A stretch of DNA of 64,000 nucleotides, taken from positions 1-64,000 of IMG/VR virus record IMGVR_UViG_3300014204_000112. One strand, given 5' to 3'. Origin of the DNA: a virus. Lineage: Duplodnaviria > Caudoviricetes. The position numbers were made by a program, and so were the translations under genes. The notes under the pieces are model-generated. The model was not told the origin of the DNA and ran no database searches. It saw nothing but the letters and a program-made list of their open reading frames with translations. This document shows positions 1-64,000 of this stretch, piece after piece (positions within the stretch are counted from its first letter, which is position 1; every line of letters begins with the position of its first letter).

Positions 1-3000
1 GTTCCAGATGAGCCTGATGTACCAGAATTTCCAGACGAACCTGATGTTCCTGAGCTACCGCTTGTTCCTGAAGAACCTGATGTTCCAGAAGAACCAGAGG
101 AACCGCTCGAGCCAGATGATCCACTTGTTCCTGAACTTCCTGATGTACCACTCGATCCGGATGATCCGCTTGATCCTGAAGAACCAGAAGATCCTGATGT
201 TCCAGATGAACCTGAAGTTCCAGATGATCCACTTGAACCGGAAGAACCCGAAGTACCGCTTGATCCACTTGTTCCGGAAGATCCAGATGAACCTGATTTG
301 CCTGATGATCCGCTTGATCCTGAAGAACCTGATGATCCGCTTGTTCCGGAAGATCCTGAAGTACCAGATGAACCGGATGTTCCTGATGAACCTGATGAAC
401 CTGAAGAACCGCTTGTTCCTGAGCTGCCGGATGTTCCAGAAGATCCAGATGATCCGCTTGTTCCGCTCGACCCAGATGTTCCGGACGATCCACTTGAACC
501 TGACGAACCGGATGTTCCCGAAGAACCTGAGGTACCTGAACTTCCAGAAGTTCCAGAAGATCCCGATGATCCACTTGTTCCACTTGAACCTGACGTACCT
601 GATGAGCCAGACGTTCCGCTTGATCCCGATTTTCCACTTGAACCAGATGAACCGCTAGAGCCTGATGTGCCTGAAGATCCTGAGGTACCTGAACTTCCTG
701 AAGAACCTGATGTACCACTAGAGCCTGATGTTCCAGAACTTCCACTTGTTCCGCTAGAACCTGACGAACCACTTGTTCCTGAACTGCCGGACGTTCCGGA
801 TGATCCTGATGTTCCAGATGAACCTGATTTTCCACTTGAACCAGATGAACCTGAGCTACCTGAACTTCCGCTTGTTCCGCTTGAACCTGAGGTGCCTGAA
901 TTTCCAGATGAGCCTGATGTTCCACTCGAACCACTTGTTCCAGAAGAGCCAGAGCTTCCTGATGATCCACTTGAACCTGAGGTGCCTGAAGAGCCGGAGG
1001 TACCAGAACTTCCGCTAGTTCCGCTAGAACCAGAAGAGCCTGATGAGCCAGAGGTACCGCTCGAACCGGAAGTACCGCTTGAACCACTTGTACCAGAACT
1101 TCCGCTAGTTCCGCTTGACCCTGAGGTACCTGAGTTTCCTGAAGAACCTGACGTACCGGATGAACCTGATGTTCCTGATGATCCGGATTTTCCAGAAGAA
1201 CCACTCGAACCTGAACTACCTGAGGAGCCAGAAGTTCCGCTTGAACCAGAAGAACCAGATGAACCACTTGTTCCTGAACTTCCAGATGTTCCAGAAGAGC
1301 CTGACGTGCCTGAGGAACCGGATGAGCCTGATGAACCACTTGTTCCTGAGCTTCCTGATGTTCCACTAGACCCACTTGATCCTGATGTACCTGAAGAACC
1401 AGAAGTTCCGCTTGAACCGGATGTGCCTGAGTTACCAGAAGAACCTGAAGTTCCGCTTGAACCGGAAGTTCCAGATGAACCTGATTTACCAGAAGATCCA
1501 CTAGATCCAGAAGAGCCAGATGATCCACTTGATCCTGAAGTACCGCTTGATCCGCTTGTTCCTGAAGAACCAGAAGTCCCTGAATTTCCAGATGATCCGC
1601 TCGTTCCTGAGCTTCCTGATGTACCTGATGTGCCCGATGATCCACTAGTTCCTGACGAACCTGAAGTTCCACTCGACCCACTAGAGCCAGATGTTCCAGA
1701 AGAACCTGATGTGCCGGAGGAGCCGCTTGTTCCTGATGAGCCTGAGGTTCCTGAATTACCAGAAGAACCGGAAGTACCTGATGATCCGCTAGTTCCAGAA
1801 GAACCAGATGTACCGGACGATCCTGATTTACCAGAAGAACCAGAAGAACCTGACGAACCGCTGGATCCTGAAGTTCCAGATGATCCGCTAGTTCCAGATG
1901 AGCCAGAAGTTCCGCTAGAACCACTTGAACCAGATGTTCCGCTTGATCCACTTGAACCGGAAGTTCCAGATGATCCACTAGTTCCTGACGAACCTGAAGT
2001 TCCGCTCGACCCACTAGAGCCCGAAGTTCCACTTGACCCGCTAGTTCCTGAGCTTCCTGATGTACCGCTTGAACCTGAGGAACCGGAAGTTCCTGAGTTA
2101 CCTGAAGAGCCTGATGTACCGGACGACCCACTCGAGCCTGAAGAACCGGAAAAACCTGATGTGCCGCTTGATCCTGATTTTCCAGAAGAGCCTGACGTTC
2201 CAGAGGATCCGCTTGAACCACTAGAACCAGAAGTACCGCTTGAACCGCTAGTACCAGATGAGCCTGACGTACCGCTCGAACCGGAAGATCCGGAAGTTCC
2301 AGATGATCCACTAGTTCCTGAGCTTCCTGATGTACCAGATGATCCACTTGATCCTGAAGTTCCCGAAGAACCGGATTTACCAGAAGATCCACTAGATCCG
2401 GAAGAGCCAGATGAGCCGCTTGAGCCTGAAGAACCTGAAGTTCCAGAAGACCCGCTTGAGCCGGAAGTTCCGGATGACCCACTAGATCCAGAGGTTCCTG
2501 AATTTCCGCTAGAACCTGATGTGCCAGATGATCCGCTTGTTCCACTTGATCCTGAAGTTCCCGAAGAACCGGATTTACCAGAAGATCCACTAGATCCGGA
2601 AGAGCCAGATGAGCCGCTTGAGCCTGAAGAACCTGAAGTTCCAGAAGAACCAGATGTGCCGGACGATCCGCTTGTGCCGGACGAACCTGATGTACCAGAT
2701 GATCCGCTTGAACCTGAAGTTCCAGATGAACCACTTGAGCCGGAAGAACCGGAAGTTCCTGAGCTTCCAGATGTACCACTTGAGCTAGAAGTTCCCGATG
2801 ACCCACTAGAGCCCGATGTTCCGCTTGAGCCGCTTGTGCCGGAAGAACCTGATGTACCTGACGAACCACTAGAACCTGATGTTCCAGAATTTCCAGATGA
2901 TCCAGAAGTACCACTTGAACCTGAAGAGCCTGAAGTTCCGGAAGAACCGCTTGTTCCGCTTGAGCCAGACGATCCTGATGTTCCGCTTGAGCCAGACGTT

Positions 3001-6000
3001 CCTGAACTGCCACTTGTTCCACTAGAACCAGAAGTTCCTGAATTTCCAGAAGAACCAGAAGTACCTGAGCTTCCAGACGTTCCACTCGAACCGGATTTAC
3101 CGGATGACCCGCTTGAACCAGAACTTCCTGATGAACCTGAAGATCCAGACGACCCAGATGATCCCGATGTACCTGACGAACCACTAGAACCTGATGTTCC
3201 GGAAGAACCGGAAGTACCACTTGATCCTGACGTACCTGACGACCCTGAACTACCAGAGGTTCCGGATGATCCGCTTGTTCCACTTGATCCTGATGTACCA
3301 GATGAACCACTTGTTCCGCTTGAACCAGATGTTCCAGATGATCCACTTGAACCTGAAGTACCACTTGATCCTGAGCTTCCACTTGTTCCAGAAGAACCAG
3401 AAGTTCCGGAGGAACCTGAGGTACCTGAACTTCCAGAAGTACCACTTGAACCTGAAGAACCTGAGCTGCCAGAAGTACCAGATGAACCACTTGTTCCAGA
3501 AGAACCTGATGTGCCTGAGCTTCCAGAAGATCCAGATGAACCTGACGTTCCACTCGATCCACTTGTTCCAGAGCTTCCTGACGTACCAGAAGAACCAGAA
3601 GTTCCACTTGACCCGGACGAGCCAGATTTTCCGTTTGAACCACTTGAACCCGATGATCCACTTGATCCTGACGAGCCTGAGCTTCCGCTTGTTCCAGAAG
3701 AACCAGAAGTACCGCTTGACCCAGATTTGCCAGATGATCCACTGGATCCACTTGAACCTGAAGTTCCACTTGAACCTGAGCTTCCAGATGTACCGCTTGA
3801 TCCACTTGTTCCAGAAGATCCAGAAGTTCCGCTTGAACCAGATGAACCTGAAGAACCTGAGGTTCCAGATGATCCACTTGTTCCTGAAGAGCCAGAAGTA
3901 CCTGATGATCCACTTGTTCCGCTTGAACCAGATGAACCTGAAATACCAGATGATCCACTTGTTCCAGAGCTTCCTGACGTACCAGAAGAACCAGAAGTTC
4001 CACTTGACCCGCTTGAGCCTGAGCTACCTGAAGTTCCACTTGACCCTGAAGTTCCTGAGCTTCCAGATGTACCAGATGACCCACTTGATCCTGAACTTCC
4101 AGATGTGCCAGACGAACCTGATGTACCACTCGATCCACTAGTTCCAGATGAGCCAGATGTTCCACTTGACCCAGACGATCCTGATGTACCGCTCGAGCCT
4201 GAGCTTCCGCTTGTTCCAGAAGATCCTGACGTTCCTGACGATCCTGATGTACCAGAAGAACCAGAAGTTCCTGAAGAACCACTAGTTCCACTCGAGCCAG
4301 AAGTTCCAGAAGACCCACTTGATCCTGATGAACCTGATGTACCAGATGATCCGCTTGTTCCTGAGCTACCTGATGTACCACTAGAACCTGACGTTCCAGA
4401 ACTTCCACTTGATCCACTAGTACCTGAAGAACCTGATGATCCTGATTTTCCACTTGAACCGGAAGAACCGCTTGAGCCTGAAGATCCTGATGAACCTGAT
4501 GAACCTGACGAACCGGAAGTTCCAGAACTTCCACTCGTTCCGCTTGATCCACTAGAACCACTTGTTCCTGAAGATCCTGACGTGCCAGATGATCCACTAG
4601 AACCAGAACTACCAGAAGTTCCTGACGATCCTGAAGTTCCTGATGATCCACTTGACCCAGAAGAGCCAGATGTTCCCGAGGACCCGCTTGTTCCAGATGA
4701 ACCTGAAGTTCCAGATGAACCACTTGAACCAGAACTACCAGAAGAGCCCGAAGACCCGCTTGTTCCTGAAGACCCTGATGACCCGCTGGTTCCAGATGAA
4801 CCTGACGTTCCGCTTGAACCGCTTGTACCTGAAGAACCGGAAGTTCCAGATGAACCACTTAAACCAGAACTACCTGATGTACCCGAAGAACCTGAGGTAC
4901 CACTTGAACCAGACGTTCCTGATGATCCACTCGATCCAGATGAACCTGAAGTTCCAGATGATCCGCTTGATCCACTAGTTCCTGAGCTTCCAGATGTACC
5001 AGAAGAACCACTCGAACCTGATTTTCCAGATGAACCACTAGAGCCTGAACTTCCAGAAGAACCAGAAGAACCGCTTGAACCGGAAGAACCAGATGTTCCG
5101 CTTGAACCTGACGAACCTGAGCTACCAGAAGTACCTGAACTTCCACTTGTTCCACTCGATCCTGAGCTACCAGAAGATCCACTTGTTCCACTCGATCCTG
5201 ACGTTCCTGCCGAACCGCTTGTTCCACTCGAACCAGATGATCCTGAACTACCAGAAGAACCGCTTGTTCCGCTTGATCCAGATGAACCACTAGAACCTGA
5301 AGTACCACTCGACCCGCTTGTTCCAGAGCTTCCAGAAGAACCACTTGAACCACTCGAACCTGAGGTTCCGCTTGAACCAGATGAACCGGAAGTACCAGAT
5401 GATCCACTTGTTCCAGAGCTTCCACTTGACCCAGAAGATCCACTAGACCCACTTGATCCTGAGCTACCAGATGAGCCTGAGGTACCGCTAGATCCACTTG
5501 AACCGGAAGATCCAGATGTACCTGAACTACCACTTGTTCCAGAGCTTCCAGAAGTTCCAGATGAACCAGATGATCCGCTTGAACCTGACGTTCCTGAACT
5601 ACCTGAAGAACCAGATGTTCCAGATGAACCACTAGAACCACTTGTACCACTACTGCCAGACGAACCTGATGTACCGCTAGATCCTGAAGTTCCTGATGAT
5701 CCAGATGTACCAGAGGAACCACTTGAGCCTGAAGATCCTGATGTACCAGATGAACCTGAGGTTCCACTTGATCCACTAGAACCTGATGTGCCGCTAGAGC
5801 CAGATGTTCCAGAAGAACCGCTAGTTCCGCTTGAACCAGACGTTCCTGAACTACCCGAAGTTCCACCTGAACCTGATGAGCCAGAAGAACCTGAGGTACC
5901 AGATGATCCACTTGTTCCAGAAGAACCTGACGTTCCTGAGCTACCAGATGAACCTGAGGTTCCACTTGATCCAGAACTACCAGAGGAACCACTTGAGCCA

Positions 6001-9000
6001 CTTGTACCACTACTACCAGATGAGCCTGATGTACCACTAGACCCTGACGTTCCCGATGAACCGGAAGTGCCTGAACTACCAGAATTACCAGAAGAGCCAC
6101 TTGAACCACTTGATCCTGAAGATCCAGAGATTCCACTTGACCCACTTGTTCCAGAGCTTCCAGATGTACCTGAAGAGCCAGAAGAACCAGATGATCCACT
6201 AATGCCGCTTGATCCTGAAGATCCAGATGTGCCGGACAAACCTGAACTACCAGATGTTCCAGATGAACCACTTGAACCTGAGGTACCTGAGCTTCCAGAG
6301 GATCCGCTTGTTCCACTAGAACCAGATGATCCTGATTTTCCAGAAGAACCACTCGATCCAGAAGATCCAGAGCTGCCAGAAGAACCTGAAGACCCGGAGC
6401 TTCCGGAGGTTCCGCTTGATCCGCTAGAACCAGAAGAACCACTTGATCCACTTGTACCGCTACTACCAGAAGAGCCTGACGTACCGCTTGAACCGGAGGT
6501 ACCTGAACTACCTGAAGTTCCACTCGAACCTGATGTACCACTCGATCCTGAAGATCCAGATGACCCGCTTGTTCCGCTTGAACCTGACGTACCTGAACTT
6601 CCACTTGTTCCTGATGAACCTGGGCTGCCAGATGATCCACTTGAGCCACTCGTACCACTACTACCAGAAGAACCTGATGTACCGCTAGATCCTGAAGTTC
6701 CAGATGAACCTGATGTGCCTGACGAACCAGAAGAACCGCTTGATCCACTTGAACCTGAACTACCGCTTATTCCTGAAGATCCAGAAGTACCTGAACTTCC
6801 AGACGATCCACTTGAACCTGATGTTCCTGACGAGCCAGAAGTTCCACTTGACCCTGACGTACCACTTGATCCTGAACTTCCGCTTGATCCAGACGTACCG
6901 GAAGAACCTGAGGTTCCGCTTGAACCAGACGTGCCGGAACTTCCAGAAGAACCACTTGATCCAGAAGTACCTGAACTTCCAGAAGTTCCTGATGAACCGG
7001 AAGAACCTGATTTACCTGAGGATCCACTAGATCCACTTGAACCTGAGCTTCCTGAAGAACCACTTGATCCAGATGATCCACTTGTTCCACTAGATCCTGA
7101 AGTACCGGATGAACCAGAAGTTCCACTTGATCCAGAAGATCCTGAGCTACCAGAGGTTCCTGATGAACCACTTGAACCAGACGATCCACTTGATCCAGAT
7201 GTTCCAGAACTTCCTGATGTTCCACTAGATCCTGAACTGCCTGAAGAACCGGACGTTCCACTAGATCCTGAAGAACCAGAAGAGCCAGATGAACCGCTAG
7301 TTCCAGAAGAACCTGAAGTTCCAGAGCTTCCAGATGAACCACTTGAACCTGATGTACCTGAACTACCAGATGTACCCGAAGAACCTGAGGTTCCACTAGA
7401 TCCTGAAGAACCAGATGATCCGCTTGTTCCTGAAGAACCACTTGAACCAGAACTACCTGAGGTCCCTGATGAACCGGAAGTACCGCTTGAACCTGACGTT
7501 CCGGATGACCCACTAGATCCGCTAGAACCAGATGTACCGCTTGATCCTGAGGTACCTGAGCTTCCAGAAGATCCAGATGAACCTGAACTACCTGATGTAC
7601 CACTTGAGCCTGATGTTCCAGAAGAACCCGATGTACCTGAACTGCCAGACGTTCCAGAAGAACCTGAGCTACCAGATGTACCGCTCGAACCTGAAGTTCC
7701 TGAGCTTCCACTAGTACCGCTAGATCCTGAAGAACCTGAACTTCCTGAAGAACCATTTGATCCACTCGTTCCTGAAGAACCAGATGTTCCTGAGGATCCG
7801 CTTGTACCTGAAGAACCTGACGTACCGCTTGATCCACTCGAGCCAGATGAACCGCTAGAACCAGATGTTCCAGATGAACCACTAGATCCTGAAGTACCTG
7901 AAGAACCAGAAGTTCCACTTGACCCGCTTGACCCTGAGTTTCCAGAAGAGCCAGAGGTTCCTGAACTTCCAGACGTACCAGATGAGCCGCTTGAGCCAGA
8001 ATTACCTGAACTACCAGAGGTTCCGCTCGATCCACTTGTTCCTGAAGAACCAGAAGAACCTGAGTTTCCAGATGAACCCGATGTTCCACTTGAACCACTT
8101 GAGCCACTATTTCCTGAGGAGCCTGATGTACCACTTGACCCACTAGTTCCAGATGAACCTGAAGTGCCAGATGATCCCGAAGTACCACTTGAACCGCTTG
8201 ATCCTGACGATCCCGAATTTCCGCTTGAACCTGAGGTTCCGGAAGAACCTGACGTACCAGAACTTCCTGAGGACCCTGAATTACCGGAAGAACCGGATGT
8301 TCCTGAGGATCCACTAGAACCGCTTGAGCCAGAATTTCCTGACGAACCAGAAGTTCCACTAGAGCCAGAAGAACCGGAATTACCTGACGAGCCTGAAGTT
8401 CCACTTGAGCCACTTGAACCAGAAGTTCCAGAGTTACCAGAAGAACCTGAGGAGCCGGATGATCCAGAGTTTCCTGAACTTCCAGAAGTTCCACTTGAAC
8501 CGGACGATCCTGAATTACCAGAAGAACCTGATGTTCCTGACGAACCACTTGACCCGCTTGAGCCAGAATTGCCGCTCGATCCTGAAGTTCCAGAAGAACC
8601 CGATGTTCCGCTAGAACCAGACGAACCGCTTGTGCCTGAGGAACCCGAATTTCCGGAAGACCCTGATGTTCCCGAAGAACCAGAAGAGCCGGAGTTTCCT
8701 GACGAACCACTTGAACCGGAAGATCCCGAGTTTCCTGAGGAGCCGGAGGTTCCTGAAGACCCACTTGATCCTGAAGTTCCCGAGGTTCCAGATTTTCCAG
8801 ATGAGCCTGACGTACCGGAAGAACCGGAGGAGCCAGATGAACCCGAATTTCCAGAACTACCGGAGGTTCCACTTGATCCAGATGACCCAGATGTTCCAGA
8901 ATTGCCGGACGAACCTGAGGTTCCGGAAGAACCTGAATTGCCTGAAGAACCGCTTGTTCCTGAGGAACCAGACGTTCCGCTTGAACCACTTGAACCTGAA

Positions 9001-9330
9001 GTTCCAGAGTTACCAGAAGAACCTGATGTTCCACTTGAACCGCTATTTCCTGAGGATCCTGATGTGCCGCTTGATCCTGAGGTTCCTGAACTTCCACTTG
9101 AACCAGATGAACCTGAAGTTCCTGAACTTCCACTTGACCCACTTGAGCCAGAATTGCCTGCCGAACCTGAAGTTCCGCTAGAACCACTTGATCCAGAATT
9201 GCCTGAACTACCGCTAGTTCCTGAAGAACCACTGGATCCAGAATTGCCAGACGAACCTGACGTACCACTTGAACCGGAGTTTCCTGAGCTTCCGCTTGTT
9301 CCTGAGCTTCCTGACGAACCAGACGTTCCG
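1..9330. repeat. Degenerate 9-bp tandem repeat (~1035 units) encoding Gly-X-Ser
   Basis: On the + strand CC recurs every 9 nt (Gly codons on the minus strand). Longer near-exact duplications exist, e.g. 2343-2450 = 2541-2648. Confidence 0.97.
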
Positions 9331-9452
9331 CCTCCAGCAGTATCACTCCAAAAGACGTTACCATCGTCATCGATCACTAGGACCTTGATCTTGGTTGCAT
9401 CTTTCTGTACGTGGCTGAGATCGACTTGCTTAATCTGTAACTTATTTGACAT
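1..9452 (-). CDS. Giant Gly-X-Ser (GTS/GSS/GNS) repeat protein, >3150 aa, 3' end outside window; probable virion fibre/appendage
   Basis: ATG at 9452 reads MSNKLQIKQVDLSHVQKDATKIKVLVIDDDGNVFWSDTAGGGTSGSSGSSGTSG. No stop is seen down to position 1, which is why the ORF track omits it. It is co-oriented with its neighbours and has an ATAAATA late promoter 28 nt upstream. Confidence 0.92.
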   Translation of the reverse strand, partial: MSNKLQIKQVDLSHVQKDATKIKVLVIDDDGNVFWSDTAGGGTSGSSGSSGTSGSSGNSGSSGTSGSSGNSGSSGSSGTSGSSGNSGSSGSSGTSGSAGNSGSSGSSGSSGTSGSSGSSGSSGTSGSSGTSGSSGNSGSSGTSGSSGNSGTSGSSGSSGTSGSSGTSGSSGNSGSSGTSGSSGNSGTSGSSGSSGTSGSSGNSGSSGSSGSSGTSGSSGKSGTSGTSGSSGSSGTSGSSGNSGSSGSSGSSGNSGSSGSSGTSGSSGNSGSSGTSGSSGSSGTSGSSGTSGSSGNSGSSGSSGSSGTSGSSGNSGSSGSSGTSGSSGNSGSSGSSGSSGNSGTSGSSGSSGTSGSSGNSGSSGSSGTSGSSGNSGSSGSSGSSGTSGSSGNSGSSGSSGTSGSSGTSGSSGNSGSSGSSGSSGTSGSSGTSGSSGTSGSSGTSGSSGNSGSSGSSGTSGSSGNSGSSGSSGTSGSSGTSGSSGNSGSSGSSGTSGSSGTSGSSGNSGSSGSSGTSGSSGTSGSSGSSGTSGSSGSSGSSGSSGTSGSSGTSGSSGTSGSSGTSGSNGSSGSSGSSGSSGTSGSSGTSGSSGTSGSSGSSGTSGSSGTSGSSGTSGSSGTSGSSGSSGSSGSSGTSGSSGTSGSSGSSGSSGTSGSSGTSGSSGTSGSSGSSGSSGTSGSSGSSGSSGTSGSSGTSGSSGTSGSSGSSGSSGTSGSSGTSGSSGSSGSSGSSGTSGSSGSSGSSGTSGSSGTSGSSGSSGSSGSSGTSGSSGSSGSSGTSGSSGTSGSSGTSGSSGSSGSSGSSGSSGSSGSSGKSGSSGSSGTSGSSGTSGSSGSSGSSGTSGSSGTSGSSGTSGSSGSSGSSGTSGSSGTSGSSGTSGSSGSSGSSGTSGSSGISGSSGSSGSSGSSGSSGTSGSSGTSGSSGTSGSSGSSGTSGSSGSSGSPGSSGTSGSSGTSGSSGTSGSSGSSGSSGTSGSSGTSGSSGTSGSSGTSGSSGSSGTSGSSGSSGSSGSSGTSGSSGSSGSSGSSGSSGSSGSSGKSGSSGSSGTSGSSGSSGTSGSSGSSGTSGSSGLSGTSGSSGSSGISGSSGSSGSSGTSGSSGTSGSSGISGSSGSSGSSGSSGNSGSSGTSGSSGTSGSSGTSGSSGSSGTSGSSGSSGSSGSSGTSGSSGSSGTSGSSGTSGSSGTSGSSGSSGSGGTSGSSGTSGSSGTSGSSGTSGSSGTSGSSGSSGTSGSSGTSGSSGSSGSSGTSGSSGTSGSSGTSGSSGSSGTSGSSGSSGTSGSSGSSGTSGSSGSSGSSGTSGSSGTSGSSGTSGSSGSSGSSGTSGSSGSSGSSGSSGSSGSSGSSGTSGSSGTSGSSGSSGTSGSSGSSGSSGSSGTSGSSGTSGSSGSSGSSGTSGSSGSSGSSGSSGTSGSAGTSGSSGTSGSSGSSGSSGTSGSSGTSGSSGSSGSSGTSGSSGSSGSSGSSGSSGSSGSSGKSGSSGSSGTSGSSGTSGSSGSSGTSGSSGSSGSSGTSGSSGTSGSSGTSGSSGLSGSSGTSGSSGTSGSSGTSGSSGTSGSSGSSGTSGSSGSSGSSGSSGSSGTSGSSGTSGSSGTSGSSGSSGSSGTSGSSGTSGSSGSSGSSGTSGSSGTSGSSGSSGTSGSSGTSGSSGSSGSSGSSGSSGSSGSSGKSGSSGSSGTSGSSGSSGTSGSSGTSGSSGTSGSSGTSGSSGSSGSSGTSGSSGTSGSSGTSGSSGTSGSSGTSGSSGTSGSSGSSGTSGSSGSSGTSGSSGTSGSSGTSGSSGTSGSSGSSGSSGTSGSSGTSGSSGTSGSSGSSGSSGTSGSSGTSGSSGTSGSSGISGSSGSSGTSGSSGTSGSSGTSGSSGTSGSSGSSGSSGTSGSSGTSGSSGTSGSSGSSGTSGSSGSSGSSGKSGSSGTSGSSGTSGSSGSSGSSGSSGSSGSNGKSGSSGSSGTSGSSGTSGSSGTSGSSGTSGSSGSSGSSGTSGSSGTSGSSGTSGSSGSSGSSGTSGSSGTSGSSGTSGSSGTSGSSGSSGTSGSSGSSGTSGSSGTSGSSGTSGSSGTSGSSGTSGSSGSSGTSGSSGTSGSSGTSGSSGSSGTSGSSGSSGSSGSSGSSGSSGSSGKSGSSGTSGSSGTSGSSGNSGTSGSSGTSGSSGTSGSSGTSGSSGSSGTSGSSGTSGSSGSSGTSGSSGNSGTSGSSGSSGTSGSSGTSGSSGTSGSSGSSGTSSSSGTSGSSGTSGSSGSSGSSGTSGSSGSSGTSGSSGTSGSSGTSGSSGTSGSSGSSGSSGSSGSSGSSGKSGSSGTSGSSGTSGSSGTSGSSGNSGTSGSSGSSGTSGSSGSSGTSGSSGSSGSSGSSGSSGSSGKSGSSGTSGSSGSSGTSGSSGTSGSSGTSGSSGSSGTSGSSGTSGSSGTSGSSGSSGSSGTSGSSGKSGSSGTSGFSGSSGSSGSSGTSGSSGNSGTSGSSGSSGTSGSSGTSGSSGTSGSSGSSGTSGSSGTSGSSGTSGSSGSSGTSGSSGSSGTSGSSGTSGSSGTSGSSGSSGSSGSSGKSGSSGTSGSSGTSGSSGTSGSSGNSGTSGSSGTSGSSGTSGSSGTSGSSGSSGTSGSSGTSGSSGTSGTSGSSGTSGSSGNSGTSGSSGTSGSSGTSGSSGSSGSSGSSGSSGKSGSSGTSGSSGTSGSSGNSGTSGSSGTSGSSGTSGSSGSSGTSGSSGTSGSSGSSGSSGTSGSSGTSGSSGTSGSSGSSGSSGTSGSSGSSGSSGSSGKSGSSGTSGSSGTSGSSGNSGTSGSSGTSGSSGTSGSSGTSGSSGTSGSSGSSGSSGTSGSSGTSGSSGTSGSSGSSGSSGSSGTSGSSGTSGSSGNSGTSGSSGTSGSSGSSGSSGSSGKSGSSGTSGSSGTSGSSGTSGSSGSSGTSGSSGTSGSSGTSGSSGSSGTSGSSGTSGSSGSSGSSGKSGSSGTSGSSGTSGSSGTSGSSGSSGTSGSSGTSGSSGTSGSSGSSGSSGTSGSSGTSGSSGSSGTSGSSGTSGSSGSSGSSGTSGSSGTSGSSGTSGSSGSSGSSGSSGKSGSSGSSGTSGSSGTSGSSGSSGSSGTSGSSGTSGSSGSSGSSGSSGSSGTSGSSGTSGSSGSSGSSGSSGTSGSSGTSGSSGTSGSSGNSGTSGSSG

Positions 9453-9479
9453 TTAGACCTAACTTCATTTTGCTAAAGT

Positions 9480-9486
9480 TATTTAT
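9480..9486 (-). promoter_or_regulatory. T4-like late promoter (ATAAATA)
   Basis: GATAAATAAC on the minus strand upstream of the ATG at 9452; the same motif precedes many structural genes. Confidence 0.7.
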
Positions 9487-9511
9487 CAGCCCAAATCAAA
9501 TAAACTAGTTA

Positions 9512-10564
9512 CTAGCGATTTTGCTTTGCGTATAAAATGGCTTCTACGTATTTTGCCGAGGCGGAATCCGCTTTTATTTTTGAGAAATCGGCATCGAACG
9601 GATTCTGGTTGATGAATTCTCCCTTGTAGAATAGGGTTCCGTTCTCGTTATTTGTGACACCAGCATTGTGCATGATGTTATGGTTCTCGTACTCAGCCAA
9701 GGTAGACGTTCCCCAACTGAAAGAAAATTCTTTCGATATTCTAGGCTGTGCACCGAGTTTCATTGCATTCCACAGGACTGCCCACAGGTCAGCACACCAT
9801 TTCTGGATAGGATTGTAATCCGTTAATCTCTTATCGATTTCTGCCATTTTAGCATTGACCCACTCCTCAGTTAGTGGAACTGGGCTATTTGCTACTTCTG
9901 CGGACAGAGTCTGTTTAGCTTCAGATATTTCTTGAATACGTTTGGCTCTTTCGGCTGTTTCTCTTTCTGCCATGAATCGATAGAGGGTCAGAGCATCTTG
10001 TTTAACGCTCTTCCAGTAGTCTGCAGTTACTCCCTTCATTAGGTGCTGAGCTCCGCCTGAATTGTTTTGGTTGAACTTCACCAATTCAGGATCAATGTTT
10101 GCAATCTTGCACATTTCCAAGAATAGATCCTCTCCTTTTGAACGAATGTAATCAGAACCTATGTACGAAATAGTATCGCTGAAGTACCAGAAAAGGTCTC
10201 CGTGCATGGAATCAAAATTCGGAAGTTGCCGAAAAATGATGTCTGAATCGTGGTAGAAGATGGTCTCTCCCCTGAGATTTGGGAATTTGACAAAATGTTG
10301 TTCGAGAATGTCCGGCCTCAGTATTGGGATGTACCCGAAATTATCCTTCACCGATTTTGTATAAGAAAAGAATCGAACGTAAGGGTACTTGTTTGCTAAT
10401 GCTGTAAGTTCTGGAGAAGGAGAACCATTATGAGCCCACAGTACTTCTATCCAATTAGGATTTATTCCAACCTTTATGAAATTGTGAATCATTACTTCCA
10501 CTTGCCAATGAAAATATGGGACGTCTGGCTGAGCAGATATGAAAACTACCTTTTTTGTCAACAT
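9512..10564 (-). CDS. GT-A glycosyltransferase resembling peptidyl-serine O-galactosyltransferase / hydroxyproline O-arabinosyltransferase (SERGT1/HPAT-like)
   Basis: N-terminal PYFHWQVEVMIHNF, DxD motif (FYHDSDIIFR), GGAQHL, and C-terminal KWCADLWAVLWNA resemble the recalled YFDWQ / DADMI / WISEMY motifs of that family. Confidence 0.7.
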   Translation of the reverse strand: MLTKKVVFISAQPDVPYFHWQVEVMIHNFIKVGINPNWIEVLWAHNGSPSPELTALANKYPYVRFFSYTKSVKDNFGYIPILRPDILEQHFVKFPNLRGETIFYHDSDIIFRQLPNFDSMHGDLFWYFSDTISYIGSDYIRSKGEDLFLEMCKIANIDPELVKFNQNNSGGAQHLMKGVTADYWKSVKQDALTLYRFMAERETAERAKRIQEISEAKQTLSAEVANSPVPLTEEWVNAKMAEIDKRLTDYNPIQKWCADLWAVLWNAMKLGAQPRISKEFSFSWGTSTLAEYENHNIMHNAGVTNNENGTLFYKGEFINQNPFDADFSKIKADSASAKYVEAILYAKQNR

Positions 10565-10610
10565 CAAACAAAAGGTTTTATTAGCTTATACTTGGACTCA
10601 CCTTCTTGTT

Positions 10611-12644
10611 TTATGGAATGGTGGTCGTAGTAGTAGTTGGAATCACTCCCAACGGTATGGTCACAGTATCGATCAGAACGTTATCTTTGGTGAACGTGTA
10701 TGTTCCAGCGATAGTTGGTATCAATTGGTAGCCAGCATAGTTCAAGTTGAACGTCCATGGCAAGGTCTTGAGAGTATTGATAGGATCTGCAATGTTCGAT
10801 AACGTGTAAGTCACGCTGTAAAGAGCATCCGTGAACGTAACTTCGTACGGTCCACTAGGAGCAGGATTTGCTGTGAACGTTACCGATTTGCTGGTCAATA
10901 TCGTGAAGTCTATCTGGTTGGCAATCGTCGTGGTCGTAGTAGTTGGAGCAGAAGTGGTGGTCGTAGTAGTTGGAGCAGAAGTGGTGGTCGTGGTAGTTGG
11001 GGCAGTAGTTGTAGTCGTTGTCGGAGCTATCGTAGTTGTCGTTGTAGTAGTTGTAGTTATTCCAGACGTGGTGGTCGTAGTTGTAGGAATTGCTGAGATT
11101 GGGACGTCTATTTCGTACTCGCACGATGTGTTGTACGTGAACGTGTAAACTCCGATCACGGTAGGAACTTCTGCAAAATGAACGTCTGATAGATCGAACG
11201 TCCAAGGTAATGAAATCGAGAATCCGAGCAACCCAGTTAAATCGTGATTGCCGCCTAATTGATCTACAAAGGTTACGGTATGTGGTCCCACTGGAGTTCC
11301 CGTAAATGTGATCGTGTTAGGATTATTGCCATAAGGTAAAGTGAAGTTAATTGCATTTGGCGGACAGTAACCTGGAGCAGTAGTAGTTGTAGTCGTCGGA
11401 GGTTGAGTGGTTACTGGAACTCCCTTTATCAAGTAAAATGGGCTGAATGCTGTTACTTGTGCATAAATCGATCTGGTTGCATAATCTGGAGCGTACAGTC
11501 CACCTAGAATGGTCTCATCCACTAAGACTGATCCTACTTGGTGGAATATTCTTACCAAATCGAAATCTGGTTCGGTCATCGATTGTGGAAGTGTGAATTT
11601 CACTATAGCTCCAGCATCATAGACAGTATTCACATCGTGAATTGAATAAGTCAGAACGCTATTTTCCAAGTAATACCCAGAAGGAAGTGTGTACCCTCCG
11701 CTGGTAGTTGGAGTAGGCAAAGAACAAATGGTAATAGGTCCAGCAGCAGCAGTCGTTCCAATTATTTCTATTCCGAATTGTGGGAATATTATTGGCACAG
11801 TATCTGCTATTTCCGTGATGCAAGAGTATCCTGCTTGCGAGCAGTACGGATCCACCGTGAAGTAATGCAATGTAACCGTATCGTAATTCTCTAAGGTCCA
11901 TCCAGCAATCGTTGGATTGAAGTACAGAACATCGGACGAGTCTATCGATCTGAGAGTAGAGGCAGTAGTTCCTCCGTCCTTGCTGAAATAAGCTGGCAAA
12001 GTTTTAACAGCATCTCCTACTCTGATCTGAAGACCATTGATGAATAGTAACATGTTGCTTGATGCTAACGGAGCCGGAACCAAGAATAAGCCAGCAGAAA
12101 TAGGAGATCCATCAATTGAAACAGCATCGGCAACGGCTGACATTATTACTTCCTGCATGCATGGAGTTGCCCCGTAACCTGCTCCGGCCAATAAAGTCCA
12201 ACCTGTGCTCGTCAACCAAACGTAAACTCCCTCCACCCTATTTCCTTGGGCTTCGATGTAGACCAATTCCCCTGGAATTCCGGTCGTAGGCAAAAGCCCA
12301 TAAACTCTCAATCTTAACCTTAACGTATCAGTAACATCGTCCGCTATGAAATTAGCAGCGGTCACTGATCCGCTTGGATGCAGGTGTATCGTTGTAGGAT
12401 AACGTCCGTCTTGTAATTGAGCACCGTACACTCTCAGTCCATTCCTAACCGTCACCCAATTCGCATCGATATTGCTGATGTCCACAGTGACTTCAGACGT
12501 TCCCTGTTCGTAATTTATGGACGTCAAGAATTCCTTTATCGCAGAAGTCAGAGTTTGAAAATTAAAATTTGACAGCTCTACTATCGAACTAGTGCTCGTA
12601 TTGCTTAAGGTTTTAACTGATGTGAGCTTTACTTCAACCGACAT
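10611..12644 (-). CDS. Virion-associated protein with poly-Thr (mucin-like) linkers and a duplicated C-terminal beta domain
   Basis: 677-aa ORF with PTTTTT tracts and two copies of a GP..VTF.D..LPWTF.L..PT..G.YTFT domain. Confidence 0.65.
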   Translation of the reverse strand: MSVEVKLTSVKTLSNTSTSSIVELSNFNFQTLTSAIKEFLTSINYEQGTSEVTVDISNIDANWVTVRNGLRVYGAQLQDGRYPTTIHLHPSGSVTAANFIADDVTDTLRLRLRVYGLLPTTGIPGELVYIEAQGNRVEGVYVWLTSTGWTLLAGAGYGATPCMQEVIMSAVADAVSIDGSPISAGLFLVPAPLASSNMLLFINGLQIRVGDAVKTLPAYFSKDGGTTASTLRSIDSSDVLYFNPTIAGWTLENYDTVTLHYFTVDPYCSQAGYSCITEIADTVPIIFPQFGIEIIGTTAAAGPITICSLPTPTTSGGYTLPSGYYLENSVLTYSIHDVNTVYDAGAIVKFTLPQSMTEPDFDLVRIFHQVGSVLVDETILGGLYAPDYATRSIYAQVTAFSPFYLIKGVPVTTQPPTTTTTTAPGYCPPNAINFTLPYGNNPNTITFTGTPVGPHTVTFVDQLGGNHDLTGLLGFSISLPWTFDLSDVHFAEVPTVIGVYTFTYNTSCEYEIDVPISAIPTTTTTTSGITTTTTTTTTIAPTTTTTTAPTTTTTTSAPTTTTTTSAPTTTTTTIANQIDFTILTSKSVTFTANPAPSGPYEVTFTDALYSVTYTLSNIADPINTLKTLPWTFNLNYAGYQLIPTIAGTYTFTKDNVLIDTVTIPLGVIPTTTTTTIP
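10925..11090. repeat. Thr-rich coding repeats (27-bp unit PTTTTTTSA)
   Basis: gtggtcgtagtagttggagcagaagtg repeated in tandem. Confidence 0.85.
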
Positions 12645-12653
12645 GCTGAGCCG

Positions 12654-14003
12654 TTATTTTTCAGATTCCTGACCGAGAACCATTTTTTCTATGAATTCTG
12701 TTTTCGAATCCACCTTGCTGTTCATATCAACCGTTCCAGAGCGAATGATACATTCTTTCAGGTCTCCATAAATCGGGTTATTTGGACTACTCTTTATGTA
12801 AGTCAATTCGATCTTGTTCTGACCGTCCCTTTGGAATGCGCATTCTTTCAAGTAAGAGTAACGAATATCGTTCTTGTCTATGAAGTATGATTCAATGATT
12901 CTCGAAGATCTCACCTTGCAATCGTAAAGCTTGCAGTTCGTAAGTTCTCCCTCGATGTAACAACGAATGAAGTCGACATCGGAAACTGAAAAGCATTCCT
13001 TAAGGCTAGACTCTCGCACCTGAATACGCTTCAGGTCTGTGTCATAGTTCACTTGACCTTTAGTTAAGTTACCTGTGGTTATCAGGTCGAATAGTTTTTC
13101 CCTAAGGTTTGAGTAATTCGATTCGAGAACGCGTGGATCATCCTTCAAGTCAACGTAAAGCTTGATTTCTGGGAATGTCCTGACGAAATTCTCGTATGTT
13201 TTGACTGAAAGGAGAACGTCCTTCCTAGTTTTCATGAAGTCTGCAATCTTCCTGCGCTCGTTTACTGTGTACTCGTTATTGTGCGTGAGGGTCTCGTACA
13301 GGCTTTCTGCCATGTAATTGATGAGTTCGACAGCTTCCTTCTTCTTTTTCTCGTAATCCTTTCCGCCAGCATATCTCACTTCGAGGTAATTGCTAGGAAG
13401 TTTCGTGAAATTAAGGCCGAAGTACTTGGAAAATGGGAGGTTGAAATCTAATGGGCTTGATGGATTAGCATAATCCAAGCTAGCCTCAGAGATGAACTTG
13501 TTCTTTGGGTAAATGTTCAGAACCGAGTTCTTGTAGATCTTTTGAATCCTGGACTTGGCCGAGGGCCACAGATCGAAGATCTTTGCTTCGTCCAGGTTCA
13601 AAATATACTTAAAAACGTTCAGATTTTGCAGTTTTTCTTTCATGTTGAGATCGACTTCATTGAAAGAAATGTTGATATGCAACCCGGTACGTTCATTTGT
13701 GAACCCATTTTCATTGATGAAGTTGAAAACTTTGAACAGAACGTAAATTGCTTCGTTGTATGGCATTACGCCAGTGATCAGCTCATTGGTCTTCATTCCA
13801 CCCGAATAGTCGGGTTCCAACTTGAACGTGTTAGGCAGGACTGGAGTTTTTCCATGGTACCGATTCGTCCAATTGACCGTTTTCCCCAAGGTCTTTGATA
13901 ACTGTTCTGAGAGCTCCTTTCTCGTCAATGGAGAAAAGAACTCGAACTCAAATCCGAGCTCGACGTTATCGAATAGCTTCTTCTTGTTTATGTCTTTGTA
14001 CAT
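12654..14003 (-). CDS. Putative amidoligase (COOH-NH2 ligase, Amidoligase_2-like)
   Basis: Motifs GFEFEF, EPDYSGG..ELIT, TGLHINIS, KYFGLNF and LEVRYAGG. Confidence 0.75.
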   Translation of the reverse strand: MYKDINKKKLFDNVELGFEFEFFSPLTRKELSEQLSKTLGKTVNWTNRYHGKTPVLPNTFKLEPDYSGGMKTNELITGVMPYNEAIYVLFKVFNFINENGFTNERTGLHINISFNEVDLNMKEKLQNLNVFKYILNLDEAKIFDLWPSAKSRIQKIYKNSVLNIYPKNKFISEASLDYANPSSPLDFNLPFSKYFGLNFTKLPSNYLEVRYAGGKDYEKKKKEAVELINYMAESLYETLTHNNEYTVNERRKIADFMKTRKDVLLSVKTYENFVRTFPEIKLYVDLKDDPRVLESNYSNLREKLFDLITTGNLTKGQVNYDTDLKRIQVRESSLKECFSVSDVDFIRCYIEGELTNCKLYDCKVRSSRIIESYFIDKNDIRYSYLKECAFQRDGQNKIELTYIKSSPNNPIYGDLKECIIRSGTVDMNSKVDSKTEFIEKMVLGQESEK

Positions 14004-14011
14004 AGTTAGGT

Positions 14012-14018
14012 TATTTAT
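14012..14018 (-). promoter_or_regulatory. Late promoter (ATAAATA)
   Basis: GAATAAATAAC in the intergenic gap upstream of 14003. Confidence 0.65.
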
Positions 14019-14025
14019 TCAAGGT

Positions 14026-16101
14026 TTAACGGTTTATCGCAATGAATGGAGTATTTAATCTTGGCCTACAATTATCAATGATGGCAAGAGTGGATTCATC
14101 CCTAACAAACAATTGGCTTATCACGAACTCGTGATCTTCTGTTTGAATCATCGTATTGAACAGCCTGACGTTCGCAAGCCAGTAATTCGCTCCGCATATC
14201 GCGAAATTAGCAGTAGTTTCGAAATCGAATTTTCCTATGTTCTGAGTTCCAGTATTAAGAACTGGTTCTATCCCATTGAAGTTCTTCACGTTAGCTGGAT
14301 CCTGAGAGAAAGAGTAAACGTTGACTTCTAACTGTCCATACTGAGCGGAAACAGGAACGGTCAGGGCATACCATTTTCCATATTCGATCGTACCTACCAC
14401 AAACGTGTACGTTGTAGAATTTATCTGTACGTATATCGTTAGGGTAGGCGAGGCAGAATCCACAATAGAGCCGGAGATGATAAGACCTTTCTGCTGAGTA
14501 TCATCATATCCTCTGAACAGAGTCACGACCTGTGTGCCCTTAATGAAATTCACAAGGGAACAGTACGTCATGTTCGGAGTTTCGCTTGTCGATGCAACCT
14601 TCTTGTAAACGATAGCATTGTCAGATTGCATGAAACTAACAGTTCCAGAATCTTCAAGAATGTCAACTCTTTCGGCAGTTTTGAATCCGAGAGTTTTGTA
14701 ACCTTCAATGACGACGTATTTTCCTAGAGCAGAGTACGAATCCTTAGGACCATTCGTTTTTATCCTAGGTTTCGAAGTTTCTCCTATTTTGAAATTGTAG
14801 TCTCCGGTTTCTAAAGAATTGGCAAGCCAAGCAGCAAACAAATCGCTATCTTCGTATCCCCATAATTCCTTTGGTGAAGTACCAGTAAGAATCTGGTCAG
14901 TAGTACGACCAAATGAAGAAAGTGAGTAAACAGTTTGAGTCGGTTTTACTGGGCTCATATCATAATAGTACTCAATGAGTTTGGAGTAATTGAAAGTGAT
15001 GTCCTGAATTTTATTTTTCAATTCTGGGTGTAAAGCCCTACGAGTCTCATCGAACCTGTCAGAAATGGTAGTGAACTGTTGCTTGTCCAATGCATCCAAA
15101 GCCTGCGAAGCAGCTTCGTTTCCGAATAACTGGTCGGACGACATGATGAGGTTATCTAGGAACTGCCTATCTTCTGGTTTCATGAACGTATCGATGTTCG
15201 GATGGAACTTGGTGAGCTGAATTTTCCAGTACATAGGTTCCATCATGAACCCCCTGTACAAGTATGATCCTTGGATTTCGTACATCCTATTCAATAAAGG
15301 AAAGTAGAGGTAGTCTTTCTTTCTTGGTTGGGTGTTTCTTCCAAACATCTGTTGAAAGTAAACATTATCTACGTGAACTTCGAATGGTATTTCGAAATCC
15401 ACTCCAAATTCTTCGAATCTCGGCTTGTTATCTGGGAACTTATTTTCCGGAACCACTACTTTGATACACTTACGATTAGTGGTTTTGAAGAGGGTCCATT
15501 CTTTGAAGATGAAATCTCCACCATCCCTATCCGGTTCGGTCTTGAAGTACACTACTTCGTGGCCGAATATCTTGTTAGTCTGTAAGCTAAGTTCATGCGC
15601 GATCCCAACTGCTGTGCCTGCATCGTACGGTTTGAATAGAGCGTCCTTCTCAGCAGTTATCATTGGACATTTTTCATCGGAACACTGAACTGGAGGACTG
15701 TAATCCTGCCCTTCGCTCTGTTTAGTTTCGACTCCGATCTTTATCCATTCGATCTTTAGTGATTCGGCTAATTGATCGTATGATTCATCATCGTATTCAT
15801 ACTTGACTTCGAAGAAAATATCAGATTCTTCGAATTCTAGGAGTTCGAGTTCGGTCAGGTTAGTCGGCGTAAATGTGTACCATAAGGACCAATTAGCCCT
15901 ATCTGTTGAGTATCTAAGTTTGCGAGTGATGTTAGGTTCCAAAGCACTGTCAAGATCGAGCTCTTCCTTATACCCATTCGGTTTCGTTAAGCGTACTGCT
16001 TTACGAACGGGTTCGCCAGTCGTGAAAATTCTGTAATTCTTGCTGTACCCGATCGAATTTTTTGCCGGGTCTGGAACAATCTTGTATGTTACTTTCTGCA
16101 T
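14026..16101 (-). CDS. Neck/head-completion protein (T4 gp14-like domain) with extra domains
   Basis: GHEVVYF...FGVDF...PRKKDYLYFPLLNRMYEI resembles the gp14 P.EGDLIYFP...LFEI motif. Confidence 0.6.
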   Translation of the reverse strand: MQKVTYKIVPDPAKNSIGYSKNYRIFTTGEPVRKAVRLTKPNGYKEELDLDSALEPNITRKLRYSTDRANWSLWYTFTPTNLTELELLEFEESDIFFEVKYEYDDESYDQLAESLKIEWIKIGVETKQSEGQDYSPPVQCSDEKCPMITAEKDALFKPYDAGTAVGIAHELSLQTNKIFGHEVVYFKTEPDRDGGDFIFKEWTLFKTTNRKCIKVVVPENKFPDNKPRFEEFGVDFEIPFEVHVDNVYFQQMFGRNTQPRKKDYLYFPLLNRMYEIQGSYLYRGFMMEPMYWKIQLTKFHPNIDTFMKPEDRQFLDNLIMSSDQLFGNEAASQALDALDKQQFTTISDRFDETRRALHPELKNKIQDITFNYSKLIEYYYDMSPVKPTQTVYSLSSFGRTTDQILTGTSPKELWGYEDSDLFAAWLANSLETGDYNFKIGETSKPRIKTNGPKDSYSALGKYVVIEGYKTLGFKTAERVDILEDSGTVSFMQSDNAIVYKKVASTSETPNMTYCSLVNFIKGTQVVTLFRGYDDTQQKGLIISGSIVDSASPTLTIYVQINSTTYTFVVGTIEYGKWYALTVPVSAQYGQLEVNVYSFSQDPANVKNFNGIEPVLNTGTQNIGKFDFETTANFAICGANYWLANVRLFNTMIQTEDHEFVISQLFVRDESTLAIIDNCRPRLNTPFIAINR

Positions 16102-16118
16102 TGAACCTATCTTTTTGT

Positions 16119-16125
16119 TATTTAT
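16119..16125 (-). promoter_or_regulatory. Late promoter (ATAAATA)
   Basis: CGATAAATAAC upstream of the ATG at 16101. Confidence 0.7.
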
Positions 16126-16158
16126 CGTAGGTCAATCAGAAATGGGGACTCTAATGCA

Positions 16159-16638
16159 TTATATGATTTCCCTGCAGCTTACGCGATCAATTTCGAACCA
16201 AATAGTTGGGCCTGAGAACTTGTCAGTATTCAGGTAGAACACTATTCCATTAAACGGAAGAGAATTTCCGACAACTGTTTCAATTACATTTACCGCATTT
16301 GTTGGACTAGCTGAATATTCAGCTGCAACAAATCCTCCGCCTGGATTAACCAGAGAAGTTCCGTTCAATCGATACAGGAATAGCGAAGCATTTGATCTGT
16401 ACCAGAATTCAACTTGATAATTGTTTCTAGCTTCGACTATAGCGAAATCATTACTAACTACGCCAATGTCTCCAGTTTTGCTGGCTTGCCTGGTGATTTT
16501 TTGAACCCTATCCCGAAAGCCAACTACTATTGGAGAGTAAATGGAGTACGAGGCGAATTGCCCTGGAATAAGCCGCCATTCATCGCCCAATCCGCTTGGA
16601 GAAAGTTTATCAACCCAGTCTTCTGTTAATATTGCCAT
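16159..16638 (-). CDS. Hypothetical beta-rich protein, possibly carbohydrate-binding
   Basis: 159-aa ORF within the operon; YQVEFWYR and FEIDRVSCRE are CBM-like strands. Confidence 0.55.
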   Translation of the reverse strand: MAILTEDWVDKLSPSGLGDEWRLIPGQFASYSIYSPIVVGFRDRVQKITRQASKTGDIGVVSNDFAIVEARNNYQVEFWYRSNASLFLYRLNGTSLVNPGGGFVAAEYSASPTNAVNVIETVVGNSLPFNGIVFYLNTDKFSGPTIWFEIDRVSCREII

Positions 16639-16653
16639 TTGTGTTCGTTAATT

Positions 16654-19098
16654 TTAGAAGTAATCGCTATCGCCATTAGAAACGAGTTCAGTACCAAATC
16701 CTGAAGGAGCGGTCGTAGTCGTTGTAGTTGGCGAACCGGTAGTCGTAGTGGTTGTAGTTGGCGAACCGGTAGTCGTAGTGGTTGTAGGTCCAGTAGTGGT
16801 TGTTGTAGTAGGCTGTGTGGTAGTGGTTGTAGTAACTCCCTGTGGGTGAACATCCTGTGCCGTTTGGTGAGCAGTAATGTATGAACCGGAAATAGTTACT
16901 TCAATAACATTTCCATCAGAATTAGTAGGGTGTACGTAATTCAAAAAATCATAAATTGATACATTGCTTTCCAGTGCACAAGTTAATCCATCAGCAATAT
17001 TCTGACGATTTCCATGAAGCTGTAACTGAGGAAGGCTAGAGCCGGTGCCATCATAGTATCCAAATTTTGCATAAATCGAAGATTGGTCGATTGGCTGCCA
17101 ATCTACTGAAGATGATCCACCATTCCATGAATAACCCATTGCAAACGGTCTCAACAGATAACCAGTGGTCATCGTTGGAGATGGAGTGGTTAAAGAAACT
17201 CCAAACTTCATTTTTTCTGAAACGTTTACGTTTGGCCAGTGATCTGGTATTCCCCTAACTATTACTTGGTAAGCTTCGCTTCCTATTGGATGTTGCATTG
17301 CTGACCAAGCAGTATCTGCAATATCTCCAACTGAAACCGACAGAGCTGCATACGGATTAGAATAGTATGGCGGCGATACTCTACCAGTAGTGGTAGAAAC
17401 GGTCCAGTTCGATATTAAGAATTTTACTGTGAAGTTCACAACATTTCCGATCTTAGTCATTATTCCACTTTGACCAGAAATAGTTGGGTTAACATTGGTC
17501 AACCCAGTCGCAACAGTTGGCAGAGTTCCAAAATAAACAGTAGGAGTAAATGTCACTTCTTGATATTCATCCAACGTGTTAGAATCACTACTATTCTTAG
17601 TAGGAACTGTTCCAGTTGAAACTGGGAATGGAATTGCACTGTTTAGCCTGGAATCTTTTACCTTTAGGGCATAATTCGTGCTGCTAGAACCTATGATAAC
17701 TTCCTTCGTAATATCACTAGCATAAAGGCCTAGATCTGAATCTGATTCAGCGGTCAAACCCAATGAATTGAATGTTATTCCAAGAACTTCATTCTGGACA
17801 GTCACGTTCAATTTATCGAATAGAACCCTAGTTATGGAATTGCCGGTGTCTGACTTAATAATGAGGCTGTCGTTCCAACGGTTTAGATCGAATCCCATGG
17901 CTATCTTGTGAGATACCGAAAGAGAATCTGTGCTTTTCAGATGAAGTCCATCAAGTCCGATTCCGGTTAAGGCAACGTCAGGATTAGAAGTTACTGATTC
18001 AAGGTTCTTATTGCTGAACCCGAATTGAAGTATTGAGTTATTTCCTTGCTGATCTAAATTCTTTTTGTTTATTGACCATGTGAATTTAGAGTTTAATGCA
18101 GGTCGAGTGGTGCTGTCATTCGAATGAAGGTTGAAATCTGCCAAAATTGCACTCTGTCCAGGAAGTTCAGTAGCTGTCAACCTGTACTTACGTACTCGTA
18201 AATTCTGATATGTTGGGCTTATAACATAAGTCGCTCCAGAATCAGCAGAATTAAGGTATTCTCGTATGTCATCGACTGACCCTAATTCCAATTGATGCCT
18301 ATAACCAGTAGAATCAATAAATTGATCTGCTTCAATAGCTGCACTGGATGCATTGAAAAATGAGTAAAGTGAAAGAATCGATGAGTATGGGAATGCTGTA
18401 TTGAGATTCGAAATGTTCGTTCCCAACCTATCTACTGCAATTTCAATGTTGTACCCATTCAGGCCAGGAGAACCAACTGCTTTTACCGTCTTTACTGTGT
18501 ATGGGTCAAAATTAAACATGACTCCCTGAGCATTCTGCGAACCGTCAGTTGTCAATCTCCAGTTAGGGGGATACGACAAGTAATAATCGGCAGGCTTAGA
18601 AGCGAAACCGATTGTATTTCGATCGAGCCCTTGTGAATTCTTTACTAAAACTGCAATACGAGCAGGCGGAGCTTGTGAAATTATACCAGTAGCCCAAGGC
18701 TGTTGATCAAGATTTATGCTTCTAATGAGAGCATCGAAGTCGGTCACAAGTTCCCAAACAGTACCGTCAGTTGTTTTTGTGTAAATTCCATTGTATGTAG
18801 TTGCACCAACTGTCACTTCTCCAACATAATAGTCCCCGATTACTGAATCGGCAGGAGAGGAAGCAGAAAGATCTAATTGAATTCCGCTCGGAACTGACCA
18901 CATTACTGATCCATTCTTACCAGTCAATCCAATCGGACCTATTGGTCCAGGTCCACCGGCTTCGCCAGTATCACCCTTGTCTCCAGTTTGACCAACTCCG
19001 AGAGCAATCAGTTGATTGAAGTTGAAATTTAGCTTGCTCGCTAAATCCGATTGACTATCAATCGCGAATATCTCTTTAAGATTGATGTTGACCGCCAT
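16654..19098 (-). CDS. Tail fibre-like protein with short collagen segment and poly-Thr tail
   Basis: GQTGDKGDTGEAGGPGPIGPIGLTGKNG collagen stretch, FTPT...TKIGNVV fibre motif, and C-terminal TTTTTTGSP repeats. Confidence 0.7.
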   Translation of the reverse strand: MAVNINLKEIFAIDSQSDLASKLNFNFNQLIALGVGQTGDKGDTGEAGGPGPIGPIGLTGKNGSVMWSVPSGIQLDLSASSPADSVIGDYYVGEVTVGATTYNGIYTKTTDGTVWELVTDFDALIRSINLDQQPWATGIISQAPPARIAVLVKNSQGLDRNTIGFASKPADYYLSYPPNWRLTTDGSQNAQGVMFNFDPYTVKTVKAVGSPGLNGYNIEIAVDRLGTNISNLNTAFPYSSILSLYSFFNASSAAIEADQFIDSTGYRHQLELGSVDDIREYLNSADSGATYVISPTYQNLRVRKYRLTATELPGQSAILADFNLHSNDSTTRPALNSKFTWSINKKNLDQQGNNSILQFGFSNKNLESVTSNPDVALTGIGLDGLHLKSTDSLSVSHKIAMGFDLNRWNDSLIIKSDTGNSITRVLFDKLNVTVQNEVLGITFNSLGLTAESDSDLGLYASDITKEVIIGSSSTNYALKVKDSRLNSAIPFPVSTGTVPTKNSSDSNTLDEYQEVTFTPTVYFGTLPTVATGLTNVNPTISGQSGIMTKIGNVVNFTVKFLISNWTVSTTTGRVSPPYYSNPYAALSVSVGDIADTAWSAMQHPIGSEAYQVIVRGIPDHWPNVNVSEKMKFGVSLTTPSPTMTTGYLLRPFAMGYSWNGGSSSVDWQPIDQSSIYAKFGYYDGTGSSLPQLQLHGNRQNIADGLTCALESNVSIYDFLNYVHPTNSDGNVIEVTISGSYITAHQTAQDVHPQGVTTTTTTQPTTTTTTGPTTTTTTGSPTTTTTTTGSPTTTTTTAPSGFGTELVSNGDSDYF

Positions 19099-22000
19099 TA
19101 AATGTACTTAATTTTTAGTTTAGGTACTAGACTGACTCCTGAACTCGATTTTTTCATTATGGAACCAGTGATAATATCTGAATTTGTAGTGTTATTTATT
19201 TTGACAGATTTGATAGACGAATAACCGGCATCGTCTAACTGCTCGTAAGGCACTTCTGCAAAGCTTATCGAGTTATCAGGTAGGGTGTAGTCGGCCTTTT
19301 CGTAGAAATCTATTGTATCGAAAGAATAGAGTTTCACCAAGTTAGTCTTACAATAATCGTACAGGTACGAATCGAACGTGTAGGTTCCAAGAGAAACTGG
19401 GTCGGTGACGATAGGTTGACCATTTTCATCAGTGAAGAACTTTTGAAATTCTGCACGCAATCTCGTATCACCAGATAGACCAAGTTCAGATAGAGCTTTT
19501 GCTACGACCTGTGGGAAATTTATCTTGAATCGTACTTCGCTAGCGTAAACTGAGTAAGCGAATTCGACCAGATTGCCGGATACTGTGAGCTTTAAGAAAT
19601 CCGAATCGGATACTTCGAATTCTTGGTTTGTCAGTTCCACAAAAGTGAAAGATTCAGCTATGAATGATAGCGGAACGTTTAGCAATTTGGAAATGAATGA
19701 ATAGTCTTCCGTTACCCTACGACTTCCTGGAATAGCGTCTTTGTTCTTCTTAGTGCCGTACACATAATGATAATTGAAGTCCCAACTGCTTGACAGAACT
19801 TCGTACTTATCGAAATCTATCGGGGATTCGTAGATCATTGGGTATACAGGTTCGAACTTCTGAAAATTTTCGAAATCGAGAATGTTGTAATCTGCATACT
19901 TTACGTAAGAGAATTCTGGGATCACAAAGAAGTCAGTGATAGTTGGATTCAAAAACACATTTGCTCCGGTGAATGTTATTCCACCAGTAGTAATTTCTTG
20001 CTGGAATCCTGCAACCGGTCTGAACACGATTTCGTATTCTCCCGAATACCGGTAAAGCTCGTAAGAAGCGGAAAGGTCTTCGATCAAATCGAATCCTCCA
20101 ACTTCTTTTTTACTTGCAGTTTCAACTGTTATTGGAATTGAGGTTACCACCGTAGCTTTATTTAGGGAGTCTGCCTGTTCAGTTTTTATCTGTATCTGTT
20201 GGGTATTTGCCAAGTTACCGTTCTCATACGTTTCCAAGAAAATAAGATCGGACTTCTTGTCCAATAATGAAGCGAACGTAGCAAATGACAAATTCTCAAA
20301 TAAGTTAGCAAAGTAACCCTTTCCTCCAAACAACTGAAATTGCTGAGAATCGATGAGCCATGTGCCAGAGTATCCACTTGGAAAACTTTGTGGACTCAAA
20401 CTTAGTGTATAGCCAGTTCCGATACTTGGGATCAGAGCTACGTCAAGAACAATGACATCCGTTCCAGAAAGTCGGCTAAGAGTTAGTAAATTTTCAGAAA
20501 CTCTGGAAATTGCATGATTCGTTTTTGATGGATCGCTCAAGTCAGTAGGCAAAGTTACCGAATTGTTCAAATCTACTGATGATAAAACGGTCAGGACTAC
20601 CGAAACTTTTCCTGTTGAGCTTACGAACATCAACGGAGAGAATGACAGAAGAGGCTTGCTAACTCCAGGAACGCTATCATTTAATAAAGTGTCATGCGAT
20701 CCGCTCACTGGATTTATGAAGTCTTCCAATTTGAATTCGGTCGTTTGGACTCCAGACAGAGTTTTTCCAGCCAAGAAGTAAGAACTTGGGTTTCCTACCG
20801 GTTCACCTACGACTCCTTGCGTGCTAATGTCAACACCAATCGATAGTTTATTATTCGAATACGCCGATTTGGTCGTATTGTATTTCTTGTCCTTAGCTGA
20901 ATAAAGAAAATTGTATGTGAGATTCGATACTTCATTATCGTTGAACGAAATACGGTAATCTCCAAAAATTGACTGAAGTCCTGGAATCAATCGATTAAGC
21001 ATGAGATCGTATGTCGAAGATAACGGGATTCGCTTAAGAGTCGGCCCGGCATCTTTTAGTATTCTCATTCTGGAAGCAGAATCAGTCAAATAGCATAAGC
21101 GTTCTTCACTTAGCGTTAAATATTGTGGTGGATTTTCTAAGTAATTTAAGCTGATTCCAGTTAATTTACTAGAAGATGCCATCGTAAACAAAGCAGACTC
21201 AGCAAAGGCTATTATGTAGCTTTGTGATGCATCTGCTATTTTAGTTACGACGAATGTATCTCCAGGTTTAGGAATGTACTTTACTATTGGCGTGTTAGTT
21301 TTCAAATCTATAACGAATCCTTCATTTTTGAAGTCATCATTTGAAAAACTAGGGTAATTTGAATTTAATATTGTGTCAAATATTGCATCACCGCCGACTG
21401 TATTTTTAGTCAAATATTGATACTGTACTGGAAATTTATCTTGTTCGAATTCAATAATGATGAACTGATCCTGAAATACAGTAGTTTGATCTATTCTGAG
21501 GTCTGGAAAAATAACTTCACCTAGCGGATTAACTGGGATATGCAATAAACTTGGACTTATTTCTGAAACGTCGCTTACTGCAAGTTCGATAAGGATCACT
21601 ATTGACTTAGCATCCTTGTTCTCAATTATTCTGTACTTGATTGGCAGCTGCGATGACTGTAAATCTTCCTTGACCGGTTTCAAAAGAACGCTAAAGTTGT
21701 AATCCTCGAACCTGTCGGTCGTATCAAGAATCGATCCATCGCTAGAAAGTTCTGAGAAGACGAATTTTGCTCCATTGAAAATAGTAGCATACTGCTTGGT
21801 GAATTGATCCTTTGCCAATTTAGAGTACCTGAATTGTGGTCTATCGATTTCAACTCCATCTGACATCGGAATGTACGTGAAGTACTTTTCGAAATAAGCA
21901 GAATCAGAAATCATTAACTCCGTGTTGAAAGAGTCAGGGAAATAGTAGTTATTCTTCTTCACCAAATCGGTAGTCAACGAATAGTTGAAATCTGATTCGA

Positions 22001-24692
22001 TGTAGAACCACTCGTGCGTCAATTTTTCAGGAGTAGGAGAAGTTTCATGATGTGACGGCCCAAAATTATCCTTTCCGAACATGATGTCTGAATTCAAACG
22101 ATACGGATTTCCGCGAGCATCAGTTGAATCGATGATTCCCCATTTTGAAATGTAAGGAATGACTCGATTCGTATTCGAAAAATCGGTCGAGAAGTTTTCC
22201 AAGTAAACATGGTACTCGCTGATGAGGTTGTTCGCCTTGTACTTTTCTCTGTATTCGTAGGTCAATGCAGTTGGATCAGGCGAACTGTGATCGGCTCCAA
22301 ATGAGAAGAACCCGGTGAAGTTCAAAAGATTGCGGTCTTCGTCGAGAATTGGAATGTCTTGCCTTATCCAGTTTTGACTTCCTACTGACAGGCTTGATTG
22401 CGTTAAGATAACGTCACCGTTTAGAACGGAATACTCGTGCAACCCTTCTGAATTCTGCCAAACGATTGTATCTACACCGCCGGTAGCAGTGTACGTGATG
22501 TCATTTACTTTTATTTCGCCAGCACCTACTGTTTTGTACACGTACTTCGTGAAGTCTAGGATTTTTGTGTTCTTAGGCACGTAATAGTACTGATATAGAT
22601 CGATTTCTGGGATCTTTGCATAATTGGTGGAGTACGTATAGAAGTCAATGTCCTTGATTTCGAATATCGAGAGAACTCCGATCTTCGGCTTGTACAGTTT
22701 ACGAATTTCTATCCGGTCGTACAGAACCTCAGTCGGTTCGTTATCTTTCAATTCAAGAGTTGCATTCGCAAAATACGAAGAGACTGCTGAATCGGTGAGT
22801 ACCTCATTTTCGTCTATTGATACGGAAGAATTGCTCACTCTTAGTATAGTGGACCAATCCTTTTCGGTTTTTACCACTATTTGATCAAGGATTGGGGTTA
22901 ACCTATCAATATTGCCGATTGGAATTATTGCTTGCTTAGTAGATTCCATTCCGCCGTCAGCGTAAACGACAGAACTTGTGGTCTTTCCGTTTATCAGAAC
23001 TCGTGAGGATAACGTTCCAAGAGCCTTTACTGCCAATTCCAAGTAATGATTTCCGACTGGAAGTATTTGTACGAACATAGTAGAGTCAAAAGTCTTTCCA
23101 GTCAAAAATGAGCTCTTCAATTTTTTCACAATTTCTAGAACGGTCTTGGCTATTGTAGCTAGGTCCTTTGATTTTCCGGAAACTTTGGTAGGCACGTATA
23201 TTCTCGAAGCGCCATTGTTATTGTTCGGATAAGTAAGCCAGTACTCTTCTCCATTTGGAAATACTGAAGCAGTTGGATCGTCAACGAAAACGATGTCATC
23301 GTAACGACCGGCTGATTCTAGTGGATCGAATATTGATCCATTCTGATGAAATATTCTTAACGTTTCCAGATGTTCTGGATTGCTTGTGAATTGAATTGAA
23401 ACTGTTGACCGAGTATCAATGGACGAAGATTTTGCTGTTTCCTGAGAGAATAATTCCCCTGGGCCAAAGGTCAATCCTAAGTCAAGAGAAGTTTCATGAA
23501 TTGAGAACTTTATTCTATTTCCGACTTCTTCCATTGATTGAACCTGAGGAAATCTCAAAGAATCATCACGTAGCTTCAAGTAAGGAAAGAAGATACTATC
23601 CCGGTCGTTCATCATTGCATCAAATGCAGTCAGATCAGTATCAACACCAATTCCACGTAAAACTACTCCATCTGAGTTAGTGATAGTGACCGTGAGATCA
23701 TCGTCCTTTCTGATGGTTGCTGAAAGAGGATTGTCATTATCCTGGTTTTCATGCATTGCTTGTAAATCGATGTCGAATTGAGCAAGTTCGATTAGGTTGC
23801 AATAGAAACCGAAGTACCGATTGAAGGTGTAATCCTCGGAGGTATCATCATTGAACAGGAATTCCAAATTGAGAATTCTAGGGTGAATTATGTTATTTCT
23901 TTCGAAACCTTCGGTGATGTACTGTTCTAACTTTAATTGCGGAATCGATTTTCTGAGAGTCGAACTGAGCAATTCGGGAATTTCGACATACGTTCCGGAA
24001 CCAATGGACGATCCGCGGTAAACAGAGTAACGATCTTCCTTAAAGTTGATGTACAATGGGTTCTTGGTGTACATCGGATTCTTGGTGATGTTCCTGATGT
24101 ACTTTCCAATTTTTGAATTTTCGGTAAGATCGAATGCTTTTACAGCAACTGCTTTCCTGAAAAGGTCAAGAGAAAACGTTTTTCTATCGAAGGTTGGATC
24201 TGCCAGTTTCTGTTTCCATTCTCCAACAGTGTAATTTGAAGCTCCAGGAACTTTGAATATTACGAAAGCTTCTGGAACTACTGCATCTAAGTAAAGAGGT
24301 GCCAAATAACTGAACTTTTCGCTGTAATTCTTTGAGGTCAAGTACTTTGCACCGCTAGAATACAGATCGAAATCGAACTGGTCCTTAAGGTCCTTAGCTA
24401 CAGTATCGATCGTTATTGTGGAGCCAATTGCGAACGAGATTTTCGTTGGAGTTTTTCCGAAATCGTAGAACTTGAACAGATTAACTTCATGTGCTGAAGC
24501 CGGATCGATTGGAAAGTTCTTGTACTTATTCTGAGCTAGCTCTGAAGTCGCATCAATTGAATTGAACCACAGGCCTCCAGCCGAATCGATTGTCAGTTTT
24601 ACGTTCGATGTTAGTTTGGGATTGGTGCGTAGCAATCCGAAGCTTATTCCTCTATCGGTGAGCTTCGTGTATGTTGGACTCTGACTTGGCAA
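19098..24692 (-). CDS. Large putative virion structural protein (1864 aa)
   Basis: Long ORF in the late cluster with a TTG start; no family recognised. Confidence 0.65.
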   Translation of the reverse strand: MPSQSPTYTKLTDRGISFGLLRTNPKLTSNVKLTIDSAGGLWFNSIDATSELAQNKYKNFPIDPASAHEVNLFKFYDFGKTPTKISFAIGSTITIDTVAKDLKDQFDFDLYSSGAKYLTSKNYSEKFSYLAPLYLDAVVPEAFVIFKVPGASNYTVGEWKQKLADPTFDRKTFSLDLFRKAVAVKAFDLTENSKIGKYIRNITKNPMYTKNPLYINFKEDRYSVYRGSSIGSGTYVEIPELLSSTLRKSIPQLKLEQYITEGFERNNIIHPRILNLEFLFNDDTSEDYTFNRYFGFYCNLIELAQFDIDLQAMHENQDNDNPLSATIRKDDDLTVTITNSDGVVLRGIGVDTDLTAFDAMMNDRDSIFFPYLKLRDDSLRFPQVQSMEEVGNRIKFSIHETSLDLGLTFGPGELFSQETAKSSSIDTRSTVSIQFTSNPEHLETLRIFHQNGSIFDPLESAGRYDDIVFVDDPTASVFPNGEEYWLTYPNNNNGASRIYVPTKVSGKSKDLATIAKTVLEIVKKLKSSFLTGKTFDSTMFVQILPVGNHYLELAVKALGTLSSRVLINGKTTSSVVYADGGMESTKQAIIPIGNIDRLTPILDQIVVKTEKDWSTILRVSNSSVSIDENEVLTDSAVSSYFANATLELKDNEPTEVLYDRIEIRKLYKPKIGVLSIFEIKDIDFYTYSTNYAKIPEIDLYQYYYVPKNTKILDFTKYVYKTVGAGEIKVNDITYTATGGVDTIVWQNSEGLHEYSVLNGDVILTQSSLSVGSQNWIRQDIPILDEDRNLLNFTGFFSFGADHSSPDPTALTYEYREKYKANNLISEYHVYLENFSTDFSNTNRVIPYISKWGIIDSTDARGNPYRLNSDIMFGKDNFGPSHHETSPTPEKLTHEWFYIESDFNYSLTTDLVKKNNYYFPDSFNTELMISDSAYFEKYFTYIPMSDGVEIDRPQFRYSKLAKDQFTKQYATIFNGAKFVFSELSSDGSILDTTDRFEDYNFSVLLKPVKEDLQSSQLPIKYRIIENKDAKSIVILIELAVSDVSEISPSLLHIPVNPLGEVIFPDLRIDQTTVFQDQFIIIEFEQDKFPVQYQYLTKNTVGGDAIFDTILNSNYPSFSNDDFKNEGFVIDLKTNTPIVKYIPKPGDTFVVTKIADASQSYIIAFAESALFTMASSSKLTGISLNYLENPPQYLTLSEERLCYLTDSASRMRILKDAGPTLKRIPLSSTYDLMLNRLIPGLQSIFGDYRISFNDNEVSNLTYNFLYSAKDKKYNTTKSAYSNNKLSIGVDISTQGVVGEPVGNPSSYFLAGKTLSGVQTTEFKLEDFINPVSGSHDTLLNDSVPGVSKPLLSFSPLMFVSSTGKVSVVLTVLSSVDLNNSVTLPTDLSDPSKTNHAISRVSENLLTLSRLSGTDVIVLDVALIPSIGTGYTLSLSPQSFPSGYSGTWLIDSQQFQLFGGKGYFANLFENLSFATFASLLDKKSDLIFLETYENGNLANTQQIQIKTEQADSLNKATVVTSIPITVETASKKEVGGFDLIEDLSASYELYRYSGEYEIVFRPVAGFQQEITTGGITFTGANVFLNPTITDFFVIPEFSYVKYADYNILDFENFQKFEPVYPMIYESPIDFDKYEVLSSSWDFNYHYVYGTKKNKDAIPGSRRVTEDYSFISKLLNVPLSFIAESFTFVELTNQEFEVSDSDFLKLTVSGNLVEFAYSVYASEVRFKINFPQVVAKALSELGLSGDTRLRAEFQKFFTDENGQPIVTDPVSLGTYTFDSYLYDYCKTNLVKLYSFDTIDFYEKADYTLPDNSISFAEVPYEQLDDAGYSSIKSVKINNTTNSDIITGSIMKKSSSGVSLVPKLKIKYI

Positions 24693-24708
24693 AATTCATC
24701 CAATTTTT

Positions 24709-27700
24709 TTAGTCAGCAGTTAATGTGATCTGACTCATTGTATTGGATTTCGATATTGTGCTGATTGGAGTTACAACCGCCGTTTCTTTTTCGTACTGTG
24801 CACTTACCATCACGTCAAATGAAAAGACATCGTCTTTCAGTTGAATATCGAATCCAATCTGTTTAGTATATTTAACATTCCGTAAACCTGCCGCAACGTT
24901 TGGACGGTATCCTCCGACATAGGTCAAGTAATCAGAACACCTGTACTGGAAGTTCAGCGGAATTTTTATAGCATTGGCTTCTCCGACTTCTACGATTCTC
25001 TTCGAAGTTGATGGACTGTATGTGGTTGCCGCAATACTTTCGTGCGAGGATGGTGATATGTAGAGGTAGGCACCGCATGTGTACTTTCCAATTAAGTACT
25101 GGTCATTCGGCAGGAATCCCTGCTTTATTGGATACCGGCCTTCGTGCAAAGTAACACTTGTGCTAGGAGCGCGATATGCAGCCTGAGTAAAGTATTTCAC
25201 ACCAAATGGATTGGTAGAATCTGCTTCGGACGTTTCAAAGTGAGCTGCTTGGCTGAACGGCAGAACCGTTTGTGTAGTTCCGATTGCTGGGCGATACCAA
25301 GATGAATTCCAGTTGTAATTGTACTGTCCTCCAGCCTTGATGTCTGGATGATCAGTAGATACGCAGAATTCTGAAAGTAATCCTCCACCAACTGGAGCTG
25401 TTCCAGAAATTGTTCCGTTCCAAACCGATGCGTTTAATGAAAGGCTGTAGTCAACGTTATTGATCTTCACTGTGAACGAACCTAAGGTTGGATCGAATGG
25501 TAGGTAATGACCTGCTGAATAAGGAACAACTGTGCTGATTCCAGCTTTAGTTATTGTAGTTCCGTTGTAAGAGTATGGAGCATCAGGAAATGGCGAGTAT
25601 ATTGCAGGCGTTGACAGTTCGTCTCCCTGAACCAGTTTTTCTGATAAGTTTAGGGACTTGTACCTTCTGTAAATTATCTGTCCCTTTACCTGCGATGACT
25701 GGTATCCCTCTATTTGCTTCAAGCCACCTGGTGTACCAGCAGTTGAATTACTTATTGATATTGGGGCAATGTCATACCTCAAGTTAAGATTATATCCGTC
25801 TGTCGCACCTCCACTAGGATTGGAAGTTGACACAATTTCGCCAGTTCCACCATTTATGGAAGCTATGAGCTGTAATGGACTTTGAGCAGTATTTTCCAGT
25901 TGGATCAAGTATTGGTTAGTAATGATCTTTCCATGATCGTAAGAAGTTACGTTTCCAGTAGTTTTCTTGATCTGATCCTTATAGTAACCTGCAAACATTT
26001 GAACGGTTTGACCACTGTTTACTGCGATCGAATTTCCGTCCTGATCAATGATGCTTACCTTTAGCACTCCAGTAGAAGTGGAAAGCGAGGTCTGTATAGA
26101 AACCAAAGTATCACTTATGTTCTTGATCTTCGTGTAAAGGTCAATGATGCTTCCGTCAGTTGCAAAGAATCCGCTGGCAATATCCTCAGATTTATGAGCG
26201 AAGTACTTATCCTTGCTGGTGAATGCTGTTCCAAGGTGAATGTCAAGACCCTTAGCGTTCAAATCGTTTTGGAAATTGATCTTTGCTTCCTCTGCGAATG
26301 CTTGCTGCGAAATCACAGAAACATCCTCGATCGTTTGCATGTTGGCTGGGAATTCTACCAGGATGCTGTTAGACCAATCCGATTCGATTGGATTGTCTGG
26401 CCATCCTGCTTCGGACAGAGTTTTTACTCTGATTTCAAGGACTTCTCCCTTTCCGATTGGTAGTTCCACCTGATTGCAATTCACTACGTCTGGATTTGCA
26501 ACGTCTTCTGGAGCCCATTCGTAAAATCCTGTGCTGTTATTGTAGATCTTCGTCCTTGCTTTTCCAATGAGTTCTTTCCATGGAGAGAACGCTCCGACCA
26601 CCTTATTTCCCTTAGGATCGGCGTACGTGATCTGTTCCACTGTTTCGCTAGTACCAGTCTTGCTTAAAACCCGATAGGAAACTTTGAATTGAGCAGCTTG
26701 CTGAATTCCCCTAGTCGTATTGATCGGTTCAGGAATGTGCCACATTCCCTTAACGTGATACGTTGGAGCTTTTATCAGAGTAGGAGTTCCCTTAACTGCA
26801 GTAGTCACAGAAGAGATCTTACTTGCATGAGCTGTGCTAAGAGTTGACCTGGAATCGCTTAAAGTCTTTAAGTCCTTATTCAGTTTTAGCTGCTGAGAAG
26901 CAGTAAGAGCTGCATTCGTGTTCAATTGAGCACGCTTGTCACTTATCTGCTTGTCAACCTCAGTGATCTGAGATTTTATAGCTTCAACGGATGCAATATT
27001 CTGCTTTACTTCTTGGATGTCATTTGCTGACTGTATGTGAGCATCAACCTGAACAACTTTGAAATGTTCAGCGGATAGAACCACTGGATTTGGTTTTTCG
27101 CCCAATGATGGTGGAACTTTCTTGTCCTTAGTGTAATTCAAGAACACCAAACTAAAGTCGGAAACGAATTGGTTGTAGAATTCTTCCAGGGTCAGAACTG
27201 TACCGTCCTGCATGGTGATGGTAAGTTCATTTGAAAATATGCCGAATCCTTGCGAATAATTTTGAGTAGTGACTTTCAGACGTGTGCTCGTTGGGCGGAG
27301 GAAAATCACCTGGCGCTCATTGTAGCCAACGTTTACCGGAGCAACCTTAATTACATCAAGCTGTGGTTTAATCCTAAGCTTTGCTGCACCTGTGGTCAAT
27401 TCTCCAAGACCAAATATCCTGGTGAGAGTGATGCTGGTTTCGTTGGTATCGACTGCTGATACTTGGTATTCAGAATTGTCTGGAGTTATCAGAACGTCTC
27501 CCGGTTTCAAATTACGTTGAACCACTCCAGTTGGAGCAGTTGTGGATTTTTCCATGTACCTCAACGTATTGAGAATGTACTTAGTAACTGTGAGTGTCTG
27601 AGTTTCTCCCATTACGACCTTAGCCTCCTGATCGTACAGCATGTTAAGGATGTCGAACGATCCAGAAATCTTATTCTGTGAAGCTGGAAGAGATGTTTCA

Positions 27701-28308
27701 TTCGCGTCTTCGAAATAGGCTATTGCCCTGCTATTGAGATCCTTTATGAGATCGTTGTAATTGATCGTGTTCTTACCCTTATAGGTAGAATCGAAGTAAT
27801 CGAGATCAGCTTGGGTGGTGGAGGTTATGAGAACCCTAGCCACTTCGAACCTATCGATGTCCGATGATGCTATGTCGTCCACAGGAATGTTGACGTAAAG
27901 CAAAGGATTCAGGAAGGATTCGAAAAACCAGTTAGCTTTATAATTGAAATTGACAGGAGTAGTAACTGACTTACTGGAAACAGAATCCAGGTCAGAAATC
28001 ACGTTGGAAAGATCTTGTAGTTCGAACGTTCTTACTTGGCCGTTCTCATCGATCACCCCGACTCTGTTCGCATTACCAGTCAATAATGAATTGAACTTAT
28101 CATCGACTGCATTGACCTTGTTGGTCAAGAATGCGAAAGATGGAACAACGAATGTTTTCTCTGTTCCATCCTGTAATGTTTGGTTAATCGACACAGAGTC
28201 TGAGCTTGTCGTCAACATCATGGAGAGCTTGTTCAAGAACTCCTGCATGTTGTTTATGTCGACTCCAAGTTCGGCTAAGTAATCGGATAACGTGTTATGA
28301 TCGGCCAT
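24709..28308 (-). CDS. Putative virion structural protein with central coiled coil (1199 aa)
   Basis: Long ORF with a heptad-rich segment (IQEVKQNIASVEAIKSQITEVDKQI). Confidence 0.65.
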   Translation of the reverse strand: MADHNTLSDYLAELGVDINNMQEFLNKLSMMLTTSSDSVSINQTLQDGTEKTFVVPSFAFLTNKVNAVDDKFNSLLTGNANRVGVIDENGQVRTFELQDLSNVISDLDSVSSKSVTTPVNFNYKANWFFESFLNPLLYVNIPVDDIASSDIDRFEVARVLITSTTQADLDYFDSTYKGKNTINYNDLIKDLNSRAIAYFEDANETSLPASQNKISGSFDILNMLYDQEAKVVMGETQTLTVTKYILNTLRYMEKSTTAPTGVVQRNLKPGDVLITPDNSEYQVSAVDTNETSITLTRIFGLGELTTGAAKLRIKPQLDVIKVAPVNVGYNERQVIFLRPTSTRLKVTTQNYSQGFGIFSNELTITMQDGTVLTLEEFYNQFVSDFSLVFLNYTKDKKVPPSLGEKPNPVVLSAEHFKVVQVDAHIQSANDIQEVKQNIASVEAIKSQITEVDKQISDKRAQLNTNAALTASQQLKLNKDLKTLSDSRSTLSTAHASKISSVTTAVKGTPTLIKAPTYHVKGMWHIPEPINTTRGIQQAAQFKVSYRVLSKTGTSETVEQITYADPKGNKVVGAFSPWKELIGKARTKIYNNSTGFYEWAPEDVANPDVVNCNQVELPIGKGEVLEIRVKTLSEAGWPDNPIESDWSNSILVEFPANMQTIEDVSVISQQAFAEEAKINFQNDLNAKGLDIHLGTAFTSKDKYFAHKSEDIASGFFATDGSIIDLYTKIKNISDTLVSIQTSLSTSTGVLKVSIIDQDGNSIAVNSGQTVQMFAGYYKDQIKKTTGNVTSYDHGKIITNQYLIQLENTAQSPLQLIASINGGTGEIVSTSNPSGGATDGYNLNLRYDIAPISISNSTAGTPGGLKQIEGYQSSQVKGQIIYRRYKSLNLSEKLVQGDELSTPAIYSPFPDAPYSYNGTTITKAGISTVVPYSAGHYLPFDPTLGSFTVKINNVDYSLSLNASVWNGTISGTAPVGGGLLSEFCVSTDHPDIKAGGQYNYNWNSSWYRPAIGTTQTVLPFSQAAHFETSEADSTNPFGVKYFTQAAYRAPSTSVTLHEGRYPIKQGFLPNDQYLIGKYTCGAYLYISPSSHESIAATTYSPSTSKRIVEVGEANAIKIPLNFQYRCSDYLTYVGGYRPNVAAGLRNVKYTKQIGFDIQLKDDVFSFDVMVSAQYEKETAVVTPISTISKSNTMSQITLTAD

Positions 28309-28313
28309 TTGTA

Positions 28314-30524
28314 TTATCTTATTATTTTATCAACCTGGAAGGTTAAGTTTACCGAATCAGTGCAAGTTATTTCCAGCATAGGTCTACCAGTTCTTCCAAA
28401 GTTCTGTTGAAAATCATCTTCGGATAAGGTAGCGATAATTCTACCGTAAACTGCCGATTGATTTGTCAGATTTCCTGCGTCCGTTTTTATGTAAATCACG
28501 AAATCTCCAGGAATGATTTGCGTATCGATTACGAATTTCATCACCTGTCCAGTTTTCCACTTGTTGACTGAATCGTTGATTCGAATTTCGAGGTCGGCCG
28601 GCAATGTCCAAACTGATGGATTCAAGTTAGTATTTGAAATCGGTTTGTAATGTTTCAAGTAAGTGTTCGAAACTCCAAGGTCGAACGTACAAATATTTCC
28701 GTTATTCACGGTTGTACTTGCTAAATTAACTTGTGATGAGCTCGAGTACAATTGGGCATTGTTCGAGAACGTAACTTGACCAGCAACGCTCTTATCAATG
28801 TTGACTCCATACCCATTTTTGAAAGGAGCAAAATCGTATGACATTAGGATCGATGTGCGATTGTTATACAGGTCGGTGATCTGTTGATTTAGACTGGCAA
28901 TCAATTGCATGATTGCATCAGCTTCATCAAATGCAGCAACCGAAGCTTGCACAGTTGTTTCAAGAACAGATACTCTCTGATCAAGTTGATCAAGGCCTGA
29001 TGTACTTACTAGGGCTTGTTTTGCTGCTAACAAGTCATTGGCAAGATTCTCAAGTTCAGTGATCTTTTCATTAAGAGTAGTTTGAATCCTACGAAGTTCG
29101 GTCATAACGTCAAGGAACAGATCGAGGCCGAATGTAGAATAATCATTGATCGATTTCTCAACTGCAACTTCCTCGATTGAAGTATCGAACTTGATGTTGA
29201 TCTTATGTGCGAAAGCATTACCGTTAGTACGATTGATCACATCCGGCTTTTCTTTCATTATCATTGGGATTTCGAAATCGATTCCAGACTGTTCAACCTT
29301 GTTCAGAAAATAAATTCCGTAAAGGTTAGTCACGCTTGACGGTTCGCTCTGATTTTCCTGAGGAACTGGATCGTAAATATCGTAATAAACGAGAATTGCA
29401 TTGAATTCGAAATCGTAATTAGCAACCGAATCCGCTAATTGAGCAAGGCTCTTTATGTTTGGATCGTCTGCTGCAACCGTGTAATTAGCAAGATCGAAGT
29501 CTACGACCACACCGTCCAATGTAGAACGAAGGTATTCTACTTCCCTCGTATTTCCATCGCCATCTGTGTACGTTTTGAAAATCTTTTGAACCTTTGGTGT
29601 TGAGGTTGTTGTGCTACCGTACAATCCTCCAAAGTAAGCCGCTTGATCTGTGTGGTATGTGTTATTCAATTGGTTTGCTCCCCACCAATAACTCGGTGAA
29701 ATTAAGCTCCAGTCAACGATAGTATTAAGGGTATCAGTTAGTTTCTGTGTTGATGCACCGGAATCCAAATCGAAAAATGTGAGCAAATTCATTCCAGCGT
29801 ATGGATGTGAATCATCCCAGTGCCTGCCGTTTAGAAATTCTACGTCAAGTGGATCTCCTGGTGAATTAAGGAGAACAATATCAGCATGGTAATTATCATC
29901 CGCTTTGGAATTGAATAGAACGGTTGGCGAAGTTCCTACATTAGTTGGAACATGAACGTATATTTCGCTGTATGAATTGTCCTTGTTTCTTACTGAATTG
30001 ATGACATCAACGTCTCCGATGTACTTCACCACCCTGTTGTAAGTGGAACTCGATGCATCGTACCAGTCCTCTGCCCATCTCTTTTCTCCAGTAGGAAGGG
30101 TCGAAATGACTTCTGAACTGTTCGCTGGTCTCCAACGAATTGCTCCCATTTCCTTCATCCATTTCCAGAAGACTCTTTCCGATACATTGAGCTTCTTTTC
30201 GCGTTTGTACGAATCTTGGGAAATGAGCATGCTTTCAAAGTTCAGAGCATAATTCTCAAAACTTAGAGCCAAGTTGATGTTCTGGTTGGTGCTTAGTCCG
30301 TCCAAAAGTGGAGTTTCTCCGACCGCCATGAACTGAATTCGGTTATCAGTAGTTAACGTGGTTGGTATGCCAATCTCTGGAATTCTAAGAAGCGCAAACT
30401 TGGAGAACCTAAACTTGTTCGTATTATTGTTGAACGTTAGGTTGAGATCTTCAAGCGAGCTCTGGAATGTGTAAAACATCCCCTTTCTCGTCTGTATCGG
30501 TTTTATTAGTGGACAAACTGCCAT
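28314..30524 (-). CDS. Putative virion structural protein with coiled coil
   Basis: Long ORF in the late cluster; helical LRRIQTTLNEKITELENL segment. Confidence 0.65.
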   Translation of the reverse strand: MAVCPLIKPIQTRKGMFYTFQSSLEDLNLTFNNNTNKFRFSKFALLRIPEIGIPTTLTTDNRIQFMAVGETPLLDGLSTNQNINLALSFENYALNFESMLISQDSYKREKKLNVSERVFWKWMKEMGAIRWRPANSSEVISTLPTGEKRWAEDWYDASSSTYNRVVKYIGDVDVINSVRNKDNSYSEIYVHVPTNVGTSPTVLFNSKADDNYHADIVLLNSPGDPLDVEFLNGRHWDDSHPYAGMNLLTFFDLDSGASTQKLTDTLNTIVDWSLISPSYWWGANQLNNTYHTDQAAYFGGLYGSTTTSTPKVQKIFKTYTDGDGNTREVEYLRSTLDGVVVDFDLANYTVAADDPNIKSLAQLADSVANYDFEFNAILVYYDIYDPVPQENQSEPSSVTNLYGIYFLNKVEQSGIDFEIPMIMKEKPDVINRTNGNAFAHKINIKFDTSIEEVAVEKSINDYSTFGLDLFLDVMTELRRIQTTLNEKITELENLANDLLAAKQALVSTSGLDQLDQRVSVLETTVQASVAAFDEADAIMQLIASLNQQITDLYNNRTSILMSYDFAPFKNGYGVNIDKSVAGQVTFSNNAQLYSSSSQVNLASTTVNNGNICTFDLGVSNTYLKHYKPISNTNLNPSVWTLPADLEIRINDSVNKWKTGQVMKFVIDTQIIPGDFVIYIKTDAGNLTNQSAVYGRIIATLSEDDFQQNFGRTGRPMLEITCTDSVNLTFQVDKIIR

Positions 30525-30534
30525 CAATTATTGA

Positions 30535-31656
30535 TTAGTTTTTCACCATGCAGGTATTGTGACTGCTTGTGATAGTGTAAATGGAGTTATCCACTCCTTC
30601 TTCTGACTTTGTCAGATTTATAGTAGAGCACTTAGGCCTGAAAACTGTGTCTGTTGAATTGTTGATGTTTCCAAAACGGAATGCATAAGCGGCTGAGTCT
30701 GTGCTCAGGGCAGCGATCGTTAATTCGTCTGTCGTTAACGAAGCAGGAGTAGTCCATGATGCTCCATTTATGTAACCTCTCTTATAAGGAGCGGATGCAA
30801 TTGATCCATTCATAAGATTTATTCCTGCAGCAGATGGCGTATTCGAAATTGCCGGCAAAAGATTGTAATCCACTTCAGATCCATCTGACTTGTAAATCTT
30901 ATTGATGATGATTGTAAATGTCTGACCCGCTGCTGGTCTGTTAGTTGAGCTTTCGTGCAGTAACAAGTAAATAGGGTTACCATAATTCGAGTACGTATTT
31001 GCAAACTTCAAGTCAACGTAAATGAATTGCGGATCGGTTTTTGAAAGTAACAGCTTAGCATAGGAATAAGTTTGCGTTCCATTGGCATTCATGGTAAGCA
31101 ACCTTGGCGAGAAGGATCCACCTGAATTAGAATAGCTCTGAGTTATTGCTTGCTTAGGAATTTCAACTTCTCCGTACAGCCTGGTTTTAATTGGAGTGGT
31201 TGAATCTCCGACATACAGTCCCTTGTCTGCAACAGTGCTAGTTGTCGGGTACGTGATCGTCAGATTGCTGCTGTCCGTTCCGATAACTATCGTTGGCACT
31301 GCAACCAAAGAGCCTGCTGCAGTTGCAATATTGCTCTTATTGAGAACCATATTGTCAACTGTGAATGTGGATACGCCAGCTGATTGAGTTAAGCTTGCAA
31401 TGGTCGATGCTCCAACCGTTGCCCCAGCTTTGAAGATTATGCTGTTGGACACAACTACATCCTGGGAGAATATTTTGTTTACTGGAGTATCAATGCCGAT
31501 GTACTTATTGACCAAGTCAATTTCCAGGACGTTAATAATATCCTCAACCTGAGTTTGCAGCAAGGTTGTGTTTGAATTTATGATCAGTCTCATGTCTGAG
31601 ATGAACGTCGCCTCCAGTAAAGGAGTTATCGCTAATGTGGTTGGAGTGAATGCCAT
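30535..31656 (-). CDS. Putative fibre/structural protein
   Basis: 373 aa, S/T-rich, preceded by ATAAATA at 31675-31681. Confidence 0.6.
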   Translation of the reverse strand: MAFTPTTLAITPLLEATFISDMRLIINSNTTLLQTQVEDIINVLEIDLVNKYIGIDTPVNKIFSQDVVVSNSIIFKAGATVGASTIASLTQSAGVSTFTVDNMVLNKSNIATAAGSLVAVPTIVIGTDSSNLTITYPTTSTVADKGLYVGDSTTPIKTRLYGEVEIPKQAITQSYSNSGGSFSPRLLTMNANGTQTYSYAKLLLSKTDPQFIYVDLKFANTYSNYGNPIYLLLHESSTNRPAAGQTFTIIINKIYKSDGSEVDYNLLPAISNTPSAAGINLMNGSIASAPYKRGYINGASWTTPASLTTDELTIAALSTDSAAYAFRFGNINNSTDTVFRPKCSTINLTKSEEGVDNSIYTITSSHNTCMVKN

Positions 31657-31674
31657 TGTTACTTTCTTTTTTTT

Positions 31675-31681
31675 TATTTAT
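31675..31681 (-). promoter_or_regulatory. Late promoter (ATAAATA)
   Basis: CTAATAAATAA in the intergenic gap. Confidence 0.65.
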
Positions 31682-31690
31682 TAGGACCCC

Positions 31691-34600
31691 TTAGTGGTGT
31701 GTCATTTCAAACTTTCTGGCGTCTAGTAGCTTTTCTACGTACTTATGGTACTCATTTACTTCCATCGCAGAAGCTACGGCAATGTCAGTAGTAACAGTTG
31801 AGACGTTTCCTCTGGTGTCCGTGGATTTTACTTCCAATAGATAGAGACCAGGTTCATCGAATCTCCATATAAAGTACGATGTTGTTTTTACTTTTGCTAC
31901 TGTCGTGTTTCCGAGGTAGAGGGTCCATTCGGTTTCCATGTTAGAAGCTAAGTTAGAAATCACGATGAAGACTGGATGATAAATTGGAACGACCATCGTA
32001 TTGTACGTGGCCCTCACGTTTACCATGTTCAGAGAGTTCTCGTCGTATGCCGATGGTAAATGACCAGTTTGAACGCCAAGAACATTATCGTATTCAACGT
32101 AACCTGCTTCGATCCAGTATCTTATGTCAGAAGCATTCGCTCCCTTATTCGTACGATACGAGATCAATTGATCTGGGAACGGGCAGTTCAGGAATAATAG
32201 GTCTTCGTCCAAGCTTAGATCTGCATTCGACAAAGTGGTCTGTATGCTAGCGATAGTTTCCCTATCGAAAACGTGAACTGGTTTTTCGAACGTGTAAACT
32301 GTGTCCACTATTGCCAAATCGAACTCTTCGAAATCGCCAATATCATTGATGAGGTCAATATCAACGATTATGTCATAATCTGATAGACCAATTACGTATC
32401 CTTCTGCGTATCCGCCGGAGGCATTCCTGATTCTCAAACGGTTTCCTAATGTTAGGAATGTGTTCGAATAAACGGTCGGGAATAACCAATTTGATGGGCC
32501 TGGCCATAATGGGCCGGATGGATTTGGAAATTCTTCATATGAATCGTCGGGCCATAATGATGGGCCGCTTGCTCCTATTCCAGATGGACCGATCCAATAC
32601 GGATCGCAAGATGGAGTTTCCCACCATGGTCCAGAAGGACCGTACCACCATGGACCGGAAGGCCCTGACCAGAACGGGCCAGATGGGCCGATCATAGCCG
32701 TTTGAACTAGAGCACAGATGCCCAATTTTATTTCTTTTGACGAGATGTCCAGGTCAATTGAACTCGGTAAGTACGGAGTAGCATTGTAAACTCCAGATAG
32801 GGTGTAAACGAACTTCAGGATCGAGTGATTCTGTTTGTCCTGGAACTTGGCAGTAGCTTTTACTCTATCTCCAATCACTTGATAACGATACTCTTTCCAA
32901 CCTGGTAGATCTGCTGATTCTAAGTAAGCAACCAAATCTTCGGGGGTCTGAATAAGAGTGAAGAATTCGATTGGATCGTATCCTCCGAACTGCATGCTTG
33001 TCAAGTAAGAGTCTGGACTGTCAATGAAAAGATTGTAAAAATCAATGTAGAACCCATCGATGTTGTCACCAACGTATCCCATTTCTGCGAACGTGACGAA
33101 CTTCATATCGTTCAATGTTGCTGGGGCGTAATCCGAAATCGTAGGTTGTCCGTTAGCTGCACCAGTTCCCCACCTGTTCTTTTCTGGGCGAGTGGAGATC
33201 TCATAAGGTTCGAAACCTGTCAACGGATTGTAAATCTTGACGTCGATTTGAGGACTACCTACTCCATAATTCATGGAATAGGTGAACCAATCGAGGTAGT
33301 GTGAATAAACACTCGAAATTGGAGCATTATCCCCATTTATGTTTATGACGGTTGCGAACGGCCTGTACAATGGGCTTTCTCCCAAATCTGCTATCGTAAC
33401 GTTGCTCAAGCTCTTGAAGTCGTATCTTGTCTTATCTTGGATCTTCACGAAAGCTTCAAGAACAGGTTCTTCTGACATCACCGTGATTTTCTTGTGGGCT
33501 GTCGAAGTTCCACCGTGCATGTCATGAACTTTCAAGTCTATGTTGTATTCTCCAGTGTGTGGAAGAATGTGAGGGATCTTATGGACGTTCTCCACCTTAT
33601 CTCTCCATTGGAAGTAGTAATTCTGTGGGCCAGTAATGATCCATTCGATCTCGTAACCGTTCTTGTATCGGATCATTCCTATCGTAAAATGAGTATCGAC
33701 TAAGTTTACGGTCCATCCGGTGCTAGTAGTGAATCCACTAGCAGTGTCAACTTGGACCTTTATTGTGTTTACTGGGTATCCAATTGGTGATAGTTCAGTA
33801 ATGATTCCTTCCATGTACGAAGATTGATCGATGTTCACGGTGATCTTCACACGATTTCCGACCATGAACGATTGAATCGTTGCACATCCAAAATACTTCG
33901 TTCCAGTTCCTATCGTGTTAAGGGTGGAAGATGTTGTGGCTTCAGTAAGAATGAAATCGCCGAAAGTTATTCCGTCGAAGTCCTGTAACTGAAGGTCAGG
34001 AATGTATGCTTCGAGAACTATTGGGCAACCTATCTTTGGAAGAGTATCATCACCGTAATCCAATGGGCTGGTTTCTCCCATGTGATAGTAATCGTAATGA
34101 TTGATGTCTGCATAAAATGCATACACTGCATCCATCAAGTAATCGATTTGATCCGGTGTGTACTTCTGTCCGTCCTGGTAAGGTTCAACTTGACCGAGAT
34201 TGTAAGTTATTTCTGGGAATTCGGAAGTTCCATCGAGTTTTGGGTATAATGTCTTTAGATCACGGATCTTCAAGTTGGTGACAACTGAATCCGGCATTAG
34301 AACTTTTACCAAGTAAGTGTCATTGATCTGAGAAGATTCTACGTAGGTAGTGTCATCCCAGTTCCTAAGGTTGAACTTGCTGAAGTAAATAAACTCTCCA
34401 ATCACGTCTTTAACCACGACATTGATCGGAAGAATTTCCTGCTTCAATTTATTCGAAATTCCGTGCAGCTTGAAGAATATTTCCTCGACGCTGAAATCGG
34501 TAGTCGATTCCACTTCTGGTAAACCGTCTTCGTCTATGTGATCACTAGCTACCGTGAATTCGTAGGCTAATGCCAGGAACTCTGTCTTCTTGAACTTTCC

Positions 34601-35467
34601 ACCACGTTTTATCTGGCCGTTAGCATCGACCAAATCTATCTGAGTTGAATCTCCGATATTCATGAGGTCGGTCACGTCTACCGTTGCGAACTTCTTGTAG
34701 TAAAGCGAATTTGGGTCGGTGTCCTGCCAGTATTCCCTTACTCTTAGTACGTCCTTGTACCCCAATAAGCTTAGCAAATTCAAAAGCCCCTTGTACGTAC
34801 CGACATACGGGTACACCTGATCAATACTTACTAGCAGGCCCTTTCGTGCTACGTTTATCTGTTGCCAGTCTGGGAGACCTTCTTTTAGGTCGTAATCCTT
34901 AAGCAACAATGCGTCTTCACGATTGAATTTTATGCCGAAGTTTTCGAGCCATATTCTGTAACGTTCGTCCTCGTCCTCGCCTTCCCCATAGAATGTCATT
35001 TCCAACACAAGGGTTGAGATAGTGGACGTGATGTAATACAGTTGAAGGACTCGAGTGTAAGATTTTTCCTGAGTCGGAGTGAATGCAACATTGATCTGTA
35101 TTGGATATGCAAGGTCGATGTTTCCTACTTGATTGAAATCGCTATGATTGATTGTGAGTGATTCCTGCTTCTCCAAGTAAATGGTGGAATCTGAGTGAAC
35201 GTCTTCTCTCTGGACTGTGAATAGGAAGAAGTTATCCTTTGCATCGCTGGTCACCCACTTTGCTTCGAACCTGGAGCCAGGTTCCATTTCCGGAAACTTG
35301 TAAACGTCGGGAGCTGTGTTCTCCAGCACGAATATGTTCGAACAGTCATAGAGAGCCAACGAAATTGGTAGAAAGTAATCTGCTCCTTCCCAGTAACCAT
35401 TACTGTTGTAAGTTAGGTTGTACGATTCGCCTTTCTTGTCGAAAAAAACTAAATTGCTAAGATTCAT
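31691..35467 (-). CDS. Baseplate wedge-like protein with PKD/Ig-like domains
   Basis: YVGTYKGLLNLLSLLGY wedge-like motif and PKD-like PHTGEYNIDLKVHD and FDEPGLYLLEV. ATG 35467 is preferred over TTG 35488 because the late promoter lies at 35490-35496. Confidence 0.55.
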   Translation of the reverse strand: MNLSNLVFFDKKGESYNLTYNSNGYWEGADYFLPISLALYDCSNIFVLENTAPDVYKFPEMEPGSRFEAKWVTSDAKDNFFLFTVQREDVHSDSTIYLEKQESLTINHSDFNQVGNIDLAYPIQINVAFTPTQEKSYTRVLQLYYITSTISTLVLEMTFYGEGEDEDERYRIWLENFGIKFNREDALLLKDYDLKEGLPDWQQINVARKGLLVSIDQVYPYVGTYKGLLNLLSLLGYKDVLRVREYWQDTDPNSLYYKKFATVDVTDLMNIGDSTQIDLVDANGQIKRGGKFKKTEFLALAYEFTVASDHIDEDGLPEVESTTDFSVEEIFFKLHGISNKLKQEILPINVVVKDVIGEFIYFSKFNLRNWDDTTYVESSQINDTYLVKVLMPDSVVTNLKIRDLKTLYPKLDGTSEFPEITYNLGQVEPYQDGQKYTPDQIDYLMDAVYAFYADINHYDYYHMGETSPLDYGDDTLPKIGCPIVLEAYIPDLQLQDFDGITFGDFILTEATTSSTLNTIGTGTKYFGCATIQSFMVGNRVKITVNIDQSSYMEGIITELSPIGYPVNTIKVQVDTASGFTTSTGWTVNLVDTHFTIGMIRYKNGYEIEWIITGPQNYYFQWRDKVENVHKIPHILPHTGEYNIDLKVHDMHGGTSTAHKKITVMSEEPVLEAFVKIQDKTRYDFKSLSNVTIADLGESPLYRPFATVININGDNAPISSVYSHYLDWFTYSMNYGVGSPQIDVKIYNPLTGFEPYEISTRPEKNRWGTGAANGQPTISDYAPATLNDMKFVTFAEMGYVGDNIDGFYIDFYNLFIDSPDSYLTSMQFGGYDPIEFFTLIQTPEDLVAYLESADLPGWKEYRYQVIGDRVKATAKFQDKQNHSILKFVYTLSGVYNATPYLPSSIDLDISSKEIKLGICALVQTAMIGPSGPFWSGPSGPWWYGPSGPWWETPSCDPYWIGPSGIGASGPSLWPDDSYEEFPNPSGPLWPGPSNWLFPTVYSNTFLTLGNRLRIRNASGGYAEGYVIGLSDYDIIVDIDLINDIGDFEEFDLAIVDTVYTFEKPVHVFDRETIASIQTTLSNADLSLDEDLLFLNCPFPDQLISYRTNKGANASDIRYWIEAGYVEYDNVLGVQTGHLPSAYDENSLNMVNVRATYNTMVVPIYHPVFIVISNLASNMETEWTLYLGNTTVAKVKTTSYFIWRFDEPGLYLLEVKSTDTRGNVSTVTTDIAVASAMEVNEYHKYVEKLLDARKFEMTHH

Positions 35468-35489
35468 GCTGATGGTGGCTCCTTTCAAT

Positions 35490-35496
35490 TATTTAT
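35490..35496 (-). promoter_or_regulatory. Late promoter (ATAAATA) overlapping the endonuclease stop codon
   Basis: GAATAAATAA. Confidence 0.6.
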
Positions 35497-36128
35497 TCAA
35501 GGCTACCAGAGTTATCAGATTTAGGTTTGCACCATCCTCCTTTGTTTGGAAGTCCCGCAGCTTTGCGACGAGCATGAGCATCTTTCGTTCTTTGTGACAT
35601 GATTTTCCTATGCTCTTCGGATTTCATTTTGCTCTGAAATTTCTCAGAACTCTTTACTGCCAGTCGGTTGTTTTCCTTATGCTCTTCTGTTCTAGTGAGG
35701 TTTTTATGAGATTCTGACATTTTCTTTTTGGTCTCAACTGATACAGGTGACCTATTGCTTCTTGCAATTATCAGGTTCTGTCGATGTTCGTTGCTCATTG
35801 GTGGCATTTTCCAACCAACTTTCATTTTACTACCATCGTAATTATTACCGCCATTGACTAAATTCATGCACAATGGATCAGATAATAGCGTTTCATTAAT
35901 TATTTCGATTTCTTTGTCAGTTAACGCTTCTCTAGATTCACAGAATTGTAAAATTTCAAGTGAGTGATTGGATTTTCCATATTTCCTAATTGATCTCCTC
36001 AATATTTTACCTGAACCCAGATACGAATCATTCAAGTCAACAGCTGAATGCATACCTATGTAGTATTTTCCAGTTACAGAACATGTAGTTTTGTAAATGT
36101 AATGGTACTTTTTTGCTTTACGTGGCAT
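35493..36128 (-). mobile_element. Free-standing GIY-YIG homing endonuclease (Seg-like) with NUMOD3-type repeats
   Basis: YIYKTT..TGKYYIGMH..YLGSG, plus basic repeats SVETKKKMSESHK and SEEHRKIMS. Confidence 0.88.
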
Positions 36129-36147
36129 ATTACGTTGATTTTATTTC

Positions 36148-36154
36148 TATTTAT
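36148..36154 (-). promoter_or_regulatory. Late promoter for the homing endonuclease
   Basis: TTGATAAATAG 20 nt upstream of the ATG at 36128. Confidence 0.6.
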
Positions 36155-36175
36155 CAACGGTTAGGTACAAAAAAG

Positions 36176-36595
36176 TTACAAGGTATAAATCTCAGAATCG
36201 CCAGTAAAACTCAGTGACACGAATTCGACCCTTTCTCCCTTTCCTATGTGCTTATGAATCTTCTTGAATTCCTTTGCGTACCCGTTCTTGACTATCTGCG
36301 TGAAATACGCAAAAGCATTGTTCGATTTTTCCTCGCTGAAGTTCTTCCAGTATCGTAATAGATCTAACAGGGCTGACTGGATGCAATCTTCCTCGTCTAA
36401 CGGATTTGAGAAGTGCAATCTCTGTACTGCCCTATTTGCCAGGAGAACGAAGTAATCAATAGCTTTGGGGGATAGTTCACCAGCTTTATGCTGGTATCCG
36501 GTTTCTTCGTTGAGGTGACCGTACTTGCACCGTATTATCTCGTTGGTGAAGTCTCGGTTGTTGATATAAAATTTGTTATCCTTTGCTTTGGACAT
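36176..36595 (-). CDS. Late-transcription sigma factor (T4 gp55-like)
   Basis: YINNRDF, EEDCIQ and NFSEEKSNNAFAYFTQI match gp55-family motifs. Confidence 0.85.
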   Translation of the reverse strand: MSKAKDNKFYINNRDFTNEIIRCKYGHLNEETGYQHKAGELSPKAIDYFVLLANRAVQRLHFSNPLDEEDCIQSALLDLLRYWKNFSEEKSNNAFAYFTQIVKNGYAKEFKKIHKHIGKGERVEFVSLSFTGDSEIYTL

Positions 36596-37265
36596 GGTCT
36601 TGTGGTTGTTTTAACGATTCATGAACTTTCAGAACCGCTGCGTACGCATCGATCATGTCCATGAATGGGGACTTAATATCTTGTCCCTTAATGATCAGAT
36701 CGACATACTGTTCCATAACCGCATGGAGTTGACTGTTGCTTCCGGGGGAGGGGATTGTCAGGAATGCACGACACACGTCGAATTTTCCAGCGTTGCCCTT
36801 TGCCCCAATCGCGTTCTTCAACTCGCCTGGTGAAAATATAAAGACTTTCTCTCCATGTCCCATCAATACCCTGTCCAAAATAGCTTTCCGCATCATGCCA
36901 GTAGATTGGCAGATGTCCAATAACGCATTTCCTTGAGCTCCGTACGATATTCCTTCTATTGCTACTATAAGTCTGTCGTCTCCGGCTATTTCTTCGTGCA
37001 CTGCAGCAACTAACGCGTCAACGAGACGCGAATAGTTCATTAGCTTCGAGCGTTCGATAATCGAGTAAGTTTCTTTTGATTTGTCTCGTGGCTCAAGGTG
37101 AATGAACCTGAAGTCTCTATACTCCAGTTCAATGTCGTCTAAGAATTTTCGGTAAATTTTTGGAATTGAGGTATTGACACACGCTATCCACTTGAAACTT
37201 TTGAAGTCTCTACTGATACAAACAGCTGGGAACTGAATCGAAAAATCTATGCCAATAACGATCAA
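36576..37265 (-). CDS. RuvC-like Holliday junction resolvase
   Basis: IGIDFS, AIEGISYG, SPGELK..GAKGNAGK and DMIDAY. Confidence 0.8.
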   Translation of the reverse strand: MIVIGIDFSIQFPAVCISRDFKSFKWIACVNTSIPKIYRKFLDDIELEYRDFRFIHLEPRDKSKETYSIIERSKLMNYSRLVDALVAAVHEEIAGDDRLIVAIEGISYGAQGNALLDICQSTGMMRKAILDRVLMGHGEKVFIFSPGELKNAIGAKGNAGKFDVCRAFLTIPSPGSNSQLHAVMEQYVDLIIKGQDIKSPFMDMIDAYAAVLKVHESLKQPQDHVQSKG

Positions 37266-37290
37266 TTTTCATGGTAATCATTTATCTTTA

Positions 37291-37316
37291 TTCTACATCA
37301 AATTTTTTTACGGTTT
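37291..37316 (-). promoter_or_regulatory. Early/middle promoter AAAC-N16-GTAGAA
   Basis: Near-consensus copy of a motif seen 8 times in the window. Confidence 0.55.
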
Positions 37317-37320
37317 TGAA

Positions 37321-37346
37321 AAACTATGTGGAGGATTAGTGTATAA
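37321..37346 (+). promoter_or_regulatory. Early/middle promoter AAAC-N16-GTATAA
   Basis: aaac tatgtggaggattagt gtataa. Confidence 0.6.
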
Positions 37347-37461
37347 AAAGGGTGTTGGGAGGGTGTAGATAAGATTCTAAGTACCTAAGTCTACTAATAT
37401 CAATAAGATATAAAATAAGATTACTTAGGAATCTTAGGACGGGCACGTACAAAAAAATCTT

Positions 37462-37487
37462 AAACCCAAATCACTAGGTGAGTATAA
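37462..37487 (+). promoter_or_regulatory. Early/middle promoter AAAC-N16-GTATAA
   Basis: aaac ccaaatcactaggtga gtataa upstream of 37506; overlaps TAATTTTG, a Bacteroidota -7-like element. Confidence 0.65.
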
Positions 37488-37505
37488 TTTTGAAAAACAA
37501 TCTCT

Positions 37506-38249
37506 ATGTTCACACAAGCACAGATTGAAAAATTCCTATTTTTCGACGTAGAAACGGCAGGATCAGCAAAGAATGTTGATCAACTGTCAACAACAATGTT
37601 AAGGCAATGGGAACACCGTTGCGAGTACTTAAGGGCAATAGCCGATAAGCATCCCGAGAATGCAGCCCTATCGATAGACGAGCTTTTTCAGCAAAAAGCT
37701 GGACTTCAGGCCGAATTCGGCAGGGTAGTCTGCGTGTCTTTCGGCAAGGTCAAATTCAAAGAAGACGGCACCCTCCTAGTACAAATAGTATCGTACGCAG
37801 GCGAGGATGAAGTTGAAATTCTCAAGCAATCTTTCAAGGTCATGAATGGAATGGCGAAGAACGGCGTGAAGCTTTTCGGCCACAACATCAAGAGGTTCGA
37901 CATCCCCTACCTCTGCAAGCGGGCTTTCATCAACTGTATCGAACCGGCCCTTCCTCTTCAGGTTTGGGACAAGAAACCTTGGGAAATTTCCGCCACAGAT
38001 TCATCTGAATTGTGGAGCTTCGGAGCATGGCAGGAAGGATTCACCTCCCTCGAATTGTTATGCACCGTTCTCGGACTCCCAACTCCTAAGGACGACATGA
38101 AGGGCGATCAGGTTCACGATAATTTTTATGTTGGAAACATCGAAGGCATCAAGACTTACTGTCAAAAGGACGTTATTGCCCTCATTCGTGTAGCTTTTCA
38201 GCTTTCCAGCCTAAACCAATTCACAGAATCAGATATAATATTCAAGTAA
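37506..38249 (+). CDS. Standalone 3'-5' exonuclease related to the PolB proofreading domain
   Basis: FFDVET, GHNIKRFDIPY and YCQKDV (DEDDy motifs). Confidence 0.85.
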   Translation: MFTQAQIEKFLFFDVETAGSAKNVDQLSTTMLRQWEHRCEYLRAIADKHPENAALSIDELFQQKAGLQAEFGRVVCVSFGKVKFKEDGTLLVQIVSYAGEDEVEILKQSFKVMNGMAKNGVKLFGHNIKRFDIPYLCKRAFINCIEPALPLQVWDKKPWEISATDSSELWSFGAWQEGFTSLELLCTVLGLPTPKDDMKGDQVHDNFYVGNIEGIKTYCQKDVIALIRVAFQLSSLNQFTESDIIFK

Positions 38250-38261
38250 TACGTAAACCAC

Positions 38262-40255
<1,994 letters not shown>

Positions 40256-40272
40256 GTCAACAGCCATCGACG

Positions 40273-40314
40273 AAGCGATGCCTGGACGGTAAACGTTCAG
40301 GCATTCGCTTTTTT
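40273..40314 (+). terminator. Intrinsic terminator after groEL
   Basis: AAGCGATGCCTGGACG...CGTTCAGGCATTCGCTT hairpin followed by a T run. Confidence 0.8.
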
Positions 40315-40350
40315 AGGACCAGCGATAGATAAAATAAAGGCGAATAGTTA

Positions 40351-43300
40351 ATGGAAGCAGCCGATTTCAAAGAACTTATAAGACAAGTACGTTGCGAGAC
40401 AACTTCAGGTTTGGGATTCACTGAAGTAGATTTGGCCCAGGTGAAAGCTTGCGTGGAACAAGTAAAACCTATTGAAGTCGTTGAATACGCTGAACCTACT
40501 CTGAACATTGCAGATTCAAGTTGCATCCCTGGAGCTACTGCTGAACTTCAAAAAATGCTGGAAGCCCAGCAGGGTCAATTGATCATTGGCATGAAGCAGG
40601 GAATATTAAGGGCAAAAGTCCAGGAACTTCGAGACAATCTCGATACGGTTAAACAGTACTACGATGCTAGGTTCAACCTAATGTCCGAGCTTATAAACTT
40701 ATCAGCTACTGGCGGAAGTGGAGCAGTAAATCAACGAATCCAGAACCTATCGGACCTTCCACCGTTAGACGGAGGCGTGCAGAACCTAATAAAGGAAGCT
40801 TTTGCCAAGATTTCGAATCAGTTGCTGGTGAATTATTCCAATTTTCCTACCAAACAAATTCCTTCTCGTACAGCTACCATCACTTTCCGGTTAATCGGTT
40901 TGAATGGAGTAACCGTAAAACTACCAAACATGCAGACCAATCAATTGGAAGATACTATAGTGAAGGTGTACGATAGCGAGTACTTGAACGTGAACGTCTT
41001 TGCCGATGTATCGTCGTTCGGTTTCGTGAATCAAGATCCTTACAATCCAACGGACAATAAACCTCTACCGAAGGAAGAGTCCGATTACGATACTTTGCCT
41101 GGGTTGTTGTACAACGGAACTCCTGGAATCGACTACGCTGGCCTTTATCGAAAGCTCTCAAAACCATTCACCTACTTGTTCACATTAGAGGAACGCGGGT
41201 TAACTCTAAACGAGGGCCTTATTGATCCAAATCTGAAGAAAATACAGGACGCTCCCACCTCCATGAAAGAAGGGGATGTGACCTACTACATACAGAGTCA
41301 ACAGACATACGAAACGTTCTATGGAAATCTTGAACAGGAATATCCGAAGCGAGTAAAGAAGGAAAAGGAAGAAATTTATCCATCAGTTTGCAAGTCTTCT
41401 ATTCAATCCATTGTTGAGCTCGCTCAGCGCGAGGTTGCAGAAATGTACAGGAGAAATCCATCGTACGAAACGTCTGTTGCCTTAAAATTCTATCGTAGCA
41501 GCAAGGAAGAAATCGATAAGCTCATCAAGGATACTGATGCCCAATTGAAAAAATTGGACGGTCTCGTCAAGGAGAACACGATGGACGAGGAAACGATAAA
41601 AAAGAAGATCCTCGGAATTCCGTGTTTCACCAAAGCTGGCAGCATAGTTCCAGAAACCGATCCATCGTGTGAGGGAGAAGCAAAGAAACATTTAGGAACT
41701 GACCCATTGTACTTAAGGACGATAAATCAATCGGGCGGAGATTACCCAGATTTCACGACTCAATGCTACTGGAAGGAATTCGCGAAGGCATTGAACAGGA
41801 TCTGCTTGCTCCCGTACCCGGATCTGAGTGGACCTCCGCCTTCCAATCTATTATTCAGGTACTGGCCGGTCAATTGTGTCATTCCAGCAGGTCCAGCACT
41901 CGTTCTGTTGACAGTTCCACCAGTATGGAAGCCATTATTCGTTCTTCCTACTCCGTTAGGAACTCTGGTATGCTTCCTAACGATGCCAATCGCACCAATA
42001 GGAATACCTCTCCCTTCGATCTACTTATTTTTCTTGGCTCCAGACGGGACCAAGTACTTGGCATTGGCTGTCAACCTTCCATTGCTGTACACAAACACGA
42101 AGAACTTGATATTCGGATTCGAATTGGACACCTCGTCCGCTTCACAGAATCCATTGGGCCTCAGTCCTACCAATGCTTACAGGGGCTATCCGATAAAGGG
42201 AGCGTACTTGACTCCGCTAAAGGTGAGTGCTTCAGTAGCGAAAGCTACCAGGCTTGCTAACTTGGCAGTGACGATAGCTAGCGGAGAGCAGCCTGCCATA
42301 GAAAATCTTAATGGAGAAAAGCTACCGTTCAACATATCTTACGAAGATTACGCTAACGGTTACTTGAGCGAGACTGAAATGATGCTAGGAATAGTGGATG
42401 CGGTTCCGTCCAAGGAATTCGATAGGACCGTAACGCAAATGAAGGGCCAAATAAACAAGCAGATCGATAAGTTGGGAGACATGCAGACTACTGCAGTTGA
42501 CTCGCTAAGGCAAAAACTGCGTAATGTCAGGGAAGCTGGGGTTACCGAAGCGGAAAAGGAAAAGGACTTGGCGACCAAGCGAATGGCAAAGAGGACAGCT
42601 AGAGCCCTGAATCCAATCACGATAGACGAGAAGATCTCCTCAGTAACTGACTCTTTCAACACGTACATCGATAACATCAAGTTCGGGACCATCCGTTTTC
42701 CAAAGGATGCGACTAAGAACAATCCAGGTCTACCAGAAGCATTGACTGCAATATTCGATCTGATAACTCTTGGTTCTGTTGGCGACCTGAAAATCGACGA
42801 AAGTGCTAAGAGCTTGAATGCTCAGATAAAGAAAGCATTGGCAAGGATAAACGTGGAAGCTTTAACCGCAAAGACGGAGTTCGATCTTGACGTAGCGGAA
42901 GACGTTGCTGAACTGAAAAGTACGTTGACTAAAATGGTCGATAAGTGTCTCGCTTATTTGAAAGGAGATACTGTCGATTTCGATTTGAGCACGGCGAAGA
43001 CAAAGGAAGAGGAACAGGAAATTCTCAAGTCGAGCAGAGCTATACAGGAAATAGCTAGGGATGCTTTGACTTTCACCGCTGTAGCGCTAACAAATCCCCC
43101 TAAGATAACACTTTTCGATTTGTCCAAGAAATGTTGCGAGGTAAAACCAGTCGCAGTGTTCTCCGGGGTTCCACCATTGGTTTCGATGGCATTCACAGTT
43201 CTTTCAGCTCTGATGCAAGCTATCATTGACGAACTATCGGTTGAAGCTATAGTTGGATTCGTCGGTACGAGCAGTAGGAAAATAGGAATATCGTTCGTCA

Positions 43301-44514
43301 CCACGCTTTTTGACGGGCTTGTTTCGGCAATACCGAACGTTTCTCTTCCTGACCCAGCTAACTTGTTACTGATGATTCAGACCTTTTTGGTTCCAATCCT
43401 ATCCATACTATCCATTCCTAAGGCCTTCAATCCATTACAACCGCCATTAGTATCCCTGGTTATTCCATTGGACCCAATTTTGAAGCCTCTGATCAAGCTG
43501 TTAGTATCCGCTTTGATCGCAGCAATCTTTAAGCTAATGGACGAAGCCAACACGGCTTATATAAATTCTACCGTAAAGAAATCAACTAGGTCAACGACCA
43601 GAGATTCTGTTGTCACGGAAGGCTTATCTGGGTTGATAGGAACGTCGGACGTATTCGGAGTTTCTTCGAGCGATAATGAGACCCTAAAGCAAATATTTTC
43701 AATGGCTTGTGGTTTCGGAACTACTGTGTCAGTCTCGGTTTCCAAACCAGATATGAGTATAGACGGTACTCAATACTCGACCATAATAGGACCGGACGGA
43801 GAACAAACAAAAACAGCAGATCCAGTTTTTACCACGACCATAACCACAGCAGATGGTACAATATTCGTATTGCCAGCTTTACCATTTTTAGCTTTGGACA
43901 TAACAGGATATTTCCATTTGCTTACCGGCAATGACATAATTGAGTTCGTCAGGCAATTGATAAACTCCGTATTCGATATGATAATCGCACCGCTTAAAAT
44001 TGTGGTAGATTTGATTTCGAAACTAGCGCTTTCGTTGAACACGTATAGCTACAACATAATTGAAGCGGCCATACCATTGATCTCGATCATCAAACTAGCA
44101 AAGATGGCAATAGATGCTGCGATACCACCATCCGTAAAGTTAAGAGTCATAAGCCCTGACATGATAAACCTGCTTCAGCTTTCGATAATTCCAGCCCTGG
44201 AAGTGGTCGAACCTGTTCTGAAGGAGATAGCTTGGATAGGAACTACTGCTCTGTGCGCTCTGTCTTCGCCAGTAACTCTATGGAAGACCGTATCGATAGC
44301 TAGGATGGTTCACCCAATCATGAATGCTGACGATCTTCCACCTTGGGAAAGGCTGACTCATAAGAATCCGTTGTTCGCCATCTTCTTGGACGAGATTGCT
44401 TGGCGCGGGTCAATCTATTCTACTGGTTCTCTGATCTTTCAAACGAAAACTCCAGCAGTTCTTCCGTACACACCAACATTTCCTATCATGCATATTAGTC
44501 CCCATTTGACTTAA
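40351..44514 (+). CDS. Large hypothetical protein with hydrophobic Pro/Ile/Leu-rich segments (possibly virion)
   Basis: 1387-aa ORF; ATAGATA late-promoter variant at 40325-40331. Confidence 0.7.
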   Translation: MEAADFKELIRQVRCETTSGLGFTEVDLAQVKACVEQVKPIEVVEYAEPTLNIADSSCIPGATAELQKMLEAQQGQLIIGMKQGILRAKVQELRDNLDTVKQYYDARFNLMSELINLSATGGSGAVNQRIQNLSDLPPLDGGVQNLIKEAFAKISNQLLVNYSNFPTKQIPSRTATITFRLIGLNGVTVKLPNMQTNQLEDTIVKVYDSEYLNVNVFADVSSFGFVNQDPYNPTDNKPLPKEESDYDTLPGLLYNGTPGIDYAGLYRKLSKPFTYLFTLEERGLTLNEGLIDPNLKKIQDAPTSMKEGDVTYYIQSQQTYETFYGNLEQEYPKRVKKEKEEIYPSVCKSSIQSIVELAQREVAEMYRRNPSYETSVALKFYRSSKEEIDKLIKDTDAQLKKLDGLVKENTMDEETIKKKILGIPCFTKAGSIVPETDPSCEGEAKKHLGTDPLYLRTINQSGGDYPDFTTQCYWKEFAKALNRICLLPYPDLSGPPPSNLLFRYWPVNCVIPAGPALVLLTVPPVWKPLFVLPTPLGTLVCFLTMPIAPIGIPLPSIYLFFLAPDGTKYLALAVNLPLLYTNTKNLIFGFELDTSSASQNPLGLSPTNAYRGYPIKGAYLTPLKVSASVAKATRLANLAVTIASGEQPAIENLNGEKLPFNISYEDYANGYLSETEMMLGIVDAVPSKEFDRTVTQMKGQINKQIDKLGDMQTTAVDSLRQKLRNVREAGVTEAEKEKDLATKRMAKRTARALNPITIDEKISSVTDSFNTYIDNIKFGTIRFPKDATKNNPGLPEALTAIFDLITLGSVGDLKIDESAKSLNAQIKKALARINVEALTAKTEFDLDVAEDVAELKSTLTKMVDKCLAYLKGDTVDFDLSTAKTKEEEQEILKSSRAIQEIARDALTFTAVALTNPPKITLFDLSKKCCEVKPVAVFSGVPPLVSMAFTVLSALMQAIIDELSVEAIVGFVGTSSRKIGISFVTTLFDGLVSAIPNVSLPDPANLLLMIQTFLVPILSILSIPKAFNPLQPPLVSLVIPLDPILKPLIKLLVSALIAAIFKLMDEANTAYINSTVKKSTRSTTRDSVVTEGLSGLIGTSDVFGVSSSDNETLKQIFSMACGFGTTVSVSVSKPDMSIDGTQYSTIIGPDGEQTKTADPVFTTTITTADGTIFVLPALPFLALDITGYFHLLTGNDIIEFVRQLINSVFDMIIAPLKIVVDLISKLALSLNTYSYNIIEAAIPLISIIKLAKMAIDAAIPPSVKLRVISPDMINLLQLSIIPALEVVEPVLKEIAWIGTTALCALSSPVTLWKTVSIARMVHPIMNADDLPPWERLTHKNPLFAIFLDEIAWRGSIYSTGSLIFQTKTPAVLPYTPTFPIMHISPHLT

Positions 44515-44529
44515 AATGAACAAATATGA

Positions 44530-44556
44530 AAACTTTGCCAAAAAACTTCCGTATAA
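44530..44556 (+). promoter_or_regulatory. Early/middle promoter AAAC-N17-GTATAA
   Basis: Copy of the motif upstream of the S1 gene. Confidence 0.55.
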
Positions 44557-44590
44557 TTGATTTGAGTTATTCACTTAATAATTAAAAAAG

Positions 44591-45775
44591 ATGAGCGTAA
44601 ATCCAGTAAACTTGTCACCAACTACGGCTGACATTCTTAATCAACCTACCTCCAAGTATAACGAAACGATCAAGTTAGCCTCGACCGATCGCAAATCCCG
44701 AGTAAAAATCTTTTGCAAAGAGCAGTACGCTCAAGAACTGTACGATCTGTACCTCAATAACGAGGTGACCAATGAGATCGGTTCGAAAGATTTTAGCGAG
44801 GGCCAGATTTGTACGGTTATTGCTAAGTCAATCGATTTCAATGAGAAGATCATTATCGCGGAGGAAAAGTATTCAAAATCCAGCGTTATCGTAGCCTTCC
44901 GGGAATTTTCCGACGACCCAGCATCCTTAGTTGAAAATGAGGCTGCCAGAGAATTCAAGGTCATGATCACCAAGGCGAATTCCGGAGATTATTACGGCTC
45001 CGAAAAGGAAACCGCAACCATTACTAACCGTGAGAACTTGAATGAGTTCATGCGCACGGACAAGTGGTTCACAGTTAAAGTCACCAGCTTGGTTAAGGGT
45101 GGGTACTTGGCTCTGTACAAAGGAACGATCAAATGCTTCCTTCCTGGTTCACACGCTGCCGCCAACGTCATTCGCGATTTCAATGATTACTTGAATAAGG
45201 ACATTCCAGTAATGATTGAGAATTACGATTCAACCAACGCTCTGTACATCGTTTCTTACAAGAAGTACGTCAAACAGACCATGTCACAGAGGGTTCACGA
45301 ATTGGAATTCGGAAAGAAATACACCGGAATCCTTACGAACGACCCGTATCCATTTGGTATCTTTATCGAACTCGATGGTTACTTCACCGGCCTAATGCAT
45401 CAGACCGAATTCGAGGATTATGCAGCTTTCTGCCAGAACCTCAGGTCCGGCCAGGAATTGGAATTCTACGTGAAGGACATCGCAATCAAGAAGGGAGATC
45501 CACGAATCATTTTGACCGACACCCTTGAAAAAGTAGATCCCGACAAGTTAGCTTGGCAGGAGTTCAAGAAACGTATCGAAGGAAAAACCCTGAAGTACAT
45601 TTTGGATAAGAACGACTTCCATATCGAGGTCGACATGCCGGACGAAGACTCAACCTTCCGGACTGACGTAAGTCATCTTAAAGGCAAGATCCGTATCCCT
45701 AACAACGGAAACGTAACGATCCAGAGGGTCGACATTATTCGCAAAAATTTGAAGCTCGACTTTATCAATTTATAA
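44591..45775 (+). CDS. Ribosomal protein S1-like multi-S1-domain protein
   Basis: KVTSLVKGGY..CFLPGSH..IVSYKKY and FGIFIELDGYFTGLMHQTEF are S1 repeats. Confidence 0.85.
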   Translation: MSVNPVNLSPTTADILNQPTSKYNETIKLASTDRKSRVKIFCKEQYAQELYDLYLNNEVTNEIGSKDFSEGQICTVIAKSIDFNEKIIIAEEKYSKSSVIVAFREFSDDPASLVENEAAREFKVMITKANSGDYYGSEKETATITNRENLNEFMRTDKWFTVKVTSLVKGGYLALYKGTIKCFLPGSHAAANVIRDFNDYLNKDIPVMIENYDSTNALYIVSYKKYVKQTMSQRVHELEFGKKYTGILTNDPYPFGIFIELDGYFTGLMHQTEFEDYAAFCQNLRSGQELEFYVKDIAIKKGDPRIILTDTLEKVDPDKLAWQEFKKRIEGKTLKYILDKNDFHIEVDMPDEDSTFRTDVSHLKGKIRIPNNGNVTIQRVDIIRKNLKLDFINL

Positions 45776-45790
45776 GTGCCGCGATAAATA

Positions 45791-45953
45791 ACTTAAAGGT
45801 ATGAGTCAACCCTTAAGTGGAATTGTTTGTTGATGACCTAGTATAGCAGTCAATTTAGTATTTTCAGCTTAACTATTATCAAAAACCTAGCGCTCATATC
45901 CAATTGAATACTTTAGGCCTAGGGAAGGAGGGAGAAATCCCTCCTTTCTTTTT
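45791..45953 (+). ncRNA. Candidate late small RNA
   Basis: Bounded by ATAAATA (45784-45790) and a terminator; only a 10-codon ATG-initiated ORF; ends are self-complementary. Confidence 0.4.
45924..45953 (+). terminator. Intrinsic terminator
   Basis: GAAGGAGGGA-GAAA-TCCCTCCTTTC followed by TTTTT. Confidence 0.85.
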
Positions 45954-45984
45954 AATAAATAACCCTAGTAAAAAGTCTAACCCA

Positions 45985-46551
45985 ATGGAAATACTGAAAT
46001 TTGATCAATTTAGAACAAAATTGATTCTTGAAGCGGCCAGAGATGATCCAGCAGCAATGGCAGCAGGAGCACCACCTCCACCTGCTTCTCCAGCAACTGA
46101 TACTCCACCGCCTCCGCCACCACCAGCTTCAGACTTGGGAACAACTCCTTCAACATTACCACCAGATCCAAATGCACCGCCTCCTGGTCCGGAAGAACCT
46201 GCCGACCTGAAATTTGTTTTCATTCAAGACGCCGCTCAGAAAAAATGGTATGGAACTCACGATAAGGATGGTGGAGTAAAGAGATTCACAATCTATTCAG
46301 TTACTAAAGAGGACCTGGATAAATGGCTTACCACCCATAAGGACGACGAAAATAAGGAAATTGTAACAGCAGCATTGAGTGGAAAGCGTCCGATGCCATC
46401 ATCAGTGTATTCAGATTTCAAATGTGAAGTTACGAATGGAACGTTGGGTTCTGACAAGGGCACGATCGACATCACATTCGATTCCGAAACGGATTTCGAA
46501 AATCCTGCTACTGAAGATCTGTCTGTGGTATTTCTAAAATCAGGAAAATGA
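45985..46551 (+). CDS. Pro-rich hypothetical protein, possible head internal protein
   Basis: Start reassigned to ATG 45985, downstream of the terminator and of the late promoter at 45955-45961; N-terminus MEILKFDQF...ILE. Confidence 0.7.
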   Translation: MEILKFDQFRTKLILEAARDDPAAMAAGAPPPPASPATDTPPPPPPPASDLGTTPSTLPPDPNAPPPGPEEPADLKFVFIQDAAQKKWYGTHDKDGGVKRFTIYSVTKEDLDKWLTTHKDDENKEIVTAALSGKRPMPSSVYSDFKCEVTNGTLGSDKGTIDITFDSETDFENPATEDLSVVFLKSGK

Positions 46552-47273
46552 TAAACGATTTTTTGAGGTTCGTTTACGAGTCAAAGTACGATTCTTTCGC
46601 TGAAAAGATAGCGGCTGATGTCATGCAGCTAGTATCGCAAGGTACGGATGGCACGACAAAAAAGAGAATCAACAAGACTATGGAATTCATCGATCTTGCG
46701 AACTTCTCGTTAGTTCTTTCGATCGTTAGGAGCTCCGTGTTCGAACCGGCAAAAAGAACCAATTTCAAGAGCTTACCCTGGGAGAGCATAAATTTCAAGC
46801 ATAATGGATTCGCATTAGACGCAAATTCGTTCATCCCAAAGGACGGAGAGGATCCAGAGATAGTCCTGAACGTAGTTATCAATCCAGAAACTGAACCAGA
46901 ATGCCATGATAAGCTCTATTACAAACTCTTAGACTCAATACGTCACGAACTGGAACACGTTCTGCAAAAAGGAACCAACGTCCAGTACACTCATTCTGGC
47001 AGGGAAGTCGATAAGAATCGAAAGGAATCGGAAGATTCTTACAAATATTTTTTACTTCCTGACGAAATGCCAGCAATGGTGTCAGGGATGAGACTTGCAT
47101 CCATAAAAAAGGGAATTCCAATTGACCAAGAGTTCCAGGAGTATTTGGCACCAATACTTTCGACAGGTTTCATAACTCACGAGGAATTCGAAAAAGTAAT
47201 GAGTGCTTGGGTAAAATTCACAATCCGCCATTTTCCTGACACTCAAATAAGTAAAAAGTACCGATTTCGTTAA
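46548..47273 (+). CDS. Putative zinc metallopeptidase-like protein (HExxH)
   Basis: IRHELEHVLQ plus downstream YFLLPDEMPA. Confidence 0.6.
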   Translation: MINDFLRFVYESKYDSFAEKIAADVMQLVSQGTDGTTKKRINKTMEFIDLANFSLVLSIVRSSVFEPAKRTNFKSLPWESINFKHNGFALDANSFIPKDGEDPEIVLNVVINPETEPECHDKLYYKLLDSIRHELEHVLQKGTNVQYTHSGREVDKNRKESEDSYKYFLLPDEMPAMVSGMRLASIKKGIPIDQEFQEYLAPILSTGFITHEEFEKVMSAWVKFTIRHFPDTQISKKYRFR

Positions 47274-47298
47274 AACCGATCACTGTCCACCTATATAA
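47273..47298 (+). promoter_or_regulatory. Early/middle promoter AAAC-N16-ATATAA
   Basis: Motif copy upstream of 47321. Confidence 0.6.
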
Positions 47299-47320
47299 GA
47301 CAACAAAAATAACATTTATC

Positions 47321-47509
47321 ATGGCAAACACTTGGTTAGACAATCTGAAATCCGCGCTAAGCGAACTTGAAGTCGAGTATGCAAAATTCAGTGAAAAGGG
47401 TAACAACTCAGCAGGAACACGCGCTCGTAAACTTTTACAGGACATTAAGCTTGCTGCACAGGAAGGTCGTAACGACATCCAGGACACTAAGGCTGCTGCT
47501 AAGAAATAA
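47321..47509 (+). CDS. Histone H1-like nucleoid protein (Hc1 family)
   Basis: KFSEKGNNSAGTRARKLLQDIK matches the Hc1 KGNKAAGTRARK motif. Confidence 0.85.
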   Translation: MANTWLDNLKSALSELEVEYAKFSEKGNNSAGTRARKLLQDIKLAAQEGRNDIQDTKAAAKK

Positions 47510-47538
47510 GTAGGCACCTATCTCCTTTCTTTAATCAG

Positions 47539-47573
47539 AAAAGGGCGAGAGTGAAAACTTTAGCCCTTTTTTT
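47539..47573 (+). terminator. Intrinsic terminator
   Basis: AAAAGGGCGAGAGT-GAAA-ACTTTAGCCCTTTTTTT. Confidence 0.8.
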
Positions 47574-47576
47574 GTG

Positions 47577-47602
47577 AAACTTTTTTGAGCCCAGTTGTAC
47601 AA
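47577..47602 (+). promoter_or_regulatory. Early/middle promoter AAAC-N16-GTACAA
   Basis: Motif copy upstream of the SSB gene. Confidence 0.65.
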
Positions 47603-47643
47603 TTTTATATCTAAAAGTCTCTAAAAAATAATCATTACGAACA

Positions 47644-48747
47644 ATGGAAGACCTTTTTAACCTTAATCCTGACGATTTCACCGGAAAAGCTGGTGGAACA
47701 AGAAAAGTCGACGAAAACCTTTACAATCCAGGCCCTGACCAAGGTCAGAATGGCATTTACAAAGCTATCATTCGATTCGTGCCTTGGGCACAAGATCCTA
47801 AGCAGAGCAAGTACAAGAAATACTCTGCGAAGCTGGTTAATCCGTTAACGAACGAACGTCTCTTCATTGACTGTCCTTCTACTACCGGCGCACCATCAAT
47901 TCTTTGGTCGCTTGATACCGAACTGAAAAATCTGAAGGAATCAGAACCTCAGACCGTTGAAGAAATCAAGAAATACTTCAACCGGTTCTACAATTACTAC
48001 TCTTGCATTTACATCAAGAGAGATCCGCAGTTCCCAAACCTAGAAGGACAAATCAAGGTTTACTCTTACGGCTACGGCATTGACAACCTCATTCAACAAG
48101 AAATCAATCCGGAATCGGAAATCGTGACCGTGAAGAAAATCAATCCGTTCTCTCTTACCGAAGGTAAGGATTTCGTTCTTGTAGTAAAACGCAAGACCAA
48201 ATCATGGAGAGATTACAGTGCTAGCAAGTTCATGAATGAAGTTAGTCCTCTCATCATTTCACACAATGGCAAGGAAATCCCGGTTTCTACCGAGCCTAAG
48301 GTTGCAAAATTCGCAACTGAATTCCTTAGGGCAAATTCACCGGACCTCAGCCAGTACTTCCTGAAGAAATGGACAGAAGAAGAATACGTCAAGATCGCAG
48401 AATTCATCAAGGCAATCGTTCCTTACAAGCAGATCATTGACAATTTGACTGCCAACCTAAAGGACGAGAAGATGAAGAAACTCTTCACTAGCTCCAAGAC
48501 CATCACGCGTAACAGCGCACCAGCAGGCGAATCTCTTGAATTCACCCCGGCTCCAGCCAATCAACAGAAAAGCGAAGCCTTATCGATCGAGATAGACGAA
48601 CCAGGCAATGAACAACCTCCAGTTTCTAACGATCCACTCGATGAGATCGAAAATGAAGCTCCTCAGTCCGAAGCTCCAGCTCCTCCTGCTAACACAGGTA
48701 AAGGAAAGAAGAACGACGAACTGAACGACCTCTTCAAAGACCTATAA
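47644..48747 (+). CDS. Single-stranded DNA-binding protein (T4 gp32-like)
   Basis: AIIRFVP, DCPST, DPQFPNLEGQIKVYSYG, NPFSLTEGKDF and an acidic C-tail. Confidence 0.88.
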   Translation: MEDLFNLNPDDFTGKAGGTRKVDENLYNPGPDQGQNGIYKAIIRFVPWAQDPKQSKYKKYSAKLVNPLTNERLFIDCPSTTGAPSILWSLDTELKNLKESEPQTVEEIKKYFNRFYNYYSCIYIKRDPQFPNLEGQIKVYSYGYGIDNLIQQEINPESEIVTVKKINPFSLTEGKDFVLVVKRKTKSWRDYSASKFMNEVSPLIISHNGKEIPVSTEPKVAKFATEFLRANSPDLSQYFLKKWTEEEYVKIAEFIKAIVPYKQIIDNLTANLKDEKMKKLFTSSKTITRNSAPAGESLEFTPAPANQQKSEALSIEIDEPGNEQPPVSNDPLDEIENEAPQSEAPAPPANTGKGKKNDELNDLFKDL

Positions 48748-48763
48748 AAATATCAGTTTACGG

Positions 48764-49144
48764 ATGGAAGAAAACCTCAATAAGGCTGAAGCAGCTGTCC
48801 CTTCTAACGAGGGGACAGCTCCAACAGCTGAGAACAAACAGCCCGTGACCACTCTTTTGGGGTCTATTAGCTACAGCAGCGAAGCAGATTACGAAGCATT
48901 CCTTAACGGATTGACTTTGGAACATGCAGTCGTTATCTTGATTGCTTCCGCGAATTATGCACAAGCCAAGGGAGCATTCAGCCTGAGTGAAGCAGAACTT
49001 ATCAACAAAGCTATCAAAAGGATACGCCCTGCACGGAAAGCTGAGCAACCTGCTCCAACTTCGGAACCGACAGCACAGCCTGAAACGGTGCCAGCAGAAC
49101 CTGAACAAATTGAACAGCCACCTTTAGACGAAAATCAGTCATGA
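48764..49144 (+). CDS. Hypothetical protein
   Basis: 126-aa ORF in the operon. Confidence 0.7.
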   Translation: MEENLNKAEAAVPSNEGTAPTAENKQPVTTLLGSISYSSEADYEAFLNGLTLEHAVVILIASANYAQAKGAFSLSEAELINKAIKRIRPARKAEQPAPTSEPTAQPETVPAEPEQIEQPPLDENQS

Positions 49145-50250
49145 ACATAGTTATCGACGGTAACGCATTCTTAAACGTATCAACGAGCATTGTCAAGAAT
49201 ATACTTGCAAACGATAAATCAGTAGGGGAGAAGTATTACGTTAACGACTTACTGTCGGACGATAAGTTCATGCTCAAACAGGCGAGCAAGGACCAATTCA
49301 GGAAATTCTCCTTAAATTACTTGGGAAGCATTTTCGCCCCATTCAAAGAGAACATCAGTTCGGTTTTTATTGTATTCGACTCCAGAAGCTGGAGAAAGCA
49401 ATTCATTAAGGACCATTTTGATGAACACGGTGAGGGCGATTTTGCGTATAAGGGCTCGCGTAAGTACGATGATAAATCCTACTTGTTCTTTGAGTACTTT
49501 CAGAACGAACTTCTTCCGGATTTGGTAGAAGAGTACGGTGTGATTACTGCAAGAGTTCATGGGGCAGAAGGAGACGATTTAATCGCTTACTTATGCGAGA
49601 ATGTGAAGGAAGACATCTGCATTTGGTCTGTCGACAAGGACATGACTCAACTTCTTGAAACAGGAGAGCGCAAGGTCATCCTTCTCATGCCAAAACAGCA
49701 AACGAAATTCAAAAAGATCTACACAACTACTGATTTCGATAACATCGAGAAGAAGGACGTAGATCTTTTCAACATGGAACTCGATTCAATCGATAATTCT
49801 GCCGTCATAAACGTTCTGAACGACTTGATCACCAAGGACTACAAGCATTTTCGTATCGATCCAGCTGAGGATATTTTGCTGAAAATCCTGGCAGGAGACT
49901 CTTCTGATACTATCCCACGAGTCCATCCTCGATTGACTCCAGGAAAAGTTGCGAAAACAGTTGAGCTTATCCGTGAAACCGTTGACTGGAACGATATAAA
50001 AAACCTAGTTGATATGGGTGATCCTGAGTTCATGACATTCATGAATAAGGTAATATGTGACGTTCTGAAGATAAGCGATCCTGGTGAATCTCTGACGATT
50101 CAGAATAACGTGAGCCGTAATCGTAGACTTATCAGATTGAGCACCAAGGTATTTCCACCAGAAATATTGGAAGCAATCACCGGATCAATGAACCTTAACG
50201 AACGCAGAAGATTCAATTACTTCAAGTTCAAAAAAAATTACAAGTCCTAA
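49141..50250 (+). CDS. 5'-3' exonuclease / T4 RNase H-like
   Basis: IDGN, FDSRSWRK, YKGSRK, EGDDLI, DKDMTQL and GDSSDTIP. Confidence 0.9.
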   Translation: MNIVIDGNAFLNVSTSIVKNILANDKSVGEKYYVNDLLSDDKFMLKQASKDQFRKFSLNYLGSIFAPFKENISSVFIVFDSRSWRKQFIKDHFDEHGEGDFAYKGSRKYDDKSYLFFEYFQNELLPDLVEEYGVITARVHGAEGDDLIAYLCENVKEDICIWSVDKDMTQLLETGERKVILLMPKQQTKFKKIYTTTDFDNIEKKDVDLFNMELDSIDNSAVINVLNDLITKDYKHFRIDPAEDILLKILAGDSSDTIPRVHPRLTPGKVAKTVELIRETVDWNDIKNLVDMGDPEFMTFMNKVICDVLKISDPGESLTIQNNVSRNRRLIRLSTKVFPPEILEAITGSMNLNERRRFNYFKFKKNYKS

Positions 50251-50573
50251 TGATAGAAATTCACGGGTTCATCCCATTATTCGAAAGAGTTCTCATCAAG
50301 CCAGACGAGCCTGAAAAATTAACGGAAACCGGCATCATTCTTCCGGCTTCTTCCATAAAAAGACCGAATACTGGAATTGTCATGGCAATAGGGCATTTGG
50401 TTGGCCAGTCTAAGGCTCCAATCAATATCGGAGATCACGTTCTTTACTTGAGATATTCAGGTTTTGATACGGTGATAAACGGTGAGACCTATCACCTTGT
50501 CATGGTAAATGACTTAGTCGGAATTATAGATAACTCAGGTAGCAATACCTTCGAGTTAAAAGACTACAGTTAA
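50250..50573 (+). CDS. groES: Co-chaperonin GroES
   Basis: PLFERVLIKP..TETGIILP..GIVMAIG..GDHVLY..YSG. Confidence 0.93.
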   Translation: MIEIHGFIPLFERVLIKPDEPEKLTETGIILPASSIKRPNTGIVMAIGHLVGQSKAPINIGDHVLYLRYSGFDTVINGETYHLVMVNDLVGIIDNSGSNTFELKDYS

Positions 50574-51268
50574 TGGAAAAGATCGTACATGACTTCAGAA
50601 CTTACCTATTGAACGAATCCAAGGAGGAATCCGGTGGAATTCGTTTGTTTTGCGACATGGACGGAGTCCTAACGGACTTCGATCGTGGGTTCAAAAGATT
50701 AAAGGCCAACGAAGATCACCTTAAGCCAAAGGAATACGAGAAGAAGCATGGAAAGAATTCAATCTGGCCGTTAATTGATCATCGCGGAATAAAATTTTGG
50801 AAGCGTTTGCCGTGGAAAAGCGATGGCAGAGAGCTTTGGGATTACATTCACAGGTACTCGCCAGTCATTCTTTCGGCTCCAAGCAGAAGTCCAGATTCAG
50901 TCAAAGGGAAACTTTATTGGTTGAAGCTTAACCTTGGAATCAATGAGAAGCACCCAGCTCGAAAATTCGAAGAATGGGATGGCACGCAGAAGGTAATACT
51001 GACTGCAGATAAGGGAGCTTTTGCTGAATCCAAGAACGACATTCTAATTGACGATCGTAGGCCGAACATCGACAAATGGACGGAGGCCGGCGGAACCGGA
51101 ATCCTTCATAACGATTCAACTGATACCGTCCGTATCCTGGAAGGTATAATTTCAAAACTAAAGGGCGAGCCGGACGACGATAAAGAACCGGCAGAAAAGA
51201 TTGAACCTAAAAACACGGAGCAGAACGAACAGCCCGAAGATACACAAAACCAAGATCAAGGAGCATAA
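50573..51268 (+). CDS. HAD-family 5'(3')-deoxyribonucleotidase
   Basis: FCDMDGVLTDF and ILIDDR..NI..W..AGG.GILH. Confidence 0.88.
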   Translation: MEKIVHDFRTYLLNESKEESGGIRLFCDMDGVLTDFDRGFKRLKANEDHLKPKEYEKKHGKNSIWPLIDHRGIKFWKRLPWKSDGRELWDYIHRYSPVILSAPSRSPDSVKGKLYWLKLNLGINEKHPARKFEEWDGTQKVILTADKGAFAESKNDILIDDRRPNIDKWTEAGGTGILHNDSTDTVRILEGIISKLKGEPDDDKEPAEKIEPKNTEQNEQPEDTQNQDQGA

Positions 51269-51295
51269 GTTCTCGGACTTAAACCGAGTGGTGGA

Positions 51296-51374
51296 GTTGA
51301 CCAGATGGAATATTGGCTTGGAAGCAACCATCTATCTAAGGAGTGCGTAACTGCTCACCATCGAATCGGTCAGC
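51296..51374 (+). ncRNA. Standalone mimic of the 23S rRNA GTPase-associated centre (H42-H44, L10/L11-binding domain)
   Basis: GATGGAATATTGGCTTGGAAGCAACCATCTATCTAAGGAGTGCGTAACTGCTCACCATC aligns almost base-for-base with the recalled 23S nt 1051-1108; closing helices GATGG/CCATC and GTTGACC/GGTCAGC. Confidence 0.85.
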
Positions 51375-51381
51375 CTAAAAT

Positions 51382-51411
51382 GAAAAAGGGACTCAATTGA
51401 GTCCCTTTTTC
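51382..51411. terminator. Bidirectional terminator between convergent units
   Basis: Perfect 30-bp palindrome GAAAAAGGGACTCAATTGAGTCCCTTTTTC. Confidence 0.9.
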
Positions 51412-51428
51412 TATTGACAAAGTCTGGG

Positions 51429-54400
51429 TTAGAAGGATGGAGTAAAACCCGTAGACTGCGAAGATAATTGTCCTCCAACTCGTGTGATCGTGATGCGGTT
51501 GATGAATTTGTGAATTCCTCTTGGGAAGTCAACCAGAATGTCAACGACTCCTGCATTGTTCTCCAGAACTTCAGTTCCGTTGTTGCTATCATCGAAGATA
51601 ACATCGTACCATGAAATTCCACGAGCGTCTTCAACTGCTGCAAGGTAATTCTTGACCATTGTTTTAACTCTCATTCTGGTCGTAACGTCGTTCCAATCAA
51701 ATAGGAAGTTAAGGAGGATACGTTCGATGTCCCTTTCAATCGTGATGAGGGCTTCTCTTACGTGAGTGTTGTTGAGGGCGGATTTTACTCTCTGGTAACC
51801 TGTGTTGTTCGAGAATACCATGACTCCGAATCCCCTACGTCTTACGATCAGGTTGAAACCTGCTGGTTCCAAGTAATCACGATCTTCGTTTATGAGATCG
51901 TATTCGATGCCGGTGATTTCAGGATCGGTTAAGATACCCCTCTTACCTGCAACGATTGAGAAGGTGTTTCCACTGGTGTATTTTTTCATGAATGTGTTTG
52001 CTACGAACATAGCTGGAGGAATGGACTTGTTCTTTCCATTCTCGTAGATGATGATGTTCGGCATGAAGTAGGAAACGTAAGAAGATAAAGGAATGCCGTT
52101 CTTTTCGCCAGTTGCGAATGAGAATAGGAATTCAGGATTCGAGTTCAAATCTCCACCAGTTGAAATTGACTGAGCGGAAACGAGGCGAGTTACTGGATCG
52201 ATGAATCTTGGGCTTACTGATCTTTCGTACTGAGCGAAGGAAGGAGCATTTGCAATCACCAATAATTTTCCATGATCTGCTGCGAGCTGAGCGAGTTGCT
52301 GTTTTGATCCAGGGTAAATCTGACCTTCGAAAGAGTCGATTAAGTACCTGAAGTCCAGAGTTTCTCCGTCTGCTAATGTTGAAGCTAAATTGCTACCATT
52401 GAACATGAAGTCCAGGATGGTGTTCTGCCTTTCAGCTGTGCCGTTAGGATAGAGATTGAAATCGTCAAGGTTCATTGCTGGAATGCTGTAACCTGCGATT
52501 GAGGTAACGAAATTCTTGATTCCCTTATAAGCGCGAATCGTAGTTCCGTCGAAATTGATTCCACTGTTGTTCACATCGATCGGAGCTGCAGTTTTTACCG
52601 TGTATTTGAGAACGGTTACTGCTGAGCTTGATGGGCCGTAGCCGGTGATTGATACTTTTTGTGCATAGACTGACGTGATGCGTAGCATACGACCACGTTC
52701 TGTTCCTGCTACAACTTCGGCTTTCAGGTATTGACCAACTTTGAAGAAGTTATCAATTTCTGCCCTACGTGTTGAATTGTAAGGATAACCGGCTGCAGTG
52801 TTAGGTGTTTCGTTCTTGTTCGGGTTACCGTATAGGGTAGGATCGATGTAGAACGTGATCTGATTAGGAGCAGTGTATGTGTACTGATAGTCTCCGTCTA
52901 TGAAGTAGTCGGTGTCAGTAAGATCGAAATCTTTCTTGTAGGTTGCCGAGGTTGCATTGACCATCCATAGGAAGTCGTCTCCTGCGTCCGTGATGGACTG
53001 AGCTGATACCTGGTTTAGTCGAGTAATATCGGAAAATACGTTGAATGTGATGTACTTCACTGAGCCGTTTAGTTTTACTGCTCCGTCTGATGCAATATAA
53101 AGAGAAGTAGGGGTCAAACTAGGACCGCCAGCGTATTTCAGGTAGTCTCCATTCTTTACGAATCCATTGAACCATGCATTGTAAAGCTTGCTGTTTTCGG
53201 TAGCAACTATCGTGTTAGGAGTAACTGCTGTGTTGATGTAAACTTCTCCAGCGATATACGTAGGAACGTAAGTCGATAGGAGGAAGTAGAAGTTAGAGTC
53301 GAGAGGTTTCTTGTAGCTGAGAACGTCGATGAGACCTACTGGCTCGGTGCCGGTAATACCGTCATCAACCACGTAAGCAGTTTTAGTTCCATTGTACAGG
53401 TTGAGATCATCAATACCGTATCCGACTAGGTCGAGACGCTGTTCTTCCATTGGCTCAGTTGCGGATCCGCTGTCGAACGTAGAGTTCGAAAGGTCGATTA
53501 TGTCAACTTTCTTGTAGTCAATAGCGCAGTAAACTCCGGTAGTTGGGAAGTTACGGTTGAAAACTGTGTCCAGAGCAACGATTGTTCCAGTAAGATCCCT
53601 GAATCCAGGAATGATGCATCCCTGAGTTTTTGCGATTAGGGTAACTTCTTTAAGTGCTGTGAAATCGTTGATCTTCGAATTGATGAGACCAGTTGACGTA
53701 AAGTATTGCTTGTAAACAGGGTCGCTTGCAAGTTTTAGATTGTCTGTCCAGTTTCCTTCGACTACGATAAGTTCGACGAAATAATCCTGAACGATGTCAT
53801 CTGGATTGAGGTATTCTGGAACTTCTGTTTTATCTCCGAGGAGAGCGAAGTATTCCTTAACCGTAATATCATAACCGGTAACATCAGCGACTCTTACGAA
53901 TGCTGTGATTTCTTTGCAGGAAAGGTTAACAACGGTTAAAATCTTATTGGAATCGCGATCGGCCGTGCCGTACTGACTAGGATTGTAAATGTAATCATCA
54001 CCCAATTTGATATTCTTCCATTTATTGACCATATCAACGTCAGCGAACCAAAGTTTCTGAACGTTATAGAAGTTGGACATGCTGCTCTGGTTGATATTCT
54101 CTGCCCATAGAGAGTTGGTCGAAGCAGGTTCAGAGTTGAACGTTCTGAAGTACGCTAGATCAGTTGAGGAAACCGGTAGAATGTTCAGACCAAAAACAGG
54201 ACCTTGTCTCAAAGCAACGTCGAGTGTTCTGTGGAAGTAACTTCCGTTTTTCTCTAGCTTGCTGTCGGTGTCCCCGTATACGGCCTGTAGAGTTTTGCTA
54301 TCCTGAATCAGTGCGACTGAATTGATAGGGCCTTTTTTGCTGGAACCTATTACAAGTCTGCCAGTGGAAATAGGAAGGGCAAGATTTTGGCTTTCATCTA

Positions 54401-54458
54401 TTTCTATCGTGTATACGCCACTTGACTTGAACCTGTTCAGATTTAATTTTTCTGCCAT
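51429..54458 (-). CDS. Contractile tail sheath protein (gp18-like)
   Basis: SSGVYTIEIDES..LVIGSSKKGPIN; C-terminal SALNNTHVREAL..ERDIE..FLFDWND. Confidence 0.92.
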   Translation of the reverse strand: MAEKLNLNRFKSSGVYTIEIDESQNLALPISTGRLVIGSSKKGPINSVALIQDSKTLQAVYGDTDSKLEKNGSYFHRTLDVALRQGPVFGLNILPVSSTDLAYFRTFNSEPASTNSLWAENINQSSMSNFYNVQKLWFADVDMVNKWKNIKLGDDYIYNPSQYGTADRDSNKILTVVNLSCKEITAFVRVADVTGYDITVKEYFALLGDKTEVPEYLNPDDIVQDYFVELIVVEGNWTDNLKLASDPVYKQYFTSTGLINSKINDFTALKEVTLIAKTQGCIIPGFRDLTGTIVALDTVFNRNFPTTGVYCAIDYKKVDIIDLSNSTFDSGSATEPMEEQRLDLVGYGIDDLNLYNGTKTAYVVDDGITGTEPVGLIDVLSYKKPLDSNFYFLLSTYVPTYIAGEVYINTAVTPNTIVATENSKLYNAWFNGFVKNGDYLKYAGGPSLTPTSLYIASDGAVKLNGSVKYITFNVFSDITRLNQVSAQSITDAGDDFLWMVNATSATYKKDFDLTDTDYFIDGDYQYTYTAPNQITFYIDPTLYGNPNKNETPNTAAGYPYNSTRRAEIDNFFKVGQYLKAEVVAGTERGRMLRITSVYAQKVSITGYGPSSSAVTVLKYTVKTAAPIDVNNSGINFDGTTIRAYKGIKNFVTSIAGYSIPAMNLDDFNLYPNGTAERQNTILDFMFNGSNLASTLADGETLDFRYLIDSFEGQIYPGSKQQLAQLAADHGKLLVIANAPSFAQYERSVSPRFIDPVTRLVSAQSISTGGDLNSNPEFLFSFATGEKNGIPLSSYVSYFMPNIIIYENGKNKSIPPAMFVANTFMKKYTSGNTFSIVAGKRGILTDPEITGIEYDLINEDRDYLEPAGFNLIVRRRGFGVMVFSNNTGYQRVKSALNNTHVREALITIERDIERILLNFLFDWNDVTTRMRVKTMVKNYLAAVEDARGISWYDVIFDDSNNGTEVLENNAGVVDILVDFPRGIHKFINRITITRVGGQLSSQSTGFTPSF

Positions 54459-54481
54459 CGCGTGCTATTGTTATTTTGAGT

Positions 54482-54552
54482 TATTTATTTATCATTCCGT
54501 TCCCAAAACCGACTTCTGTCGAATTGGGCATATCATAACTGGAATTATTTAT
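54482..54552 (-). promoter_or_regulatory. Multiple late promoters (ATAAATA x3) for the tail sheath
   Basis: TATTTAT on the + strand at 54482, 54486 and 54546. Confidence 0.65.
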
Positions 54553-54574
54553 CAAATGCTATCATGCTAAACCT

Positions 54575-54600
54575 AAACCGTCTCATTATTTTTGATACAA
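54575..54600 (+). promoter_or_regulatory. Early/middle promoter AAAC-N16-ATACAA
   Basis: Motif copy upstream of the dUTPase gene. Confidence 0.6.
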
Positions 54601-54616
54601 TATAGAACTATAAAAA

Positions 54617-55138
54617 ATGGTGAACTATATGCAAACAAAGATGAAATTCATAAAGATCCGTGATGTCAAAACTCCAGCATACGGTACGGTCGGCTCGGCC
54701 GGAATCGATTTCTTCGTTCCAGAGGATTTTCGAGAGCAGAGATTACATCCAGGCGATGATATTCTCATTCCGAGCGGAATAAAAGCTAACGTCCCGGATG
54801 GATACGCTCTCATTGCACATAACAAGAGCGGTATCGCAACTAAAAAGAGGCTTCAGGTTGGAGCATGCGTCGTGGACAGCGATTACCAGGGAGAAATCCA
54901 CATTCACGTGTTCAATTCGAGGTCGAATGGATTGGTTGAAATTGCTCCAGGAATGAAGCTCGTGCAGTTCCTTCTTATCCCAGTAGCTAGCGCAGAACTG
55001 ATCGAATGCAAGGAACTTGAAGAAGTATTCCCAGTGGAGACTGACAGAGGCCCTGGTGGTTTCGGGTCAACCAATGCAATAGAAGCTAGCTACTCGCTAA
55101 CAAAATTGGGTCTCTTTTATGAAAACGAAACTCACTAG
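54617..55138 (+). CDS. dut: Trimeric dUTPase
   Basis: SAGIDF, KSGIA, VVDSDYQGEI and RGPGGFGST. Confidence 0.95.
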   Translation: MVNYMQTKMKFIKIRDVKTPAYGTVGSAGIDFFVPEDFREQRLHPGDDILIPSGIKANVPDGYALIAHNKSGIATKKRLQVGACVVDSDYQGEIHIHVFNSRSNGLVEIAPGMKLVQFLLIPVASAELIECKELEEVFPVETDRGPGGFGSTNAIEASYSLTKLGLFYENETH

Positions 55139-55397
55139 AGAAGATGTTCTGAATTGGTGGTTGCAAAAGTATCATAACACCACAGTTGAAGAGTTAGTCA
55201 AGACCCTTTCGGACGATGTAAAGAATTCAGCCGATTGGTTCAAGCTTTACCCAGTAACTCAGGAACAGCATGATGAATGGTACACGTGGGTAGTCGATGC
55301 ACTAACAAAGGAACGCCGCATGTCAAAGACATACATCATCAAGCATTTCGCTTTAGATTATCTCAATTGCGCTCCGTACATTGAACAAAACAAGTAA
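55119..55397 (+). CDS. Hypothetical protein
   Basis: 92-aa ORF in the operon. Confidence 0.7.
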   Translation: MKTKLTREDVLNWWLQKYHNTTVEELVKTLSDDVKNSADWFKLYPVTQEQHDEWYTWVVDALTKERRMSKTYIIKHFALDYLNCAPYIEQNK

Positions 55398-55403
55398 CTG
55401 AAT

Positions 55404-56789
55404 ATGATAATAAGCACAGAATTTAACGTAGATGAGTCCGCTCTAGTCGTTTCGTATTATGACGAGCAAGGAAAGATTGCATTCATCAAAAAACCGATTC
55501 CACAAACGGACCTTTTCAACTGGACCGTCACTGCAAATCCAACTGAATTCAGGAATTGGGACAATAAGTTTTTACGCAAATCTCCAAGCAAATGGTTGAG
55601 TCGCTTTCGATTGGAAGAATTGACTCAAGCTCGATTAAACCAAGCAGAACTCGACAGGATCTATTCAGACTTCAGCCCGAAGAAGTTCTACCTTGACATC
55701 GAAATAAAGCTGGAATCTCAGGAGTTTCCTGATCCAGCAAAAGCATTGATGGAAGTCAACATGATAACCTTCGTGAACGAGGAAAACATCGTTTTCACGA
55801 TGTCGACCATGGACAATTTCGATCCAGAAACGGTTCAACTTCTGGAAGCGGAGGTCAATGAGTACCTCAAGTCATGTGGGCAAACGTTCGTTGTCAAGTA
55901 CATGTTCTTCCAAACGGAACGAGAACTTCTAGAAGCATTCTTTTACAAAGCTCTTCCAAAAATATCGTTCCTTACTGGTTGGAACTTCATTGGCTTTGAC
56001 TGGTTGTATCTCATGAATCGGGCAAAACGATTGGAAATGGATCCAATGCGTTTCATGGCTTGCAACAAACTGATCGGCCAGGCAAAACTGCCGATTCACC
56101 TTGGCCTTCTCGACTACATGGAAGTATTCAAGAACATCAAGCCGTTCAAGGTCGTTGAAAATTACAAGCTCGATTACATTGCCTACATGGTTCTAGGCAT
56201 CACGAAATTGCACAACGAATATAGGTCAATGCTCGAAGCTCAGGGAGACACTTTCAATTTCGCAAAGTACAACATCATCGATACTTGCCTAGTCAAGTTA
56301 ATTGACGATAAGACTGGATTATTGGAAGTAGCTTTCGCTATTTCAAAATTCGCTAGGGTCGACGTGTCGAAAATATTCAGCTCCGTATTCATTACTGAAA
56401 CTATGATGTGCCGCGAATTCTTGGAAAGAGGTCGATTCATGTCGAACGATAAACGAGAGCTCGATGAGGAAGCAACGTACGACGGAGCATACATCATGAA
56501 ACCGATTCCCGGATATTACAAGTACGTAATGCTCAATGACTTCGCTTCGATGTACCCGAACCTCACGATTCAGTTCAACATGTCTCCGGACGCTTACATG
56601 GGCAAGATGAAACCAGACATGGAAATTCCGGCTCACATGATATTCACAAAGAACGATACGTTATTCGCCAATACGTTCGACTCAGCAGCTAGAACGATTC
56701 TTACTCGAATGTACAATGGTCGAGTTGAAACAAAAGCAGAAAAGGAAAAGCTTGAGGAGCAATTGGAACGTGAAAAAGTGTCTGCATAA
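55404..56789 (+). CDS. Family B DNA polymerase, N-terminal subunit (exonuclease + motif A) of a split enzyme
   Basis: YLDIE, GWNFIGFDW, YKLDYIA, YNIIDT and DFASMYPN; ends in the fingers before KxxxNSxYG and YGDTDS. Confidence 0.88.
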   Translation: MIISTEFNVDESALVVSYYDEQGKIAFIKKPIPQTDLFNWTVTANPTEFRNWDNKFLRKSPSKWLSRFRLEELTQARLNQAELDRIYSDFSPKKFYLDIEIKLESQEFPDPAKALMEVNMITFVNEENIVFTMSTMDNFDPETVQLLEAEVNEYLKSCGQTFVVKYMFFQTERELLEAFFYKALPKISFLTGWNFIGFDWLYLMNRAKRLEMDPMRFMACNKLIGQAKLPIHLGLLDYMEVFKNIKPFKVVENYKLDYIAYMVLGITKLHNEYRSMLEAQGDTFNFAKYNIIDTCLVKLIDDKTGLLEVAFAISKFARVDVSKIFSSVFITETMMCREFLERGRFMSNDKRELDEEATYDGAYIMKPIPGYYKYVMLNDFASMYPNLTIQFNMSPDAYMGKMKPDMEIPAHMIFTKNDTLFANTFDSAARTILTRMYNGRVETKAEKEKLEEQLEREKVSA

Positions 56790-56814
56790 CATAGGAAAAA
56801 AATTAAACAATCTA

Positions 56815-57498
56815 ATGGCAGGATTCGATATTGACGAACTGATGTCCGTTAAGAACAGTTATCAATCGCAGAAATTTCAATGGGTAAAAACCAATGACCA
56901 AAAAAAGTTAGGGACGGTAGTCACAGTAAACGATGTCATTCCTGGTAAACGTCTAAACACGATAAACGGACCGATGCAGAGGTACAATGCTATCCTGTCA
57001 GACGGTACCAGCTTGGATACGGAAGACCTTACCAGTAGGCTAATGATGCTGCTGGATGATCAACCGCCAATGACCATCCTAGAACTTCTTTCGATAAATC
57101 TGGATGCAGGAGTCAACACTGAAGAGATCAAAGCAGCTCTTCCTGCAGACCTAAAGGAATTGTCAACACTTAAGCCTTCTGCTCCTCAACTGAATCAGGG
57201 AGCTCCAGGACATGACGATTCTAAGTTCGGACCAGGAAGAAACATGGGGCCGGCGGTCAACTCAAAGGATATTTTTGGGCTATTCTCAGTAGAGGAAACT
57301 AACCTCAATCTAAGCATTTTGGTAAAAATGCCTTCTAAACCTCTTCTCAAGATTATGTATTCGAATGCTCAGGACAAGGAACAGTTCCTAAATCAGCTGT
57401 CCGTGTATATAAATAATAGCATAACACAAATGGCCATCCACGATTCAGTAAAACGAATGTTTGGCCTGGACAAAAATAAAAAAGCTGATGACCAATAA
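56815..57498 (+). CDS. Hypothetical protein
   Basis: ATG 56815 preferred because it avoids overlap with polB. Confidence 0.7.
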   Translation: MAGFDIDELMSVKNSYQSQKFQWVKTNDQKKLGTVVTVNDVIPGKRLNTINGPMQRYNAILSDGTSLDTEDLTSRLMMLLDDQPPMTILELLSINLDAGVNTEEIKAALPADLKELSTLKPSAPQLNQGAPGHDDSKFGPGRNMGPAVNSKDIFGLFSVEETNLNLSILVKMPSKPLLKIMYSNAQDKEQFLNQLSVYINNSITQMAIHDSVKRMFGLDKNKKADDQ

Positions 57499-58093
57499 TC
57501 GTAATCCGCTAACTCCGGCACAAATCATTAAGTCAGTTTCTCCATTGGGGAGCGGTAAGTTCAATCTCATTTCGATGACTCGTGATTCCGACAGGGCGGA
57601 GAAAATTTCATCACCTGAAAATTACATTCTTATCCTTCCATTCGAAAGAACGGACGATGATAAGATCAAAGCTATTTACGGAGTGAAGTTCGAAAATCCG
57701 GCAACCGGACAGCCGGACGTAAGTCTGCTGACGGACGTCATCGATTTCGAAAAGGACACCACTTCTTTCGATTCAGTAGGACGAGCTCTTCTCGAAGAAG
57801 CTGGTCTGAACATCGAAGATGCTGGCCTGAACGAGGACGACATTTTTTACATTGGTACGATGACAACTTCCGAACCCGCCATAGCCAAGTTCAAGTGCTA
57901 TGCTATCGATCTAACGAAAATCAGCAAGCCAAACGAATCCATACAATTCACGCGCAACCTGTCAAAATCCGCTTTCACCAAGGACGATTCATCAGAAATC
58001 GTAAAAATCGGATTTCACGAAATCGTTAACGGCGATTATTCGGATGCATCAATTTTAGCCGGATCCTTCCTTTTAGTTTCGTATTTTCAATGA
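57488..58093 (+). CDS. Nudix-fold hydrolase-like protein
   Basis: Partial Nudix box GRALLEEAGL; TATAAATA at 57408-57415 upstream. Confidence 0.55.
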   Translation: MTNNRNPLTPAQIIKSVSPLGSGKFNLISMTRDSDRAEKISSPENYILILPFERTDDDKIKAIYGVKFENPATGQPDVSLLTDVIDFEKDTTSFDSVGRALLEEAGLNIEDAGLNEDDIFYIGTMTTSEPAIAKFKCYAIDLTKISKPNESIQFTRNLSKSAFTKDDSSEIVKIGFHEIVNGDYSDASILAGSFLLVSYFQ

Positions 58094-58118
58094 AACTAGG
58101 TTAGCCTTTTGTGTACAA
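58093..58118 (+). promoter_or_regulatory. Early/middle promoter AAAC-N16-GTACAA
   Basis: Motif copy upstream of the recombinase gene. Confidence 0.65.
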
Positions 58119-58146
58119 GAGAATACATAAAACTAACCAATTTTAC

Positions 58147-59340
58147 ATGGCAAAATCCCCTTTAGAAGCGTTTGCGAAGTTCAATGATCTTCTCGAAAAA
58201 CGCGTGAAAGCAACAGTTGAATTAAAGGGATTCGCGGATATTAGCGAGTACATCTCAACCGGAAATTACCTCCTTAACGCCCAACTTTCGGGCTCATTGT
58301 TCGGAGGATTCCCAAACACAAGAAGCATTGGAATCGCAGGCGATCCTGGTTCTGGAAAAACTTTCCTCTGCATGAATGCAGTGCGCGAGTTACAGAACAT
58401 GGGGTACTTCGTGTTTTATATTGACACAGAAGGCGCAATCGATTCCATTGACTTCCCAAAATTCGGAGCAAATCTCGACCAGCTCAAGTACTACAGGATG
58501 AAGCTGATCACGGACGTGAAGTTCTTCGTTGACGGTCTTGTCAAGCAGAAGAAAGAAAGTTCTGAACTTAAGATCGCTCTGTTCGTTGACTCCATCGGTC
58601 TGCTCAATTCTGACAAGGAAGTCGGAGACTTCGAAAAAGGAAAGAGTGTATCGGATATGGGTCTCAAAGCAAAGGACCTTCGTGCAATGTTCAGATCGTT
58701 CACACTCGATCTTTCTAATGAAAGAATTCCATTCATCTTCACGAACCACACGTACAGTGGAACTGACGTTTATTCTGGAAAAACTCCAGGCGGTGGTGGC
58801 GGTCCAGAATTCGCAGCATCAATCATTCTCATGCTCAGCAAGGGAACGTTGAAAGACGAAAACAAAACTGCAACCGGAATCATCGTCAGGTCGAGGACTC
58901 GTAAGAATCGTCTCGCTCGTCCGATTGAAATCGAATTCCACATCTCTCATCAGAAGGGCATGAACCCTTACGTCGGCCTTCAGGACTACATTAGCTGGGA
59001 AGCTTGCGGAGTCGGTCGTGGAAAGAAGCTTACCGAGAAGGAATTTTCGAAGCTGAAACCAGATGACCAGAGTGATTGTGTACAATTCGAGGTCGGAGGT
59101 GGTACGTTCTATTTCAAGCCTGGTAAGTTAGCTCAGAACTACATCCTGCGTCACAACGGTGATGAAGTTCCAGTCAAGCAGTTCTTTACTTCTAGATTGT
59201 TCACTGACACCGTCCTGCACGAGCTCGACAAAAGGGTTATCAAGCCTACGTTCAAGTATCCAGAAACAATTGACGCTCTCATGGAAGAAGAGAGCGAAGA
59301 GATCTTAGCCGACGAAAAAGAAGTCGGCGATGAACTTTAA
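58147..59340 (+). CDS. uvsX: RecA-family recombinase (UvsX-like)
   Basis: ISTGNYLLN, GDPGSGKT, YIDTE, FVDSIG and FTNHTY. Confidence 0.92.
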   Translation: MAKSPLEAFAKFNDLLEKRVKATVELKGFADISEYISTGNYLLNAQLSGSLFGGFPNTRSIGIAGDPGSGKTFLCMNAVRELQNMGYFVFYIDTEGAIDSIDFPKFGANLDQLKYYRMKLITDVKFFVDGLVKQKKESSELKIALFVDSIGLLNSDKEVGDFEKGKSVSDMGLKAKDLRAMFRSFTLDLSNERIPFIFTNHTYSGTDVYSGKTPGGGGGPEFAASIILMLSKGTLKDENKTATGIIVRSRTRKNRLARPIEIEFHISHQKGMNPYVGLQDYISWEACGVGRGKKLTEKEFSKLKPDDQSDCVQFEVGGGTFYFKPGKLAQNYILRHNGDEVPVKQFFTSRLFTDTVLHELDKRVIKPTFKYPETIDALMEEESEEILADEKEVGDEL

Positions 59341-59668
59341 CATCCAGCCAACGCTTCCGATAAAGTACGCAATGAAGGTTCATCAAGCATTGCCGAACTA
59401 TCCTACGCACCAAGATTTCATGTTTGAAATCATTTCCTATATCGTTAGGGTCACCGAACAGAAAGAAAAGGATTGGGACCCTAACGATATAAAATTCTCA
59501 GCGAAAACTCTCAAGTACATTTTTGGAGACAATGTTAAATCTGAAGAGTTCCTTGATCGTATAAAAACAATACTCAAGGATCTCATTGAATCTGGAGCAT
59601 TGGCAAAGAGAGGAGAATTCATTTTCATAAGTGCTGATGAGTTCTCCAAGTACTACTCAATAAGTTAA
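59330..59668 (+). CDS. Hypothetical protein
   Basis: 112-aa ORF between the recombinase and helicase genes. Confidence 0.7.
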   Translation: MNFNIQPTLPIKYAMKVHQALPNYPTHQDFMFEIISYIVRVTEQKEKDWDPNDIKFSAKTLKYIFGDNVKSEEFLDRIKTILKDLIESGALAKRGEFIFISADEFSKYYSIS

Positions 59669-59677
59669 TTTACGAAT

Positions 59678-61207
59678 ATGGTAATAGATTTTAAGGAAAA
59701 TATCGAACTCTTAGAGAAATTGATATTCAATTTTGTCTTAACTGAGGACGATAATGATGTTGTCATCAAGCCGAAGAGTTACGAGACTCTTGACAAGCGT
59801 GAAATATTGCCGATGATAAAGGCACACTATTTCAACGACGATACGTTACAACGTCTTTATCGTGAAGCGAAGAAGTTCTTTCTCGAATACAAGAAAATTC
59901 CGACTAAGAACGAAATTCGTCAACTGGCAAATCTCGCCAACCTCGACATCCCAGATGATAAGTTCGATAAGATCTTCGCCATCAACCTAAAGGATCACAC
60001 ATACGAATTCCTTTACAAGTACACAAAGGCTTTCGTATTCTACAAGAACCTGAATGAAGTGGTCATAGACACTCTCTCATGGTTAAAGACAACCGAGATA
60101 AATCCAGACAATGTCGAACTAATAACGAACGATGTTAGATCAAAGTTCAACGAAAAACTAAATCTATCTTTCACTAGTTCCGAATCCGGTCTTAGCTTCT
60201 TTAATCCAAAGGATCACATTCAGCTTTCGAAAGTTGGAACGCCTACTGGTTTCAGATTCTTCGATAAAGTTCTTGATGGTGGATGGAACCCAAAGACCCT
60301 CGTAGTTTTCCAGGGTCGTCCAAAAGTAGGAAAGTCAATGGTGCTTTCCAACATTGCAGCTAGAGCATTCCTTCATGGCAATGATATTGGTATTGCAACG
60401 CTAGAGCTTTCTGATCGAAAGTACATGAAGAGGCTCGGTGCGCAGATCCTTAACATGACGATGAAGGAATACGATACGATCCTTCGAGAAGAAGACTTGA
60501 ACGGAATCATCGAGAGATTGAATCAGCTTCGAGAAACGGTTCCGAATTTGGGGAACCTCGAAGTAAAGGAATTCGGAGCAGGTACAGCATCAGCTATCGA
60601 CATCGAAAATTACTTCCTTAAGGTTCAACAGAGAACTGGTATTAAGTTTAAAGTAATCGTCGTTGACTACGTTAACTTAATGAGACCGCTTCGCGACCGT
60701 GGAGACAGTTACGGTAACATCAAGTCAATCACCGAGGAATTACGCGCAGTAGCAATGCGTAACGAATGGTGCATCATTTCTGCTACTCAGATCAAGAGGG
60801 ATGCAGTCGACGATCAGGACTTGAACATGTCCGACGTTGCTGAATCTTTCGGTCTCGTTCATACGGTCGACTCATTATTCGGATTGACTCGTGGACCAAT
60901 GGAAAGTAGGATGAAAGTCAAACTAATAGCTAACCGAGACGGAGGATACAATGAGAGTTTCAAGATGTTCAGGCTCAATTACGAGTACGCAAAAATGATA
61001 GAGGAAACGGATCCAGCTTCCGAATTCTATTCAGACGATGATGACACGCAGTCTCTGGAAAATCAAATGAGAAATCAATACCATACAGTTCAAACTACCG
61101 AACCGCCGAACATCGATTTTTCGAGTGATCTTCCTCAACTGCCGCCACCAATAAAACCAAATAAGCAATTAGAATCGCATGATGATATTCTCGATTCTAT
61201 AAAATAA
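59678..61207 (+). CDS. DnaB-family replicative helicase (gp41-like)
   Basis: GRPKVGKS, TLELS, VVDYVNLM, SATQIKR and AESFG. Confidence 0.93.
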   Translation: MVIDFKENIELLEKLIFNFVLTEDDNDVVIKPKSYETLDKREILPMIKAHYFNDDTLQRLYREAKKFFLEYKKIPTKNEIRQLANLANLDIPDDKFDKIFAINLKDHTYEFLYKYTKAFVFYKNLNEVVIDTLSWLKTTEINPDNVELITNDVRSKFNEKLNLSFTSSESGLSFFNPKDHIQLSKVGTPTGFRFFDKVLDGGWNPKTLVVFQGRPKVGKSMVLSNIAARAFLHGNDIGIATLELSDRKYMKRLGAQILNMTMKEYDTILREEDLNGIIERLNQLRETVPNLGNLEVKEFGAGTASAIDIENYFLKVQQRTGIKFKVIVVDYVNLMRPLRDRGDSYGNIKSITEELRAVAMRNEWCIISATQIKRDAVDDQDLNMSDVAESFGLVHTVDSLFGLTRGPMESRMKVKLIANRDGGYNESFKMFRLNYEYAKMIEETDPASEFYSDDDDTQSLENQMRNQYHTVQTTEPPNIDFSSDLPQLPPPIKPNKQLESHDDILDSIK

Positions 61208-61216
61208 TGAAACCCT

Positions 61217-61879
61217 TTGAAAAAAGATAAAGATGAAGACATTTTCGAAGAACCAGAAGATGACCTAACCGATTCCGTAATGGAACTAGAAGGTCCGTCG
61301 TTTTTGGACCCTGAAGATCTTGAAGAGGAACAAATAGACGAAGAAGCTGAAGAAACCGAAAGGCGAAGGGTCGCGTACTCTGCATTGAAGAAGAATGATA
61401 AGATCTTCAACAATTCGTACACGATGGGCCATCCTACTGGTGAAGAGCCTGAAGAAACAAGAGCTCACACCGAAATCAGAATAGATCCAGGTTCTCCGGA
61501 CTATCAGCTTTATGATAGGGATCAGCATTCAGATTTCGTCGACAATTCAATAACCCAGATTGACATACACGAATTCGTTTCGAATTCTACCGAAGTAAAG
61601 GAAATACTTGGAGACGATCCAGACAAAAAGAAGTTCGGAAAGGCCGAAGTCAATTTACTGTTCGAGAAAATTCTAGCTGGAGTAAGAGTCGGAAAGCATG
61701 CAAGTTCTTTTGTGAATCCTGTGCATGTCTTCGATTCCATTTCATCCCTAACTGGCTTAGAGTACAAGAAACTTTTCGACATGCTGAAATACGAGAACAA
61801 GGAAATTTTGCTTCTCGAACTAGACGGCAAGTATCACATTTTGGATAAGTCATCTAAAGAATTCAGAATCTACGAATAA
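61217..61879 (+). CDS. Acidic hypothetical protein
   Basis: 220-aa ORF; TTG start uncertain. Confidence 0.65.
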   Translation: MKKDKDEDIFEEPEDDLTDSVMELEGPSFLDPEDLEEEQIDEEAEETERRRVAYSALKKNDKIFNNSYTMGHPTGEEPEETRAHTEIRIDPGSPDYQLYDRDQHSDFVDNSITQIDIHEFVSNSTEVKEILGDDPDKKKFGKAEVNLLFEKILAGVRVGKHASSFVNPVHVFDSISSLTGLEYKKLFDMLKYENKEILLLELDGKYHILDKSSKEFRIYE

Positions 61880-62997
61880 TGAAACTTGACAACATACGTA
61901 ACATATATCTCATCGGAGACACTCACCTTGGAGTAAGGAATAATTCAATTGAATGGTCAGCCATTCAGAAGGATTTCTTGCTGAACCATTTCATTCACAA
62001 GATCGATAAGGATTTTGATGAGGACAGAGATATTCTCGTTTTCGAGGGAGACATTTTCCATTATCGCGAAGCAATCAATGTTAGAATACACAATGAGGCG
62101 CTTGATATATTTACTGTATTGGGTAAAAAATTCAAACGTGGAGTATTCATCATCATAGGCAATCACGATACGTATTACAAGGATAATAGCGTGGTGCACT
62201 CTCTGAGGGCAATCGGTAATTTGGCCGACAACATTCACGTGTTCGAAAATCCGGACATCCTTACCATCAATGGAAAGCACTCGTTTCTCATGCTTCCTTG
62301 GCTCGAAGATTTAGCAAAACTGAACAGCGTAATAGCTGACCATCAGTCATTCTGTTCCTACATCATTTGTCATGCTGACATAAAGGGTTTCAAGCTAAAC
62401 AAGTGGGTGAAATTAGAAAAGGGATTGGAATCGGAGTCAATGAAATCGTACAAGCGAGTTTACAGTGGTCACATACACATTCGTCAGGAAAATGGAAACG
62501 TTCTGTACACCGGAACTCCATACCAAATGGATCGTGGAGACATTGGAAATACCAAGGGCTTTTACACGCTAAACGTTGAAGGAGATGAGATAGTCGAAAC
62601 GTTTACCAGGAATACGAAATCTCCCATTTTCTTGAAGATAGATCTTAGCGATCTCTTAGAACTGTCAAAACCTGAGATAATTGATCTCTTTGATAATAAT
62701 TTCGTGGACGTGATGGCCCGTATAGATTTCGTTAACAAATTTTCTGTGCCTCTGTTCATTGAAGAAATTGCAGGCTCAAAGCACAGAACCATTCAGTTCT
62801 TTACCTATTCGGAAAAAGAAAAGCTCAATGCACAAGCAGCCGATCCAGAGTTCAACATCGAGGACGGCTTCAACATCACAGATATTTTCAAGAGGTACTT
62901 GAAGACCAAAGATTACTCGAAGGAATTCAAGAGACAACTTGCCACCAAATTCGTTGAAATTCACGAAAACGTAAAACAAGAAAAGTCCTATGCTTAA
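61879..62997 (+). CDS. Recombination nuclease subunit gp47 (Mre11/SbcD-like)
   Basis: GDTHLG, GDIFH, GNHD, SGHIH and YTGTPYQ. Confidence 0.93.
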   Translation: MKLDNIRNIYLIGDTHLGVRNNSIEWSAIQKDFLLNHFIHKIDKDFDEDRDILVFEGDIFHYREAINVRIHNEALDIFTVLGKKFKRGVFIIIGNHDTYYKDNSVVHSLRAIGNLADNIHVFENPDILTINGKHSFLMLPWLEDLAKLNSVIADHQSFCSYIICHADIKGFKLNKWVKLEKGLESESMKSYKRVYSGHIHIRQENGNVLYTGTPYQMDRGDIGNTKGFYTLNVEGDEIVETFTRNTKSPIFLKIDLSDLLELSKPEIIDLFDNNFVDVMARIDFVNKFSVPLFIEEIAGSKHRTIQFFTYSEKEKLNAQAADPEFNIEDGFNITDIFKRYLKTKDYSKEFKRQLATKFVEIHENVKQEKSYA

Positions 62998-63481
62998 TCC
63001 ATTTGTCAGCGAGTACGTCGAAGTAATCAATTCCGGCAATGGAAAATTCATTGTCATTGCTAGAACAGACATCCCAATAAACACTGTCGTAGAGATATGT
63101 CCAGTGTCAATCATTACGATGAAGGATGCAATCCTTCTTGGTAAGGCAATGCCTTCAATTAAAGCTAAGATTTTTTCGGACGAATCTGTGATGGACAAAG
63201 AATACCAGATATTCGCCCAGCTTGGTGAATTGGAATTGGAAAAACGATTGGATGAGGGCAAAATATCAAGAGAAGAGTACGTAAGGATATTACGGTCAAA
63301 GGTAAATCCTTCCGCCCTATTGGAATTAAAATCGCACATCTTTATGCTCGGCAATGGATTACTATATCAGGTGAGCGAAACGCCTAACCTGGTGTGTGCC
63401 TATCACTCAGATCAAAAGGTATGCGTTTTCAAATCTGTTCGGTACATCGCAAATGGAACCGAACTCACTTACTACAAATAA
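62990..63481 (+). CDS. SET-domain-like protein
   Basis: VIARTDIP..TVVEICPV and LGNGLLYQVSETPNL..VRYIANGTELTYY resemble the SET NHS..PN and DI..GEELT.DY motifs. Confidence 0.65.
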   Translation: MLNPFVSEYVEVINSGNGKFIVIARTDIPINTVVEICPVSIITMKDAILLGKAMPSIKAKIFSDESVMDKEYQIFAQLGELELEKRLDEGKISREEYVRILRSKVNPSALLELKSHIFMLGNGLLYQVSETPNLVCAYHSDQKVCVFKSVRYIANGTELTYYK

Positions 63482-63488
63482 TCATCGA

Positions 63489-64000
63489 ATGAAGATACTC
63501 AATTTCTCATTTAGGAACCTGTGCTCGTACGGAAATAAATTGCAGAGCTTTACCTTCTCGGAGGATCCTCAGCTTATTTTAGTTGAAGGAAAGAACGGTG
63601 GAGGAAAGTCAACGATTTCCGATGCAATAACCTTTGCCATTTACAGTAAGTCATCGATCCGTAAGACAACTGCTCTGCCGAATCGACTCAATAAGAACGG
63701 GTACACCTACATCGATTTTATCACTGGAGCCGGAGACACTATTTCGATAGAACGTGGTCTCCAGCCAAATTTTTTAAGGTTAGCAATTAACGGAGTCGAT
63801 CACAACCTTCCTGACAAACGAAGGATTGACGAATTCATTGAGGATGAGCTAGTAAAGATCCCGTTCAATATTTTTTCGAACACGATAAGCTTGTCGATAA
63901 ACGAGTTCAAGAGTTTCGTAAAGTTAAGTCCAAATGACAAGAGGCAGATCATTGATAAGATATTCGGAATTGAGATCGTCAATGATATGTCGAAGAAGAA
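63489..64000 (+). CDS. Recombination ATPase gp46 (Rad50/SbcC-like), partial
   Basis: MKILNFSFRNLCSYGN..EGKNGGGKSTISDAI; runs off the window end. Confidence 0.92.
   Translation, partial: MKILNFSFRNLCSYGNKLQSFTFSEDPQLILVEGKNGGGKSTISDAITFAIYSKSSIRKTTALPNRLNKNGYTYIDFITGAGDTISIERGLQPNFLRLAINGVDHNLPDKRRIDEFIEDELVKIPFNIFSNTISLSINEFKSFVKLSPNDKRQIIDKIFGIEIVNDMSKK

Follow-up and report, generated by a model that had tools for sequence, protein, structure and literature searches.

A putative giant, almost proline-free collagen-like fibre of Gly-X-Ser triplets encoded by an uncultured T4-like jumbo phage

Bacterial collagens average 19-31% proline at the X position of their Gly-X-Y triplets (PMC8968730). 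Among the closest described systems, EPclA, encoded by a prophage of E. coli O157:H7, is a dumbbell-shaped trimer; its collagen part has a melting temperature of 42 °C, and its C-terminal domain acts as the trimeriser (PMC3368898). BclA, the exosporium filament protein of Bacillus anthracis, is a bacterial (Gly-Pro-Thr)n protein with proline at X, tens of triplets, and a globular trimeric C-domain. Its hydroxy residues are reportedly O-glycosylated. In the cuticle collagen of Riftia, Thr is said to occupy the Y position, and glycosylated Thr reportedly stabilises the helix instead of hydroxyproline. In addition, in the bacterial Aah/AIDA-I and TibC/TibA pairs, the gene of a dedicated autotransporter heptosyltransferase is found beside that of a repetitive Ser-rich surface protein, a serine-hyperglycosylated adhesin.

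The window, a stretch of 64,000 nucleotides, begins at base 1 of a record 214 kb in length and 83% complete. It comes from an uncultured T4-like jumbo phage; the closest relatives in culture are phages of Bacteroidota. The fibre gene and its parts lie at the start of the window:

3..9452, minus strand: fibre gene of 3,150 codons, with its ATG at 9450-9452 and its 3' end off the contig start
9336..9452, minus strand: conserved N-terminal module of ~39 residues, with a predicted beta-hairpin
6..9329, minus strand: Gly-X-Ser triplet array of 1,036 positions, a putative proline-free collagen-like shaft (PF01391)
2784..2786, minus strand: AGC (Ser) codon, the sole break in the Gly register
2253..2738, minus strand: 198-nt higher-order repeat in 2.5 copies, the youngest part of the array

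After 39 unique residues, Gly was found at 1,035 of the 1,036 in-register triplet positions (9329 down to 6), in agreement with the original prediction of Gly at every third residue of this strand after a unique N-terminus of ~40 residues, and the single Gly-to-Ser break lay exactly where it had been placed. The array comprised 641 GSS, 329 GTS, 35 GNS, and 17 GKS triplets, with a few rare forms (GIS, GLS, GFS, GSA, GSN, GSP, and GSG); X was Ser, Thr, Asn, or Lys apart from these, and Y was Ser at 1,030 triplets (99.4%). The 3,150-residue protein contained 1,682 Ser, 1,040 Gly, 331 Thr, 39 Asn, 22 Lys, and 6 Asp, with a single Pro and neither Glu nor Arg, bearing out the predicted scarcity of proline and charged residues. 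Gly-(Thr/Asn)-Ser and Gly-Ser-Ser triplets tended to alternate along the array, and no period longer than this two-triplet alternation was found for the non-Ser X residues. In-register 90-nt blocks of the array were 60% identical as DNA and 82% identical as protein. Within its 9.3 kb, exact repeats of >=45 nt numbered just two, and the longest (108 nt) lay within the higher-order repeat; the array can therefore not be put down to an artefactual collapse or expansion of tandem repeats.

Further features of the window bear on the expression and possible modification of the fibre:

9480..9487, minus strand: T4-late-promoter-like box GATAAATA, 27 nt upstream of the fibre ATG
9512..10564, minus strand: GT-A-fold glycosyltransferase-like protein (phrog_4417), directly upstream of the fibre gene, an arrangement kept in relatives
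10611..12644, minus strand: 677-aa virion-module protein with poly-Thr linkers, upstream of the transferase and conserved
14026..16101, minus strand: neck protein, T4 gp14 / head-closure-like
36176..36595, minus strand: gp55-like late sigma factor, which would read the late-promoter boxes

The neck protein shows that the fibre gene belongs to the late structural operon. Late-promoter-like boxes were positioned 10-45 nt before an ORF start in 37 of 72 cases, as against 1.4 expected. The box upstream of the fibre gene, together with the gp55-like sigma factor in the same window, suggests that the gene is probably expressed late, as had been proposed.

In eight related loci, a G-X-S gene occupied the same position and strand. 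An alignment of the N-terminal module covered eight relatives, and the module shared 76% identity with the N-terminus of a relative of 300 aa. In the relatives' genes, 0, 25, 44, or 55+ triplets separated the same module from globular domains of 260-640 aa. Among the giant forms, one complete relative had 869 unbroken triplets between an N-domain of 205 aa and a C-domain of 198 aa, and another had 68, 196, and 290 triplets with globular domains between them. As judged from these predicted proteins, the fibre architecture is modular and conserved. AlphaFold modelled the N-terminal module with a pLDDT of ~70 and strands at residues 21-27 and 33-39, and the module is probably the anchor to the virion. 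A search of the N-terminal 40 residues against phage proteins, proposed earlier as a check, came back empty: even with a cut-off of E <= 10, none of 50,697 phage records, cultured or deposited, gave a match; likewise, no giant protein in a 5.8-billion-protein set carried the module. The end-domains of the relatives' fibres, compared with PHROGs and Pfam, matched only families of unknown function or fell below threshold (phage cement protein, E 0.0025; tail protein or hydrolase, ~E 1e-3). Moreover, the cultured relatives PAU, PTm1, pT24, MA9V-1, and MaF61 gave no Collagen-profile match at all, and thus the known "hairy" or head-fibre phages of the group offer no explanation for the array.

The C-terminus of the window fibre is missing because the window is the start of the record and the ORF is open at its 3' end. 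The record's other end (~213,640-213,922) was considered as the missing part and rejected, as it consists of a non-coding 17-nt tandem repeat and not of G-X-S codons. A tblastn search of the 214-kb record with the N- and C-domains of the relatives' fibres gave no match except the N-terminal module.

For the protein encoded at 9512-10564, sequence searches of Pfam, NCBIfam, and the PDB returned nothing, and the fold search alone was informative. Its AlphaFold model (pLDDT 89.5) had GT8-type and other GT-A transferases as top Foldseek matches (prob 1.0), including WbbM, the UGGT catalytic domain, XXYLT1, LgtC, and LARGE1 (TM 0.4-0.54). The residues D106-S-D108 were invariant across 11 homologues, so that the predicted structure combines a Rossmann-like GT-A fold with a DxD metal/nucleotide-sugar motif. 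An assignment as HPAT/SERGT1-type peptidyl O-glycosyltransferase (PF23452) was not reproduced, as none of the 11 homologues matched that Pfam family at E <= 10 and only 10% of the members of one look-alike Atlas cluster carried it. Homologues of the GT-A gene also occurred in array-free phages (L012-L017; Enterococcus and Lactobacillus phages), and therefore the GT-A protein need not act on the fibre. In addition, the relatives G002 and G001 encoded a fusion of a GT4 domain with TIGR04414 (Aah/TibC), scoring 273.6-276 and 263 bits, respectively, against an equivalog cut-off of 200; in G002, this gene lay 1.4 kb past the stop of the fibre gene. A TibC-type gene was not found in the 83%-complete record, from which the terminase, baseplate wedge, and other genes of the same syntenic region, located after the TibC-type gene in relatives, were absent too. 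On the evidence of gene order, transferase genes are linked to the fibre genes, and the fibre is probably O-glycosylated.

The best reading of these data, which we regard as moderately probable, is a trimeric collagen-like virion fibre in which sugars would replace the usual proline and charge stabilisers. Collagen was the only Pfam family found for the window protein and its relatives; PF01391 scored 141.5 bits over the first 317 residues (cut-off, 27.2) and matched above the cut-off 75 times along the fibre gene, although these matches, like those in the PDB, rest solely on Gly register and composition. PDB matches to animal collagens and to the modelled fibril 8zxl were set aside, since the Gly register alone matched. 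Of the three structures offered by the original prediction, the collagen-like filament fits best, considering the profile match and the anchor-shaft-knob layout of the relatives. The (Gly-X-Y)n pattern is uninterrupted apart from the one break. The two known stabilisers of the helix in bacterial collagens, Pro or Hyp at X/Y and Scl2-type charged pairs, are lacking in the fibre (one Pro in 3,150 residues), so that a triple helix may not be stable. A trimerisation domain could not be seen in the window: the N-terminal module is very small, and the C-terminal part, which in complete relatives is globular, falls outside the contig.

We infer that the fibre is a glycosylated, triple-helical trimer on the virion, with the following parts and role. 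The N-terminal module would dock the fibre on the virion, the shafts of three chains, each of >=1,035 Gly-(Ser/Thr/Asn)-Ser triplets, would intertwine in a collagen-type triple helix, and a distal domain beyond the contig end would form the third part of the protein. The Ser/Thr hydroxyls would be O-glycosylated by phage enzymes, candidates being the upstream GT-A transferase and, in relatives, the downstream Aah/TibC-type protein serine glycosyltransferase, and the sugars with their hydration network would stand in for collagen's usual proline and charge pairs. At 0.286 nm per residue, the shaft would be ~0.89 micrometre long if it is of the collagen type, and such a thread would let a large virion that diffuses slowly make its first contact with the host cell from farther away. 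A bolder version, in which phage transferases glycosylate the Y-serines and thereby free a true triple helix from proline and charge pairs, yielding a ~1 micrometre "fishing line", is possible but tentative. The ice-interaction and shielding roles put forward earlier found no support.

Rather less likely is that the array forms a disordered, heavily O-glycosylated Ser/Thr tether or brush on the virion, comparable to a mucin or the stalk of a serine-rich-repeat adhesin, which would be extended by sugars and hydration and contain no triple helix. Such a brush would suit an array lacking proline and charge, and the fibre genes are flanked by genes for protein glycosyltransferases. Flexible linkers are classically made of Gly/Ser sequences, and the phage does employ Ser/Thr-rich spacers, as seen from the poly-Thr linkers in other parts of the operon. 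The structure prediction of a 200-residue segment, suggested earlier as monomer and trimer, was run as a monomer (residues 1-200): it gave strands for the N-terminus, and for the array it predicted no structure and was uninformative (pLDDT ~25-30). However, a brush needs neither Gly at every third residue nor Ser at almost every Y, and both registers have been kept over 1,036 triplets despite the low self-identity of the DNA; the plain linkers in these phages are aperiodic poly-Thr runs, not G-X-S, and the relatives show the layout of trimeric fibres. The Gly-X-X periodicity with small residues is also a hallmark of polyglycine-II/PPII bundles, and the array might instead fold back on itself as an intramolecular bundle of this kind, like the snow-flea antifreeze protein or the T4-like gp38 adhesin, and perhaps bind ice or surfaces. 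This structure, offered by the original prediction, did not hold up and is very unlikely, as known bundles consist of ~10-residue helices (short PPII segments) joined by regular turns, whereas the array lacks periodic turn signals or regular turn-forming breaks, and the AlphaFold monomer yielded no compact fold. Furthermore, array lengths from 0 to >1,000 triplets among relatives suit a rod or tether, not a defined bundle.

The collagen-like fibre, as well as these two alternatives, takes the minus-strand frame as coding. The contrary view, that the true product comes from the antisense Pro-(Glu/Asp/Leu/Val)2 frame or that the array is a non-coding repeat or assembly artefact, draws on a plus-strand frame (1..9456) that is open too, on a contig end that falls inside the array, and on gaps or frameshifts within the arrays of some related assemblies. 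Gene callers also annotated the antisense strand over the array in three related records, just as the original prediction had anticipated for the Pro/Glu/Asp ORF. Nevertheless, the summed amino-acid entropy per triplet was 1.34 bits in the minus frame, 3.71 bits (2.8 times higher) in the open antisense frame, and 6.5-7.5 bits in the other four frames. Ser was written with all six of its codons (TCN 720 and AGY 310 at Y) and Gly with all four, and only in the minus frame did the switching between TCN and AGY preserve the residue. The N-terminal module and the N- and C-terminal globular domains of the relatives are contiguous with the G-X-S frame only, the fibre gene with its promoter box is co-oriented with the whole late operon, the array DNA is nearly devoid of exact repeats, and the same architecture was recovered from independent metagenomes. 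The contrary view is thus extremely improbable; codon use, entropy, the DNA and protein identities of the blocks, and the conserved module agree that the minus-strand G-X-S frame is a genuine protein gene.

As standard gene callers annotate the antisense strand, such fibres are largely missing from protein databases. An exact look-up in a 15-billion-protein collection found neither the sense nor the antisense product of the window, and the literature search turned up no account of giant phage collagens that are proline-free or built of Gly-X-Ser. It was also observed that contigs tend to break inside G-X-S arrays. Taken as a collagen-like fibre, the gene product suggests that uncultured jumbo phages bear appendages on the micrometre scale, which are probably glycosylated, and that phages encode enzymes for the O-glycosylation of proteins in their virions. 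A triple-helical shaft would make this a naturally occurring collagen of simple genetic design that lacks proline and charge pairs and has >3 times the triplets of type I collagen; the minimal requirements for holding a collagen helix together would then be directly testable, and recombinant collagen materials would gain a new scaffold. Should Y-serine glycosylation prove true, it would represent a third, sugar-based solution to triple-helix stability, in a fibre of ~1 micrometre or longer, several times the virion length, that would serve host capture and whose length could be tuned quickly through recombination within the array.

Compared with the known systems, EPclA-D and the fibres of the window and its relatives are alike in having a phage-fibre domain at the N-terminus, a globular domain at the C-terminus, and between them a Gly-X-Y shaft that varies in length, and both EPclA-D and the window fibre are encoded in a phage late structural region. 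However, the EPcl flanking domains PfN (PF08400) and PfC (PF06820) were not matched by the window protein in Pfam, and EPcl shafts of ~30-135 residues contain proline, whereas the window shaft runs to 1,035 triplets or more with a single Pro and is nearly uncharged. BclA, returned as 1wck by the PDB search, resembles the window shaft in its Gly-X-(hydroxy amino acid) pattern and variable length (between strains in BclA), but the window shaft has Ser/Thr at X and Ser at Y and is >10 times longer. The Riftia (annelid/vestimentiferan) cuticle collagen is likewise micrometre-scale with a hydroxy amino acid at Y, yet it is an animal matrix protein that still contains proline and has no evolutionary link to the phage fibre. 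The phage relatives also pair a dedicated enzyme gene with a repetitive Ser-rich surface protein, similar to Aah/AIDA-I and TibC/TibA, although the known substrates of Aah/TibC (heptosyltransferase) are beta-helical passenger domains, not Gly-X-Y arrays, and the TIGR04414 enzyme of the phages, unlike Aah/TibC, is fused to a GT4 domain. Finally, while the metagenomic phage fibres P0004-P0013, which end in a Peptidase_S74 C-terminal chaperone, have longest runs of 13-93 triplets, interspersed globular repeats, and N- and C-terminal domains different from those of the window family, they share the same triplet chemistry, with Thr/Ser at X, Ser at Y, and 0% Pro.

The IMG/VR record (213,922 bp, linear, CheckV completeness 83%) begins within a giant gene. 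In its first 64 kb, the minus-strand frame 3..9452 comprises 3,150 open codons and reaches base 1 without a stop, leaving the gene truncated, and a 39-residue unique N-terminus is followed by 1,036 in-register Gly-X-Y triplets.

9450-9452, minus strand: ATG of the fibre gene
9329 down to 6, minus strand: triplet array
2784-2786, minus strand: AGC codon, the sole Gly loss in the array
2253-2738, minus strand: higher-order 198-nt unit within the array

GSS (641), GTS (329), GNS (35), and GKS (17) make up the array together with a handful of GIS/GLS/GFS/GSA/GSN/GSP/GSG, with Ser at Y in 1,030 of 1,036 triplets; the protein contains one Pro, 22 Lys, six Asp, and neither Glu nor Arg. The original prediction had described about 1035 near-perfect triplets with one Gly-to-Ser break behind a unique stretch of about 40 residues, and a recount of this frame agreed with all its figures for the array. 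Because arrays are gapped or frameshifted in several related assemblies, exact triplet counts need long reads.

The openness of the frame proves nothing about the strand, since the repeat by itself keeps three of the six frames across the array largely open. The array sequence itself settles the minus strand as the coding one: all four Gly codons are used, Ser at Y is encoded by both TCN (720) and AGY (310), 90-nt in-register blocks share 60% identity as DNA versus 82% as protein, and the amino-acid entropy summed per triplet is 1.34 bits in the fibre frame versus 3.71 bits for its antisense counterpart, an open frame that translates as Pro-(Glu/Asp/Leu/Val)2. The gene is also co-oriented with the entire 37-kb late operon. 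Only two exact repeats of at least 45 nt (60 and 108 nt) occur across 9.3 kb, which excludes the collapse or inflation of a tandem repeat. As had been anticipated, gene callers report the opposite strand: three related records in JGI and NCBI (L025-L027, related to L004) were called antisense across the array (e.g., 2,545 aa, L026 11127-18764), and the public calls miss the true N-terminal domain. Among these assemblies, one has an N gap inside the array and another has frameshifts.

Upstream sequences are consistent with late expression.

9480-9487, minus strand: late-promoter-like box GATAAATA, 27 nt 5' of the fibre-gene ATG
16119-16126 and 36148-36155, minus strand: further [GTA]ATAAATA boxes, as examples
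36176-36595, minus strand: gp55-like late sigma factor

Across the whole record, 37 of the 72 [GTA]ATAAATA boxes sit 10-45 nt 5' of an ATG that opens an ORF of 100 aa or more (expected, 1.4). This strong association with gene starts is consistent with late promoters of the T4 type, which the gp55-like sigma factor would recognise. A homing-endonuclease gene (35493-36128, minus strand) separates the late sigma factor gene from the first large structural gene.

Searching IMG/VR with the upstream neighbour as query yielded 15 loci. In L003-L010, where the neighbour is 61-67% identical, a same-strand Gly-X-Ser gene comes next in all eight. The 39-residue N-terminal module is conserved (76% identity to the L004 copy) and precedes a 260-aa domain with no intervening triplets in both L004 and L009, 25 or 44 triplets and a 640-aa domain in L006 and L007 (two near-identical phages), 55+ triplets in L003, and at least 53 triplets (runs of 27, 13, and 13) up to the contig end in L010. 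Giant Gly-X-Ser genes with different N-domains are also present in these relatives, and end-domains are shuffled from gene to gene; the window gene looks like a short-fibre N-module fused straight to a giant array. Extension of two records provided complete giant genes, namely 3,011 aa in G002 (205-aa N-domain, 869 unbroken triplets, 198-aa C-domain) and 2,514 aa in G001 (68, 196, and 290 triplets with globular domains between, and a 445-aa terminal domain). Downstream of the latter, G001 (93% complete) has a second giant open frame, 2,810 aa long and containing the same repeats (G001:C1 about 77,000-83,700, minus strand), and it is predicted to encode two giant fibres in tandem. The C-terminal 198 aa of the G002 fibre (L019:1123-1716, plus strand) show sub-threshold likeness to cement proteins (PF22758, E 0.0025; PF09956, E 0.007), which hints that some such fibres might carry a capsid-binding or cement-like knob at the end.

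Arrays evolve far faster than flanks: between L006 and L007, flanks are 95-98% identical and arrays about 81%, the latter only with many gaps. In the window, all 17 in-array Lys codons are AAA, and the GKS triplets span 294-8798 (minus strand) at a spacing of 22-40 triplets in the distal third of the array. Together with the higher-order 198-nt unit, this suggests that the array may have grown via duplicated 22-triplet units with one Lys each.

Glycosyltransferase genes accompany these fibres. The phrog_4417 gene (9512-10564), directly upstream, has no match in Pfam or NCBIfam, and its product shows a confident GT-A glycosyltransferase fold (pLDDT 89.5) with an invariant D-x-D. The best structural matches are GT8-type or related (WbbM, the UGGT catalytic domain, xyloside xylosyltransferase, LgtC, and LARGE1), with the LH3 collagen glycosyltransferase domain lower in the list; an HPAT/SERGT1 identity finds no support at the profile level. 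Since homologues of this enzyme occur also in phages without arrays, the fibre is not necessarily its target. In G002, a 774-aa protein with GT4 and TIGR04414 domains (TIGR04414, 273.6 bits versus a 200-bit equivalog cut-off) begins 1.4 kb downstream of the giant fibre gene's stop codon, and the gene is present in G001 as well. TIGR04414 is the Aah/TibC autotransporter O-heptosyltransferase family of dedicated protein-serine glycosyltransferases. This gene is absent from the window's record (83% complete), as are its downstream neighbours in G002 (terminase, baseplate wedge, and PhoH). The ~17% of the genome that this record lacks therefore most likely follows directly on the array. That the fibre is glycosylated is a reasonable supposition, with the chances about even. 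In G002, immediately behind the giant fibre gene and ahead of the GT4-TIGR04414 gene, lies a 315-aa Gly_rich_2 (PF21722) protein (L019:1730-2677, plus strand) with a weak PHROG match to 'tail fiber assembly', which may be a fibre chaperone or partner protein.

Regarding the shaft, the Pfam Collagen model scores 141.5 bits (cut-off 27.2). The strongest case for a PPII-based three-residue repeat over a random coil is selection, which has kept Gly in every third position and Ser at Y through more than 1,000 triplets of diverged DNA. Plain linkers in the same operon are aperiodic poly-Thr runs (677-aa and 814-aa proteins, and in relatives too), which likewise supports a selected structure and weighs against the main rival, a glycosylated disordered tether, which we regard as the less likely reading. 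AlphaFold predicted a hairpin for the N-module (pLDDT about 70) and no compact fold for the array (pLDDT 25-30). The array alternates Gly-(Thr/Asn)-Ser with Gly-Ser-Ser in a two-triplet period devoid of periodic turn signals; without such signals or a compact fold, an intramolecular polyglycine-II bundle is unlikely. We infer that the shaft is probably a triple helix, a reading held at that strength because known helix stabilisers are missing from the array. At the canonical rise of 0.286 nm per residue, the visible shaft would be ~0.89 micrometre long.

The late operon also encodes a gp14-like neck protein and large baseplate or fibre-type proteins.

10611-12644 and 16654-19098, minus strand: virion-module proteins with several poly-Thr runs of 6-9 residues
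18904-18993, minus strand: ordinary collagen-like segment of 10 triplets with Pro and charged residues, in the 814-aa ORF 16654-19098

The collagen-like segment is kept at the equivalent place in L004, L005, L008, L009, and L010. Relatives' homologues of the two poly-Thr proteins contain additional domains as well as long linkers of Thr/Ser, and these proteins are possible further glycosylation substrates. At the record's far end (G000:C1 about 213,640-213,922), two 17-nt units, AACTTGACCTTGCCGCA / AACTTGGCCCAGTCTAA, alternate in a tandem array that is non-coding, so both contig ends stop in repeats.

The nearest cultured relatives of these operon proteins (24-29% identity) are found in jumbo phages of Bacteroidota hosts, namely PAU, Tenacibaculum PTm1 and pT24, Chryseobacterium MA9V-1/2, and Flavobacterium MaF61; none of five (PAU, PTm1, pT24, MA9V-1, and MaF61) matched the Collagen profile. 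Collagen-like phage fibres as such are already known, and metagenomic fibre proteins that carry Peptidase_S74 ends commonly contain short Gly-(Thr/Ser)-Ser runs (13-93 triplets) free of proline. Unbroken runs several hundred to over 1,000 triplets long were found neither in the metagenomic fibre-protein search nor in cultured phages or literature searches, and the giant fibres apparently represent a recurrent, undescribed class. The layout of the window gene and its relatives, with a small putative N-terminal anchor, a freely variable shaft, and a distal globular domain, is shared with trimeric phage fibres, among them EPclA, a collagen-like prophage fibre that has been characterised by experiment (PMC3368898).

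Follow-up and report, generated by a model that had tools for sequence, protein, structure and literature searches.

A predicted phage glycosyltransferase family genetically linked to poly-threonine tracts of phage structural proteins

The window, that is, the whole stretch of 64,000 nucleotides analysed here (IMGVR_UViG_3300014204_000112), belongs to a 214-kb viral record of a large uncultured phage. Near its start lie the genes for a collagen-like giant protein (P0002), a predicted glycosyltransferase (P0001) and two proteins with poly-Thr tracts (P0003 and P0004), all on the minus strand, together with a gene for a neck / head-closure-like protein. The features are:

3..9452, minus strand: P0002, a collagen-like (Gly-X-Ser)n giant of more than 3150 aa (translation), with its C-terminus missing
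9512..10567, minus strand: P0001, a predicted 351-aa soluble GT-A glycosyltransferase of phrog_4417, with a TTG start at 10567 and an ATG at 10564
10241..10249, minus strand: codons of the D107-S108-D109 (DxD) motif, identified by conservation in homologues
10611..12644, minus strand: P0003, 677 aa, directly upstream of the enzyme gene, with eight T6-T9 runs in its translation
10620..10637, minus strand: C-terminal T6 run of P0003, residues 670-675 (translation)
10926..11084, minus strand: main poly-Thr linker of P0003, residues 521-573, with six T6-T9 runs
11379..11396, minus strand: T6 run of P0003, residues 417-422 (translation)
14026..16101, minus strand: neck / head-closure-like protein (phrog_679, head closure Hc2, E 1.4e-7)
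16654..19098, minus strand: P0004, an 814-aa fibre with a collagen-like N-terminal motif and a poly-Thr C-terminal tail (translation)
16711..16833, minus strand: poly-Thr tail of P0004, residues 756-796, with five T6-T7 runs

The genes for P0003, P0001 and P0002 follow one another in this order and direction, separated by gaps of 43 and 59 nt, and neither gap holds a terminator-like site. The fibre gene for P0004 lies 6 kb upstream of this block. Between them, the protein encoded at 14026..16101, which also matches the Pfam T4_neck-protein profile below the Pfam cut-off (E 8.6e-4), suggests that the surrounding block is a virion-structure module. An earlier note on this DNA had described a DxD gene at 9512-10564 with Y.HWQ and W.ADLW motifs, a giant Gly-Ser-Thr protein beside it, and mucin-like poly-Thr in the gene at 10611 and the fibre at 16654. 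All of these were confirmed, the motifs reading YFHWQ (residues 18-22), DSD (107-109) and WCADLW (257-262) in the translation.

Of the ~247 ORFs that the 214-kb record contains, P0003 and P0004 are the only two with poly-Thr tracts, and neither is more than 9 kb away from the enzyme gene. P0003 has an N-terminal domain followed by small β domains joined by poly-Thr linkers, and the Thr runs of its main linker are spaced by SGI, IAP, AP or SAP. Its structural model is poor (pLDDT 57.7), with weak fold matches, and we regard it as a putative virion protein. Residues 33-68 of P0004 show weak matches to tail-fibre PHROGs.

P0002 consists of a 40-aa head followed by 1037 triplets. Gly every third residue over a long stretch, as in collagen, is maintained in 1036 of the 1037 triplets, and the residue preceding Gly is Ser in 1030 of them. 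The X positions hold S, T, N or K and are neither Pro-rich nor charged in the collagen manner, with one Pro in 3150 aa. Ser and Thr together number 2013 (Ser 53%), and hydroxy residues never stand more than two in a row. A collapsed perfect repeat can be dismissed, since its Ser residues draw on all six codons and no exact DNA repeat is longer than 108 nt. Window base 1 coincides with the first base of the contig, and the reading frame is still open there; the C-terminus is therefore missing, and with it the C-terminal domain in which a trimerisation domain would be sought. The N-terminal 40 aa are conserved in two relatives (L005 and L012), the latter ending in GPVGPIGPPG. A complete relative, L014, has ~2170 aa of Gly-X-Y between an N-domain and a C-domain of 190 aa, and matches collagen-like tail-fibre PHROGs.

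P0001 belongs to phrog_4417, a phage protein family without annotation on which we found no paper (E 1.9e-65; residues 9-347 on profile positions 3-291 of 293). Among 52 diverse homologues (mean column identity 30%), the residues D107, D109, W257, H300, G303 and K315 are invariant and W21 and W262 almost so; D107 and D109 are at least 90% conserved in 150 representatives. The AlphaFold model has a pLDDT of 92.9, and its best solved match is glycogenin (Z 15.1, 226 aa, rmsd 3.6), followed by Skp1 α-galactosyltransferase (Z 14.7), UGGT (Z 14.5), LgtC (Z 14.4) and GlyE, which functions in serine-rich-repeat protein glycosylation (Z 13.9). These best matches are retaining GT-A enzymes (GT8/GT24), several of which act on proteins or protein-bound glycans; none is a DNA- or LPS-specific transferase, and WbbM and TarP are also among the fold relatives. 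The Pfam GT8 profile does not match P0001. A search for a hydrophobic N-terminal or membrane segment found none, strand 1 beginning at residue 8. From the predicted fold we are confident that P0001 is a GT-A glycosyltransferase, as the earlier note had supposed, and the model points to a soluble, metal-dependent (DxD), retaining-type enzyme of an uncharacterised phage family. The GT-A fold by itself leaves the acceptor unspecified.

The likeness to plant and algal SERGT1/HPAT transferases, which that note had also put forward, is supported for the fold neighbourhood and not supported for family membership. In the ESM Atlas, the predicted model closest to P0001 represents a Chlorophyta cluster with PF23452 (HPAT) in 100% of its members. 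These two predicted models align with a TM of 0.67 over 287 residues (rmsd 4.0), as against 226-245 residues for the best solved structures. PF23452 is also present in part of the members of 21 of the 30 nearest named language-model clusters. The PF23452 profile itself (gathering cut-off 23.9 bits) does not match P0001, which places the enzyme outside HPAT/SGT1 by this measure. It gave sub-threshold matches in only three of the 52 homologues (best E 0.019), and across 48 related phage records there was no match at the enzyme gene and none over the cut-off, the single match (E 0.012) lying elsewhere. The Golgi-type II membrane anchor of HPAT/SGT1 is absent from P0001, which has no hydrophobic N-terminus. 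No plant extensin-glycosylating enzyme appears among its PDB matches, and we know of no solved structure of one.

The enzyme family comprises more than 1400 clusters at 90% identity, with 833 representatives at 50%, and phrog_4417 is carried by phages of Enterococcus, Lactobacillus, Staphylococcus, Lactococcus, Clostridium and Chryseobacterium and by uncultured jumbo phages. A second recognisable glycosyltransferase domain (GT7C, GT2, GT6, GT25 or Gly_transf_sug) is found in 19 of 86 long representatives. In P0128-type proteins the family is fused to a homologue of this genome's own methyltransferase+GT2 protein, encoded at 199 kb (39% identity over 451 aa, E 2e-89). Radical-SAM/SPASM domains are fused in ~30 of 45 very long homologues, which may indicate sugar chemistry or another acceptor.

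Across phages, the linkage to Ser/Thr-rich genes on which the earlier note's idea depended is strong. In 50 of 78 IMG/VR viral loci with the enzyme, the same-strand gene immediately upstream encodes a tract with an S/T content of at least 75%, compared with 1 of 78 directly downstream, 21 of 289 genes within 3 kb and 11 of 619 at 3 kb or more. The enrichment directly upstream has an odds ratio of 99 (Fisher p 4e-45), where p-values overstate independence because the loci in these linkage counts are related to one another. No flagged tract lies directly upstream in 28 of the 78 loci, and 10 of 80 have none inside 10 kb. The linked tracts are 63% T and 13% S, with T exceeding S in 50 of 50 loci. 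BLAST groups the upstream proteins into 21 clusters, with tracts in 11 of them, and in 24 of 24 complete orthologues of P0003 the gene directly downstream encodes the enzyme. Poly-Thr forms the C-terminal end of both the major tail protein and the capsid-like gp45 in Enterococcus phage phiFL1A, and likewise of the tail protein of VPE25; in Chryseobacterium phage MA9V-3 the gene upstream of the enzyme has an internal tract. Among 27 phiFL1A-like loci, poly-Thr tails are present on the tail-tube and capsid-like proteins in 12 of 12 with the enzyme and in 0 of 15 without it (p 6e-8), and the two kinds of locus are interleaved along tail-protein identity. In small temperate siphophages the enzyme gene sits inside the head and tail modules.

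Since the enzyme travels with the Thr runs of phage structural proteins, here and in many unrelated phages, it probably sugar-coats the particle. We consider it likely, from sequence and predicted structure, that P0001 initiates, in the cytoplasm, the O-glycosylation of poly-Thr tags carried by virion proteins. Late in infection, P0001 would take a host nucleotide-sugar in the host cytoplasm and transfer the first sugar onto Thr (and some Ser) hydroxyls in runs of ~6-9 Thr spaced by Pro, Ala or Gly. Here, the P0003 linkers and the P0004 C-terminal tail would serve as acceptors. The sugar may then be extended or methylated by other phage enzymes, for which the methyltransferase+GT2 protein at 199 kb is a candidate, and virion appendages would end up with short glycosylated segments that are mucin-like, stiff and resistant to proteases. 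The fold, the conserved DxD, His and Lys, the Thr-tract linkage and the gene fusions are observations; from them we infer that protein is the acceptor and the cytoplasm the site of the reaction, along with the donor sugar, the elongation step and an advantage for the phage.

The earlier note had expected roughly 2000 glycosylated Ser/Thr on the giant, and the neighbouring (Gly-X-Ser)n protein could be the main substrate, with up to ~2000 sites per chain in a proteoglycan-like fibre. P0002 and the enzyme gene share a strand, with P0002 beginning 59 nt downstream. Gly-X-Ser ORFs are also present in the 13 closest relatives (L005-L017, 57-80% identity), located 63 bp to 3.4 kb downstream of the enzyme, the largest being 1640-2900 aa long. 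A collagen helix exposes its X and Y side chains, and both Bacillus BclA and Riftia cuticle collagen bear sugars on Thr of their collagen-like repeats. However, enzyme and giant stand side by side in one clade only, which amounts to one event. Of 60 other viral loci sampled for Gly-[TS]-Ser proteins, which reach 4338 aa, just one has the enzyme within 10 kb; of 43 whole records with such proteins 3 carry it, among them 2 of the 5 whose completeness is 90% or more. The linkage to GxS-repeat genes is thus weak, and the tract that does accompany the enzyme is made of Thr runs, whereas the giant is Ser-dominated and has none. The expectation of ~2000 sites is not supported, the giant is not convincingly a target of P0001, and we judge it unlikely to be the main substrate. 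Glycosylation of the giant could hold in addition to that of the poly-Thr tags. If P0001 also worked along the whole (Gly-X-Ser)1037 chain, which we doubt, the result would be a glycosylated collagen-like filament nearing one micrometre, because ~3100 residues at the collagen rise of 0.29 nm per residue give that length if a triple helix forms. It would be a viral collagen-mucin hybrid, built by a relative of the enzymes that glycosylate plant cell-wall proteins.

An acceptor other than protein, be it host wall polymers or LPS (in serotype conversion or superinfection exclusion) or phage DNA, would make the position among structural genes incidental. Many phage glycosyltransferases do such jobs, according to reviews cited in PMC12619734, and LgtC, WbbM and TarP are among the fold relatives. 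Against this, presence and absence of the enzyme track the poly-Thr tails perfectly in the 27 phiFL1A-like loci, the gene is enriched ~99-fold directly after tract-bearing genes and sits within head and tail modules of small temperate siphophages, and P0001 lacks a membrane segment; such an acceptor therefore seems improbable to us. The strict synteny of P0003 and the enzyme in all 24 complete orthologues would also fit inheritance as a unit, with the Thr runs being flexible linkers or low-complexity drift within a mobile two-gene cassette and bearing no enzyme-substrate relation. This is a very improbable account, given that the tracts occur on unrelated proteins (tail tube, capsid-like, fibre and others) in 11 BLAST clusters, at C-termini as well as in linkers, and that in phiFL1A-like phages the tail comes and goes with the gene on two different proteins.

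To our knowledge, mycobacteriophages are the only phages in which glycosylation of the particle has been documented, and there it affects recognition by antibodies. If glycosylation of poly-Thr tags is correct, one unannotated enzyme family would mark a second, much more widespread route to sugar-coated virions, and Thr runs would be a simple sequence tag predicting modified proteins. This bears on the immune recognition, stability and adsorption of the carrier phages. Some of the culturable carrier groups are under phage-therapy study and others infect dairy or food-fermentation bacteria. As the carriers include culturable Enterococcus, Staphylococcus, Lactobacillus and Lactococcus phages, the idea is directly testable, and bacterial genetics would in that case also gain a soluble relative of plant extensin-glycosylating enzymes.

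Among known systems, the GT8/GT24 enzymes (glycogenin, LgtC, UGGT, XXYLT1 and GlyE) share the predicted fold of P0001 (Z 14-15), and the conserved DxD, C-terminal His and Lys of P0001 may correspond to the residues that bind metal and diphosphate in such enzymes; GlyE acts on a serine-rich repeat adhesin, and several of these enzymes act on proteins or protein-bound glycans. Identity to P0001 is just 6-12%, however, and P0001 has a long helical insert (residues 182-249). Its HxxG and Lys lie ~11 residues apart, whereas the His-Gly element and Lys are close together in the GT8 motif HxxGxxKPW. The Bacillus BclA-type collagen-like glycoproteins resemble P0002 in having Gly at every third residue and hydroxy residues in the repeat, and their N-domain, stalk and C-domain layout is matched by L014. 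P0002 differs in being essentially without proline and in a stalk 10-50 times longer.

Plant HPAT and SGT1 enzymes are Golgi type II membrane proteins that add the first sugar to hydroxyls of repetitive structural proteins (PMC8012813). HPAT (CAZy GT95) and SGT1/SERGT1 (GT96), both under PF23452, are like P0001 in fold neighbourhood and DxD motif, but they reside in the Golgi membrane while P0001 is predicted to be soluble and presumably cytoplasmic, and their acceptor is Hyp or Ser-Hyp4 rather than the presumed Thr runs. A parallel in layout comes from phages themselves. According to PMC12619734, citing Freeman et al. 2023 (Cell Host Microbe), mycobacteriophages encode their own glycosyltransferases and carry glycans on capsid and tail-tube C-termini. 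In mycobacteriophages the virion glycans have been found, whereas those of the phrog_4417 phages are predicted, and their tag is a pure Thr run. The phiFL1A-like loci combine the same elements, with tagged tail-tube and capsid-like C-termini beside a phage glycosyltransferase gene in 12 of 12 loci, as against 0 of 15 without the enzyme.

The gene that an earlier note had read as a SERGT1/HPAT-like transferase beside Ser/Thr-rich virion proteins encodes P0001, and all the features named there are present: the motifs YFHWQ, DSD and WCADLW, the poly-Thr neighbours and the Gly-X-Ser giant. The genes discussed below are:

3-9452, minus strand: P0002, the giant Gly-X-Ser protein
9512-10567, minus strand: P0001, 351 aa, the putative glycosyltransferase, with DSD at D107-S108-D109
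10611-12644, minus strand: P0003, 677-aa poly-Thr protein
14026-16101: neck-like protein
16654-19098, minus strand: P0004, 814-aa fibre
35493-36128: homing endonuclease, just past the structural block
36176-36595: late sigma factor, just past the structural block
38606-40255: GroEL-like chaperonin (phrog_5725, E 2e-148), just past the structural block

The IMG/VR record is linear, 213,922 bp long and an estimated 83% complete, the window being its first 64 kb; landfill and groundwater metagenomes hold DNA near-identical to it. Minus-strand genes run from position 1 to ~37 kb and include a neck/head-closure-like protein, fibres with collagen motifs and a number of very large proteins without known family.

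A Pfam search of P0001 returned no match, while PHROGs assigns it to phrog_4417 (E 1.9e-65), whose function is not annotated. The family is large, with 1427 clusters (90% identity level) and 833 representatives (50% level) reaching E < 0.001 among the candidates scored. The AlphaFold model, built with 21 homologues as input (pLDDT 92.9), predicts a GT-A fold, which among solved structures best matches retaining GT8/GT24-type enzymes, namely glycogenin (Z 15.1), Skp1 alpha-galactosyltransferase, UGGT, LgtC, GlyE and WbbM. Five residues (D107, D109, H300, G303 and K315) do not vary across 52 homologues with a mean column identity of 30%, and, judged from the alignment, they agree with the metal and diphosphate ligands expected of such enzymes. 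P0001 has neither a signal peptide nor a membrane segment. Comparison with the PDB by sequence profile gave noise only (an epimerase at E 0.022; TAL-effector repeats).

The kinship with plant and algal HPAT (GT95) and SERGT1 (GT96) stands in part. Of the non-viral families of predicted structures, two lie nearest: a fusion from Bacteroidota that includes a GT7C domain, and a cluster of green algae with the Pfam HPAT profile, PF23452, in every member; between predicted structures, the algal cluster aligns with P0001 at TM 0.67 over 287 residues. Among language-model neighbours, 21 of the 30 nearest named clusters have PF23452 in 10-58% of their members. The sequence profile itself, however, found no match in this genome, P0001 included, at the enzyme gene of 48 related phage records, or in ten short divergent homologues, and its matches to 3 of 52 homologues are faint (best E 0.019). 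A search for longer P0001 homologues returned phage and bacterial fusions only. We read P0001 as a probable HPAT relative at the level of fold or superfamily; membership of GT95 or GT96 is not demonstrated.

The association with Ser/Thr-rich proteins extends well beyond this genome. In 80 viral loci, akin to one another, that carry a P0001 homologue at 36-80% identity, a Ser/Thr-tract protein lies within 10 kb of the enzyme gene in 70, mostly as the same-strand gene immediately 5'. Genes were called as a greedy set, and a tract was defined as at least 75% S/T in 20 aa.

Tract-bearing genes by position relative to the enzyme gene
Directly upstream: 50/78
Directly downstream: 1/78
Other genes within 3 kb: 21/289
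At least 3 kb away: 11/619

The odds ratio of upstream against distant genes is 99, which bears out the earlier expectation of a Ser/Thr-repeat linkage across phages. With their tracts masked, the upstream proteins fall into 21 BLAST clusters, 11 of which contain tract-bearing members. The tracts consist of 63% Thr, 13% Ser, 6% Pro and 6% Ala, Thr exceeding Ser in 50/50 loci. The linkage recurs in GenBank phages, on tract-bearing proteins of quite different kinds: phiFL1A has poly-Thr C-termini on its major tail protein and on the capsid-like gp45, with the enzyme gene directly 3' of the tail gene; VPE25 has a poly-Thr end on a tail protein; and in MA9V-3 the gene upstream of the enzyme contains an internal tract.

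The strongest single argument that tract and enzyme work together comes from gain and loss among 27 phiFL1A-like loci, collected through the tail protein. Both the tail and the capsid-like protein carry poly-Thr tails in 12/12 enzyme-positive loci, as against 0/15 enzyme-negative loci with a poly-Thr tail (Fisher p 6e-8). Since the two states alternate along the series of tail-protein identity, at least two gains or losses must have occurred.

In the present genome, P0003 ends 43 nt 5' of the P0001 gene and carries eight T6-T9 runs, and P0004 has five T6-T7 runs at its C-terminal end; across the whole 214-kb record such tracts are confined to these two proteins. All complete P0003 orthologues (24/24) are accompanied by the enzyme gene, and the 14 copies for which no enzyme gene was detected are each truncated by the end of their own contig. 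Complete orthologues (loci L181-L217) have a common N-terminal domain and from 2 to 31 runs of at least 5 Thr. The P0003 model has an overall pLDDT of 57.7, with residues 1-161 unmodelled, and fold matches to its N-terminal part are weak (Z 9-10 for ZU5/GAIN-like domains, Z 5-6 for phage baseplate/neck domains), so a virion role is one that we infer. Residues 265-410 (window 11415-11852) are modelled as a beta-sandwich resembling the ZU5, GAIN and FIIND autoproteolytic domains, with ~128 aa aligned. A weak Glyco_transf_7C match in the neck-like protein was rejected, as that protein is unlike the second domain of fused homologues.

Fusions of the enzyme are frequent. Of the 150 best family representatives, 90 are at least 400 aa long, and a second recognisable glycosyltransferase domain occurs in 19 of 86 scanned representatives of this length. 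Radical-SAM and SPASM domains, typical of enzymes modifying peptides or sugars, are fused to the enzyme in ~30 of 45 homologues exceeding 615 aa (P0281-P0311, P0315); radical SAM in this genome amounts to a sub-threshold fragment. Seven proteins of 775-788 aa, exemplified by P0128, join an N-terminal methyltransferase+GT2 part to a C-terminal phrog_4417 enzyme. Two further sugar loci lie outside the window:

G000:C1 76635-82137, plus strand: sugar/acyl cluster (856-aa GT1+GT2 protein, hexapeptide transferase, FabH-like KAS III, short-chain dehydrogenase)
G000:C1 199281-200699, minus strand: Methyltransf_24+GT2 protein, 473 aa

Aligned over 451 aa, the 473-aa protein and the N-terminal part of P0128 share 39% identity (E 2e-89), and the fusion suggests that the 473-aa protein and P0001 act in one pathway in this genome. 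Next to the sugar/acyl cluster are genes for a gpV-like baseplate protein and a DnaJ homologue.

The giant, P0002, starts 59 nt 3' of the P0001 gene. A 40-aa head is followed by 1037 triplets, of which a single one departs from the Gly register and 1030 have Ser before Gly; Ser and Thr total 2013, and the protein is formally collagen-like (Gly-X-Y) and nearly proline-free. All six Ser codons are used and the longest exact DNA repeat is 108 nt, which marks the gene as a genuine reading frame with diversified codons; the contig end truncates it. The last ~200 bases of the record, at the far end, alternate between the short tandem units AAACTTGACCTTGCCGC and AAACTTGGCCCAGTCT, so that the record stops in repeats at both ends. 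Contigs from three DNA runs fragment within the giant's repeat, and no listed piece from them reaches beyond the window start. The giant's start and the enzyme gene are spanned exactly by two DNA runs, which may be source samples; no RNA run is listed among the sequencing runs containing matching DNA. The complete architecture is seen in the 2449-aa relative L014, where ~2170 aa of repeat separate an N-domain of 85 aa from a C-domain of 190 aa; L014 matches PHROGs of collagen-like tail fibres, and another relative (L012) ends C-terminally in canonical GPVGPIGPPG triplets.

Adjacency of giant and enzyme is repeated in the 13 closest relatives, all of one clade. Among a sample of 60 further viral loci (L112-L171) whose Gly-[TS]-Ser proteins reach 4338 aa, a single one has the enzyme within 10 kb. 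The enzyme occurs in 3 of 43 whole Gly-[TS]-Ser records, in two of them 16-20 kb from the fibre gene, its absence being soft evidence since most of the 43 are fragments. This rarity, together with the preference of the conserved partner for Thr runs, leaves the giant as a possible, not a supported, substrate, and the ~2000 glycosylated Ser/Thr per chain proposed earlier are not borne out. Collagen-like Gly-[TS]-Ser proteins abound in uncultured phages, in most cases with no enzyme, and in L123 and L133 aromatics (Tyr, Phe) are among the commonest X-position residues.

We propose a system in which P0001 would act in the cytoplasm, using a host nucleotide-sugar to place the first sugar, with retention and DxD/metal dependence, on the Thr runs of P0003 and P0004. 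Further phage enzymes may elongate or methylate this sugar, and the product would be stiff glycosylated linkers and tails on the virion appendages. What the analysis shows is the fold, the conserved residues, the linkage and the fusions; acceptor, sugar donor, cellular site and any benefit to the phage are inferred. In the literature searched, no paper ties the phrog_4417 family, HPAT-like enzymes or poly-Thr tags to phages, nor does that literature describe the family, its Thr-run tag or how widely it ranges over phage groups. The nearest described system, going by papers that cite it, is the glycosylation of mycobacteriophage virions (Freeman 2023).

Follow-up and report, generated by a model that had tools for sequence, protein, structure and literature searches.

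Results

Genomic context of the RNA

The RNA-bearing phage is represented by an IMG/VR virus record of 213,922 bp (~214 kb, estimated 83% complete), of which the first 64,000 nucleotides were analysed here and are referred to as the window. The RNA sits in the 3' untranslated region of a 5'-nucleotidase-like gene at the end of a replication-gene operon (Table 1). This gene is the last of a plus-strand run that also contains a gp32-like SSB, a 5'-3' exonuclease and GroES (Pfam). On the other side, a tail sheath gene forms the far boundary of the 160-nt intergenic gap that holds the RNA. The closest GenBank relatives of the sheath protein are found in Flavobacterium phage MaF61 and Prevotella Lak phages (huge, uncultured; ~30% identity), which suggests a Bacteroidota host for this phage. 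BLAST searches of 50,697 phage records with the region, the 10 kb around it and the core of the RNA gave no match, and the window's own lineage is absent from cultured phages. The phage encodes 42 tRNA genes in one array at 127-159 kb, all on the minus strand and outside the window. The RNA thus lies ~76 kb or more from this array, and there is no tRNA gene within the window.

Table 1. Features at the RNA locus, with positions of the window
Feature	Position	Strand	Basis or remark
5'-nucleotidase / HAD-like gene, upstream of the RNA	50573-51268	+	ORF list; PHROG 5'-3' deoxyribonucleotidase, E 4.6e-21
5' hairpin (CUCGG, 7-nt loop, CCGAG)	51272-51288	+	Sequence and minimum-energy fold; one loop change in L182
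H42-like stem, 5' strand (UGG, bulged A, GUUGACC) and one unpaired A	51292-51303	+	Infernal; fold
59-nt core, equivalent of E. coli 23S 1051-1108	51304-51362	+	Sequence; Infernal
Closing helix of the core	51304-51308 with 51358-51362	+	Infernal; sequence
H43 of the core	51310-51335	+	Infernal; sequence
1082-1086 junction loop of the core	51336-51340	+	Infernal; sequence
H44 of the core	51341-51356	+	A1095 at 51349
Internal loop GAAUC and H42-like stem, 3' strand (GGUCAGC, CUA)	51363-51377	+	Infernal alignment; comparison with 23S gene L007
Hairpin with A-run before and U-run after	51383-51411	.	Fold; between the RNA and the sheath stop codon
Tail sheath gene, 1009 aa	51429-54458	-	PHROG tail sheath, E 2e-84; convergent with the RNA

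Two further genes of the window deserve mention. At 3-9452 (-) a gene of >3150 codons runs off the window end and encodes little other than a collagen-like Gly-X-Y repeat (1312 bits for Pfam Collagen). Several further frames stay open owing to the 9-nt periodicity, and the product is probably a giant fibre protein. The protein encoded at 44591-45775 (+) has a single weak match to an S1 domain (E 0.0047; 17.7 bits at a cut-off of 22). A reading as a bS1-like ribosomal protein is unsupported at present, the S1 domain being below the cut-off and PHROG giving no match.

Architecture of the RNA

The phage RNA is ~110 nt long, and its stem plus core comprise 86 nt (51292-51377). In the core, numbered here as in E. 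coli 23S rRNA, the secondary structure of the GTPase-associated centre is formed: the closing helix, the H43 pairs 1057-59/1079-81 and 1062-64/1074-76 and the H44 pairs are in place, with C1064.A1074 as the exception. The nucleotides of the tertiary fold are present as well, namely U1060 with A1088, the 1082-1086 pair, A1070, A1084, A1085 and A1095. G1071 and C1072, the partners of the H44 pairs 1091-1100 and 1092-1099, are also retained. The 1082-1086 pair, for which E. coli has U-A and Haloarcula C-G, closes the junction loop (PMC2952862). Neither position 1061 nor A1067 is conserved or takes part in tertiary hydrogen bonding, and 1067 serves as a contact for EF-G and thiostrepton (PMC6239185).

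An initial annotation, made from the letters alone, had identified this domain, and its sequence for 51304-51362 was confirmed by reading the window. The E. coli 23S stretch that it had used for comparison is identical to the corresponding stretch of a true 23S gene (L007). All of the elements it had described are found in the sequence, that is, the closing helix GAUGG/CCAUC, A-U at 1059-1079, C-G at 1082-1086, the C1064.A1074 mismatch, the GUUGACC/GGUCAGC stem with its GAAUC loop, the CUCGG/CCGAG hairpin on the 5' side and a terminator hairpin on the 3' side. It had missed an extra C at 51332, between 1078 and 1079, which makes the core 59 nt long instead of 58. It had likewise missed the states of 1067 (G, at 51320), 1056 (A) and 1098 (U). 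The true 23S rRNAs L005 and L183 have an additional nucleotide at the 1078/1079 site as well. The latter, a metagenomic 23S gene (Ga0310696_10611089; 876 bits), combines this nucleotide with G1067 and C-G at 1082-1086, and these rare states match those of the window copy.

In the minimum-energy fold the 5' strand of the H42-like stem pairs with 51368-51377. Infernal deletes 9 model positions in the H42 5' strand, and the 5'-strand internal loop of H42 is missing. On the 3' strand, the region UCGAAUCGGUC of the phage RNA resembles UCGAGUCGGCC of the true 23S gene L007. The minimum-energy fold also joins the closing strand to a strand of H43, as CCAUC occurs twice. We did not read this alternative as a switch because an unsplit copy on another viral contig (L006) is unable to form such a pairing.

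The hairpin downstream of the RNA looks like an intrinsic terminator serving both convergent transcription units. This terminator was read from the fold; a simple promoter/terminator scan listed nothing, including this hairpin. With a start only 4 nt behind the nucleotidase stop codon and no promoter-like site in the scan, the RNA probably arises either directly as the 3' end of an mRNA or by cleavage from it. The initial description of the RNA as standalone holds in that no rRNA sequence adjoins it, but probably not with regard to the transcript from which it derives.

Similarity to 23S rRNA

With Infernal, positions 51292-51396 (+) of the window aligned to positions 1071-1185 of 2925 of LSU_rRNA_bacteria. 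The match is thus confined to H42-H44, the outcome that had been expected of a cmsearch with the LSU model. The score for the 23S model (RF02541) was 42.3 bits (E 1.2e-11) in a search of 351 nt and 48.5 bits (E 1.5e-14) over the entire 214-kb record. Since the phage RNA stays below the Rfam gathering score of 50 bits for RF02541, a default Rfam scan of the window was empty, and a permissive scan recovered the 23S match. The phage RNA has neither the model-wide match of at least 50 bits nor the adjacent rRNA domains or operon by which a bacterial 23S gene is recognised. Neither a second copy nor any other stretch resembling rRNA nor a sarcin-ricin motif was detected in the whole 214-kb record, and the flanks of the RNA are phage genes.

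Rfam 15 contains no family for the phage RNA. Apart from the 23S model, the matches that overlap 51292-51377 at E up to 10 are all at chance level. A sub-threshold ctRNA_p42d match (17.3 bits) covers the terminator hairpin alone. Full-text searches of the literature returned work on phage-encoded ribosomal proteins, leaders that imitate rRNA and the domain itself, and none on a phage RNA of the GTPase-centre kind. A description of a phage gene that copies a functional centre of rRNA was found neither in Rfam 15 nor in these full-text searches.

A family of phage copies

Homologues in other phages, which the initial annotation had proposed to look for, were found by pattern scans of IMG/VR, including a two-part search that fixed some positions. 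The scans yielded >117 loci with the H43 motif, and the family comprises >100 viral loci. In most relatives H44 is interrupted, with 69-555 nt inserted between 1090 and 1091, and some carry another insert at the 1078/1079 site. Behind the 1090/1091 insert the GCGUAA loop follows, and the RNA closes on its own 5' end. An earlier reading of viral matches as H43 plus unrelated sequence, with H44 absent, was rejected, since folding of one locus and the two-part search show the split H44. The window copy belongs to the family by its self-closed core in a viral contig and its covarying helices, and it is of the compact type without the 1090/1091 insert. The unsplit copy L006, located on a 50-kb viral contig, is identical in 54/59 core positions and has the closing helix AUUGG/CCAAU instead of GAUGG/CCAUC.

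Covariation was assessed for the H43 base and the closing helix at positions left free by the search patterns. The H43 base (1057-59/1079-81) was paired in 187/189 cells with 11 strand combinations, and the closing helix in 192/195 cells with 29 different helices; in both cases 0/2000 shuffles were as good. Similar results were obtained with a compact alignment of 12 sequences, which comprised 8 unsplit phage or metagenome copies (that of the window and 7 others) and 4 true 23S genes. Here 99% of the cells were paired, 9/17 pairs changed on both sides, and the covariation score was 0.521 versus 0.199 for shuffles. Moreover, the 1082-1086 pair covaries in the family as U-A, C-G and A-U, the states of 1056/1082/1086 being G/U/A (26), A/C/G (23) and G/A/U (4). 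Therefore, it is the three-dimensional fold that is conserved and not the helices alone. Position 1067 is variable, with A in 66, G in 18, U in 2 and C in 1 of the copies. The H44 loop GCGUAA with A1095 is present here and in 39/39 relatives with a located 3' half, the loop having been required by the search pattern.

The neighbourhood of the copies was compared next to their type. tRNA genes were found at 40 of the 60 family loci examined and at none of the four unsplit copies among them (L006, L063, L113 and L130). Five compact copies adjoin unrelated genes, encoding DnaJ, a GIY-YIG endonuclease, a lysozyme, NrdD and, here, the nucleotidase; a conserved neighbour gene was sought among the compact copies and none was found. 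As the neighbours are unrelated, the core behaves as an independent gene and not as a regulator of one neighbour. Selection thus acts on the unsplit core by itself, without need of a tRNA array.

Several other elements were noticed at these loci. In a 327-kb phage, a GIY-YIG/NUMOD3 homing-endonuclease gene (L063, 3932-4576, +) ends ~20 nt from the unsplit copy. On another viral contig, a GOLLD RNA (L022, 685-1176, -; 164.8 bits) shares the tRNA array with a split copy of the GTPase-centre RNA. Phage tmRNA genes (L015, 2083-2433; L025, 853-1296; L033, 8864-9131) likewise lie in tRNA arrays with split copies.

A possible origin of G1067 from host rRNA was tested by a search of 185,579 species genomes with a G1067-type pattern, in which no true rRNA matched. 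The sole match (L185, 4264-4322; JBAQPP010000013.1, a Candidatus Absconditicoccaceae MAG of the CPR) is a free-standing unsplit copy outside any rRNA gene, with the closing helix AUUGG/CCAAU and G at 1067. Under table 11 its contig shows hardly any long ORFs, which is what a recoded genome, or the phage of one, would be expected to show.

Cultured phages also carry the RNA. BLAST with a family 5' half revealed unannotated copies in Aeromonas phage 4_4572, Pseudomonas phages pf16, Astolliot and Milchi, Xanthomonas phages XacN1, XaC1 and XbC2, Serratia phage BF, Erwinia pEa_SNUABM phages, Erwinia phage Kaldavass, Cronobacter phage GAP32, Pectobacterium phage CBB, Yersinia phage fHe-Yen9-04 and a Vibrio phage. 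The copy of pf16 is located between tRNA-Asn and tRNA-Pro, that of GAP32 near 289.5 kb in an unannotated gap amid hypothetical genes. Both are split, and their 5' and 3' halves are complete.

Conservation on an independent contig

The metagenomic contig L182 shows the same order of nucleotidase, RNA and convergent sheath. The flanking proteins of the window and L182 are 67% and 78% identical and the adjacent upstream coding DNA aligns at 45%, whereas 112/117 positions (96%) are identical between the stop codon and the terminator (51266-51382). The H42-like stem is kept in L182. The core is identical in 58/59 positions, and the lone difference gives L182 a C1064-G1074 pair, which indicates that the mismatch of the window copy arose recently by a single change. 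The terminator stems of the two contigs are not alike, but both have a palindromic hairpin of their own at the same place. This pattern shows purifying selection on the RNA as RNA. The proposal that the uL11-binding domain has been copied structurally in this RNA and kept by selection is thus borne out by the conservation against diverged flanks, by the compensatory changes across phages and by the synteny on an independent contig. The counter-evidence that had been envisaged, a chimeric assembly or a lack of similarity with Infernal, did not emerge.

Discussion

In this study we describe a phage RNA that reproduces the GTPase-associated centre of 23S rRNA (top of H42, H43 and H44; E. coli 1051-1108). 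Both have the same secondary structure, a junction loop closed by 1082-1086 and the loops GAAGCA in H43 and GCGUAA in H44. However, the phage RNA lies outside an rRNA gene, follows a protein-coding operon and has its own closing helix and a simplified H42-like stem. Further differences are G1067, a C.A mismatch of 1064 with 1074 and the nucleotide added after 1078. With the split phage copies, such as those of pf16 and GAP32, it shares the core, the covarying helices and the covariation of 1056/1082/1086, but it has no insert and lies outside a tRNA array, whereas most relatives are found among tRNA genes. Large phages are known to encode tRNA arrays, tmRNA, bS21, bL12 and uL11 (PMC6375957, PMC13157829). 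The phage studied here shares this theme with its tRNA genes; in contrast to such parts, which are thought to join or serve the ribosome, the GTPase-centre RNA would act off it.

We propose that the RNA binds host uL11 as a decoy away from the ribosome, a reading that we consider about 50% probable. A small structured RNA would be transcribed from a gene that closes the replication-gene operon, with the downstream hairpin stopping transcription, and it would offer the GTPase-centre surface to the usual binders. Since 59 nt cannot take the place of the domain within 23S rRNA, any action of the RNA must take place away from the ribosome. Host uL11 would be the likeliest ligand. This protein is an exchangeable ribosomal protein and recognises the fold in isolated 58-nt fragments. 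If uL11 were soaked up, fewer ribosomes would carry it. RelA activation depends on uL11, and a possible pay-off would be that uL11-dependent RelA activation is blunted while phage translation continues. We infer transcription, uL11 binding and all of the downstream effects. The variation at 1067 in a fold that is kept suits a ligand that reads the fold, such as the C-terminal domain of uL11, better than a reader of A1067. A uL11 gene was found neither in this phage's record nor in any of 30 other carrier records, 15 of which are at least 90% complete; therefore, any ribosomal-protein partner is that of the host. Genes for uL10 (0/16 carriers) and bL12 (above the cut-off in 1/16) were also searched for and none was found in this record, nor did we find an EF-Tu-type GTPase in this phage. 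Besides, the unrelated neighbours of the five compact copies fit an RNA that acts in trans.

Some points count against the decoy. The C1064.A1074 mismatch, which is absent in L182, together with G1067 and U1098 could reduce the affinity for uL11, and the titration of an abundant ribosomal protein needs very abundant RNA. As uL11 is not known to autoregulate, what the phage would gain from a sponge is speculative. The location of many family members in tRNA arrays fits a spare part or a shield for translation at least as well as an anti-stringent theme. Binding of uL10 by the window copy is doubtful. The stalk complex requires an almost complete H42 including its conserved internal loop, with a minimal fragment of 95 nt (PMC1635324), whereas the 86 nt of stem and core differ from such a uL10-(bL12)n site by the 9 positions deleted from the H42 5' strand, together with the loop on that side, and are rRNA-like on the 3' strand.

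The main rival to the uL11 decoy is a shield. In this case the RNA would be a competitive sink for effectors of the host or a competitor, or for thiopeptide antibiotics, that recognise the GTPase-associated centre, and would thereby spare the ribosomes. We regard this as unlikely. We know of no anti-phage system aimed at the GTPase-associated centre, and, as judged from A1067 mutants, a G at 1067 would weaken binding of the thiostrepton type; both count against it. Retention of the GCGUAA loop with A1095 in all copies where it could be located would agree with a shield, though the pattern required this loop, and the position of many family members among phage tRNA genes suits a protection of translation. 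Candidate effectors are known: the bacterial conflict toxin Tre23 ADP-ribosylates nucleotides 1095-1098 of H44 and blocks the GTPase of EF-G, and thiostrepton, nosiheptide and micrococcin bind H43/H44 (PMC8661411). However, Tre23 is reported to target ribosomes engaged in active translation, so that it may not accept a naked RNA (PMC8661411). Phage RNA decoys of defence components exist, as pseudo-ToxI of phage PhiTE illustrates (PMC3475682). Like our RNA it mimics a cellular RNA, but the model is an antitoxin RNA in that case and a functional centre of the ribosome in ours.

It is improbable that the RNA, either alone or in complex with host uL11 and the uL10-bL12 stalk, serves away from the ribosome as a trap or platform for translational GTPases or RelA and so alters how much of them is available. 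EF-G, EF-Tu and further GTPases dock on this domain (PMC8661411, PMC2952862), and an H42-like stem is present and conserved in L182. On the other hand, a sarcin-ricin motif is absent from this phage record, the internal loop of H42 that the stalk requires is missing on the 5' strand (PMC1635324), and A1067, which contacts the factors, is G here and varies in the family.

We give still less credence to a cis-acting mRNA element, be it a stabiliser of the 3' end or a regulator of neighbouring genes that senses a ribosomal protein. Such a role would agree with the start of the RNA just behind a stop codon, the adjacent terminator and the lack of a promoter-like site. It would also have a parallel in the r-protein leaders (L10 leader RF00557, L20, S15 and S4; PMC7247131), which are likewise off-ribosome RNAs that mimic the rRNA site of an r-protein. 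However, these leaders are cis-regulators located before their own operon and share few contact nucleotides with rRNA, whereas the phage RNA is a near-complete domain with a nucleotidase and a tail sheath gene as neighbours and no r-protein gene nearby. It matched neither the L10_leader nor any other leader family at E up to 10. Moreover, the relatives lie in tRNA arrays or beside unrelated genes, and a plain hairpin would suffice for stability. A functionless scrap of captured host rDNA or an assembly chimera, which the 61-81% identity of the core to true 23S rRNA might call to mind, is ruled out to within a very small residual probability, because the RNA covers H42-H44 only, lies mid-contig in a 214-kb phage, recurs with its gene order on an independent contig, is conserved far beyond its diverged flanks and differs from the other copies in a compensatory manner.

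Taking the uL11 decoy further, we tentatively suggest that the free-standing copy of the factor-docking centre in large phages of many hosts may be an RNA weapon. Together with host uL11 it could form an off-ribosome particle that disarms a hitherto undescribed class of immunity directed at ribosomes or silences the uL11-dependent stringent alarm, and the compact copy might be its minimal active form. The cultured carriers make the decoy idea directly testable. To the family of split copies the window adds a compact, unsplit form. If the RNA binds uL11 or soaks up other ligands of this site, it would represent a new viral way to manipulate translation or to escape immunity, and it would also be a natural, minimal and self-folding version of a classic RNA-protein model system.
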